Source: a virus. Taken from it: a stretch of DNA of 22,420 bases. This document shows positions 1 through 22,420 of the stretch, one piece after another (the stretch's first letter is position 1; every line of letters starts with the position of its first letter). The stretch lies in IMG/VR virus record IMGVR_UViG_3300009974_000001; one strand, written 5' to 3'. The position numbers and the translations under genes were made by a program. The notes below the pieces were generated by a model that saw only the letters and a program-made list of their open reading frames with translations, made no database searches and was not told the DNA's origin.

Positions 1-123
1 ATAAAGCCCTCAAGGTAATGTCCACTGAATACGATGTCATCTATGTACAGGAAGCAACAGAGCTTACCGAGAATGACTGGGAGTCATTGACTACTCGTCT
101 TCGTAATGGGCGTATTCCATATC
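1..123. repeat. Terminal overlap copy 1, identical to 22298-22420; marks circular closure or permutation of a 22,297-bp unit
   Basis: Read directly: ataaagccctcaaggtaatgtcc...cgtattccatatc occurs at both ends of the window. The repeat lies inside the terL reading frame. Confidence 0.95.
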
Positions 124-962
124 AGCAATTGATCGCTGACTGTAATCCGGATATGCCTACGCATTGGCTGAAGCTACGCTGTGACAGAGGCCAGACTAAG
201 TCCATTCCTTCTAGACATGAGGACAACCCTGTTCTGTTTGACCAGCACAGCGGCCTTGTAACGCCTGCTGGAGCTGCGTATATGAAGGCACTGGACAATC
301 TCACAGGCGTACGTTATGAGCGTCTTAGAATGGGAATCTGGGCTGCTGCTGAGGGTCTTGTATACGAGGACTACAATCCTTCTGTTCATATCTATAAGCA
401 CATTGGTGAACCACCGAAGGACTGGACCAGATTTCTTTCCATCGACTTCGGATTTACGAACCCGTTCGTCTGTCAGTTCTGGGCTATCGACAATGATGGA
501 AGAGCTTACCTCTACAAGGAGATCTACAAGACTCGTACCCTCGTGGAGGATCACGCTGCACAGATCAAGGAGCTGCTTCGTAACGAGCCAAAGATTCAGT
601 ACATCATCACAGACCATGACGCAGAGGACAGAGCCACACTGGAACGTCACCTTGGTCTTGGTACACAGAAGGCCAACAAGAATGTATCTGAGGGCATTCA
701 GGCTGTGGCAGCACGATTGAAGGTACAGGCAGATGGTAAGCCTCGTATCTATCTGTGCAGAGATGCTGTGGTGGAAAGAGATCCACAGCTTGAGAACGAG
801 AAGAAGCCTTGCTCTACACTTGAAGAGATTGCAGGTTATGTATGGAACACGGACAAGGACGCACCGGTAAAGTCCAATGACCACGGTATGGATGCCATGA
901 GATACATGGTTGCTCACCTGGATATCAGGGACGTACCTACGCTGCGTACCTTTAATTTCTAG
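1..962 (+). CDS. terL: Large terminase subunit, C-terminal part (continues from 21961-22420 across the circular junction; codon phase starts at base 3)
   Basis: Same frame as 21961-22420 once the 123-bp overlap is merged, giving 432 aa in total. It has Walker-B-like DVIYVQEATEL. Nuclease-domain acidic motifs are SIDFGFTNPF, ITDHDAEDR and DHGMDAMRY. Stop is TAG at 960-962. Confidence 0.9.
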   Translation, partial: KALKVMSTEYDVIYVQEATELTENDWESLTTRLRNGRIPYQQLIADCNPDMPTHWLKLRCDRGQTKSIPSRHEDNPVLFDQHSGLVTPAGAAYMKALDNLTGVRYERLRMGIWAAAEGLVYEDYNPSVHIYKHIGEPPKDWTRFLSIDFGFTNPFVCQFWAIDNDGRAYLYKEIYKTRTLVEDHAAQIKELLRNEPKIQYIITDHDAEDRATLERHLGLGTQKANKNVSEGIQAVAARLKVQADGKPRIYLCRDAVVERDPQLENEKKPCSTLEEIAGYVWNTDKDAPVKSNDHGMDAMRYMVAHLDIRDVPTLRTFNF

Positions 963-971
963 GAGACGACT

Positions 972-1199
972 ATGGAACAGCTAAAGAAGAAGTATGCACT
1001 TGCGCTGCTTCGTATCAGGGGGTTCAGACTGAGTCCCACTACAGCAGGGAATCTCATGGGCATTATCGGATGTATCCTTATCGGCATTGGAGTATTCATC
1101 TTCTCCATTCCATTTGGATTCATCCTTAGTGGTATCATGTGTATTGTAATTGGATCTCAGATTGTGACGAATGGAGCGAATAATGAGTATCCTCGCTAA
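972..1199 (+). CDS. Small membrane protein with two predicted TM helices (75 aa), function unknown
   Basis: SD taggaga lies 5 nt upstream of the ATG. Hydrophobic stretches are LMGIIGCILIGIGVFIFSI and FGFILSGIMCIVIG. Its end overlaps the portal start. Confidence 0.6.
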   Translation: MEQLKKKYALALLRIRGFRLSPTTAGNLMGIIGCILIGIGVFIFSIPFGFILSGIMCIVIGSQIVTNGANNEYPR

Positions 1200-2466
1200 T
1201 CTGGGTGCCCTTCTGAACAAGGCTCCTGTGCCATACGTACAGAGATCTGCGGCATCTGAGTGGTTTCAGAATCCCCAGAACGCCAAGTCTCTTACCAACA
1301 TGGAGGCATATGGTTCTGTAGGTACACTGTTTGCCATCGTCAACCGTCTGGCCAACGATACTTCAGCCGTATGCTGGAAGCTGTACCAGACACAGAAGGA
1401 CACACGCAGACGCTATGCGCACACAGGTATGGATGACCGTAAGGAAGTCATTGACCATATGGCGCTGAAGCTTCTTACCAAGCCCAATCCTTTTATGACC
1501 ACGCAGCTATTCATTGAGATTACACAGCAGCACATTGATCTGACTGGTGAATCTTTCTGGGCTGTAGTAAGTGAGTATGGAATTCCGTACGAACTGTGGC
1601 CTCTTCGTCCAGACAGAATGACTATTGTCTGTGATGCGGAGAACTACCTTACTGGATATGTGTATACAACTCCAGAGGGACGTAAGATTCCCATGGAGAA
1701 GGAACAGATTATCCATCTGAAGATGCCGTCTCCTGTGGATATCTACAGAGGTGCTTCACCAGTATCTGCCATTCTTCCTGATCTTGAATCGTCTCGTCTT
1801 TCATCTGAATGGAATCGTAACTTCTTCAAGAACTCCGCCGTTCCTGGTGGTGTGATTCAGGTAGAAGGAAGACTTTCTGACGCTGCCTTCTATGAGATGA
1901 TGCTTCGTTGGCAGGAGCAGCACAAGGGTGTGGCTAACGCACATCGTGCGGCTGTACTGGATAATGGTGGTAAGTGGATTCCTACTGCTATGACAATGCG
2001 CGATATGCAGTTCGCTGAATTGCGTGATGTCTCTTCTCAGGTAATCCGTGAAGCATTCGGCTTCCCCAAGTTCAAGCTTGGTGATGTGACTGATGTAAAC
2101 CGTGCCAATGCTGATGCCTCTGAGCGTATGTATGCACGATCACTATTGAAGCCAAGACTTGAGAGAATCAAGCAGGCGCTCAACACACAGCTTCTTCCTC
2201 TGTTCGGCTCATCTGGTTCTGGAATTGAATTCGACTATGATTCTCCTGAGCCCGATGACGAAGAGCTGGAGATGCAAGAGCGTCTGAACAAGGCACAGGC
2301 TGCGAAGACTCTTGTGGACGCCGGATATGATCCTGCGTCTATTCTTGAGGTGGTAGGACTACCGCCAATGGAACACAGAACAGAGAAGTCTCAGCCTATT
2401 GTTCCCCCTATTACTACTCCTGGAGAGGAGACGCCAAATGAAGACGTGGTACCGCCTGGAGAATAA
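1183..2466 (+). CDS. Portal protein (HK97-family type), 427 aa from the ATG at 1183
   Basis: Size and position fit a gene between terL and the protease. Portal-like segments are GESFWAVV and REAFGFPKFKLGD, with an acidic C-terminal tail. GGAG lies 6 nt before ATG 1183; the ORF track starts at 1171. Confidence 0.85.
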   Translation: MSILANLGALLNKAPVPYVQRSAASEWFQNPQNAKSLTNMEAYGSVGTLFAIVNRLANDTSAVCWKLYQTQKDTRRRYAHTGMDDRKEVIDHMALKLLTKPNPFMTTQLFIEITQQHIDLTGESFWAVVSEYGIPYELWPLRPDRMTIVCDAENYLTGYVYTTPEGRKIPMEKEQIIHLKMPSPVDIYRGASPVSAILPDLESSRLSSEWNRNFFKNSAVPGGVIQVEGRLSDAAFYEMMLRWQEQHKGVANAHRAAVLDNGGKWIPTAMTMRDMQFAELRDVSSQVIREAFGFPKFKLGDVTDVNRANADASERMYARSLLKPRLERIKQALNTQLLPLFGSSGSGIEFDYDSPEPDDEELEMQERLNKAQAAKTLVDAGYDPASILEVVGLPPMEHRTEKSQPIVPPITTPGEETPNEDVVPPGE

Positions 2467-3334
2467 GGCTAATTCCACACCTACTCTTTTCCTGTATGAT
2501 GAAATCGGTGGATTCGGAATCAGCGCATCTGATTTCATGACTGATCTTATGGCCGTGGAAGGCGACGCCATTGATGTACATATCTCCTCTCTTGGTGGAG
2601 AAGTATTCCAGGGCTTCGCTATCTATCAGGCATTGAAGGATCACCCTGCTATGGTGAACGTCTATGTGGATTCCATTGCGGCCTCTATTGCTTCTGTCAT
2701 TGCTATGGCAGGCGACAAGGTAGTCATGGGCAAGAATTCACAGATGATGATTCATGATGGTCATGTGACGATGCAGGGCAATGCTGCGGATCTTACCCGT
2801 ATGATCGACCAGTTGAACCGTGCCTCTGACAATATCGCCTCTGTCTATGCAGAGCGTACTGGTGGAGACATCGCTGAATGGCGTAATGCCATGAAGGACG
2901 AGACATGGTTCAATGCTGAGGAAGCTGTTGCTGCTGGTCTTGCTGACGAGGTTTCTCAGTCATCCAAGAAGGTACGCAATGTGGCTGATCTACAGATCTT
3001 CAACTATGCAGGTCGTCAGTTCGCTCCTGCTCCTACTATTCTGGGGCAGAAGAGTACTGAGAAGAAGGAACCATATGGAGATGTGGAATACGCAGATCCT
3101 GGTTACCAGAACGACGGTAAGAAGAGATACCCGATTGACACCGAAGAGCACATTCGTGCCGCTTGGAGTTACATCAATCAATCAGATAATGCTAAACTGT
3201 ATACAGCAGAACAACTTAGCAATATCAAAAGCCGTATCAAGACAGCGGCTAAGAAGTTCGGGATTCAGATCTCGGACGCTATCGACACTGAATCCCTAAT
3301 CAAGGCTATTAAGGAAGGACTAAGTCATGGCTAA
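2438..3334 (+). CDS. ClpP-like (S14) prohead maturation protease with an extra conserved C-terminal domain
   Basis: ClpP-type serine context DSIAASIASVIAMAGD and histidine context QMMIHDG. SD ggagaggag precedes ATG 2438. The C-terminus carries YADPGYQNDGKKRYPIDTEEHIRAAWSYI. Confidence 0.85.
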   Translation: MKTWYRLENKANSTPTLFLYDEIGGFGISASDFMTDLMAVEGDAIDVHISSLGGEVFQGFAIYQALKDHPAMVNVYVDSIAASIASVIAMAGDKVVMGKNSQMMIHDGHVTMQGNAADLTRMIDQLNRASDNIASVYAERTGGDIAEWRNAMKDETWFNAEEAVAAGLADEVSQSSKKVRNVADLQIFNYAGRQFAPAPTILGQKSTEKKEPYGDVEYADPGYQNDGKKRYPIDTEEHIRAAWSYINQSDNAKLYTAEQLSNIKSRIKTAAKKFGIQISDAIDTESLIKAIKEGLSHG

Positions 3335-4649
3335 GATGGCTATTCCAACCAGCCAGAATGAGCTTGAAGAGCTGCTGGCTGACCCAACCAAGGCAGGTGA
3401 GCTGGTCAACAACGGGCAGATGCCAGAAGTTGTACAGGCTTACGCTGCTACTCTGGACCGCAAGGACCCTGACATCAAGGCTCAGGTTCAGGACCAGGTG
3501 AAGTCCGTTATGTTTGACTTCCTACGTGAGAACGACCAGAAGACTGCGGGTGCACTTAACATCCGTCCAGGTAAGGGCAAGGACACTTCTGTATACAACG
3601 CTGCTGCTCCTGGCGCAGATGTTGAGAAGGAGTTCTCCGGACTTTCCAACTTCTTCCAGTCCATCTGGCACAACGCTGACCGTTCTCCTGAGCTAGTCGC
3701 AAGACTTAACAAGGTACGTAACGCTGCGTCTTCCTACGATGGAGCTTCTGGTGGATTCCTGATTCCAGAGACTACACGTAGCGAGATTCTTGATCTTGCT
3801 CTTGAGGACTCTGTTGTACGTCCTCGTGCAACCGTTATTCCTATGAGCACTCCTCGTACGCTTATCCCAGCCAACGACGTTACCTCTAACGTCAGCTCCC
3901 TGTATGGTGGAGTTGTGGCTTACTGGGAGTCCGAGGCACAGGCTCACACCTCTACCAATGCACAGTTCCAGGCTATCGAGCTTAACGCTCACAAGTTGAC
4001 TGCGTACACTGAGGTTCCTAACGAGCTTATTGCTGATGGTGTAGGCTTTGAGGCTTACATGAACAAGGCATTCCCGAAGGCTCTTGCTCACTACGAGGAC
4101 TACGCATTCATGCGTGGAACTGGTGTGGGACAGCCAGAAGGATTCCTTAACTCTGACGCTGCTGTATCCGTGGCCAAGGAGTCTGGACAGGCAGCCGACA
4201 CAATCCTGTGGCAGAACATTGTGAAGATGTACTCTCGTATGCTTCCTGGTTCTCTGAACAACGCTGTGTGGATTGTTCCACCTAACGCTTTCCCTGAGCT
4301 TGCAACTATGGCTCTGAGCGTTGGTACTGGTGGATCTGCTATCTGGCTGAACAACGGTCAGGTTGGTCCTCCAATGACCATTCTTGGTCGTCCTGTGATT
4401 GTTACTGAGAAGGCTCCTAAGCTTGGAGACGCTGCGGACATCAGCTTCGTGGACCTGAGCTACTACCTGATCGGTGACCGTCAGATGATGACTGCTACTT
4501 CTTCCCCTCACTACCTGTTCAACCAGGACAAGACAGCCTTCAAGGTTCTGTCTCGTGTTGACGGACGTGTGTGGATGAACAGCGCTATCACTCCTAAGAA
4601 CGCTGGAGACACCCTGTCTCCTGTCGTTACTCTGGCTGAGCGCGCGTAA
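3327..4649 (+). CDS. Major capsid protein, HK97 fold, with an N-terminal delta/scaffold region
   Basis: 440 aa, directly after the protease with an 8-nt overlap. HK97-family-like segments are SGGFLIPE, FMRGTGVGQPEGFLN and ILGRPVIVTEKAP. Confidence 0.9.
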   Translation: MAKMAIPTSQNELEELLADPTKAGELVNNGQMPEVVQAYAATLDRKDPDIKAQVQDQVKSVMFDFLRENDQKTAGALNIRPGKGKDTSVYNAAAPGADVEKEFSGLSNFFQSIWHNADRSPELVARLNKVRNAASSYDGASGGFLIPETTRSEILDLALEDSVVRPRATVIPMSTPRTLIPANDVTSNVSSLYGGVVAYWESEAQAHTSTNAQFQAIELNAHKLTAYTEVPNELIADGVGFEAYMNKAFPKALAHYEDYAFMRGTGVGQPEGFLNSDAAVSVAKESGQAADTILWQNIVKMYSRMLPGSLNNAVWIVPPNAFPELATMALSVGTGGSAIWLNNGQVGPPMTILGRPVIVTEKAPKLGDAADISFVDLSYYLIGDRQMMTATSSPHYLFNQDKTAFKVLSRVDGRVWMNSAITPKNAGDTLSPVVTLAERA

Positions 4650-4661
4650 TCTGAATTAGTC

Positions 4662-4697
4662 GAGAGAGGGAAAGCATTAAAACCCTTTCCCTCTCTT
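4662..4697 (+). terminator. Hairpin terminator or attenuator just after the capsid gene
   Basis: gagagagggaaag (4662-4674) pairs with ctttccctctctt (4685-4697), giving 12 bp plus one G-U pair. The downstream U-tract is weak. Confidence 0.6.
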
Positions 4698-4744
4698 CTC
4701 TACTTCGGCAATAAACCCCCGAATAGAATGACTGGAGAAATAAT

Positions 4745-5179
4745 ATGTCTATGTACGGAGTAGGACTCGGAAGAGTCTTCAACGTAGTAGCTGCGGCTTC
4801 TGGAGTAACTATTCCATTGACCAAGGCTGAGGCTGTTTCCTTCGTTACTTACGAGGACGACGGAACAACTATCGCAACGATTACTCAGGTTGACTCCACT
4901 GGAACAAACCCTGAGATTGCCCTTGATGTGGACAATTACCCATACAAGGCTCCTGGTATCGGTGGAACCTGGACTGCTATGGCAGAACAGGACGACACTC
5001 TGGCTCTTGGTGGAGACACTACGAATGACAGCATGTGCTTCGTTGTTCGTGGAGACCAGCTAACCGATGGGTACGATGGAGTTCAGGTAACCACAGATGG
5101 TGGTATTTGCATGGCTTTCATTCACGACCTGAAGGTGCAGCGTAAGCCTTCCAACCTAGCCAGCAACATTGTTGCGTAA
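4745..5179 (+). CDS. Hypothetical structural protein (144 aa), possibly a head accessory or decoration protein
   Basis: SD ggaga lies upstream of the ATG. It is a clean ORF between capsid and connector genes. No motif recognised. Confidence 0.6.
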   Translation: MSMYGVGLGRVFNVVAAASGVTIPLTKAEAVSFVTYEDDGTTIATITQVDSTGTNPEIALDVDNYPYKAPGIGGTWTAMAEQDDTLALGGDTTNDSMCFVVRGDQLTDGYDGVQVTTDGGICMAFIHDLKVQRKPSNLASNIVA

Positions 5180-5191
5180 GGAGGATAGCTG

Positions 5192-5653
5192 ATGTCTGTA
5201 CTAATCAACGGTAACGAACTGAGATCTATTGCTCTTGGTCGTGGACTGGTATCAAAGTCCACAGGTACCATTACTGGTAACCCAACGACTGCGCTGTTTA
5301 CTGTGACTGGTGGAGAAGTTATGATTACTTCTCTGTACGGTAAGGTAACCACAGCACTGTCTACTGATGGTGGAACCTATGCCCTTCAGGCTAATCCAAC
5401 CACAGGTGATACGCAGACAATCGTTACGGCAACTGACCTTGGTACAACTGATACCGCTGTTGGTTCTGTGATTGGACTTGACCAGGGTACTACTGCTGCT
5501 ACGAAGTTTCTTCGTGGTGGTCGTGTAGACCTTAACGCAGTTGTCACCACAGGACAGATTGAATTCGTTGGTGCTTCATCTGCCAACGGAGCCATTACGT
5601 TCTACGTAACCTGGATTCCTCTGACAGATGGTGCAGCTCTCGTGGCTGCGTAA
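5192..5653 (+). CDS. Hypothetical Thr/Gly-rich beta-type protein (153 aa), possibly a head accessory protein
   Basis: SD aaggagga lies upstream of the ATG. Composition is rich in T, G, A and V, for example TGTITGNPTTALFTVTGG. No motif recognised. Confidence 0.6.
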   Translation: MSVLINGNELRSIALGRGLVSKSTGTITGNPTTALFTVTGGEVMITSLYGKVTTALSTDGGTYALQANPTTGDTQTIVTATDLGTTDTAVGSVIGLDQGTTAATKFLRGGRVDLNAVVTTGQIEFVGASSANGAITFYVTWIPLTDGAALVAA

Positions 5654-5663
5654 TCATTTACGT

Positions 5664-5700
5664 AAAGGCCGTATCGTATATTAAATGCGGTACGGCCTTT
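5664..5700. terminator. Intrinsic terminator, A-tract/U-tract flanked and so potentially bidirectional
   Basis: aaaggccgta (5664-5673) pairs with tacggccttt (5691-5700), with inner extension. It is followed by actcgttt. Confidence 0.7.
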
Positions 5701-5720
5701 ACTCGTTTAAGGAGAAGACT

Positions 5721-5897
5721 ATGTCTTATGGAGATATCATCGCCATTTACCAAGAGGCGATTCAGAATGCAGAGCAGGATAGGGCAACTCCACCAGACGA
5801 GTGTCCCAATGATGGTACTACTCTGATGGAAGATGAGAATGGAGTACTGACATGTAAGTGGGATGGCTGGCAGTATCTGGGATATAACCTGCCATAA
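5721..5897 (+). CDS. Small hypothetical protein (58 aa)
   Basis: SD aaggaga lies 6 nt upstream of ATG 5721. The track ORF start at 5685 lies inside the terminator hairpin. Confidence 0.55.
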   Translation: MSYGDIIAIYQEAIQNAEQDRATPPDECPNDGTTLMEDENGVLTCKWDGWQYLGYNLP

Positions 5898-5935
5898 GTC
5901 TGATAAAATAGTGGAGAGTAGATAAGGAGATTACC

Positions 5936-6973
5936 ATGGGAAATTGGTATTGCACGAGAGAGGATGTAAAGGAAGCTCTCGATATCAAGCTGACAGCGAG
6001 AATGGATCGCGTCATTGACCGCGCTGTGGAAGCAGCATCACGTAGTGTAGAGAATCTTACACGTAGAGTTTTCTATCCGACAGTAGCAACGAAGTACTAC
6101 GACTATCCCAACCGTGTGACGTCATACGCATACAGACAGTGGCTGGATCAGCCAGACCAATTGATCTCTGTGACATCCCTTGTCTCTGGTGGTACTACTC
6201 TGGCAGCCAATGAATACTTCCTTGAGCCGATCAACAGTGGTCCTCCGTATAGCCGTATCGAGATCAACCTAGGTCTCAATGAGACATTTGATGCTGATGA
6301 CACATGGCAGCGACAGACTGTTGTCACAGGTACATGGGGTTACGATACTTCCTGGTCTTCAGCCACCACGATCACAGGTAACATCAACTCTTCCGTTACA
6401 ACAGTTCCTATCGATGATTCAGCCGCTGTAGGTGTGGGAGATCTTATCCGTGTAGGTACTGAATGGATGTACGTAACGGCCAAGGCTATGGTGGATACCG
6501 GAGATGACGTAACGCTTACCTCTGCACAGAATGCTGTGACTCTTACCGGTCTCACATCAGGGAATCTGAATGTGGGAGAGGTCATCCTTGTGGACTCTGA
6601 GAGAATGCTGGTTGTCGATATTGTGGGTACTACAGCTACCGTACAGAGAGCCTATGACGGTTCAGTCCTGGCTGCCCACTCAGGAGCCTCTGTATACGCC
6701 CTACGCAGCCTTACAGTAGTCAGAGGTGCCAATGGTTCAACCGCAGCCTCACACACGTCAGGAGACGCTGTAGAGCGTTTCGAATATCCAGGGCAGATTC
6801 GTCAGCTTGCTATTGCTGAGGCTCTGGTTCTTATCATGCAGGGACAAGCAGGTTATGGAAGAACAGTCGGCTCCGGAGATAATCAGAGAGAGTCTTCCGG
6901 TAAGGGTCTTATGGACTTGCGTAATCAGGTAAGACTTGCCTATGGAAGACGTTCAAGACATATGGCGGTGTAA
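5936..6973 (+). CDS. Head-tail connector/adaptor-like protein with a long inserted C-terminal region (345 aa)
   Basis: The N-terminus MGNWYCTREDVKEALDI...RVIDRAVEAASRSVENLTRR resembles gp6-type head-tail connector N-termini (recall). It is the first gene of the neck block. SD aaggaga present. Confidence 0.5.
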   Translation: MGNWYCTREDVKEALDIKLTARMDRVIDRAVEAASRSVENLTRRVFYPTVATKYYDYPNRVTSYAYRQWLDQPDQLISVTSLVSGGTTLAANEYFLEPINSGPPYSRIEINLGLNETFDADDTWQRQTVVTGTWGYDTSWSSATTITGNINSSVTTVPIDDSAAVGVGDLIRVGTEWMYVTAKAMVDTGDDVTLTSAQNAVTLTGLTSGNLNVGEVILVDSERMLVVDIVGTTATVQRAYDGSVLAAHSGASVYALRSLTVVRGANGSTAASHTSGDAVERFEYPGQIRQLAIAEALVLIMQGQAGYGRTVGSGDNQRESSGKGLMDLRNQVRLAYGRRSRHMAV

Positions 6974-6975
6974 TC

Positions 6976-7365
6976 ATGCTAGGAGCCAAGACTTCTGTTG
7001 ATTTCGATGGTCCTCTCTTCAATGGAAGAGCCGTAAAGATCTTTGATGACTTTGCCAAGGATGCCGAAAAGGACATCGCACAGGATACGCTACGTGCTAT
7101 CAGACGCAGATTCCATGTGCACTTCAAGCATCCTACTGGCAGATACGAATCCAATGTCCATATCTCTGGTGCTGGTGAAGGTACTGAGATCAATGACCGT
7201 GGAATTGTATATGGTCCATGGCTTGAGGGAATCGGCAAGAAGAATCGCACTACCCGATTTAAGGGATATCATTCCTTTGAAGAAGCCGCCAATGAGGTTG
7301 ACAGCAGAGCAGATGACATTGCGGAAAGAACATTCCGCCTGAAGTGGAAAAGGAGACTGGAATAA
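6976..7365 (+). CDS. HK97 gp10-like neck / head-closure protein (129 aa)
   Basis: The pattern GRYESNVHI...IVYGPWLEGIGKKNRTTRFKGYHSFE matches my recollection of the gp10 family. It sits in the neck block. Confidence 0.55.
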   Translation: MLGAKTSVDFDGPLFNGRAVKIFDDFAKDAEKDIAQDTLRAIRRRFHVHFKHPTGRYESNVHISGAGEGTEINDRGIVYGPWLEGIGKKNRTTRFKGYHSFEEAANEVDSRADDIAERTFRLKWKRRLE

Positions 7366-7818
7366 ATGGCACTCGATATTGATACGTTGCTGAGTAAGCT
7401 GGTGAGTCATGCGTTGTCTACAGGCCACTTCGACTCAGTCAACACGCACGAACCTGACAACGCACCAGGTAACGGAATTACGGCTAACGTAGTTCTGGAT
7501 ACCATTACCCCTGTTCCTGGTGGTATGGCTACTACCTCTTGTCGTGTAGCGTTCTTCATGACCATGATGTATCCGGCAGAGGCACAGCCAAGGGACGATA
7601 CAGAACCCTACCTCATCAAGGCTCTGGACGCCGTTATGGGACGTCTTACGGGAGATCTGAGACTGGACAACACAGTCCGTATGATCGACCTTCTAGGAGC
7701 CCATGGAGACGGTTTGGAAGCTATCGCTGGATACACCAAAATTCAGGATCAGGTATACCGCGTCATGGAACTGACCATCCCACTCATCGTCAATGACGTG
7801 TGGATTCAAGCTGAATGA
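7366..7818 (+). CDS. Tail terminator-like protein (150 aa)
   Basis: It lies just before the tube gene, with an ATG overlapping the previous stop (taaATG). The segment LTGDLRLDNTVRMIDLLGAHGDGLEAIAGYTKIQDQVYRVMELTIPLIV resembles actinophage tail terminators (recall). Confidence 0.5.
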   Translation: MALDIDTLLSKLVSHALSTGHFDSVNTHEPDNAPGNGITANVVLDTITPVPGGMATTSCRVAFFMTMMYPAEAQPRDDTEPYLIKALDAVMGRLTGDLRLDNTVRMIDLLGAHGDGLEAIAGYTKIQDQVYRVMELTIPLIVNDVWIQAE

Positions 7819-7820
7819 TG

Positions 7821-7829
7821 TGATATGCT
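7821..7829 (+). promoter_or_regulatory. Extended -10-like element TGATATGCT placed to give a leaderless HNH transcript
   Basis: The hexamer TATGCT ends at 7829 and the A of ATG is at 7837. There is no SD upstream. Motifs this loose occur often by chance. Confidence 0.25.
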
Positions 7830-7836
7830 TTAGAGC

Positions 7837-8274
7837 ATGAACGAAAGAACATGCACTAGATGCAATGAAACCAAATCATCCATTCACTTCAGTCCATCAG
7901 GTAGAGGGGGTAAGTACTTTGCTTCAAAATGCAAGCCATGTAACGCAGAGGCTGCCAGAGAATACAGGCTAAAGAACAATGAGCAGGTAAACAAGGTAGC
8001 CAAGCGTTCCAGAGCAAAGCGCAGCAAGGCTAACTACAGAGCACGCAAGGATTACATCAGTAAGCTGAAAGAGAAGCCTTGTAGTGACTGCAAAGTACAG
8101 TACCCATGGTACGTTATGGACTTTGACCACCGACCAGGAGAGACCAAGGAATTCACTATTGGTCAATCCCCTAATATCGCATGGGACAGAATTTTGAAAG
8201 AAGTAGCAAAGTGCGACGTGGTGTGTTCTAACTGCCACAGAGAGCGCACTTATCAAAGACGACAAGTAGATTAG
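7837..8274 (+). CDS. HNH endonuclease with an N-terminal CxxC...CxxC module (145 aa)
   Basis: HNH core DFDHRPGETKEF...CDVVCSNCHRERT. The N-terminus is CTRCNETKSSIHF...CKPCNAEAAREYR. Confidence 0.85.
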   Translation: MNERTCTRCNETKSSIHFSPSGRGGKYFASKCKPCNAEAAREYRLKNNEQVNKVAKRSRAKRSKANYRARKDYISKLKEKPCSDCKVQYPWYVMDFDHRPGETKEFTIGQSPNIAWDRILKEVAKCDVVCSNCHRERTYQRRQVD

Positions 8275-8283
8275 GAGCCGACT

Positions 8284-9018
8284 ATGGCTAAGCAAAACGG
8301 GTTGGGCGACAATTTCTACGTTGGCCCATACGATCTGTCTGGAGACATCTCTGCACTTGGCACAGTAGGTGGAAGCGTAGGTACTCTGGACAAGACAGGC
8401 ATCAACAAGTTCGGATATGAAAGAATCGGTGGTCTCCGTACAGGAACCATGGAGTTCACCTCCCACTTCAACGATGCAGCAGGACAAGAGCACGTAGCAT
8501 TTTCCGCGCTTCCTTACACAGACGTTATCCTCTCGTACTTCAGAGGAACAACGCTGGGTAATCCAGCGGCTTCCATGACAGCGAAGCAGATCAACTATGA
8601 TGCGTCTCGCGGAGACGACGGAGACCTTACCTTCGCTGTCTCAGCACAGTCCAATGGATTCGGGCTGGAATGGGGAAGATCTCTTACCGCTGGGTTGAGA
8701 ACAGATACAGCAGCTACCAATGGAACAGCGATTGACACCACAGCTTCTGCTTCATTCGGAGGACAGGCTTATCTCCATGTAACAGCCTTTACTGGTACTG
8801 ACTGTACAATTACAGTAGAAGACAGCGCGGATAATATCACCTTCGCAACCGTGGATTCCTTTACTGTTGTTTCAGGTGTTACATCGGAACGTATCGTACT
8901 GGGAACTATCACAGAGACTCTTGACAGATATGTCAGAGTATCTACAACAGCAGGTACTTTCTCATCCGTTACATTCGCTGTCAATCTGGTAAAGAACACA
9001 GCCGCAGTAAACTTCTAG
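8284..9018 (+). CDS. Major tail (tube) protein with a C-terminal extension (244 aa)
   Basis: It lies between the tail terminator and the chaperone genes, with a strong SD (aggag). The N-terminal 125 aa or so are paralogous to the 9964-10383 product. Confidence 0.6.
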   Translation: MAKQNGLGDNFYVGPYDLSGDISALGTVGGSVGTLDKTGINKFGYERIGGLRTGTMEFTSHFNDAAGQEHVAFSALPYTDVILSYFRGTTLGNPAASMTAKQINYDASRGDDGDLTFAVSAQSNGFGLEWGRSLTAGLRTDTAATNGTAIDTTASASFGGQAYLHVTAFTGTDCTITVEDSADNITFATVDSFTVVSGVTSERIVLGTITETLDRYVRVSTTAGTFSSVTFAVNLVKNTAAVNF

Positions 9019-9039
9019 GAGACACAGAATGGAATAGCT

Positions 9040-9480
9040 ATGAGACCTCTTAACAGAGTGCCCGAAAAGGGACCAGCCCATGTGTACGAAACCTTCTCTA
9101 TCAGGGCACCTAAATCCACACACTGGACAAGAGCCGTATGTGAAGAAGTACAGTGTGCCAATTACACCAAGGGCTTCAAGGTTACCGTGCTATCCGATTC
9201 ACCACAGGCACACTACATCCGCCATGACAAGACCCGTAGCTGTACGGAGAACCGTCTGGCTGAGGGAATGGTGGAGTTCATCTACAAGCCTGGACAGAGA
9301 TGTTTCGCAGAGCACACCAAGAGACTGGAGCGTCCTGAGATCTTTACCGTACGAGGTGGAGATCACAGGGGGAATCCAAAGGGTACACCGACACGTACCC
9401 ACACTAAGGCAGAGTTCTGGGTCGAAGAGTTTGCAGAGACACAGGACAAAATCATCAAGGCCCTGGAACGCAGGGACTGA
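9040..9480 (+). CDS. Hypothetical 4-Cys protein (146 aa)
   Basis: Protein-like composition with CEEVQC, SC and RC. The motif FTVRGGDHRGNP is reminiscent of a conserved actinophage hypothetical family (recall). The nearest SD serves a 2-codon mini-ORF instead. Confidence 0.6.
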   Translation: MRPLNRVPEKGPAHVYETFSIRAPKSTHWTRAVCEEVQCANYTKGFKVTVLSDSPQAHYIRHDKTRSCTENRLAEGMVEFIYKPGQRCFAEHTKRLERPEIFTVRGGDHRGNPKGTPTRTHTKAEFWVEEFAETQDKIIKALERRD

Positions 9481-9512
9481 CTAGTTGTCCAGTCTTGGTG
9501 TATACTTGGACT

Positions 9513-9953
9513 ATGACTACTAAGACATGCACCAAGTGTGCCAAAGAAAAGCCAATCAACCAGTTCAGTTTGGCAAGACAGGGTAAGCGTGGCCCGGTAT
9601 ACAGAAGCAACTGCAAAGTATGCCAGGCCACGGATGCCCGTAAATGGTTCCACAACAACAAGGAACGCAATCGCGACAATAAGTTCCGTCATAAGTTGCA
9701 AGAAACTTATGGAATGACCGTGGAGGACTACTACGTTCTTCACGACCAACAGAATGGAGTGTGTGCTATCTGTGGAAATGAAGAAGCTAGCAAGCACGGC
9801 AAAACGGGAACAACATTCCGACTAGCGGTAGACCACTGTCACACGACAGGTAAGGTCCGAGGTCTACTCTGCCAAAACTGTAATCGAGCCATCGGACTGC
9901 TTGGAGATAACGCAAATAGGCTGCGTACAGCAGCTTCTTACTTGGAAAGGTAA
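9513..9953 (+). CDS. Recombination endonuclease VII family (HNH-superfamily) nuclease (146 aa from ATG 9513)
   Basis: CAICGNEE...LAVDHCHTTGKVRGLLCQNCNRAIGLLGDN is the classic Endo VII core. The N-terminal module CTKCAKEKPINQF...CKVCQATDARKW resembles that of the 7837 HNH. The track start at 9495 is a TTG. Confidence 0.85.
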   Translation: MTTKTCTKCAKEKPINQFSLARQGKRGPVYRSNCKVCQATDARKWFHNNKERNRDNKFRHKLQETYGMTVEDYYVLHDQQNGVCAICGNEEASKHGKTGTTFRLAVDHCHTTGKVRGLLCQNCNRAIGLLGDNANRLRTAASYLER

Positions 9954-9963
9954 GTGATTTATT

Positions 9964-10383
9964 ATGAAAGAGTCAGGCCTTGGGTGGACTACCCTCTCCG
10001 TTGACGATAACGGAGGTACCCTGAGAGACATTAAGAACGATGTCCGTTCCCTGGATTTCGCCACACCTCGTGGAGTAATCGAGACTACGGGTATCGATAA
10101 GTTTGCGTATGAGAGAATCCTTGGTCTGGTGGACTTCACCGGAACCATGAATGGAACTTTCAATGACGCTACCAACGCTTCTCACGATGTCTTCAAGACA
10201 ATCCCATCTGCTACTGCTGTAGCGCGTGAGATCAACATTACGGTATCGGGACAGAGCCTTGGAGTAACACCAGCGCTTACTGTTCTTCTTACCGACTATC
10301 CGCTATCCCGTTCCGATTCAGGAGAGCTTACCTGGGCTGTGCCATTCGCACTTGCCTCGGGTGATGTTCCTGCTTGGACCTAA
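9964..10383 (+). CDS. Tail-tube paralog (139 aa), N-terminal-domain-only copy of the 8284 product
   Basis: Hand alignment: TGIDKFAYERILGLVDFTGTMNGTFND against TGINKFGYERIGGLRTGTMEFTSHFND, and SDSGELTWAVPFALASG against GDDGDLTFAVSAQSNG. No SD upstream. Confidence 0.55.
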   Translation: MKESGLGWTTLSVDDNGGTLRDIKNDVRSLDFATPRGVIETTGIDKFAYERILGLVDFTGTMNGTFNDATNASHDVFKTIPSATAVAREINITVSGQSLGVTPALTVLLTDYPLSRSDSGELTWAVPFALASGDVPAWT

Positions 10384-10403
10384 TAACACAGAAGGAGACC
10401 CCA

Positions 10404-10817
10404 ATGGCTAAGAAGAAGGCGTTCAAGAGAAAGCCCAACATTATCACTGTCGTTCTGACAGGCGACTATGAAGGGCTTGAGGTAAACCTGAAGGCACTTA
10501 CAATCGGTGACTTCCGTGAGATTCTTCCTATCCTGACAAAGGCTGAGGAAGTGGAGAACAGCAATGACCTCCACGATATTCAGCAGCTCGTGGATGATAT
10601 GGTGGGAATTCTCGTCAAGAGAATCACCTCCTGGAATATGGAAGACGATGAGGGTCCTGTCCCTACTACAGAGATTGCCAATGAGGAGATTCCTCTTATC
10701 ATGGGTATCTTCCAGGGATGGACTCAGGCAATGACTGGGGTAGACAAGGAACTGGGAAAAGACTCAGTCTCTGGAGAGACTTCCCCAATGCCGTCGATCG
10801 TGATGGAAACACTGTAA
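10404..10817 (+). CDS. Tail assembly chaperone (G-like), 137 aa
   Basis: SD gaaggaga precedes ATG 10404. It lies immediately upstream of the tape measure gene, is acidic, and overlaps a -1 frame ORF. Confidence 0.8.
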   Translation: MAKKKAFKRKPNIITVVLTGDYEGLEVNLKALTIGDFREILPILTKAEEVENSNDLHDIQQLVDDMVGILVKRITSWNMEDDEGPVPTTEIANEEIPLIMGIFQGWTQAMTGVDKELGKDSVSGETSPMPSIVMETL

Positions 10818-10996
10818 GGAAGCCGTCAGAGCTTGCGGAGGCTGAGATGATTCTTGGCCTCTGCGAGCGCTTTCACTGTCTTCCTTCTCAGATTCTTGAA
10901 GAGGACGCATCACTGCTTCGATTGATCGTAATCGAACAGATGGGTAATCCAGAACCTGAGAGATACGAGGAAGACACATACGACGATTTCAATTAA
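10404..10996 (+). CDS. Tail assembly chaperone frameshift product (GT-like), made by -1 slippage at 10754-10760; about 197 aa
   Basis: The zero frame reads CTG GGA AAA. The -1 frame continues GGG AAA AGA CTC... into ORF 10718-10996, which has no start or SD of its own. Confidence 0.75.
10754..10760 (+). promoter_or_regulatory. Programmed -1 ribosomal frameshift slippery heptamer G GGA AAA
   Basis: X XXY YYZ is in the correct phase (10752 begins a zero-frame codon), inside the overlap of the two chaperone ORFs. Confidence 0.75.
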
Positions 10997-11012
10997 TTGA
11001 GAGGAGCCAGAA

Positions 11013-12551
11013 ATGGCCAGTACGGTAACTGTACATATTCATGCCGCAGCATCTGGTGTAGCCTCTGCTCTATCCAGCCTGAGATCTTCCATCGGTTCAG
11101 CAGCGAGCAGTATGATCTCTTCTCTGGGTTCTGCTATGTCATCTGCTGGTAGTTCCATTGCAGGTGGTTTGCAGACTGCATTGACTGGTGCTGGCTCCAA
11201 TCCTTATGTGCTTGCTGGTGTGGCAGCTCTTGTAGCTACGCTTGCTCCTGTTATCGGTACGCTTCTTGGTGGAGCTATTGTTCTAGGTGTCGGTGGAGCA
11301 CTTGCTGGTGTGGGAATCATGGCTGCTGCCAAGGCAAAGCAGGTACAGGATGCCTTCGGCAAGATGAAGGACACCATTGGTAAGACACTGACAGAAGCTG
11401 CCAAGCCTCTGGAACCAGTACTGGTTCACGTAGCTCAGAGTATTGAGTCTCTGGCAAAGGATGCCGGTCCTATGCTGAAGGAGATCTTCACTGGGATGGC
11501 TCCTGCATTGCAGTCGTTCTTCGATGCTGTGATGCGTGGATTCAGGGCTTTCGCTCCTGCATTGAAGCCTTTGTCTGAAGCGTTCAACATGATCATTACG
11601 GCTTTGGGACCTGTGTTTGAAGAGTTGCTGAGAGATCTTGGTGACGCGCTTGGTGACCTGGGAGAGACCTTCCAGAATAAGGATGTCATCGAGAGCTTCG
11701 TTGGTATCATCAATATGTTCTTCGAGATTCTTCCACTGGGTATTGACCTGATCAATATTCTGGCACAGTCAATGGCTGGCTGGAAGATCATGATCGAGAT
11801 TGTCATTGAGTGGATTCAGCAGCTTATCCAGTGGGTTGGCAAGATTGTCGGCAAGACAGTCAACTTCGCCCAAAAGGGTGCTTCCGCAGTCATTGGCTGG
11901 GTAAAGAGCATCATCGACTGGGTAAGAAACATCAAGAACAAGACCGTTGGATTCTTCCAGAAGGGTGCTTCTACGGTTATCGGATGGGTAAAGTCAGCCA
12001 TTGACTGGATTCGCAACCTCAAGGGCAAGACAGTATCCATCCTTCAGAAGGGTGCCGCAGGCGTTGTAAGCGCCGTAGGCGGGGCTATCAGTAAGATCCG
12101 CAACTTCGTAGGCAAGACTGTCTCTATCGGCGTCAAAGGCGCGGCAGCAGCTATCAAGGCTGTCCAAGGCGTTATTAACCGTATCAAGAACTTCGTGGGT
12201 AAGACAGTATCCATCGGAGTCAACTTCTTCAAGGGTGCTGGTTCCAAGTTGGCTTCTGCTCTTGGGTTCGCTCATGGTGGATATGTAGGAGCCGCACAAA
12301 GTGGTGGTCCAAGAGGTAATCAGGTCATTGTAGGCGAACGAGGACCAGAGCTTGTAGACCTCGCTCCTGGTTCACGAGTACGAAGCAATGACTCCACACG
12401 TACGATCCTTGCACAGGGTGGAGTAAGATCTACACCTATGCACATCACACTTCAGATCGGAGAGCAGAAGCTCGGTGAGCTATTGATTGATCCATTGAAG
12501 GGTGCCGTTCGTAAGCGTGGCGGAATTGTACAGGTCGTACTAGGACAGTAA
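11013..12551 (+). CDS. Tape measure protein (512 aa)
   Basis: It follows the G/GT pair. The N-terminus is Ala/Gly/Ser-rich and hydrophobic, there are internal 29-aa repeats, and the C-terminus has VIVGERGPELVDLAPGSRV. Confidence 0.85.
   Translation: MASTVTVHIHAAASGVASALSSLRSSIGSAASSMISSLGSAMSSAGSSIAGGLQTALTGAGSNPYVLAGVAALVATLAPVIGTLLGGAIVLGVGGALAGVGIMAAAKAKQVQDAFGKMKDTIGKTLTEAAKPLEPVLVHVAQSIESLAKDAGPMLKEIFTGMAPALQSFFDAVMRGFRAFAPALKPLSEAFNMIITALGPVFEELLRDLGDALGDLGETFQNKDVIESFVGIINMFFEILPLGIDLINILAQSMAGWKIMIEIVIEWIQQLIQWVGKIVGKTVNFAQKGASAVIGWVKSIIDWVRNIKNKTVGFFQKGASTVIGWVKSAIDWIRNLKGKTVSILQKGAAGVVSAVGGAISKIRNFVGKTVSIGVKGAAAAIKAVQGVINRIKNFVGKTVSIGVNFFKGAGSKLASALGFAHGGYVGAAQSGGPRGNQVIVGERGPELVDLAPGSRVRSNDSTRTILAQGGVRSTPMHITLQIGEQKLGELLIDPLKGAVRKRGGIVQVVLGQ
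11853..12260 (+). repeat. In-frame 87-bp (29-aa) tandem repeat array, about 4.7 copies, inside the tape measure gene
   Basis: Copies start at 11853, 11940, 12027, 12114 and 12201, each with aagac(a/c/t)gt. The peptide consensus is KTVxxxxKGAxxxIxxVxxxIxxIRNxxG. Confidence 0.9.
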
Positions 12552-12573
12552 TAGTAAAAAGATTTGTAGTAAA

Positions 12574-12603
12574 CTAGAGGGGTAGCGAAAGCTATCCCTC
12601 TAG
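12574..12603 (+). other. 13-bp hairpin capped by a GAAA tetraloop, between the tape measure and tail-tip genes
   Basis: ctagaggggtagc (12574-12586), gaaa, gctatccctctag (12591-12603), with one G-U pair. The U-tract (ctattt) is poor. Confidence 0.6.
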
Positions 12604-12637
12604 CTATTTAAGGGCACTACGTTTTAAGGAGACGATT

Positions 12638-15600
12638 ATGGTAGCAGTCGTGGCAAGTTCCGTAGCCACAAGCACAAACAACACAGACGCCACATCCGTA
12701 ACAGTAACAAAGCCAGCAGGTACAGCATCTGGCCACCTCATGATTGCTGTTACACATGGGTACACCGCAGATACTTTTACACCACCTACAGGATGGACAT
12801 TCCTGGAGCTGGAAGACGACGCCACTAATCTGCGTTCCAGAGCGTATATGAAGGTTGCGGGTTCATCAGAGCCTGCCAACTACACCTTTACCTTCCAGCC
12901 AGGCCCTGGCGGAGGGACCATTGGCGCATCCATTGTCACTTTCTCAGGACATGGAGGACTGGATTCCTACAACGTATTCGCTCCTGGAACATCTGACCCT
13001 GATGACAGCACCATCTTTCCTTTGGCACCTACCCGTGATGGAATCGGATATGCCGTTTACACATGGAGAGACACTACCTCTGACACAGTAACGTGGACAG
13101 GGGCAACTGAGTTGTTCGATGCGACTGCTGGAGACGCTGGTCTTACTCAGTACAGAGGGCAGTCAGGAGCATGGGAAACCTCTACAGCGGGTACTACAGC
13201 CTCCTGGTCAGTAAACCCGACCAACTCCATTACTCACGCTGTCAGATGGCAGTTCTTCATTGCTGACGCTGTGCCTGCCAATGAATCCTGGGCTTCCACG
13301 GGTACCGCTGTGGAGCTTGAAATCAATGGCACATGGACAGATGTGACAGATGACGTACGTTACGAGAACGGTATCTCCATTACCAGGGGAACCTCTTCCC
13401 AAGGAGGACAGGTCAATCCTTCCACTGCGGTACTGACCTTCAGCAATGCGGATGGAAAGTACTCTGTGCTGAATCCTACGAGTGAGTTCTATCCTTATCT
13501 GAATCTTACTGTGCCATGCCGTATCAGTAAGGCATATGGAACTGTGGCCGCTGAGTTCCTGGGATTCTACGACGTAGTAGCCGATCCTGCAAAGGGAGTA
13601 GACCGTTTCCGTACTCCTAGCACAGACAGCCTCAACATCACTGGAGACATTGATATCCGTGTGGATGTAGAACCAGAGACATGGAAGATGACTCAGGTAC
13701 TTGCCGCAAAGCACGGAGTACTCAACTTCGCCGGACCTGGAAGTACAGTATCAGGATGGGTGTTCTATCTGGATTCCATCGGTACTCCCAACCTTCTATG
13801 GGTGGACAGCTCTGGTGCCACAACTCTGAATGCCGCTGCAACGGCCTGTGTGGGCACAGAAATGCGTCAGGCTCTCCGTGTAACCCTGGACGTCAATAAC
13901 GGCTCCAGCGGCCACACAGTGACTTTCTACACGTCTTCTACGCTTGACGGTAGCTGGACTCAGCTAGGCAGTGCTGTAGTGGTGTCAGGTACAACGTCCA
14001 TCAACGCAAACACAATGGCTCTCACTGTGGGAGCTGTAGAACCGCTGATTGACGGAACAGATTTCACCTACTACAACAACAACGTTCCGCTGCCTCTGAC
14101 CAACACGGTACTGGACGCTGTACAGTCATTCACTCCTCCAGTGTTCAGACCTTTCCGTGGACGTATCTACGGTATGGAACTGAAGAGTGGTATTGCTGGT
14201 ACGACTGTGGCAAAGCCTACATTCGATACTCAGACCACTGGTACCAAGTCTCTTACAGACGCACAGGGCAACCTGTGGACTGCATATGGTTACGTAGTAT
14301 GTCACAACCGTAAGTACCGTCACCACGGAGAGATTACAGTATGGCCTCAGCCTCGTGATATCACAGGATCTGACGCATGGGTAGAAGTGGAGTCCACAGG
14401 AGTTCTCAACAGAGAGCAGCAGGGAACACCAGAAGAGAAGTCAGCCCTGTACAAGAGCTACACCAGTCCGTCCGGGAGCACAGATCTTCTGCCTGACGCA
14501 TACGGTAACTATGCTCTGCGTGGTCCTTACTATCCGGTGGCTTACTGGCCTATGGAAGACAATGCTCTTCCTGGTGCCGACACAGATGCTCCTGCTCAGG
14601 AACTGTCATGGTCTGCTATCGTACGTAACTTCCGTACTGGCAGAACACAGGAACCACAACCTGGTACTGTTACTGGAACAGTGGAGTTCGGTTCTGACAA
14701 TACGTTCTTCGCGTCCAAGTCAGCAGCCAAGTTCACTACAGGATCTATGATTCGTTTCCCTGTGCTCAATGCTGAGTCTGGAGCATGGCTGGCAGAGTTC
14801 ATCATCTATGCCCCAGATGGAATTACCAACGGTTCACGTATCGCAGAGGTGCGCCAGACTGGTGCAGACCGTATTGTTCGTCTGACTTACTCTGCTACGG
14901 ATACTCTTGTCCTTACGGTTCATGACGCTTCAGGTACTCAGATTGCTACATCAGGTTCTATGTCCGCAGCTATTAACCGTCGTCACAACAGACTGAGTAT
15001 CTTTGCTGATGGTGTGGGTGGCTACAATCTGCTGTACGAGAACCAGTCTGACCGTGTAGCTACCAGCCTGGGAAGTGCTATTGGTACTACTACGGGACGT
15101 ATCTACGAAGTAAGACTCAATGCCAATCAGACTATGAATGGTGTGTACCTGGCGCATCTTGCGGTATTTGATGGGGAAGATGCAACTACATATCCTTATG
15201 GTTCAGGTAAGATCTCTTCTCTTTCTCAGGCTTCTGATCTTGACGCATGGAGAAGAGAACCAGCCGCAAGAAGAGCAGAACGTCTTACCTGGGAACAGGA
15301 GCTGATCAACTACAACATCGGTGATGGTGGACCTTGGATGGGTCAGCAGACCACTAATAGTTACGTATCGTCCATGCAGGAAGTACAGGCTGTGGATATG
15401 GGTTACTTGTATGAGCCTCGCCAGGTTCTTGGACTTGGTTACCGTACTCGTACATCCATGTACAATCCTCCTCCTGTCCTTGAGCTGAGCTATGAGAGCA
15501 ATGATCTCTCTGGTACGTTCTCTCCTGTCAGAGATAACCGTGGATCTGTCAATGACATTACTGTGGAGAAGGAATTCGGAGCAAAAGGCCGCTATGAACT

Positions 15601-16906
15601 GACAGAAGGAAAGCGTTCTACGCAGCGTCCTCCCAACGGAATCGGGCGTTACAGAGACGAGAAGACCATCTCGCTCTACCGCGATAGAGATCTTCCTGGG
15701 CAGGCTCAATGGAGAGTCTTCGTAGGTACACGAGATGACTTGCGTGTGGACACTATTACCATTGCTCTGGAGAATCCGCGTATTGGTGGAGTGGCAGACA
15801 ACATCTACCGCTTCTACACTGCGGATATCGGTGACCGTATCGTACTGAGTGACTTGCCTCTGCTGCTGAATCCGGATGACATGGAGCTTACTATCGTAGG
15901 TTACAACGAGTTCTTCGATCAGTTCCAGCACAGCATCACATTCAACTGTGCGCCTGGTTCTGCTTTTGCGGTGGCTCAGACTGTGGCAACGTCCACAACT
16001 ACCTCCTCAAAGGCTTCCAGTGGGTCTACAACGACCTCTGAGGCCCTGGACACTACAGAGACTGCCATTGATGTTTCTGTGGCGTCAGGGAGCGCCCTGT
16101 GGTCTCAGACAGCCTCTGATTTCGATATCGTCATCGGAGGAGAGCGTATGACTGTGACGTCTCTGAGTTACGTATCAGATACATTCAGCCGTACCTCTGT
16201 GGATAGCTGGGGTTCTGCTGACACCGGACAGTCCTGGACCAATACCGGAGGAGCAGCGTCTGAGTACGATGTGGGCTCTGGCGTAGGTACGCACAACCAC
16301 ACAAGCGTCAATGTATCTCGTCAGTCCACAGTGGCGACTCCTTACAACAATGCCAATTTCGACGTTACTGTTACAGTATCGACGGATAAGCTAGCTGTAG
16401 GAGGAAGTCAGTTCGTTTATGCGGTTGGAAGATGGCAGGACACCAACAACATGTACTATGCCCGTCTGGAGTTCGCTACTACTGCTGTGGTTACTCTTAC
16501 ACTGCGTAAGAGAGTTGCGGGAGTGGATGGTGTACTGGGCACATTCGTACTGGACGAGACACATGCAGCCGGTCGTCAGTTCAACATCCGTATCCAGGGA
16601 ATCGGAACATCCATCAAGGCAAGAGCGTGGAGAACCGGATATGCTGAGCCGGATTACTGGCAGACATCTGCTACAGATTCGGATATCACGGCGTCTGGTC
16701 AGGTAGGAGTCCGTGGAGTTCTTTCTTCTGCGGCTTCCAACACACCTGTCCTGATTTCATGGGACAACTTCAAGACGAATGCGTTGACCAACCAGACGTT
16801 CAATGTCACTCGTAGCGTCAATGGTGTGGTGAAGAGCCACGCCACTGGAGCTGACGTAACTTTGTTCAAGCCCGCTTATGCGGCACTAGGCGAAACAGCA
16901 TCTTAG
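12638..16906 (+). CDS. Giant tail-tip protein (1422 aa): extra N-terminal domain, Dit-like domain, two LamG/ConA-like insertions, Tal-like minor-tail region and a C-terminal binding-type domain
   Basis: SD aaggaga. The Dit-like segment is ELEINGTWTDVTDDVRYENGISITRGTSSQGG...LTFSNADGKYSVLNP. The LamG-like segment is ALRVTLDVNNGSSGHTVTFYTSSTLDGSWTQLG. The Tal-like segment is RVDTITIALENPRI...DRIVLSDLP. Domain names are from recall. Confidence 0.75.
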   Translation: MVAVVASSVATSTNNTDATSVTVTKPAGTASGHLMIAVTHGYTADTFTPPTGWTFLELEDDATNLRSRAYMKVAGSSEPANYTFTFQPGPGGGTIGASIVTFSGHGGLDSYNVFAPGTSDPDDSTIFPLAPTRDGIGYAVYTWRDTTSDTVTWTGATELFDATAGDAGLTQYRGQSGAWETSTAGTTASWSVNPTNSITHAVRWQFFIADAVPANESWASTGTAVELEINGTWTDVTDDVRYENGISITRGTSSQGGQVNPSTAVLTFSNADGKYSVLNPTSEFYPYLNLTVPCRISKAYGTVAAEFLGFYDVVADPAKGVDRFRTPSTDSLNITGDIDIRVDVEPETWKMTQVLAAKHGVLNFAGPGSTVSGWVFYLDSIGTPNLLWVDSSGATTLNAAATACVGTEMRQALRVTLDVNNGSSGHTVTFYTSSTLDGSWTQLGSAVVVSGTTSINANTMALTVGAVEPLIDGTDFTYYNNNVPLPLTNTVLDAVQSFTPPVFRPFRGRIYGMELKSGIAGTTVAKPTFDTQTTGTKSLTDAQGNLWTAYGYVVCHNRKYRHHGEITVWPQPRDITGSDAWVEVESTGVLNREQQGTPEEKSALYKSYTSPSGSTDLLPDAYGNYALRGPYYPVAYWPMEDNALPGADTDAPAQELSWSAIVRNFRTGRTQEPQPGTVTGTVEFGSDNTFFASKSAAKFTTGSMIRFPVLNAESGAWLAEFIIYAPDGITNGSRIAEVRQTGADRIVRLTYSATDTLVLTVHDASGTQIATSGSMSAAINRRHNRLSIFADGVGGYNLLYENQSDRVATSLGSAIGTTTGRIYEVRLNANQTMNGVYLAHLAVFDGEDATTYPYGSGKISSLSQASDLDAWRREPAARRAERLTWEQELINYNIGDGGPWMGQQTTNSYVSSMQEVQAVDMGYLYEPRQVLGLGYRTRTSMYNPPPVLELSYESNDLSGTFSPVRDNRGSVNDITVEKEFGAKGRYELTEGKRSTQRPPNGIGRYRDEKTISLYRDRDLPGQAQWRVFVGTRDDLRVDTITIALENPRIGGVADNIYRFYTADIGDRIVLSDLPLLLNPDDMELTIVGYNEFFDQFQHSITFNCAPGSAFAVAQTVATSTTTSSKASSGSTTTSEALDTTETAIDVSVASGSALWSQTASDFDIVIGGERMTVTSLSYVSDTFSRTSVDSWGSADTGQSWTNTGGAASEYDVGSGVGTHNHTSVNVSRQSTVATPYNNANFDVTVTVSTDKLAVGGSQFVYAVGRWQDTNNMYYARLEFATTAVVTLTLRKRVAGVDGVLGTFVLDETHAAGRQFNIRIQGIGTSIKARAWRTGYAEPDYWQTSATDSDITASGQVGVRGVLSSAASNTPVLISWDNFKTNALTNQTFNVTRSVNGVVKSHATGADVTLFKPAYAALGETAS

Positions 16907-16916
16907 GAGATCAACA

Positions 16917-17438
16917 ATGGCAGAATATTACCCACGATGGGAAGCAGGTCAGGACATTACGGCTGACCTCCTTAATGCAGGTCTTCCCAGAGTCATCAGA
17001 AAGACCGCTGACACGGTGAAGAACAACACCACTACCGTAGCCGCTGATCCAGAGCTTCAGATTTCTCTGGAAGCCAATGCGGTGTACGTATGGGAAGGGT
17101 GGCTGAAGTATGACGTACGTCCTACTTCTGACATTCAGATTGACTTCAGCGCGCCTTCTGGAGCGCTAGGAGAGTGGGCTGGTATGGGTGCAGGATCTGG
17201 AACTGGTGCATCTACCGCAGCAGGTTACTCCATCCGTACAGAGACCAACGACATCACCCAGCTCCGTACGTACTATGGAACCACGGCGTCCAATCCTATG
17301 GCGCTGTTCCTGTATGGGACTATCCGTATGGGTTCCACCAGTGGGACTTTCTCATTGGACTGGGCTCCAGCAAACGCTGTGGCAGAAGATACCACGGTAT
17401 ATACTGATAGCTGGTTGAAGTTCCAGCGAATCGCATAA
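16917..17438 (+). CDS. Minor tail protein-like (173 aa)
   Basis: SD aggaga. Position and the pattern ITADLLNAGLPRVIRKTADT...LEANAVYVWEGWLKYD resemble actinophage minor tail proteins (recall). Confidence 0.5.
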   Translation: MAEYYPRWEAGQDITADLLNAGLPRVIRKTADTVKNNTTTVAADPELQISLEANAVYVWEGWLKYDVRPTSDIQIDFSAPSGALGEWAGMGAGSGTGASTAAGYSIRTETNDITQLRTYYGTTASNPMALFLYGTIRMGSTSGTFSLDWAPANAVAEDTTVYTDSWLKFQRIA

Positions 17439-17448
17439 GGAGCATAAT

Positions 17449-17703
17449 ATGGCAATCGTAGTACCCTATAGGGAATCGATTCAATACGATGGAACCAATG
17501 GTTCCTACATCATCGGAACCTGGGTAACAGGCGCTACTGATTTCGTATCCGACAATGGCACAACGCTTACGTGGGAAAACGAAGAAAACGCCATTCGTAC
17601 AGTAAATGTAGGTGGCTGGGTAATCAAGCGTTCGGATACGGATGGAGATCCTGAACAGCTTACCAACGCGGAATACCTTGAGCGCTATGTAGAGCTACCG
17701 TAG
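17449..17703 (+). CDS. Hypothetical protein (84 aa), last gene of the tail block
   Basis: SD aaggag lies 6 nt upstream. A terminator follows. Confidence 0.55.
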   Translation: MAIVVPYRESIQYDGTNGSYIIGTWVTGATDFVSDNGTTLTWENEENAIRTVNVGGWVIKRSDTDGDPEQLTNAEYLERYVELP

Positions 17704-17706
17704 GCA

Positions 17707-17748
17707 ACGAAGGACCCCGATCTCCGTAGTGGGAAAGGGGTCCTTCGT
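17707..17748 (+). terminator. Hairpin terminator ending the tail operon
   Basis: acgaaggacccc (17707-17718) pairs with ggggtccttcgt (17737-17748), a 12-bp stem. Confidence 0.65.
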
Positions 17749-17807
17749 CTAATCTGAGACTTAGCGTATAATTTACATGTACTTGCCAATTAGACTGGAA
17801 GGAGTTG

Positions 17808-18023
17808 ATGATGGAAGCAATGGACGATCCTAAGCTCGTAGCATCATTGACCCGTATCGAAACAAAGCTAGATCACTTCAATCAAATCTACGCCACACAC
17901 CTTACTGAGCATGAGGATCATGAAATGCGAATCAGGCTCCTTGAGAAGAAGGTGTGGACTCTTCCCACGGCTGCTACACTACTGGCTATCCTGGCAATGG
18001 TTTTGCCATTCCTACTAGTGTAA
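17808..18023 (+). CDS. Holin-like protein with a single C-terminal TM helix (71 aa)
   Basis: SD ggaaggag. The soluble N-terminus HEDHEMRIRLLEKKVW is followed by TLPTAATLLAILAMVLPFLLV. It resembles small membrane proteins of actinophage lysis cassettes (recall). Confidence 0.55.
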   Translation: MMEAMDDPKLVASLTRIETKLDHFNQIYATHLTEHEDHEMRIRLLEKKVWTLPTAATLLAILAMVLPFLLV

Positions 18024-18032
18024 GGAGAGCGT

Positions 18033-18176
18033 ATGGGATGCCCAAAGGCGTACAAGGACGAACTGTCTGCCAAGATGGCCGCTGGAAAGATCCTGGTACA
18101 GTCACGAGGCAAGCAGGAACCCAAAGCGGTACACTGCCACAGGTGCAAGAAGTGGCATCTTGAGAACGCCAAGTAG
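18033..18176 (+). CDS. 47-aa zinc-ribbon-like protein (GCP...HCHRCKKWHL)
   Basis: Translated by hand: MGCPKAYKDELSAKMAAGKILVQSRGKQEPKAVHCHRCKKWHLENAK. SD aaggaga is upstream. It is below the ORF-track length cutoff. Confidence 0.55.
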   Translation: MGCPKAYKDELSAKMAAGKILVQSRGKQEPKAVHCHRCKKWHLENAK

Positions 18177-18274
18177 ATGTGTTACTATCGTAGCTACTGG
18201 ACGCGGGGTTGACATGGATTCCCCGCCACCGGACAACAGAACTGCGGACATAGGACACCCGCACTCTACAAGAC

Positions 18275-18306
18275 GAAGACCCCTCGCCATAAGGTAAGGG
18301 GTCTTC
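18275..18306. terminator. Bidirectional terminator between the convergent + and - gene sets
   Basis: gaagacccct (18275-18284) pairs with aggggtcttc (18297-18306), followed by ttcgttc. Confidence 0.75.
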
Positions 18307-18312
18307 TTCGTT

Positions 18313-18594
18313 CTAGCTGTTCAGTTCATTCAGTGAGCGGTCGATAAAATTTGCGAGCTGCTTACCTACTTCATCCTTCTGAGGCTCTGTAAGCCCCGTA
18401 CAGGCTTCGTTGGTATCTCCGATAGGCTCGGTACCCGTGTAGGTGGGAAAGTCCCTTACAACGGCGTATACGCATTCCTGGACGGGGTCTGGAGTCTCGC
18501 TTGTCATACCAAGAGTACCGAGGCAAGCCAAGGCACCGAGTACTCCAGATACAACAGCCACCGCAAAGGGGTTGGGACGGTTCATAGCGTTCAT
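18313..18594 (-). CDS. Secreted or lipoprotein-like small protein (93 aa from the internal ATG)
   Basis: AGGAG lies 8 nt upstream of ATG 18594. The signal-like N-terminus is MNAMNRPNPFAVAVVSGVLGALAC. The track start at 18663 would overlap the upstream microprotein gene. Confidence 0.55.
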   Translation of the reverse strand: MNAMNRPNPFAVAVVSGVLGALACLGTLGMTSETPDPVQECVYAVVRDFPTYTGTEPIGDTNEACTGLTEPQKDEVGKQLANFIDRSLNELNS

Positions 18595-18637
18595 TATAAG
18601 ATCTCCTACTTTCGTTTCGTTGATGTTGAAGAGTACT

Positions 18638-18793
18638 CTACTCTTCTTCCTGAGATCTGTCAAGAGGAGATCTTAGGCTCTCTCGTTCCAACTGTAGCTT
18701 CTGGATTTCGGCCCTGATCTCCAACTGATTATTGATGGAGCTAGGATGTCTTGCCTTACACAGCAACATCTGGATTCTTTCAGTGATATCCAT
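18638..18793 (-). CDS. 51-aa microprotein, helical and charged
   Basis: Hand translation: MDITERIQMLLCKARHPSSINNQLEIRAEIQKLQLERESLRSPLDRSQEEE. Its start overlaps the upstream stop (TAAGATG). Confidence 0.4.
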   Translation of the reverse strand: MDITERIQMLLCKARHPSSINNQLEIRAEIQKLQLERESLRSPLDRSQEEE

Positions 18794-18794
18794 C

Positions 18795-18950
18795 TTATAC
18801 ACATCCTCTACAGTGAGTTCCTGATCTCTTCCATTGTCCAGACTTGATCTTAGGACAATGGGTGTTGCAGTGATAATACTTGCGGTACCAGTAACAACCG
18901 CATGGAAGAGTGGTAGCTGGTGCCTTGTCGATCTTATCGTTAATGTCCAT
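18795..18950 (-). CDS. 51-aa Cys/His-rich microprotein
   Basis: Hand translation: MDINDKIDKAPATTLPCGCYWYRKYYHCNTHCPKIKSGQWKRSGTHCRGCV. SD GGAGAG is upstream. Confidence 0.45.
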   Translation of the reverse strand: MDINDKIDKAPATTLPCGCYWYRKYYHCNTHCPKIKSGQWKRSGTHCRGCV

Positions 18951-18952
18951 GG

Positions 18953-19084
18953 TTACTCTCCAGAAAAGATACGGTTATCGATGTCCTGGTCAAGATCATA
19001 TCCAAAGAGATGAGAATCGATATCGTCCCAGGTCTCGTTGTCATCATTGATCAGGAGGCTGTGGTAGAATTGAATCGAAGTCAT
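18953..19084 (-). CDS. 43-aa highly acidic microprotein
   Basis: Hand translation: MTSIQFYHSLLINDDNETWDDIDSHLFGYDLDQDIDNRIFSGE. SD AAGGAAA is upstream. Confidence 0.45.
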   Translation of the reverse strand: MTSIQFYHSLLINDDNETWDDIDSHLFGYDLDQDIDNRIFSGE

Positions 19085-19118
19085 AGTTTAGTTTCCTTAG
19101 CTGAATAGTAGTCTGTGT

Positions 19119-19150
19119 AAGAGGTCCCTAGTTCCCGCTAGGGACCTCTT
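19119..19150 (+). terminator. Hairpin whose U-tract lies on the + strand (tttgcgttt), inside the - strand operon
   Basis: gaggtcccta (19121-19130) pairs with tagggacctc (19139-19148), plus two A-T pairs. The - strand side is followed only by UUACACAG. Confidence 0.55.
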
Positions 19151-19155
19151 TGCGT

Positions 19156-19338
19156 TTAAAGCTCTACAGTGATGTTCGCTGTTTCCAGTTCCTTCAGAGA
19201 GTCGTACTGACTGAAGTAGTTCTCCAGAGCCATACGGATAAGATATCCTTCCGAACGGTCCAGATCACTTGATACTTCTTTCAGCTTGATACTCATCTCA
19301 GGATCAATGAGAAATGTCTTGGATACTGTGTAAGCCAT
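19156..19338 (-). CDS. Ribbon-helix-helix (CopG/Arc/MetJ-type) DNA-binding protein (60 aa)
   Basis: Beta-strand then two helices: KTFLIDPEMSIKLKEVSSDLDRSEGYLIRMALENYF. SD AAGGAG lies 5 nt upstream. Confidence 0.7.
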   Translation of the reverse strand: MAYTVSKTFLIDPEMSIKLKEVSSDLDRSEGYLIRMALENYFSQYDSLKELETANITVEL

Positions 19339-19415
19339 CTTATCTCCTTATTTTGCTTGGCAAAAGCTTGGTAGTTAGTTATCTTATGAGATAGGTTTCT
19401 CTCTGTGTTAATACT

Positions 19416-19444
19416 AGTATAGCAGAGGAGATAAGATGTGTCAA
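19416..19444 (-). promoter_or_regulatory. Near-consensus sigma70-type promoter for the RHH operon: TTGACA, 17 nt, TATACT, with TGC as an extended -10
   Basis: The reverse complement of 19416-19444 reads ttgacaCATCTTATCTCCTCTGCtatact. Confidence 0.7.
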
Positions 19445-19449
19445 GCGAA

Positions 19450-19476
19450 GAACCTCACTTAGAAGGTGTGAGGTTC
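19450..19476 (-). terminator. Terminator after the rep-like gene
   Basis: gaacctcac (19450-19458) pairs with gtgaggttc (19468-19476). The - strand RNA continues UUCGCUU. Confidence 0.6.
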
Positions 19477-19491
19477 GTCACATAAGATCTT

Positions 19492-20640
19492 CTAGTAAGC
19501 GTGTGCTTGTACACGTAGTGCTGAGTACTTGGCCAAACGCTCTGATGACTGCGGAGATAGAGTAGGTGTTGTAGATGAGTTGGTGGTCTCAGATTCTGTA
19601 GAAGGGGAGTCACCGTACTTGGCTTCCCAGACCTTCATATCCTGTCTCCACTTACCCATGGCCTTGTTGAACGCTACCTCTGCGTTGTGAACTCTTCTCT
19701 CATGAGCAAAGTCATCGTGGTAAGGGTTACGGTTAGGAACCTCGTAGACAGGCTTCTGAGGCTTCTCTGGTACTGTCTGGACCTTCGCCCCAGGTTCTGC
19801 GCCAGAGGCGCTTAGAGGGGCGTCTACGACCTTTACAGGCTCCTTCTTACGCGGAGCGGCAGCTCTGCGAGGAGCCAGGGGATGAGGAGTACGTGTAATG
19901 TCTTTCGTTGTTACTGTTTCGTTATCAACGTCTACGTTCTTCTCACCAGAGGAAATGGTAGAAGGAGCCGCGTTAGCGGTGACTTCGTCTACCAGAGGAG
20001 AAATACCAATCTCTTCAATAACTTCTCTCTTAGTATCACCAGAGGAAACTAGTTCCTTACCAGGGAAGACCAGAGGAGACTTAGTCTCTACCAAGGCTCC
20101 CCCCTGGTTTTCCCCTGGTGAACTACTCATAACGGACATTTCCTTATTATTAGGTGAAATATTTACTGAACTATCTACTGAACTATTAGACCCTTCTACA
20201 GCAGGGGGGTAGTACCCTTCTACAGCAGGGGGGTAGTACCCTTCTACAGCAGGGGGGTTAGCTTCTGATGCAGGGTACTCTAGAGGAGTTGGTGCTGTGA
20301 CCCCTTCTACAGCAGGGGGGTTAGAAGATCTGTACTTCTCGGTGTTGACTTCAGCCTGCGGGAGTGCCATGATGGCTTCTGGAACGAGGAAGTAGCTGTT
20401 TCGCTTTCCTGGATTCTTCTGGACAGTCACCAGCCCTGGCAGGTAGGTATCGACTCCCTTGAAGTTCTTGGCGTTCTTGATTCCTCTGGTCTGGCATAGT
20501 CTTGCCACACCTGGGAAAGCTTCGTTGGTCTCGATGTTGCTTCTCATGATCAGCTCCACGAGAAGGATCTTGTCCTTGGCATCGAGAGTACTGATGTTCA
20601 CGACATTGATCATGTCGAACTTATTGGGCTTGTTGCTCAT
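19492..20640 (-). CDS. Rep-like or replisome-organizer-like protein: N-terminal winged HTH, PPAVEG repeats and a long low-complexity region (382 aa)
   Basis: The N-terminus LDAKDKILLVELIMRSN...EAFPGVARLCQTRGIKNAKNF...LVTVQK resembles HTH domains of plasmid and phage initiators (recall). SD AAGGAAA present. Confidence 0.55.
   Translation of the reverse strand: MSNKPNKFDMINVVNISTLDAKDKILLVELIMRSNIETNEAFPGVARLCQTRGIKNAKNFKGVDTYLPGLVTVQKNPGKRNSYFLVPEAIMALPQAEVNTEKYRSSNPPAVEGVTAPTPLEYPASEANPPAVEGYYPPAVEGYYPPAVEGSNSSVDSSVNISPNNKEMSVMSSSPGENQGGALVETKSPLVFPGKELVSSGDTKREVIEEIGISPLVDEVTANAAPSTISSGEKNVDVDNETVTTKDITRTPHPLAPRRAAAPRKKEPVKVVDAPLSASGAEPGAKVQTVPEKPQKPVYEVPNRNPYHDDFAHERRVHNAEVAFNKAMGKWRQDMKVWEAKYGDSPSTESETTNSSTTPTLSPQSSERLAKYSALRVQAHAY
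20121..20190. other. AT-rich tract inside the rep-like gene (20 G/C in 70 nt by hand count), candidate DNA-unwinding element
   Basis: aactactcataacggacatttccttattattaggtgaaatatttactgaactatctactgaactattaga. It includes tactgaactat twice (20164-20174 and 20176-20186). Confidence 0.4.
20191..20321. repeat. Four copies of the 20-bp repeat cccttctacagcaggggggt (three in tandem at 24-bp period, one 44 bp further on), iteron-like
   Basis: Copies are at 20191-20210, 20215-20234, 20239-20258 and 20302-20321. They encode the (Y)YPPAVEG / NPPAVEG peptide repeats on the - strand. Confidence 0.9.
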
Positions 20641-20648
20641 GGTATAAT
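20640..20648 (+). promoter_or_regulatory. Perfect extended -10 promoter TGGTATAAT on the + strand, antisense to the rep start region
   Basis: catGGTATAATttcctt: the TG overlaps the rep start codon complement, and the hexamer is at 20643-20648. Confidence 0.45.
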
Positions 20649-20654
20649 TTCCTT

Positions 20655-20697
20655 ATAGTAGTGGTGAAGGCGGTCTTCCTGGCGGGGGCCGCTTTTT
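20655..20697 (+). ncRNA. Candidate countertranscript of about 43 nt, complementary to the wHTH-rep intercistronic leader
   Basis: The predicted TSS is about 7 nt after the hexamer (A at 20655). The hairpin spans 20667-20695, with core pairs 20670-20678 to 20684-20692. It includes G-U pairs that exist only in the + strand RNA, and its 3' arm runs into the T-run at 20693-20697. Confidence 0.4.
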
Positions 20698-20920
20698 ACT
20701 TTTCCAGGGTCTCGTAGTTGAATCTCTTGGTCTGGGGAACCTCAGTAACAGTCACCCATCCATTCTTCTTCAGTACCTTTACATACGCGTTGATGGACTG
20801 CGTCGTAGTGTGCAGCTCATGTGCCAGAACGGCCTGTGAGTGGATTCCTGGATTCTCCTTCAGGTAGAAGTAGAGAACCTTTGCCCCGGGCTGGATCTTG
20901 GCGTTGTAGATGGTTTCCAT
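20696..20920 (-). CDS. Small winged-HTH transcriptional regulator (74 aa from ATG 20920)
   Basis: LYFYLKENPGIHSQAVLAHELHTTTQSINAYVKVLKKNGWVTV. SD GGAGA lies 5 nt upstream of ATG 20920. Confidence 0.65.
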   Translation of the reverse strand: METIYNAKIQPGAKVLYFYLKENPGIHSQAVLAHELHTTTQSINAYVKVLKKNGWVTVTEVPQTKRFNYETLEK

Positions 20921-20958
20921 GGTTATCTCCATTGGTAGTTTTTCTCGCTTACATTAAT

Positions 20959-20967
20959 AGTATAGCA
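20959..20967 (-). promoter_or_regulatory. Extended -10 TGCTATACT for the wHTH-rep operon
   Basis: The reverse complement of agtatagca is the same 9-mer as in the RHH promoter. It lies about 32 nt upstream of ATG 20920. Confidence 0.5.
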
Positions 20968-20991
20968 CAGACTACTATCGTAAGTTTTGAT

Positions 20992-21041
20992 AGTATAGAC
21001 TCTAATCCATGTGATGTTTGTCACATACAACAGACTATACT
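20992..21041. promoter_or_regulatory. Dyad-symmetric control region: back-to-back TATACT boxes flanking the palindrome atgtga-N6-tcacat
   Basis: agtatagact (20992-21001) and agactatact (21032-21041) form a 9/10 inverted repeat. The central palindrome arms are 21009-21014 and 21021-21026. Confidence 0.5.
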
Positions 21042-21113
21042 CATAGTCCTGTATACTGTACTCATAGCCAGGGGTCTCCTAGCTATCTGTGTTAGGCGCT
21101 TCGCGCCGTTAGG

Positions 21114-21157
21114 GAAAGCCTCTTAGTCACTTACCTCATTCCGACTAAGAGGCTTTT
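21114..21157. terminator. Strong hairpin with A-tract and T-tract flanks, between the control region and the packaging genes
   Basis: gaaagcctcttagtc (21114-21128) pairs with gactaagaggctttt (21143-21157), with a 14-nt loop. Confidence 0.6.
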
Positions 21158-21226
21158 CCATTACCACCATTCATCTTAGATAGTGTATACTGATACTAAC
21201 ACAGAAACCAAACCAAGGAGACTACA

Positions 21227-21346
21227 ATGGCTATCAAGAAGATCGACATTCTCATGGACCAGGCACTAAAGACCCCTGAAGGACGAAAGGTCATTGCTGA
21301 GAAGCTTAGAAAGGAATTGCGTAGAAATGGGACAAACGTCAGATAA
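21227..21346 (+). CDS. 39-aa basic microprotein, first ORF of the late operon
   Basis: SD aaggaga lies 6 nt upstream. Hand translation: MAIKKIDILMDQALKTPEGRKVIAEKLRKELRRNGTNVR. It overlaps the terS start by 20 nt. Confidence 0.45.
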   Translation: MAIKKIDILMDQALKTPEGRKVIAEKLRKELRRNGTNVR

Positions 21347-21773
21347 GTCAACAGATGCTGACAGCTCTGCTATCAATCCACGCAGACCTTTGTCAAACCC
21401 GTGGACTCGGGGACAGCTAATTGCTGATCTCGCCACTGGTGAGTACACACAGACATTCCTGGCATCCAAGTATGGAGTAACACCTGGAGCGATTAGTCAG
21501 TTCAATAAGCGATACTCTCCTCAAGTTGAAGAACGTAGAGAACGTCTGTTGGATGAATATCAGGATCTGTGGATCGCTACCAAGTACAACCGTTTGGCAG
21601 CCCTTCAGACACTTGCTGAGGAGCTATCGGATGACGAGACTACTCCACGTACCGCAGAGGTGATTGATCGTCTCCTGCGTTCAGCAGCAGAAGAGTTGGG
21701 AGATCTGGAGACCAAGATCTCTGTAGACGTAGCTGAGTATCGCATTACAGGAATTGATCTAGACAAACTATAG
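21327..21773 (+). CDS. Small terminase subunit (148 aa from the first ATG)
   Basis: It lies upstream of terL. The N-terminal HTH-like segment is WTRGQLIADLATGEYTQTFLASKYGVTPGAISQFNKR, followed by a helical region. The track start at 21294 is a TTG. Confidence 0.65.
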   Translation: MGQTSDKSTDADSSAINPRRPLSNPWTRGQLIADLATGEYTQTFLASKYGVTPGAISQFNKRYSPQVEERRERLLDEYQDLWIATKYNRLAALQTLAEELSDDETTPRTAEVIDRLLRSAAEELGDLETKISVDVAEYRITGIDLDKL

Positions 21774-21781
21774 GAGTATTG

Positions 21782-21943
21782 ATGCCACCACGTAAGAAGA
21801 CAGAAGTAAAGCCAGAGCCCGTAGAAACACCTGTGGTCTTTGGTAATGAGAAGACTGCTCTTACATCTCTTGCCCGCCTATTGCACCGTAAGGGCGTACT
21901 GGACAAGGATGAATTCGAGAGAGTAATTACTGAACTTGGATAG
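21782..21943 (+). CDS. 53-aa protein between terS and terL
   Basis: SD taggag is upstream. Hand translation: MPPRKKTEVKPEPVETPVVFGNEKTALTSLARLLHRKGVLDKDEFERVITELG. Confidence 0.45.
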   Translation: MPPRKKTEVKPEPVETPVVFGNEKTALTSLARLLHRKGVLDKDEFERVITELG

Positions 21944-21960
21944 TAGAAAGGAAATCGGGA

Positions 21961-22420
21961 ATGGAATACGTACACCACTATCAGCCTTTTGGTAATGCGA
22001 TTGAACTGTTCTATTCCCGTGATCCTGAAGTCCTCTATGAGGGCGCAGCAGGAACGGGTAAGTCGAGAGCATGTATCGAGAAGCTACATCTGTTGGCCAT
22101 GAAGTATCCCAACGCACGTATCCTCATGGTACGTAAGACACTCGTATCGCTCTCTGGTTCTGGTATCCAGACCTATGAACAGCATGTGGCGAGGGAACAT
22201 CTGGCTACAGGAGAAGTACAGTTCTTCGGTGGGTCCACTAGGGAACCCGCGTCATACCGTTATAAGAATGGCAGCCGTATCGTTCTTGGTGGAATGGATA
22301 AAGCCCTCAAGGTAATGTCCACTGAATACGATGTCATCTATGTACAGGAAGCAACAGAGCTTACCGAGAATGACTGGGAGTCATTGACTACTCGTCTTCG
22401 TAATGGGCGTATTCCATATC
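21961..22420 (+). CDS. Large terminase subunit, N-terminal ATPase part (runs off the window end and continues at base 124 after overlap merging)
   Basis: Hand translation: MEYVHHYQPFGNAIELFYSRDPEVLYEGAAGTGKSRACIEK..., with Walker A GAAGTGKS. It is in phase with 18-962 through the overlap. Confidence 0.9.
   Translation, partial: MEYVHHYQPFGNAIELFYSRDPEVLYEGAAGTGKSRACIEKLHLLAMKYPNARILMVRKTLVSLSGSGIQTYEQHVAREHLATGEVQFFGGSTREPASYRYKNGSRIVLGGMDKALKVMSTEYDVIYVQEATELTENDWESLTTRLRNGRIPY
22298..22420. repeat. Terminal overlap copy 2, identical to 1-123
   Basis: Direct comparison of the two window ends. Confidence 0.95.

Follow-up and report, generated by a model that had tools for sequence, protein, structure and literature searches.

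The stretch of DNA analysed here (hereafter the window, 22,420 nucleotides) covers the entire genome of a small siphovirus, one of an uncultured lineage of phages of roughly 21–26 kb, and it carries no peptidoglycan hydrolase. The absence of an endolysin is common to many members of this lineage rather than a one-off, and it is the real anomaly of the genome, the missing integrase and replisome being ordinary. The best explanation, put forward tentatively, is that of a lysin-less small phage in which a membrane protein would trigger lysis through the autolysins of the host.

Bases 1–123 are identical to bases 22298–22420, giving a circle of 22,297 bp, and the 432-aa ORF of the large terminase (TerL) runs across the junction. 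Independent assemblies from other samples (L001–L005; ENA, JGI, Logan) are 99.8–100% identical to the window, and the more distant IMGVR_UViG_3300012924_000006 (22,221 bp; 67–81% identity) also has a 123-bp closing repeat and the same gene set. The circular closure claimed by the initial annotation is thus borne out by the repeat, by TerL and by the junction-spanning assemblies discussed below.

The window, with a GC content of 49%, encodes the siphovirus gene set of terminase, portal, ClpP-type protease, HK97-type capsid, tail tube, tape measure and fused Dit-Tal tail-tip (Table 1). Morphogenesis genes, initially estimated at about 87% of the genome, occupy about 77% of the circle, or 84% when the two inserted nuclease genes in the span are counted. 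These homing-type endonucleases had been overlooked in the tail module when every ORF was considered assigned or delimited; the endonuclease VII gene is present or absent among the 99.8–100% identical assemblies, L001 lacking 9484–9966. In the same module, the tail-tube-like protein is seen, by eye, to be paralogous to the major tail protein over the N-terminal ~70 aa. The likely start of the small-terminase-like gene is the ATG at 21324. Neither tRNAs, Rfam matches nor nucleotide-level similarity to any isolate were found for the window, and the nearest cultured relatives of the lineage are Streptomyces phages and prophages.

Table 1. Features of the window, with coordinates, strand and basis of assignment.
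Feature	Coordinates	Strand	Basis or remark
Terminal direct repeat	1..123	.	identical to 22298-22420; assembly overlap; genome circular or circularly permuted
Large terminase (TerL)	21961..22420 (N-terminal part), continuing 1-962 (18..962, C-terminal part)	+	PF04466 Terminase_3
75-aa membrane protein	972..1199	+	phrog_502; between terminase and portal
Portal	1171..2466	+	PHROGs; PF04860
ClpP-like prohead protease	2399..3334	+	PHROGs; precomputed Pfam
HK97-type major capsid protein (MCP)	3327..4649	+	PHROGs; precomputed Pfam
Three small head-module proteins (144, 153, 70 aa)	4745..5897	+	family-wide occurrence
Head-tail adaptor (345 aa) and two connector-type proteins (129, 150 aa)	5936..7818	+	phrog_442; family synteny
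HNH homing-type endonuclease	7837..8274	+	PHROGs/Pfam; missing from sister genome rel1
Tail-tube-like protein	8284..9018	+	family synteny
146-aa family-wide protein	9040..9480	+	invariant Cys-Cys-Cys-His set, inferred zinc site
Endonuclease VII gene, homing-type	9495..9953	+	PHROGs/Pfam
Major tail protein	9964..10383	+	phrog_10528
Tail assembly chaperone pair	10374..10996	+	-1 slippery heptamer G_GGA_AAA at 10754-10760, phase correct
Tape measure, 512 aa	11013..12551	+	PHROGs
1422-aa fused distal-tail/hub protein	12638..16906	+	several lectin-like beta-sandwich domains
173-aa terminal tail protein	16917..17438	+	anchor gene, directly upstream of endolysin in relatives having one
84-aa slot protein	17449..17703	+	occupies endolysin position
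72-aa coiled-coil protein, C-terminal transmembrane helix	17805..18023	+	actinophage lysis-cassette membrane protein family
47-aa Cys/His-rich protein	18033..18176	+	always directly downstream of 72-aa gene
93-aa signal-anchored or secreted protein	18313..18594	-	two conserved cysteines; clade-restricted
Arc/CopG-like ribbon-helix-helix regulator	19156..19338	-	PHROGs
Early promoter TTGACA-17-TATACT, TG extension, and palindrome TGTGAGGTTCGTCACA	19395..19484	-	duplicated at 20938-21027
Candidate replication initiator, 382 aa	19492..20640	-	N-terminal winged helix, then repeat-bearing linker
Candidate origin inside initiator gene	20155..20324	.	four 24-bp repeats 20190-20324 beside 12-bp AT-rich repeats 20155-20187
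MarR-type winged-helix regulator	20696..20932	-	Pfam
Early promoter/operator region, copy two	20938..21027	-	upstream of MarR-initiator operon
Small-terminase-like	21294..21773	+	weak phrog_57 match; directly upstream of TerL in all relatives

PHROGs was searched with 30 products, TerL and the small minus-strand ORFs at 18638–19084 standing outside, and Pfam with about 30 products, outside which are TerL, portal, protease, MCP, 10718–10996, 21779–21943 and the same small ORFs. For TerL, portal, protease and MCP, the assignment comes from PHROGs and precomputed Pfam matches. NCBIfam was run on 10 unknown products, and Pfam also on the 10 longest alternative-frame ORFs. These three HMM libraries give no match, in the products searched, to lysozyme, amidase, NlpC/P60, M23 or LysM, to an integrase or recombinase, or to a polymerase, primase or helicase, as the initial annotation had stated from motifs.

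Its further suggestion, that the 1422-aa tail protein or the genes at 4745–5653 might conceal a lysin, is disfavoured. Structures were modelled for two products, the tail protein and the 146-aa protein. The AF2 model of tail residues 1–1170 (pLDDT 83) is nearly all beta-strand, its best fold matches being lectin/LamG domains and phage hub proteins, and the C-terminal domain reads as LamG-like by its sequence pattern. This last domain is missing in two lysin-less relatives, L110 and L114. The 146-aa protein is confidently modelled (pLDDT 90) as an orphan, predicted zinc-binding fold with no match in the PDB. A hydrolase fold is found neither in it nor in tail residues 1–1170. The head-module proteins at 4745–5897 have no family match in PHROGs, Pfam or NCBIfam, and they occur across the family, lysin-bearing relatives included. 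In particular, L109 combines a lysin with a tail architecture like that of L110 and L114 and with homologs of 4745–5179, 5192–5653, 9040–9480 and 16917–17438. More generally, with the exception of the initiator and both homing endonucleases, L109 has a homolog of every window protein of more than 100 aa, and the largest clade-specific unknowns are merely 93 and 84 aa, which leaves no room for an enzyme of normal size.

Those relatives that do have a lysin module always have it in one fixed slot, immediately following the homolog of the 173-aa terminal tail protein. This slot contains NlpC/P60 plus LysM in L109, Amidase_2 in L115, GH25 in L116 and a PG_binding_1 protein in L018, where no homology to the 173-aa protein is detected and the gene follows its positional counterpart. 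The 84-aa protein found there in the window is probably structural, since its homologs in rel1, L010 and L123 extend at the C-terminus by a further domain, judged by eye to be Ig-like. No recognisable lysin is present in rel1, L010, L107, L110, L111, L112, L114, L123 or L124 either, which brings to at least nine the relatives without one, whether genomes or partial contigs, most measuring 21–26 kb.

The locus 19492–20640, previously left unassigned, is now a candidate gene for a replication initiator, with a candidate origin lying within it. In relatives, this locus is occupied by PrimPol or AAA_25 modules, an initiator homolog 40% identical is found in a Streptomyces antibioticus chromosome, and an HTH_36-type N-terminus is seen in the homolog P0208. 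There is good support for the prediction that this initiator alone would drive replication, by binding iterons inside its own gene and recruiting the host replisome in the manner of lambda O. The phage is probably non-integrating and virulent. The initial interpretation therefore stands only in part: in addition to the hidden lysin, it loses the absence of integrase and replisome as a puzzle, such an absence being ordinary for a small non-integrating phage with an initiator-plus-iteron origin.

Hydrophobic segments are confirmed in all three small proteins singled out earlier as lysis-like: two in the 75-aa protein, one, C-terminal, in the 72-aa protein and one, N-terminal, in the 93-aa protein. 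The 75-aa protein is family-wide (60 jackhmmer matches, including lysin-bearing relatives and Streptomyces prophages). The homolog of the 72-aa protein adjoins the endolysin in five out of five isolated actinophages inspected (Caron, Honk, IAmGroot, BaileyBlu and Dryad), and the protein is the sole lysis-cassette remnant in the window. A candidate holin function is hinted at by this neighbourhood and by a weak phrog_689 match (E = 1.2e-3), the only Pfam match being DUF7201 (E = 0.011). Another late function is conceivable, because in rel1, L010, L012 and L110, the four relatives with sequence there, the terminase genes come right after this gene; in L107, its homolog is on the minus strand, beside DUF2637.

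Late in infection, the 72-aa protein could permeabilise or depolarise the membrane, possibly together with the two-segment 75-aa protein; the loss of proton-motive force would release the host's own wall hydrolases, and these would open the hyphal wall, making a phage enzyme unneeded. The data support this mechanism weakly. The putative use of host autolysins is the reading that fits them best, as the endolysin slot is empty of a lysin while the 72-aa protein is kept, at 60–86% identity within the clade. We know of no tailed dsDNA phage shown to lyse a walled host without an enzyme of its own. Proton-motive force collapse activates some autolysins, and pneumococcal LytA helps to release phage SV1 after holin action (PMC6116005).

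Somewhat less likely, the phage could possess a lytic factor of its own that is not recognisable, either a tiny or novel-fold wall hydrolase or an amurin-type inhibitor of wall synthesis, amurins being the lysis proteins that small ssDNA and ssRNA phages encode in a single gene. The candidates are the 93-aa, 84-aa, 47-aa and 146-aa proteins, and several conserved proteins indeed lack a function or family, the 146-aa fold matching nothing known. The 93-aa protein is clade-restricted and predicted to be exported or membrane-anchored, but no homolog is found by jackhmmer in L010, L123 or L124. No product of the genome is better conserved than the 47-aa protein (76–89% identity across the clade), and tip-growing hyphae should burst if wall synthesis were blocked. 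On the other hand, L107 and L114 lack the 84-aa protein or have another in its place, its fusion elsewhere to an Ig-like domain suggests a virion protein, the 146-aa protein is also present in lysin-bearing relatives, and no amurin is known to us in a tailed dsDNA phage.

It is clearly more doubtful that the phage has no lysis of its own, and either borrows the lysin of a co-resident prophage or co-infecting phage or exits as old mycelium is dismantled during development. No observation speaks directly for this. The lack of a lysin both here and in the nine related genomes or contigs would fit, Streptomyces hyphae do go through programmed dismantling, and the Arc- and MarR-type regulators with their duplicated operators suggest controlled early expression. 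However, only the lysin is missing: the virion, packaging and replication-initiation genes are complete, so that the phage is not a satellite. The retained lysis-cassette membrane protein also argues for an active, timed exit, and the diversity of the clade (47–85% tail protein identity), found in many samples, is hard to square with one specific helper.

A host without peptidoglycan (an archaeon, a mollicute or a Dehalococcoidia-type bacterium) would make an endolysin unnecessary, and GC contents of 44–51%, far under those of typical actinomycetes, as well as the lack of a close prophage in 185,579 species genomes, could point that way; this is nonetheless very improbable. A Streptomyces-type, peptidoglycan-walled actinomycete is well supported, if indirectly, as the host, because TTA codons are wholly avoided: none of the 502 leucine codons of the window is TTA, although reading these genes in the two remaining frames gives the triplet 116 and 52 times, and eight low-GC relatives use it 0–1 times apiece. 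The promoters are of sigma-70 type with an extended -10 element, and most genes are preceded by an AGGAG-type Shine-Dalgarno sequence, as read by eye. The capsid protein of Streptomyces phage Dagobah shares 54% full-length identity with that of the window, and Streptomyces or other actinobacterial phages and genomes provide the closest homologs for capsid, tail, initiator, HNH and lysis-membrane genes. Sister genomes carry DUF2637, which we take to be an actinomycete-specific family, and L123 and L124, at a GC of 0.65, likewise lack a lysin.

That an incomplete or misassembled contig conceals a lysis module at the 123-bp overlap has a negligible chance, as the only point in its favour is that closure was deduced from an assembler overlap, whereas L001, L002 and L003, with different breakpoints, cross the junction unbroken and colinear, the size of L002 fits the closed circle (22297-24+141 = 22414) and closure at 22,098 bp is seen in a divergent relative whose genes around TerL follow the same order. 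Our summary count of independent assemblies reading straight through the junction is four.

Compared with known systems, the proposed use of host autolysins goes further than that of LytA by SV1, which encodes its own endolysin, LytA merely contributing (PMC6116005). In the case of the window, host enzymes would need to do all the work. To our knowledge, this has been shown for no tailed phage. Lysis cassettes of actinophages that include two small membrane proteins are exemplified by gp20–22 of Microbacterium phage Caron and by LysF1a/LysF1b of F1-cluster mycobacteriophages (PMC13056207). In Caron and Honk, endolysin and holin flank a 'membrane protein' to which the 72-aa protein is 51–56% identical over 45 aa, but the window has neither the enzyme nor the second membrane protein of such cassettes.

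The replication module resembles lambda O and ori-lambda, in which the N-terminal part binds DNA and leads into a linker, the coding DNA of the linker carrying four direct repeats beside an AT-rich stretch, and the window likewise encodes no helicase or polymerase. It differs by the absence of sequence similarity, by its HTH_36-type N-terminus, by the 24-bp length of its repeats, whose binding is predicted, and by the lack of a detectable P-like helicase loader in the window.

The Streptomyces siphoviruses Dagobah (MT711977; PMC7650747), phiSASD1, Dubu, Dryad and Wentworth share the structural gene order of the window (terminase, small membrane protein, portal, ClpP protease, capsid, tail genes and a very large tail-tip), with tail proteins 28–35% identical. 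They are however larger (37–69 kb against 22.3 kb), have a GC near that of their host, and encode an endolysin (of Amidase_2 type in Dagobah), PrimPol and many early genes, whereas the window has neither lysin nor replication enzyme. Finally, the lysin-bearing relatives L109 (21.8–22.3 kb), L115 (21.5 kb) and L116 (22.1 kb) equal the window in size and have a tail-tip protein 34–40% identical, followed by a tail protein of 170–173 aa. The structural modules of L109 and L115 match it gene for gene, while L116 has a Peptidase_S78 prohead protease and a weak capsid-family match, and in L109 an AAA_25 ATPase stands in place of the initiator. All three differ from the window in their GC of 0.61–0.71 and in the lysin that comes straight after the 170-aa tail protein.

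No peptidoglycan hydrolase was matched by Pfam, PHROGs or NCBIfam in the products scanned, and the ten longest alternative-frame ORFs (Pfam), the ten products of no assigned family (NCBIfam) and a search of the window for homologs of the relatives' lysins gave nothing either. A candidate for the membrane part of a canonical holin-endolysin cassette is found without a hydrolase. That no endolysin is recognisable, as the initial annotation had stated, is borne out by the three HMM libraries and by the absence of any hydrolase fold in the two products that were modelled. The absent endolysin is a real anomaly, and one common to other genomes.

Homologs of the tail-tip protein are present on many contigs of 21.4-22.8 kb. 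These uncultured relatives were compared one by one for the gene lying directly after the 170-173-aa tail protein. This gene encodes an NlpC/P60-LysM protein in L109, an Amidase_2 protein in L115 and a GH25 protein in L116; in L018, the gene that corresponds to the tail gene by position is followed by those of a PG_binding_1 protein and then a small membrane protein. Streptomyces phage Dagobah, the closest isolate, has an Amidase_2 endolysin too, but elsewhere in its genome. There is no recognisable lysin in nine others (the sister genome rel1, IMGVR_UViG_3300012924_000006, and L010, L107, L110, L111, L112, L114, L123 and L124), as judged by ORF comparison with the window for rel1 and L010 and by precomputed Pfam hits for the other seven, among which L112 (5.8 kb) and L114 (14.5 kb) are partial sequences. 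Among relatives matching the window in size, one fixed slot is taken by lysins of four types; here it is empty of any lysin, and nothing enzyme-sized is found there or elsewhere in at least ten genomes or contigs, the window included. The GC content of the lysin-less group ranges from 0.44 to 0.65 and the loss is therefore not tied to low GC; the idea that it tracks low GC was rejected, as L123 and L124 (GC 0.65) are also without lysin. In the window, a protein of 84 aa occupies the slot. The rel1, L010 and L123 homologs of this protein bear an extra C-terminal domain, Ig-like in appearance, which suggests that the slot protein could be a virion protein. The slot holds an unrelated 81-aa gene in L107, and the gene called next in L114 is encoded on the other strand.

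It had been suggested that a lysin might be hidden in the 1422-aa tail-tip protein or in the genes at 4745-5653. Apart from the initiator and the two putative homing endonucleases, all the window proteins of more than 100 aa have a homolog in the lysin-bearing L109, those encoded at 4745-5653 included, which argues against the latter location. The largest clade-specific proteins without assigned function are of 93 and 84 aa, and we know of no lysin catalytic domain as small as these. As for the tail-tip protein, it has no region particular to lysin-less genomes: the variants of about 1200 aa are merely without the C-terminal domain that reads as LamG-like, and the architecture of the homolog P0027, from a lysin-bearing genome, is that of P0013 and P0022, from lysin-less ones. 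The structural test covered two products, residues 1-1170 of the tail-tip protein and the 146-aa protein encoded at 9040-9480, and in neither did AF2 and Foldseek reveal a hydrolase fold. The tail model (pLDDT 83, pTM 0.81) consists of beta-strands nearly throughout, and the best PDB structures retrieved with Foldseek fall into two groups, on the one hand LamG, neurexin and concanavalin-like lectin domains together with a botulinum toxin binding domain, and on the other hand phage and injection-machine hubs (MuSo2 43-kDa tail protein, diffocin, phiCD508 needle, VgrG1, mycobacteriophage Douge gp20); lysozymes, amidases and peptidases are absent among the best 50. This lectin/hub fold, together with the architecture shared with P0027, goes against a lysin hidden in the tail-tip protein. 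Its C-terminal 'phosphodiesterase' PHROG label was rejected as indicating an enzyme, no GDPD-type motif being seen; the C-terminal domain reads as a putative LamG-like lectin and is missing in the lysin-less L110 and L114.

PDB sequence searches with the tail-tip protein alone, with a 48-sequence tail profile and with profiles of the 146-aa and 173-aa families gave nothing usable; the 173-aa protein alone produced a match, to a 'phage tail fiber', and this was not significant (E = 1.5). IMG/VR scans found no relatives of the 173-aa protein. The 146-aa protein is family-wide and encoded between two paralogous tube-like genes. For its model (pLDDT 90), the PDB gave no match (best E = 0.1) and BFVD a single one, a viral protein without a name; the protein is predicted to be an orphan fold within the tail module. 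A small metallopeptidase or CHAP-like enzyme was considered for this protein and rejected, as the confident model matches no hydrolase and the invariant residues C34, C39, C88 and H92 form two knuckles (CxxxxC, CxxxH), as is typical of a structural zinc site. Both the annotation and the comparison with relatives rule out an endolysin of canonical size.

One candidate membrane protein of a lysis cassette is retained, and the lysin slot is empty. The 72-aa protein is composed of an N-terminal coiled coil and one C-terminal transmembrane helix. It matches phrog_5225 (E = 8e-8) and, weakly, phrog_689 'holin' (E = 1.2e-3), and it gives the sole Pfam match of the small proteins at E <= 5 (DUF7201, E = 0.011). 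Homologs are detected by tblastn in Microbacterium, Streptomyces and Arthrobacter phages, and in all five isolates inspected the gene directly adjoins that of the endolysin (Caron gp21, Honk gp20, IAmGroot gp22, BaileyBlu gp20 and Dryad gp30). Within the clade its identity is 60-86%, and it is also present in L123 and in the lysin-bearing L109.

Directly 3' of its gene there is always that of the 47-aa Cys/His-rich protein, better conserved than any other product of the genome (85-89% identity, vs 70-81% for the large terminase, TerL). The pair lies at 17805-18176 in the window and at 10582-10989 in rel1, flanking the minus-strand early block on one side in the former and on the other in the latter; either the early block or the pair has therefore been transposed. 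In the four relatives with sequence there (rel1, L010, L012 and L110), the terminase genes come next after the pair. The 75-aa protein with two hydrophobic segments is located between terminase and portal, an odd site for a membrane protein; it is family-wide, Streptomyces prophages included (60 jackhmmer hits), and is therefore not a lysin substitute, but it could have a role in lysis. Several lysin-less relatives encode a multi-pass membrane protein of about 240-290 aa just after the tail genes (see table), and the lysin-bearing L116 encodes an SpdB-like protein; the window has no such DUF2637/SpdB-type protein. Spd proteins of Streptomyces plasmids mediate spread between hyphal compartments.

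How, then, could the phage leave its host? We tentatively favour a mechanism in which the 72-aa protein would dissipate the membrane potential at a late stage of infection, after which the autolysins of the host would open the wall. A somewhat doubtful alternative is that the phage encodes an unrecognised lytic factor, either a tiny enzyme or an amurin-like inhibitor. Amurins are small, usually membrane-bound inhibitors of wall synthesis which have no hydrolase and, as a family, no sequence signature; putative candidates are the products of 18313-18594, 17805-18023 and 972-1199. Release that depends on a helper or on development is less probable still, and we regard it as unlikely; the genome is not that of a satellite (PICI or P4-like), as genes for a complete head, for packaging and for the tail are all present.

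A host without a wall would make a lysin dispensable. The window has a GC content of 49% (0.49 at third positions) and a strongly skewed codon use: TTA (Leu) is used in 0/502 codons, ATA (Ile) in 3/364, AAA (Lys) in 23/311 and CAA (Gln) in 29/228, and CGG is likewise nearly avoided, while GTA, GGA, ACA, GCA and AGA are common. Read in their two other frames, these genes contain 116 and 52 TTA triplets. In eight low-GC relatives (L010, L011, L013, L041, L107, L110, L111 and L114), TTA is found 0-1 times among 225-388 Leu codons. There are no tRNA genes in the window, and low-GC drift combined with this absence and with zero TTA would fit a Streptomyces-type (bldA-type) host. Furthermore, the capsid protein is 54% identical to that of Dagobah, a Streptomyces olivaceus protein shares 41% identity with the tail protein, S. 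antibioticus encodes a homolog of the candidate initiator, the closest relatives of the HNH gene belong to Streptomyces phages of 130 kb, sister genomes bear DUF2637, a family not known outside actinomycetes, and the promoters, of sigma-70 type, have an extended -10 element. Because codon use, homologs, DUF2637 and promoters point to an actinomycete, a wall-less host is very unlikely. A TTA-free, low-GC phage genome may moreover serve as a simple cue for the prediction of a Streptomyces-type host.

A misassembly that hides further sequence is extremely improbable. Bases 1-123 are identical to 22298-22420, so that the unique sequence is a circle of 22,297 bp, and the 432-aa TerL ORF spans the end junction. 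Three near-identical contigs of the same phage from other samples (L001, L002 and L003) are broken at other points and are all colinear across this junction. Their sizes fit a closed circle: 22297 - 24 (one 24-bp repeat fewer) + 141 (k-mer overlap) = 22414 for L002, and 22297 - 458 - 24 + 141, about 21957, for L001. The capsid protein is residue-for-residue identical on the ENA, JGI and Logan sample contigs, which are 99.8-100% identical to the window. In addition, the diverged sister rel1 (TerL 81% and tail protein 67% identical to those of the window) closes at 22,221 bp via its own 123-bp repeat, with the same gene set. As independent contigs cross the junction, closure is not an artefact of a single assembly and the genome is shown to be complete, in agreement with the initial annotation. 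No nucleotide relatives were found among 50,697 phage records by megablast of the whole genome.

The gene map was built from PHROGs, Pfam and NCBIfam searches.

Gene map of the window and positions of multi-pass membrane proteins and of an SpdB-like protein in relatives
Genome	Feature	Coordinates	Remark
Window	Small-terminase-like protein	21294-21773	
Window	Large terminase (TerL)	21961-962	across junction
Window	75-aa membrane protein	972-1199	two hydrophobic segments
Window	Portal	1171-2466	
Window	ClpP-type protease	2399-3334	
Window	HK97-type capsid	3327-4649	
Window	Three small head proteins	4745-5897	
Window	Adaptor and connector proteins	5936-7818	
Window	HNH endonuclease	7837-8274	
Window	Tube-like protein	8284-9018	
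Window	146-aa Cys/His protein	9040-9480	
Window	Endonuclease VII	9495-9953	
Window	Major tail protein	9964-10383	
Window	Tail chaperones	10374-10996	slippery site at 10754
Window	Tape measure	11013-12551	
Window	Tail-tip protein, 1422 aa	12638-16906	
Window	Tail protein, 173 aa	16917-17438	
Window	84-aa protein	17449-17703	
Window	Tail-anchored membrane protein, 72 aa	17805-18023	
Window	Cys/His protein, 47 aa	18033-18176	
Window	Early block: 93-aa secreted protein, small ORFs, Arc-like regulator, 382-aa protein, MarR-type regulator	18313-20932	minus strand
L107	Multi-pass protein	12701-13429	precomputed DUF2637 hit
L111	Multi-pass protein	15845-16573	precomputed DUF2637 hit
L123	Multi-pass protein	14554-15423	DUF2637-like, judged from sequence only
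L124	Multi-pass protein	14468-15178	DUF2637-like, judged from sequence only
L116	SpdB-like protein	19123-20235	

Coding density is 92% and the largest gap does not exceed 391 bp. Morphogenesis had been estimated at about 87% of the genome; it represents instead about 77% by genes and 84% as a span. The HNH and endonuclease VII genes had been overlooked. The Caudoviricetes head and packaging set is present (large terminase, portal, prohead protease and HK97-type major capsid protein, by PHROG and Pfam), as is a non-contractile tail set (tube, frameshifted chaperones, tape measure, distal-tail and hub proteins), a tail sheath being matched in none of the libraries searched. Where the two tail-chaperone ORFs overlap, a -1 slippery heptamer, G_GGA_AAA, lies in phase at 10754-10760. 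The phage itself is of a familiar kind, being a new HK97-type siphovirus whose host is presumably an actinomycete. The HNH and endonuclease VII genes, placed between tail genes, look like currently mobile homing endonucleases. The endonuclease VII region (9484-9966) is missing from L001 (ERZ27279447), otherwise 99.8-100% identical to the window, and rel1 is without both genes.

The absence of integrase and replisome genes is ordinary and not an anomaly. No polymerase, primase or helicase and no tyrosine or serine recombinase were matched in the products scanned with Pfam, PHROGs and NCBIfam, while the same search detected the tyrosine integrase of the relative L018. This part of the initial annotation stands; what it had missed is a candidate initiator gene with internal repeats at 19492-20640. 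The 382-aa product opens with a winged-helix-like domain. It has no Pfam match itself, and PF13730 (HTH_36) is found in its homolog P0208 and faintly in that of L110. Four copies of a 24-bp repeat (20190-20324) lie in coding DNA directly after this domain and adjoin 12-bp AT-rich repeats (20155-20187). Three to four repeats of 24 bp are found at the equivalent position in the homologs of rel1 and L110, with N-terminus and repeat sequence both related in rel1, a different N-terminus and an unrelated repeat sequence in L110. The copy number varies among assemblies of the same phage, resulting in proteins of 382 or 374 aa. When translated, the repeats yield a recurring P-x-x-E-G motif and may have a role in the protein as well. 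In phage lambda, the O gene holds ori-lambda inside it, which is the layout seen here, and by this analogy the most economical reading would be a candidate initiator with an iteron origin, using the host replisome. The replication module would be of familiar design.

A homolog of the initiator (40% identical) is present in a Streptomyces antibioticus chromosome; tblastn found none in phages or plasmids, and IMG/VR pattern scans were likewise empty. The locus is a swap site, being occupied by an AAA_25 ATPase in L109, a 761-aa PrimPol-D5_N protein in L010 and PrimPol proteins in L123 and L113. No close prophage was found among 185,579 species genomes; a TerL scan of this collection recovered only distant prophages (<=56% identity), in Streptomyces, Actinacidiphila, Nonomuraea, Phycisphaerae and Chloroflexota, which do not pinpoint the host. 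The phage probably does not integrate. Nor is it a phage-plasmid, although it has an initiator candidate: there is no ParA/ParB, toxin-antitoxin or resolvase match and no PLSDB match. Upstream of the two early minus-strand operons stand two copies of a promoter/operator region (19395-19484 and 20938-21027, about 73-89% similar), each with an extended -10 TGcTATACT and the palindrome TGTGAnGTTnGTCACA. The two copies probably mark a site common to both operons at which the Arc- or MarR-type regulator acts as repressor.

Taken together, these results raise the possibility, which we advance with considerable reserve, that a widespread uncultured lineage of Streptomyces-type siphoviruses of about 22 kb, much smaller than any matching isolated Streptomyces siphovirus (37 kb and above), would have given up its peptidoglycan hydrolase and would exit a mycelial Gram-positive host with a thick wall by membrane proteins only, via host autolysins or an amurin-like block of wall synthesis. 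An absent endolysin is usually blamed on poor annotation, and failure to detect a lysin is common in metagenomic phages; what is unusual here is an absence that goes beyond annotation, across many genomes of a host that is presumably walled, and comparison of the slot replaces 'not annotated' by a specific, testable claim. If the absence is real, the phage offers a tractable system of about 30 genes, in which it can be asked whether membrane damage alone makes the wall hydrolases of a Gram-positive host the lysis engine; the alternative yield would be a new kind of lysis protein, and either outcome is of interest for phage biology and for antimicrobials. The textbook scheme of tailed-phage lysis is holin plus endolysin, and the lineage would, if so, depart from the rule that a tailed dsDNA phage requires an endolysin when its bacterial host has a wall. 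As regards the autolysin mechanism, some autolysins are activated by collapse of the proton-motive force, and once the holin of pneumococcal phage SV1 has acted, LytA contributes to the release of the phage (PMC6116005). SV1 differs from the phage described here, which is without a recognisable lysin, in that it still has its own.

Follow-up and report, generated by a model that had tools for sequence, protein, structure and literature searches.

The short gap between a small winged-helix (wHTH) regulator gene and a rep-like gene in a 22-kb tailed phage raised the question of whether the gap is itself a gene, encoding an antisense RNA directed against the initiator. That an initiator gene can be controlled by an antisense RNA is textbook plasmid biology. 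For phages, the main known case, to our knowledge, is lambda oop, the accepted target of which is cII and not O. In our study, the locus was examined in its window, the whole analysed stretch of 22,420 nt, which was found to be a complete circular genome (the TerL ORF spans the junction). We found that the gap may well be a conserved cis-antisense RNA gene limiting initiator expression, a reading drawn from sequence comparison to which we give a probability of roughly 0.55.

The wHTH-initiator operon and its genome

The wHTH and rep-like ORFs were separated by 55 nt, and the operon contained the following elements.

21010-21025, unstranded: exact palindrome TGTGA-N6-TCACA, candidate operator or activator site, 58 nt upstream of the operon -10
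20959-20967, - strand: extended -10 TGCTATACT, likely promoter of the wHTH-initiator operon (sequence, conservation)
20696-20932, - strand: small winged-helix protein gene, 78 aa, MarR_2/HTH_24 (family match), first gene of the operon
20648-20654, - strand: initiator SD, AAGGAAA (sequence), following directly, on the mRNA, the stretch to which the predicted RNA is complementary
19492-20640, - strand: putative replication initiator, 382 aa, the rep-like ORF (homologues, slot alleles, predicted structure)

The TGCTATACT element was conserved in the related lineages L001, L002, and L004, where it precedes the wHTH start by 35-55 nt. A second copy of TGTGA-N6-TCACA was found at 19467-19482, with identical spacing to the next TGCTATACT promoter. 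The original prediction described the upstream protein as a wHTH repressor; the winged-helix family was borne out, whereas the repressor role was left unsupported, the small upstream wHTH gene differing between relatives, in which other small wHTH genes occupy this position. A paralogous origin of the wHTH protein from the N-terminal domain of Rep was considered and dropped, no similarity being seen on comparison.

No integrase or partition (ParA/ParB) gene was found in the complete 22.4-kb genome, nor any TA or other maintenance gene, several small ORFs being still unannotated. The lack of an integrase had been pointed out before, and was seen again in the circular genome; the episomal or phage-plasmid maintenance suggested along with it is unsupported, neither par genes nor further maintenance functions having been detected. 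The actinophage prophages so far described as extrachromosomal carry parABS (PMC7157519). The carriers of the cassette are a family of very small (~22 kb) uncultured siphoviruses, the hosts of which are probably actinobacteria. The region, Rep, and the N-terminal domain of Rep had no match among GenBank phages and PLSDB plasmids (blastn, tblastn); no annotated relative could be used for comparison.

The putative initiator gene and its candidate intragenic origin

The Rep of the window gave no match in Pfam and PHROG scans, RCR Rep and Phage_rep_O included, and 8 of 12 homologous N-terminal domains matched PF13730 HTH_36. The AF2 model contained an N-terminal winged helix (residues 1-100), followed by a disordered linker (~110-290) and C-terminal helices. 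Foldseek retrieved only generic winged-helix folds for this model (E > 0.07), and the fold therefore does not prove an initiator; a PDB profile search returned only a spurious ribosomal-protein match (E 0.61). The same slot in relatives was occupied by 'replication initiation O-like' alleles. Two further elements were present inside the gene.

20191-20317, unstranded: iteron-like 16-bp palindrome CCCTTCTACAGCAGGG (sense strand CCCTGCTGTAGAAGGG), 4 copies, of the form CCCTKC-N4-GMAGGG
20138-20177, unstranded: AT-rich 40-mer, candidate unwinding element (GC 0.225, the AT-richest 40-mer in the initiator gene)

The four palindrome copies compare with 0.15 expected, and three of them were found at 24-nt spacing. 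All nine homologues examined contained 3-5 copies with synonymous positions fixed, and the palindromes were encoded as a P-A/S-V-E-G peptide repeat. The AT-rich stretch follows directly after the palindromes, an arrangement repeated in 9 of 9 homologues, and both elements sit 320-500 nt inside the gene. From HTH_36 in the homologues, the O-like slot alleles, and the intragenic iterons with their AT-rich stretch, we infer that Rep is a replication initiator. The modelled protein is consistent with a lambda-O-like layout, namely an N-terminal DNA-binding domain, a linker encoding the repeats and the AT-rich stretch, and a C-terminal domain.

The predicted antisense promoter

The features on which the original prediction was built were all present, namely TGGTATAAT, the SD, the T5 run, the 55-nt gap, and the hairpin, which was found to be a 13-bp structure at 20666-20696. 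The promoter candidate on the opposite strand was as follows.

20640-20648, + strand: extended -10 TGGTATAAT of the predicted antisense RNA (sequence)

The first T of TGGTATAAT is the complement of the A in the rep ATG (start codon 20638-20640), and the element also covers the last base of the rep SD. It is an extended -10 of the class (TGCTATACT) also seen in the early sense promoters of the phage family, and no -35 element was found at the antisense -10. The promoter and terminator rules used here are assumed ones and may not be those of the host. In the genome TGNTATAAT occurred once against 0.45 expected, and at least one occurrence was seen in 36 of 100 shuffles; the promoter match within the single window is at chance level, as had been stated from the beginning.

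The predicted RNA and its terminator hairpin

Downstream of the -10, the + strand contained the following elements.

20655-20697, + strand: predicted antisense RNA of ~43 nt (folding; start placed 7 nt after the -10)
20666-20696, + strand: strand-specific intrinsic-terminator hairpin (folding, terminator scan, covariation)

The predicted RNA contained an unstructured 5' tail of 11-12 nt (AUAGUAGUGGU...), followed by the terminator hairpin and U5. The 13-bp stem (20666-20678 with 20684-20696) contained 5 G-U and 6 G-C pairs and enclosed the loop CUGGC, and the T5 run (20693-20697) overlapped the wHTH stop codon (20696-20698). The predicted RNA was fully complementary to the wHTH-initiator intercistronic leader up to the base adjoining the SD; the SD and the start codon themselves were not covered. 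Its overlap with the upstream ORF was 2-3 nt, the stop codon only, in the window and in the relatives.

The proposal that the terminator is built for one strand was upheld by folding of both strands: the + strand folded at -17.5 kcal/mol (z -2.4, equalled in 3 of 200 shuffles), and the - strand at just -8.6 kcal/mol, with a broken stem of 4-5 bp and without a U-tract. G/U-rich strands generally fold better, and some structure signal was found on the sense strand too (z -1.1 to -3.3). A GC-rich stem-loop with a U-tract directly after it was present on the + strand only and was kept in relatives. In a terminator scan, the hairpin was the longest terminator-like site of the genome (13 pairs); terminator-like matches are also frequent in shuffled sequence, at 3.0 per 4.9 kb. 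Scanned against Rfam 15 (E up to 5), 19000-21400 yielded no RNA family, only two chance miRNA matches inside repeats. The 5'-tail motif (sense CAACUACUA) was dropped as an RNA-specific signal: similar A/C-rich 'AACUAC' leaders were found before other phage genes, and the motif is therefore not counted as evidence.

Comparison across lineages

Scanning viral, metagenome, and genome contigs with the Rep alignment contributed just one near-identical contig, plus some short, distant homologues; the useful extra lineages were obtained via wHTH homologues. The lineages compared (L001-L004, L025, L026, L027, L029, L030, and L031) represent every relative sharing this gene order. In front of the initiator slot, these 10 further lineages contained an antisense -10 together with a hairpin and T-run on the antisense strand, weakly so in L031. 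The -10 TGGTATAAT was identical in L001, L003, L025, L026, L027, L029, and L030. L002 contained TGATATACT, with the N position and hexamer position 5 as the sole differences, L004 contained AGGTATAAT, without the TG extension, and the -10 of L031 was weak (TGGTACCCT). GGTATAAT was retained in L004 although it lies 33 nt within the ORF there. The T-run over the upstream stop codon was retained across lineages. A loss of TGGTATAAT and the T-run in relatives keeping the arrangement, which would have spoken against the prediction, was looked for and not seen.

The cassette was found before at least three different initiator alleles. The initiator proteins of relatives were 41-65% identical or belonged to other families; in L029, L030, and L031 the downstream gene was a different HTH_36 / O-like initiator allele with the cassette retained, and in L027 a different, inserted wHTH gene was present upstream with the cassette still adjoining the initiator gene. 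All lineages were predicted to have a free 5' tail and a single terminal hairpin, and the predicted RNA, ~45-100 nt in relatives, always spanned the whole leader. The stems fell into at least three unrelated sequences, the GCGGTC type, the GAAGCCC type (L002), and the GATAGCCC type (L029/L030).

A functionless co-occurrence of a -10-like motif and a hairpin would agree with the 0.45 occurrences of TGNTATAAT expected per genome and with the terminator-like matches common in shuffles. The match in a single window is at chance level, but its recurrence in 10 lineages is above chance. Both elements recurred jointly, with order and strand unchanged, in ~10 diverged lineages, the stem sequences of which differ and contain compensatory changes; with Rep identities as low as those above, the relatives are not near-identical assemblies. 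We consider coincidence extremely improbable.

The SD-spacer-ATG cassette AAGGAAATTATACCATG, inside which the antisense -10 lies, was highly conserved among relatives, and this conservation could instead reflect translation or a recombination junction between modules. On the latter footing the hairpin and T-run would be an insulating terminator against + strand transcription through the early genes (e.g., late-operon read-through around the circular genome, spurious starts within rep), with TGGTATAAT a side effect of the module junction. Such an insulator is in keeping with AAGGAAATTATACCATGAG, which is nearly identical before unrelated initiator alleles as for a recombination junction, with the chance-level -10 count in a single genome, and with a weak promoter-like site on the + strand inside rep (20345-20373). 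However, the late operon has its own hairpins at the convergent junction (17707-17748 and ~18273-18308), for which reason a backstop terminator for that operon was set aside; a fixed location in this gap in every lineage is not expected of an insulator, the cassette was altered in L002 and L004 with the -10 kept, and SD-ATG spacer sequence is normally not conserved for translation. An insulator is thus unlikely in our judgement.

The hairpin might also act in the sense mRNA, as a 3' stabiliser or processing site of the wHTH cistron or as an attenuator without a U-tract, such as has been reported in actinobacteria, setting the wHTH:initiator ratio without an antisense RNA. In the same operon, a second intercistronic hairpin at 19119-19150, after a stop codon, was stable on both strands (-31 and -24 kcal/mol); the rep leaders of the distant Rep homologues L010, L022, and L024 contained sense-oriented hairpins with U-runs, and the sense-strand z-scores were mildly negative. 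Against such a role, the sense stem is broken by conserved C-A mismatches. In the alignment A7, 94.8% of cells were paired on the antisense strand (54-70% in slid controls); G-U pairs made up 30% of cells, so that the sense strand would pair in only 64.3%, and the U-G pairs at columns 44 and 46 were nearly invariant. The sense MFE was about half of the antisense MFE in L001-L004 and L025-L027, with a smaller difference in L029/L030 and a reversed asymmetry in L031; examples from relatives (antisense/sense) are -20.8/-10.4, -28.2/-16.4, -27.0/-9.9, and -21.7/-11.7. The sense-strand A-run before the hairpin, present in every lineage, is the antisense U-tract; a sense terminator would need it on the other side of the hairpin. 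A sense element is accordingly very unlikely.

The conservation and stem covariation that the original prediction had asked to be checked in related contigs were found: the promoter-plus-terminator unit was kept, and double changes were seen in 7 pairs, compared with 1.7 in shuffles (0 of 500), a statistic that is indicative only because of the kinship of the lineages, the 9-11 sequences, and the fitting of A7 to the model structure. A7 is a realignment to a covariance model built for the purpose and leans towards the model structure; the MAFFT alignments of the gap region (A2, A4, and A5) were out of structural register for L003 and L002.

Proposed mechanism and significance

In the antisense reading, the extended -10 on the initiator start codon, independent of a -35 element, would fire away from the initiator gene, and transcription would end ~43 nt later at the hairpin and U5, functional on that strand only. 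The RNA would be made by every genome copy and would use its 5' tail for pairing with the leader. The resulting duplex, adjoining the SD, may block 30S loading, be cut by a double-strand RNase, or both, whereby initiator synthesis would be uncoupled from that of the wHTH protein and lowered relative to it. Sense transcription may in addition be disturbed by polymerase sitting on the antisense promoter, which covers the SD and ATG. Taken together, these steps would brake, in a dose-dependent manner, an initiator with the origin inside its own gene.

Interference by the antisense promoter can alternatively be taken as the whole function. The promoter, rather than the RNA, would then matter, a pO-like convergent promoter damping sense transcription into the intragenic origin by collision or occupancy and so tuning origin activation, with the RNA a by-product kept short by the terminator. 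Polymerase on a -10 over the SD and ATG would occupy the translation and transcription entry region of the initiator, the origin-like elements, iterons and an AT-rich stretch, are found 320-500 nt further into the gene, and in lambda pO activity lowers pR transcription and pO loss impairs replication (PMC3985674). The 5' tail and single hairpin were conserved, however, and the length varied from 43 to 100 nt yet the whole leader was spanned, which suggests that the RNA itself is under selection. We regard a promoter-only function as rather unlikely; RNA pairing and promoter interference are compatible and not exclusive mechanisms.

A wider proposal appears improbable to us, in which the wHTH protein, the antisense RNA, and the iteron-type initiator with the origin inside its gene would form a complete, portable copy-number controller of plasmid type, the integrase-less actinophage would exist as a low-copy episome or in a carrier state without a partition system, and the cassette would be the junction swapped between unrelated initiator alleles with the RNA brake kept.

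The antisense reading matters for a non-homologous RNA cassette conserved directly before the initiator gene across the whole phage family, through exchanges of the initiator allele. If true, it would represent a new cis-antisense RNA family and a reinvention of dose-dependent control of initiator synthesis in virulent-looking phages, in a compact, testable system of ~300 bp for how phages limit or time replication initiation. The study also flags a new initiator family with palindromic iterons within the coding of the P-A/S-V-E-G repeat.

Comparison with known systems

The original prediction compared the locus with copG/RNAII/repB of pMV158. RNAII of pMV158 is an intergenic countertranscript of 48 nt, in which a 5' single-stranded tail is followed by one rho-independent terminator hairpin, and is complementary to the mRNA immediately upstream of the initiator translation signals, not to the signals themselves (PMC4485353). 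The phage likewise has a gene for a small DNA-binding protein and an initiator gene in one operon, and the tail, the terminator hairpin, and the position before the SD of the predicted RNA are like those of RNAII. The match thus held for RNA architecture and position and failed for homology, with no RCR initiator and no RHH CopG: where pMV158 has an HUH rolling-circle RepB, the phage has a putative initiator of the winged-helix HTH_36 type, with iterons and a lambda-O-like intragenic origin; in place of a ribbon-helix-helix CopG, its upstream protein is a MarR-like wHTH; and the replicon is a 22-kb tailed phage.

Copy number in theta plasmids is sensed by an unstable antisense RNA that is produced constitutively and directed at the rep leader (PMC4485353, PMC5717011). 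R1 CopB/CopA and pIP501 CopR/RNAIII share with the phage a small protein gene upstream of rep and an antisense RNA to the rep leader, in the phage a predicted one. The R1 and pIP501 RNAs are longer and contain multiple hairpins, and their action involves a leader peptide in R1 and transcription attenuation in pIP501. The 55-nt gap of the window contained no leader ORF and no sense attenuator.

In lambda, oop is transcribed from a promoter positioned where the initiator gene begins, and is terminated by a hairpin close to where the upstream gene ends (PMC5869508); pO also modulates replication, by interfering with pR (PMC3985674). The order of lambda cII-oop/pO-O, a small regulator gene, an antisense RNA, and an initiator with iterons and an AT-rich stretch inside its gene, recurs in the phage, where the antisense RNA is a predicted one. 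The phage also has a predicted promoter that overlaps the start of the initiator gene, points away from the candidate intragenic origin, and is followed by a hairpin terminator. By our analysis, the lambda unit, missed in the original prediction, fits the gene order better than copG/RNAII/repB. Lambda oop overlaps 52 nt of the cII coding sequence, whereas the predicted phage RNA overlaps only the upstream stop codon; the known target of oop is cII expression in the lysis-lysogeny decision, whereas the phage RNA would pair almost wholly with the initiator leader. The phage RNA further differs from oop in having no sequence or Rfam match to it, and no integrase was found in the phage. The unit is best read as functionally resembling both pMV158 RNAII and lambda oop/pO, and as homologous to neither.

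Layout of the wHTH-rep gap

The rep gene (382-aa ORF, a probable replication initiator) and the small MarR-like winged-helix gene directly upstream of it (wHTH) were found to be separated by 55 nt on the - strand, as read from the sequence of 19300-21200 and the ORF list. The original prediction had placed an antisense promoter and a terminator in this gap, and its layout was recovered from the sequence.

Features of the wHTH-rep gap
19492-20640, - strand: rep-like ORF, 382 aa (sequence reading and ORF list)
20640-20648, + strand: antisense extended -10, TGGTATAAT (sequence)
20648-20654, - strand: rep SD, AAGGAAA (sequence)
20666-20678 with 20684-20696, + strand: terminator hairpin, 13 bp, loop CUGGC, five G-U pairs (RNA folding)
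20693-20697, + strand: T5 run, overlapping the wHTH stop codon (20696-20698)
20696-20932, - strand: wHTH ORF, 78 aa (sequence reading and ORF list)

At its first T the antisense -10 is complementary to the A in the rep ATG, and at its last T to the final A of the rep SD. The predicted strand specificity of the hairpin was borne out by RNA folding, which gave -17.5 kcal/mol (z -2.4) on the + strand and only -8.6 kcal/mol on the - strand, where the stem was interrupted (4-5 bp) and the U-tract was absent. No terminator-like site in the genome was longer than this hairpin in a consensus scan. The promoter match by itself is not significant in the window, as had been conceded from the start, TGNTATAAT occurring once against 0.45 expected.

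Conservation of the antisense unit

Relatives were collected by protein searches (Rep homologues 41-65% identical, and wHTH homologues) and their contigs were then fetched. All lineages with a small wHTH gene followed by an initiator slot contained an antisense -10 at the initiator start, weak in one contig (L031), and an antisense hairpin whose T-run overlapped the upstream gene's stop codon. The L004 initiator in fact starts at an ATG further upstream (MSRRTAP..., cf. MARRTRP... in L003), which places the -10 within the ORF.

Antisense -10 and minimum free energies (antisense / sense strand) in the window and in contigs of relatives
Window: -19.3 / -9.0
L001: TGGTATAAT; -20.8 / -10.4
L002: TGATATACT, changed at the N of TGN and at hexamer position 5; -28.2 / -16.4
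L003: TGGTATAAT; -27.0 / -9.9
L004: AGGTATAAT, 33 nt inside the ORF; -21.7 / -11.7
L025: TGGTATAAT; -20.2 / -7.4
L026: TGGTATAAT; -21.5 / -10.2
L027: TGGTATAAT; -23.6 / -9.6
L029, L030: TGGTATAAT
L031: TGGTACCCT, weak -10 only

The stems were of type GCGGUC.../...GGCCGC, GAAGCCC/GGGCUUC (L002) or GAUAGCCC/GGGCUAUC (L029 and L030), and one C-G pair was changed to U-A in L003. Seven sequences were used to build a covariance model, and the nine sites that it recovered were all on the antisense strand. The sequences were few and share descent, and their alignment had been fitted to the model; on it, 94.8% of cells were paired (slid controls, 54-70%) and 7 of 16 pairs carried double changes, where shuffles gave 1.7 (as many in 0 of 500). 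G-U pairs made up 30% of cells, two mid-stem U-G pairs being nearly invariant, and for this reason the same helix would be paired in only 64.3% of cells on the sense strand. On that strand an A-run (TAAAAAG..., TAAAATAG..., TAAAAGCAAAATGG..., TAAAATAAAG...) was kept before the hairpin in all lineages; it serves no purpose in a sense terminator and constitutes the U-tract of an antisense one. The antisense elements are thus present, strand-specific and conserved, and the prediction of a conserved countertranscript unit ahead of the initiator gene has good in silico support. These comparative data exclude a chance co-occurrence of promoter and hairpin for practical purposes.

The hairpin might instead be an insulating terminator, with the -10 incidental in a conserved SD-spacer-ATG junction. 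This reading is weakened, as the late operon has hairpins of its own and the -10 is retained in L002 and L004 despite their changed cassettes. A sense-strand mRNA element was also considered, and such elements do exist in the group: a second intercistronic hairpin of the early operon is stable on both strands, and distant homologues carry sense-oriented leader hairpins with U-runs. Against it, the hairpin at 20666-20696 is systematically disabled on the sense strand. The second hairpin (19119-19150, within 19082-19159) follows a stop codon, is also present in L001, matches the covariance model weakly (23 bits) and folds at -31 and -24 kcal/mol on the two strands; no convincing antisense -10 was found with it. 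The distant 'short' initiator homologues L010, L022 and L024 adjoin integrase and Lsr2 genes in Streptomyces/Nocardioides-type elements and contain, close before the SD in the leader, a sense hairpin with a U-run after it (~2930-3000, ~800-860 and ~1660-1730, respectively), which suggests attenuation-type control in place of the antisense cassette. In L009 and L006 a hairpin with a U-run, in antisense orientation, was present ~170 nt upstream, together with a possible leader peptide ORF.

Cassette mobility and promoter class

In L027 an extra wHTH gene (93 aa) was present between the MarR-like gene and rep, and the hairpin and -10 were located between this extra gene and rep. In L029, L030 and L031 the downstream gene was a different initiator type. 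The cassette travels with the initiator slot. The window matches L001 exactly at the wHTH 3' end and over the initial part of the hairpin, whereas the initiators are only 65% identical; since the same SD-ATG cassette also stands ahead of the unrelated initiator alleles of L029-L031, the gap looks like a mosaic recombination junction.

The sense early promoters of the family were also of the extended -10 type (TGCTATACT; TGGTAAGAT in L003), found both 35-55 nt ahead of the wHTH gene and once more behind rep, and three of five TGNTAWAMT matches in the window fell in early intergenic regions. The antisense element therefore belongs to a promoter class in evident use by this phage group. Two exact TGTGA-N6-TCACA palindromes (CRP/GlxR-type consensus; 19467-19482 and 21010-21025), each 58 nt upstream of an TGCTATACT promoter of the - strand early genes, were conserved in L001-L003; the wHTH protein may use them as operators or, equally, they may be host CRP/GlxR-type sites. 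The wHTH protein had weak HTH_Crp_2 matches.

Probable initiator and candidate intragenic origin

The 382-aa protein had no match in Pfam or PHROG, nor among GenBank phages or PLSDB, and its Foldseek neighbours were generic winged-helix folds only. PF13730 (HTH_36) was matched by 8 of 12 homologous N-terminal domains. In the AF2 model a confidently predicted winged helix (residues 1-100) is joined to C-terminal helices by a disordered linker of ~180 residues, the same domain plan as in lambda O. The coding sequence of the linker contains a 16-bp palindrome in four copies (20191-20317; CCCTGCTGTAGAAGGG in the sense orientation; 0.15 expected), three of them spaced 24 nt apart. All nine homologues examined contained three to five copies of CCCT(T/G)C-N4-G(A/C)AGGG in the same place, with fixed third (synonymous) codon positions and variable centres, translating as a P-A/S-V-E-G peptide repeat; besides the window, this was seen in L001-L004, L006, L009, L010 and L014. 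Directly after the palindromes, each homologue had the 40-mer richest in AT within its gene (GC 0.20-0.33, in genes of ~50% GC), in rep at 20138-20177. Together these present the iteron plus unwinding-element plan of a candidate origin within the initiator gene, as lambda O also holds its origin within its own gene. The candidate origin was conserved out to Streptomyces prophage-like elements. Other alleles in the initiator slot (L029 and L031) matched 'replication initiation protein / O-like' PHROGs and HTH_36. From the HTH_36 homologues, the lambda-O-like model, the iterons, the AT-rich stretch and the O-like alleles, an initiator is the best inference, and this indirect evidence is reasonably strong. 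This putative initiator family, with its intragenic palindromic iterons, is previously undescribed.

In L027 one palindrome copy was present just upstream of a sense TGCTATACT promoter. The octamer CCAGAGGA occurred four times on the + strand inside rep (19946-20077), downstream of the AT-rich stretch in the sense direction, and once inverted near the rep 5' end (20482-20489); TCCTCTGG repeats were seen again in L001, L002, L004, L006 and L009.

Genome and likely host

The window was found to be a complete genome of 22,420 bp, circularly closed or circularly permuted, because a large-terminase ORF (482 aa) spans the junction 22420/1 once the end is joined to the start; the contig and the window are equal in length, and contigs of relatives measured 21.9-22.4 kb. 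It is that of a small siphovirus, with TerL, portal, ClpP-like protease, major head protein, adaptor, tape measure and a 1422-aa tail protein. The protease was fused to DUF6582, and an endonuclease VII gene was present within the structural module (coordinates given jointly for the two, 9495-9953 and 2399-3334). The last large + strand gene was followed by a strong hairpin devoid of a U-tract (17707-17748), TATAAT was present at 17767-17772 ahead of the 17805 ORF, and a two-way hairpin (~18273-18308) was found where the late and early transcription units converge. The portal shared 46% identity with its counterpart in Streptomyces phage Dagobah, and distant Rep homologues were found in Streptomyces and Nocardioides genomes, adjoining integrases and Lsr2 genes; on these grounds an actinobacterial host is likely. 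No integrase, partition or toxin-antitoxin genes were detected in the complete 22,420-bp genome. Episomal maintenance, which had been suggested, thus found no footing, as parABS is a feature of those extrachromosomal actinophage prophages that have been described (PMC7157519). A weak PhdYeFM antitoxin-like gene was present near the replication module in L004 (1785-1952) and L005.

Proposed mechanism and comparison with known systems

Beyond the presence, strand specificity and conservation of the elements, we infer every step. The predicted antisense RNA (~20655-20697, 43 nt) would have a single terminator hairpin behind a free 5' tail of 11-12 nt, and would be complementary to the intercistronic leader as far as the base adjoining the SD; in relatives it would measure ~45-100 nt and span the whole leader in each. 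By pairing next to the SD it could block ribosome loading and/or cause cleavage of the duplex, uncoupling the wHTH and initiator cistrons. Promoter interference may add to this, since a polymerase at the antisense promoter would cover the SD and ATG. The outcome would be a gene-dosage-dependent brake on initiator synthesis, proposed because the architecture and position resemble pMV158 RNAII and the gene order resembles lambda cII-oop/pO-O. An alternative in which the promoter does the work and yields the RNA as a by-product, as at lambda pO, fits the data and does not exclude the brake. The unit would represent a known kind of control, the countertranscript, in a new variant within the initiator family described here.

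RNAII of pMV158 is 48 nt long, with a 17-nt tail, critical for translation inhibition, and a terminator hairpin, and is complementary to the stretch directly upstream of the repB translation signals (PMC4485353). The phage RNA predicted here from sequence has the same architecture and position. However, pMV158 has an HUH Rep and an RHH protein, neither of which was found in the window, and membership of the pMV158 family is not supported. The countertranscript part of the original prediction is supported in silico, with promoter and hairpin kept among relatives, strand-specific, and the hairpin covarying. A CopG-like role of the wHTH protein was not upheld either; its fold family alone is established, and the small wHTH gene upstream comes from different families among relatives. 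In lambda, oop RNA ends at tO, overlaps cII by 52 nt and brings about cleavage of the cII-O mRNA by RNase III (PMC5869508), and pO tunes replication by lowering pR transcription (PMC3985674). The lambda cII-oop/pO-O region has the same gene order, an origin inside the initiator gene and an antisense promoter at the initiator 5' end. In silico, the antisense unit would work like pMV158 RNAII and lambda oop/pO, as a member of neither family.

Follow-up and report, generated by a model that had tools for sequence, protein, structure and literature searches.

A probable replication origin embedded in the initiator-like gene of a tiny actinobacterial phage

Four iterons and an adjoining AT-rich tract lie within the gene for a 382-aa initiator-like protein of a tiny actinobacterial phage, and they probably form a theta-type origin of the lambda/SPP1 kind, embedded in the gene that encodes its initiator; from this arrangement we infer that the protein binds the repeats and that the origin fires there. 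We favor this reading because the codons of the repeats are frozen among homologs, the repeat unit is a dyad used in both orientations, this dyad is exclusive to the one gene, and a near-identical phage (L010) diverges mainly in this block. The stretch analyzed (the window, 22,420 nt) reduces upon de-duplication to a circular phage genome of 22,297 bp, whose overall GC content of 49.3% agrees with the roughly 50% given in the first-pass annotation. Its capsid is most closely related to that of Streptomyces phage Dagobah. The 382-aa gene is the sole replication-like gene detected across this 22.3-kb genome, and no helicase, loader, primase, or polymerase families were found anywhere in it. Downstream of the gene lie a gene for a 60-aa Arc/CopG-like protein and small unknowns, with no P-like helicase-loader gene to make up a lambdoid O/P pair. 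Searched genome-wide, the GC skew shows no switch; on the plus strand it is positive throughout and uninformative as to the origin, and the AT skew merely tracks gene orientation. The window contains no Rfam families or tRNAs. The features discussed below are listed in Table 1.

Table 1. Positions of the initiator-like gene, its embedded repeats, and the neighboring features in the window
Feature	Coordinates	Strand	Details
Initiator-like gene, 382 aa	19492..20640	-	ORF and translation, AF2 model, homolog matches
N-terminal winged-helix coding part, presumed iteron-binding module	20341..20640	-	aa 1-100
C-terminal helical coding part, aa 290-380	19501..19773	-	AF2; kept in long homologs
Iteron 1, solitary	20301..20324		Dyad core 20302-20317, CCCTTCTACAGCAGGG; next copy 63 nt away
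Iterons 2-4, three tandem 24-nt units	20190..20261		Cores 20191-20206, 20215-20230, 20239-20254
AT-rich tract, 29% GC, candidate DNA unwinding element	20121..20190		Lowest GC, least stable duplex
Inverted R2 copy TTTCCCCTGGTGA, 12/13 match to TTTCCTCTGGTGA	20109..20121	+	Edge of AT tract
C-run CCCCCCTGG, possible half-site	20099..20107	+	8-nt match to iteron end, inverted
Second repeat family R2, TYTCCTCTGGT	19943..20079	-	9-mer cores 19945-53, 19991-99, 20038-46, 20069-77
Partial inverted iteron copy CTGTAGAAGGGG, 11-12 nt	19596..19607	+	Near gene 3' end; marginal versus chance
78-aa MarR-type winged-helix gene	20696..20932	-	PF12802 1.3e-6; directly upstream of initiator-like gene
Divergent regulatory region: second-lowest GC, short repeats, hairpin	20933..21226		No iteron motif

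The first-pass annotation had reported four copies of the 20-mer CCCTTCTACAGCAGGGGGGT, and these are indeed present, at 20191, 20215, 20239, and 20302. The copies at 20191, 20215, and 20239 are in exact 24-nt phase and make up three 24-nt units with TRF matches of 100%; of the spacing of about two helical turns claimed for them, the 24 bp are exact but equal 2.3 turns rather than 2. Across 11 genes compared, most of which carry three to five copies, the conserved unit is a 16-bp dyad, the quasi-palindrome CCCTKC-N4-GMAGGG, with conserved arms around a variable central N4. The arms CCCTKC/GMAGGG are spaced 21-24 nt in homologous genes, the dyad is also present in three of four further loci examined, and the iteron motif is absent from homolog L022. 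In degenerate form (CCCTKCNNNNGMAGGG, up to one mismatch), the dyad occurs at four sites only in the window, compared with 0.15 expected, and none of 100 shuffles reached four. Both in the window and in loci of 12-21 kb, it is restricted to the initiator-like gene. The iterons occupy nt 320-454 of the gene, corresponding to aa 107-151, just past the winged helix and within the predicted disordered linker. The distance of 63 nt from the solitary iteron to the array is kept in L010 and L011, is divided into 41+22 nt in L004, and is 57 nt in L009. This last homolog also carries an iteron-like site, in another frame, at the gene position equivalent to the partial inverted copy of Table 1.

The tract next to the array contains 20 G+C in 70 nt at 20121-20190, exactly as the first reading of the DNA had it. 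It is the lowest-GC 70-nt window of the de-duplicated genome (a fraction of 9e-5 of the windows is this low). By nearest-neighbor energy, it is also the least stable duplex when stretches of 40 or 70 nt are compared. This tract is coding DNA, and the runners-up for low stability are intergenic. Inside it, TRF finds a 12-nt periodic repeat, TGAACTATTTAC, in 2.8 copies at 20155-20187. In the seven homologous genes scanned, the lowest-GC 60-nt window likewise lies just past the iterons.

Beyond the AT tract, as seen from the iterons, is a second repeat, R2 (TCCTCTGGT), in five copies; all five window copies of its exact 9-mer fall within 19945-20490. R2 is translated in two frames, as SPLV and as SSGD/E, and is kept in L010, L009, L004, and L006. 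The inverted R2 copy at the edge of the tract is common to the close relative L010 alone and thus without independent support. This copy bears on the two C-runs that had been read as inverted iteron half-sites: both CCCCCCTGG (20099-20107) and CCCCTGG (20112-20118) are present, but reading them as half-sites is not supported. CCCCTGG sits within the inverted R2 copy 20109-20121, and 20099-20107 overlaps a coding-strand AACCAGGGR that recurs in five homologs and is indistinguishable from a conserved NQG peptide. We also considered R2 as a set of sites for the 78-aa MarR-like protein and rejected this, given that R2 occurs in L006 and L007, where that protein has no homolog, and in L004, where its counterpart is only 29% identical.

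The repeats encode, on the minus strand, the peptide PPAVEG(Y/V/S), as had been noted together with the suggestion that they may be under dual constraint. Had the peptide been what is conserved, the codons in homologous genes (33-69% amino-acid identity to the window protein) would be expected to vary freely; what we find is that codons are frozen and amino acids vary. In 42 repeats from 14 genes, selected solely on the peptide pattern P[AS]x[AE]G, Pro is CCT in 42/42 (0.47 elsewhere; Fisher p = 7e-13), Glu is GAA in 33/33 (0.52 elsewhere; p = 2e-9), and Gly is GGG in 41/42 (0.20 elsewhere; p = 1.5e-22), these tests being inflated because repeats from the same genome are not independent. Counted over identical residues, codon identity reaches 0.90 for the iterons and 0.89 for the AT tract, compared with 0.56 for the winged-helix domain; the AT tract has this value despite an amino-acid identity of just 0.39.

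The placement of the dyad in the reading frame points the same way. It is used in both orientations, being read as PAVEG or PSTAG: in the Streptomyces element L006 and in L023, CCCTTCTACAGCAGGGG on the coding strand is the window site reversed and yields PSTAG, not PAVEG. L004 carries one more perfect copy, found on three contigs, each set of samples numbering three as well; this copy is out of frame, is translated as TPLHRKG, and falls inside the otherwise conserved 63-nt spacer. Together with the codon tests, the reversed and out-of-frame sites show that the repeats are constrained as DNA. L023 and L024 had been candidates for further out-of-frame cases and were discarded, as the gene is there split into two ORFs with each iteron in its usual frame. 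An RNA hairpin was likewise rejected as a reading of the dyad; the two arms show no co-variation between K and M (the window has CCCTGC...GAAGGG), and hence pairing is not the conserved property. An antisense ORF at 19898-20212 was dismissed, since open antisense stretches vary in position among homologs.

The 382-aa protein consists of a winged helix (aa 1-100), a predicted disordered linker of ~180 aa (aa ~105-285), and C-terminal helices (290-342 and 363-380). In the AF2 model, a single winged helix is followed by the disordered region, with pLDDT ~90 at aa 1-100 and 290-342 and <50 at 112-282. Across 12 homologs, 24 residues of the N-terminal domain are invariant, and the hallmark of the family follows directly after this domain: PxxEG repeats and then an N/S-rich segment. 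The C-terminal helical region is presumed to contact the host replication machinery. The earlier description of the gene as rep-like stands by way of its homologs, 9/13 of which match PF13730 HTH_36 (best E 1.5e-7), with PHROG matches to phrog_391 (5/13) and phrog_270 (4/13); the labels of the matched PHROGs, "replication initiation O-like" (5/13) and "replication initiation protein" (4/13), are annotations, not tests. It does not stand for the window protein itself, which falls below detection as a PF13730/PHROG O-like protein, matches no Pfam or PHROG model at E <= 0.1, and would be placed in a replication family only indirectly, transitively through those homologs. Whole-protein searches gave nothing in INPHARED phages (tblastn), nothing in PLSDB plasmids, and nothing meaningful in PDB sequences, with no homology to any solved initiator; blastn with 18000-22420 gave no match. 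Foldseek of the N-terminal domain against the PDB retrieved generic winged helices alone, at non-significant E values of at least 0.08. With 73 clusters at 50% identity out of 1.84 billion representatives, the family is small; it shares no detectable homology with lambda O and is undescribed.

Between the window phage and L010, the flanks are 97-100% identical, compared with 58-78% over 20700-20150. This divergent block comprises the winged-helix coding part and the iterons. The iterons of the two phages differ at one position, so the block alone is no proof of a change in specificity. The 78-aa MarR-type gene is syntenic in related phages and 100% identical in L010; its product is probably the regulator of the module. 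Outside phages, the initiator-like gene with its iterons is also found in an element of ~7 kb integrated in Streptomyces antibioticus, where the combination of iterons and AT tract with one initiator-like gene is kept among different neighbors. Some homologs adjoin integrases.

The ori of phage lambda is situated centrally in gene O and consists of four iterons, each an imperfect inverted repeat, followed by an AT-rich tract (PMC7466680). The resemblance to lambda ori proposed in the first-pass annotation holds in layout, that is, in position, dyad iterons, and adjoining AT tract. In both genes, the repeats lie between the parts coding for the DNA-binding and C-terminal domains (gene nt 349-433 in lambda O, 320-454 here). 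There are four iterons in both, each an imperfect inverted repeat of ~18-20 bp, at spacings of roughly 20-24 bp (20, 24, and 23 nt in lambda); they are read in whatever frame they fall, and the AT-rich tract follows them in the direction of transcription. Unlike in lambda, the three tandem iterons here are exact 24-nt copies in one reading frame, the host is an actinomycete, there is no P-like loader gene, and the R2 family is present beyond the AT tract. No homology to lambda O (Phage_rep_O) was found, with an hhalign probability of 0.3.

Phage SPP1 provides a second comparison, its oriL lying within gene 38 (G38P) with AB boxes and a DUE (PMC5737612). Shared with the proposed origin in the window are a location in the gene of the binding protein, boxes of two kinds, an adjoining AT-rich DUE, and an initiator without an AAA+ domain (PMC5737612). 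G38P belongs to another family (pfam09524; PMC5737612), and its partners are a loader (G39P) and a helicase (G40P) that the phage itself encodes, whereas loader and helicase genes were not found in this phage genome. The RepA proteins of cluster A mycobacteriophages (Miko, Rachaly, and Jeeves), which are extrachromosomal, are initiators sufficient for autonomous replication; the authors suspected an origin within or beside repA by analogy with lambda, found no repeated motifs, and described the proteins as homologous to mycobacterial plasmid RepA (PMC7157519). It is by this published description that we set cluster A RepA apart from the window family.

The window also resembles iteron plasmids, in that direct repeats adjoin an AT-rich unwinding element that itself contains short periodic repeats. 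The initiators of such plasmids (RepA/RepE/pi/TrfA) contain two domains of the winged-helix type and bind, as monomers, to iterons that are not palindromic; the origins lie outside the rep gene, usually with DnaA boxes. Here, in contrast, there is one winged helix, the sites are dyad-symmetric, and DnaA boxes are not enriched: TTRTCCACA with up to one mismatch occurs 13 times against 11.6 expected, with none within 1 kb of the iterons. RepE-type structures gave weak Foldseek matches only (E of at least 0.56), and a WH1-WH2 pair was not found.

DNA-level constraint does not by itself separate an origin from an operator; it fits an operator or other protein-binding array equally well. Initiators frequently autoregulate, and the repeats might be regulatory sites only: an operator or roadblock at which either the product of this gene or the 78-aa MarR-type protein would act, with the origin elsewhere. 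The divergent region 20933-21226 could be such an alternative place: its segment 20949-21018 is the second-lowest-GC window and the least stable duplex at the 100-nt scale, and short repeats occur there. This region, however, has no iteron motif and looks like promoters and operators, this promoter-operator module occurring a second time upstream of the Arc-like gene. Operators would also be unusual 320-450 nt inside the gene that they regulate and beside the least stable DNA of the genome. In addition, the distribution of R2 does not follow that of the small winged-helix gene, and the layout with a lone initiator-like gene persists among other neighbors in the non-phage integrated element. 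On balance, we regard a purely regulatory role as unlikely.

A different transaction could in principle use such an array, as a plasmid-type centromere for a TubR/AspA-like winged-helix adaptor, a packaging site, or a recombination-arm site. The N-terminal domain does show weak Foldseek likeness to the centromere binders TubR and AspA (E 0.3-1.2), and integrases adjoin some homologs. These structural matches are to generic winged helices at non-significant E values, the terminase genes are far from the repeats, and ParA, TubZ, other motor genes, and integrase were not found in this genome or in the 22-kb relative, which makes such a role quite improbable. It would be more surprising still if the repeats were an ordinary, recent coding tandem repeat in a disordered linker and the AT tract Ser/Asn-rich coding sequence. 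The region is predicted to be disordered, the peptide motif is family-wide, and the three tandem copies do not differ from one another, as would be expected of recent slippage. The codon tests contradict this explanation, however, with synonymous sites frozen at 33-69% amino-acid identity while residues change; sites also occur reversed and out of frame, and the extra copy arose in a spacer of fixed length, not by addition of 24 nt.

If the repeats are the iterons of an embedded origin, the 382-aa protein would be made from the leftward operon, and its N-terminal winged helix would bind each 16-bp dyad (20302-20317 and the three at 20191-20254), probably as a dimer. The resulting nucleoprotein complex may then open the adjoining 70-bp AT tract, and the C-terminal helices would bring in the host helicase and replisome. 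This recruitment of helicase is wholly conjectural because there is neither a loader partner gene nor a DnaA box nearby. The R2 repeats would add another cis element to this origin. As the origin DNA would occupy the linker-coding stretch, the PPAVEG-type peptides would be largely the translation of DNA sites.

We further put forward, tentatively and as a doubtful extension, that the gene and its embedded sites make up a complete one-gene actinomycete replicon that recruits the host helicase directly. Its initiator, of 200-380 aa, would have one winged helix and no loader, and its linker peptide (PxxEG, N/S-rich, SPLV/SSG) would be a by-product of three cis layers: dyad iterons, an unwinding tract, and factor-binding R2. 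The unit would be mobile between mini-phages of 16-22 kb and small elements integrated in Streptomyces and Nocardioides.

The principle of an embedded origin is not new, having been established decades ago by lambda and SPP1; it is the protein family building it that is undescribed. If correct, our reading would provide a delimited, testable origin and initiator for actinobacterial phages of 16-22 kb and related integrated elements, which encode no other replication function. The self-contained module of ~1.2 kb is a possible new replicon for building Streptomyces vectors. It would also be an unusually clean natural case of a coding region in which cis-acting DNA, and not the protein, dictates the sequence, a palindromic site giving PAVEG or PSTAG according to its orientation, with a bearing on overlapping constraints and on false annotations of "protein repeats."

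The first 123 nt of the window (1-123) are identical to the last 123 (22298-22420), and an ORF for the terminase large subunit continues across the junction, which makes the window a closed circular assembly, a complete circular (or circularly permuted) phage genome of 22,297 bp with 49.3% G+C, which is unusually small for a tailed phage. The closest described relative of its capsid protein is from Streptomyces phage Dagobah (54% amino-acid identity). The 1422-aa tail-region protein matches phrog_5313, with a C-terminal part matching a PHROG annotated 'phosphodiesterase' (12638-16906, 16917-18023), and no recognisable endolysin or holin family turned up in the genome. Four genes form a short leftward module, which includes the initiator-like gene. 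Across the whole genome, no gene family for a polymerase, helicase, loader, primase or integrase could be detected, nor any Rfam family or tRNA in the window; in related phage contigs of 16-22 kb, too, no other replication gene is seen.

Features of the window genome and of one related element (positions in the window unless an accession is given)
Feature	Position	Strand	Remark
Terminase large subunit	spans circular junction	+	
Portal		+	PF04860
ClpP-type protease and major capsid protein		+	
Tape measure protein and 1422-aa tail protein		+	
Tandem repeat in tape-measure gene	11870-12055		87 nt, 2.1 copies, 75% matches
78-aa MarR-type winged-helix gene	20932-20696	-	leftward module
382-aa gene with iterons	20640-19492	-	leftward module
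60-aa Arc/CopG-like gene	19338-19156	-	leftward module
116-aa gene			leftward module; no assigned function
20-mer copies	20191, 20215, 20239, 20302		
AT tract	20121-20190		G+C 20/70
Periodic repeat inside AT tract	20155-20187		12 nt
R2 9-mer copies	19945, 19991, 20038, 20069	-	exact match
Inverted R2 copy	20109-20121		12/13; common only to window and closely related L010
Promoter/operator-like module	19395-19500; 20938-21043		two copies, 74% identical
TGTGA-N6-TCACA palindromes	19467-19482; 21010-21025		one in each module copy
Best sigma-70-like promoter of region	19444->19416	-	
G+C-rich hairpin, then T-run	20666-20696	+	
Hairpin	21112-21159		17-nt arms, 94% complementary, 14-nt loop
L006 element, Streptomyces antibioticus	6282-13362 of JBEZXL010000003.1		integrase ... 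initiator homologue with iterons ... GntR regulator

The four copies of a 20-mer reported in the first-pass annotation are all found inside the 382-aa gene, the first three as exact 24-nt tandem units, and a degenerate form of the site (CCCTKCNNNNGMAGGG, at most one mismatch) matches only these four places in the window, where 0.15 matches are expected. The iterons span nt 320-454 of the gene, with spacings of 63, 24 and 24 nt. The G+C-poor tract described beside them also holds up: no other 70-nt window of the genome has so low a G+C content, and no duplex is less stable at the 40- and 70-nt scales, although the tract is coding sequence.

If homologous genes kept the peptide repeats with freely varying codons, the earlier reading of the repeats as DNA sites would fail; instead, five lines of evidence favour conservation of the DNA. 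When only the peptide (P[AS]x[AE]G) is used to define the repeats of 14 genes, the proline codon is CCT in 42 of 42 repeats (0.47 elsewhere in the same genes; Fisher p = 7e-13), the glutamate codon GAA in 33 of 33 (0.52; p = 2e-9) and the glycine codon GGG in 41 of 42 (0.20; p = 1.5e-22), copies within one genome being non-independent in these tests, though 14 genes contribute. In a codon alignment of six genes, the share of identical residues that also have identical codons is 0.56 in the winged helix, 0.90 in the iterons, 0.89 in the AT tract, 0.78 in the region of R2 (a second repeat family), 0.66 in the C-terminal helix and 0.56 in the tail; at the amino-acid level, the AT tract is less conserved (0.39 identity) than the winged helix (0.62). 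The conserved unit is a 16-bp dyad, CCCTKC-N4-GMAGGG, whose arms are constant and whose central N4 varies between genomes and also within the arrays of two homologous loci, L011 and L006. An RNA hairpin is ruled out as the selected feature, because K and M of the dyad do not co-vary.

The coding strand of L006 and of a further homologous locus, L023, carries CCCTTCTACAGCAGGGG, the window site in opposite orientation, and encodes PSTAG, not PAVEG. In L004, a perfect extra dyad lies out of frame, translated as TPLHRKG, inside an otherwise conserved 63-nt spacer (41+22 nt) of unchanged length, and this extra copy is seen on three contigs from three samples. Neither the window nor the scanned 12-21-kb loci have the dyad motif outside this gene. 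At the family level, at least two such peptide motifs are present in 54 of 69 proteins (224 motifs in total vs 4.6 in shuffled sequence); some divergent members have other repeats at the equivalent place, as expected if sites diverge along with the binding domain. We consider it highly probable that the repeats are functional DNA sites.

The window protein matches no Pfam or PHROG model, nor any sequence among INPHARED phages, PLSDB plasmids or the PDB. Searching 5.8 billion proteins yielded 12 relatives, and a profile of the N-terminal domain added 18; the family is small and tight, since only 73 of 1.84 billion cluster representatives matched a profile in an exhaustive search. Amino-acid identity to the window protein is 33-69% among the first-round members, and 9 of 13 match PF13730 (HTH_36; best 1.5e-7), 5 of 13 phrog_391 ('replication initiation O-like') and 4 of 13 phrog_270 ('replication initiation protein'). 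Hence, the label 'rep-like' given earlier to the gene stands only transitively, through homologues and not through the window protein. AlphaFold2, supplied with the family alignment, predicts a confident winged helix at aa 1-100, no structure at about 105-285 (pLDDT < 50), and two helices, long and confident at 290-342, short and less confident at 363-380. Foldseek returned generic winged helices only, and hhalign found no similarity to lambda O. A repeat resembling the winged-helix motif exists in unrelated giant proteins (P0042, P0072, P0074, P0077 and P0078; 889-2515 aa), which match profile positions ~33-76 (RGIK..KNFKG..YLPGLV) 7-20 times each. Two independent contigs (L023, 75-928; L024, 2515-3314) have the initiator gene as two ORFs, one for the winged helix and one for the linker; the stop of one overlaps the start of the other, and the boundary falls precisely between iterons 1 and 2. 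A genuine two-gene arrangement, programmed frameshifting or an assembly error could account for the split.

R2 (consensus TYTCCTCTGGT) lies beyond the AT tract, and all five exact copies of its 9-mer in the window fall within 19945-20490, against about 0.2 expected in 22 kb by our own estimate. Two different frames are used to translate it, giving SPLV and SSGD/E. L010, L009, L004 and the Streptomyces element have it as well, L011 and the short-protein clade lack it, and its distribution does not follow that of the adjacent small winged-helix gene. L011 carries a different repeat in its place (gene nt 610-760, locus ~3006-3156), with two copies of the 23-mer GAACAGATAGAGCCTTCGGCTCC and three of AGCCTTCGGCT, so that the second set of repeats may be exchangeable. 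Two motifs previously read as inverted iteron half-sites are present, but cccctgg (20112-20118) lies inside the inverted R2 copy, and cccccctgg, at most a possible half-site, overlaps a conserved AACCAGGGR, which is at the same time the coding sequence of a conserved NQG. One promoter/operator-like module precedes the Arc-like gene, the other the MarR-like/initiator operon. The hairpin with the T-run, placed between two minus-strand genes and facing against them, has no plus-strand gene upstream and may stop antisense or read-in transcripts heading for the origin; the other hairpin, in the divergent regulatory region, is upstream of a small plus-strand ORF at 21227.

The window genome is mosaic. 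In a comparison with L010, a contig from another metagenome, identity is 97-100% in the regulatory region, in the small winged-helix gene (100% for the 78-aa regulator protein) and in everything from about 19620 leftwards, and only 58-78% over 20700-20150, which covers the winged-helix coding part and the iterons. In places within the distal AT tract and the R2 region, it is back at 92-95%, and a second divergent patch spans 19962-19795; both blocks are inside the initiator gene. That the predicted binding domain and its sites form one divergent block is as expected for a specificity pair, and is suggestive rather than proof, because only one position and the copy number distinguish the two sets of iterons.

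The hosts of the family are actinomycetes. One homologue lies in an integrated element of ~7 kb in Streptomyces antibioticus, flanked by an integrase and a GntR gene; others are found in Streptomyces sp. and Nocardioides flavus genomes, and another adjoins an Lsr2 gene. The S. antibioticus element shows no obvious transfer or structural genes and may be a satellite or minimal integrative replicon. The G+C content of its initiator gene is only 53%; Streptomyces genomes are typically high in G+C, well above this value.

We favour the repeats as the probable iterons of a replication origin. A neutral or protein-level coding repeat would fit their translation in most family members, and is barely credible beside the codon evidence. 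Conserved DNA is also what a purely regulatory operator would show, with the origin in 20933-21226 instead; the sites adjoin the least stable duplex of the genome, and we regard this reading as unlikely. Some other cis function, equally compatible with constant dyad arms, is very improbable. In the origin reading, the winged helix would bind the dyads as dimers, giving a multi-site complex that would melt the AT tract, and the C-terminal helices would recruit the host helicase, with transcription of the gene passing through the origin, as in lambda.

The lambda origin, in the middle of gene O, has an AT-rich tract preceded by four iterons that are imperfect inverted repeats (PMC7466680). Its iterons span nt 349-433 of the gene in the lambda record (spacings 20, 24 and 23 nt), compared with 320-454 here, and iterons and AT tract stand in the same order relative to transcription, which bears out the lambda-like layout suggested at first pass. 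SPP1 oriL, with two kinds of boxes and a DUE, is likewise embedded in a gene, gene 38 (PMC5737612); in the study of mycobacteriophage RepA, an origin within repA was suspected and no repeats were found (PMC7157519). Unlike these lambda and SPP1 systems, the window shows no homology to O and lacks analogues of P, G39P and G40P, and by analogy its origin would work like theirs outside their protein families. The lambda iteron arms TCCCTC...GAGGGA (L021, the lambda ori record, 435-519) resemble the CCCTTC...GAAGGG arms here (20191-20317) despite no detectable protein homology, probably by coincidence or convergence. An origin inside its initiator gene is a classical arrangement; new are the protein family, the host group, the apparent one-gene replicon and a very clear case of a peptide repeat that is the shadow of a palindromic DNA site.
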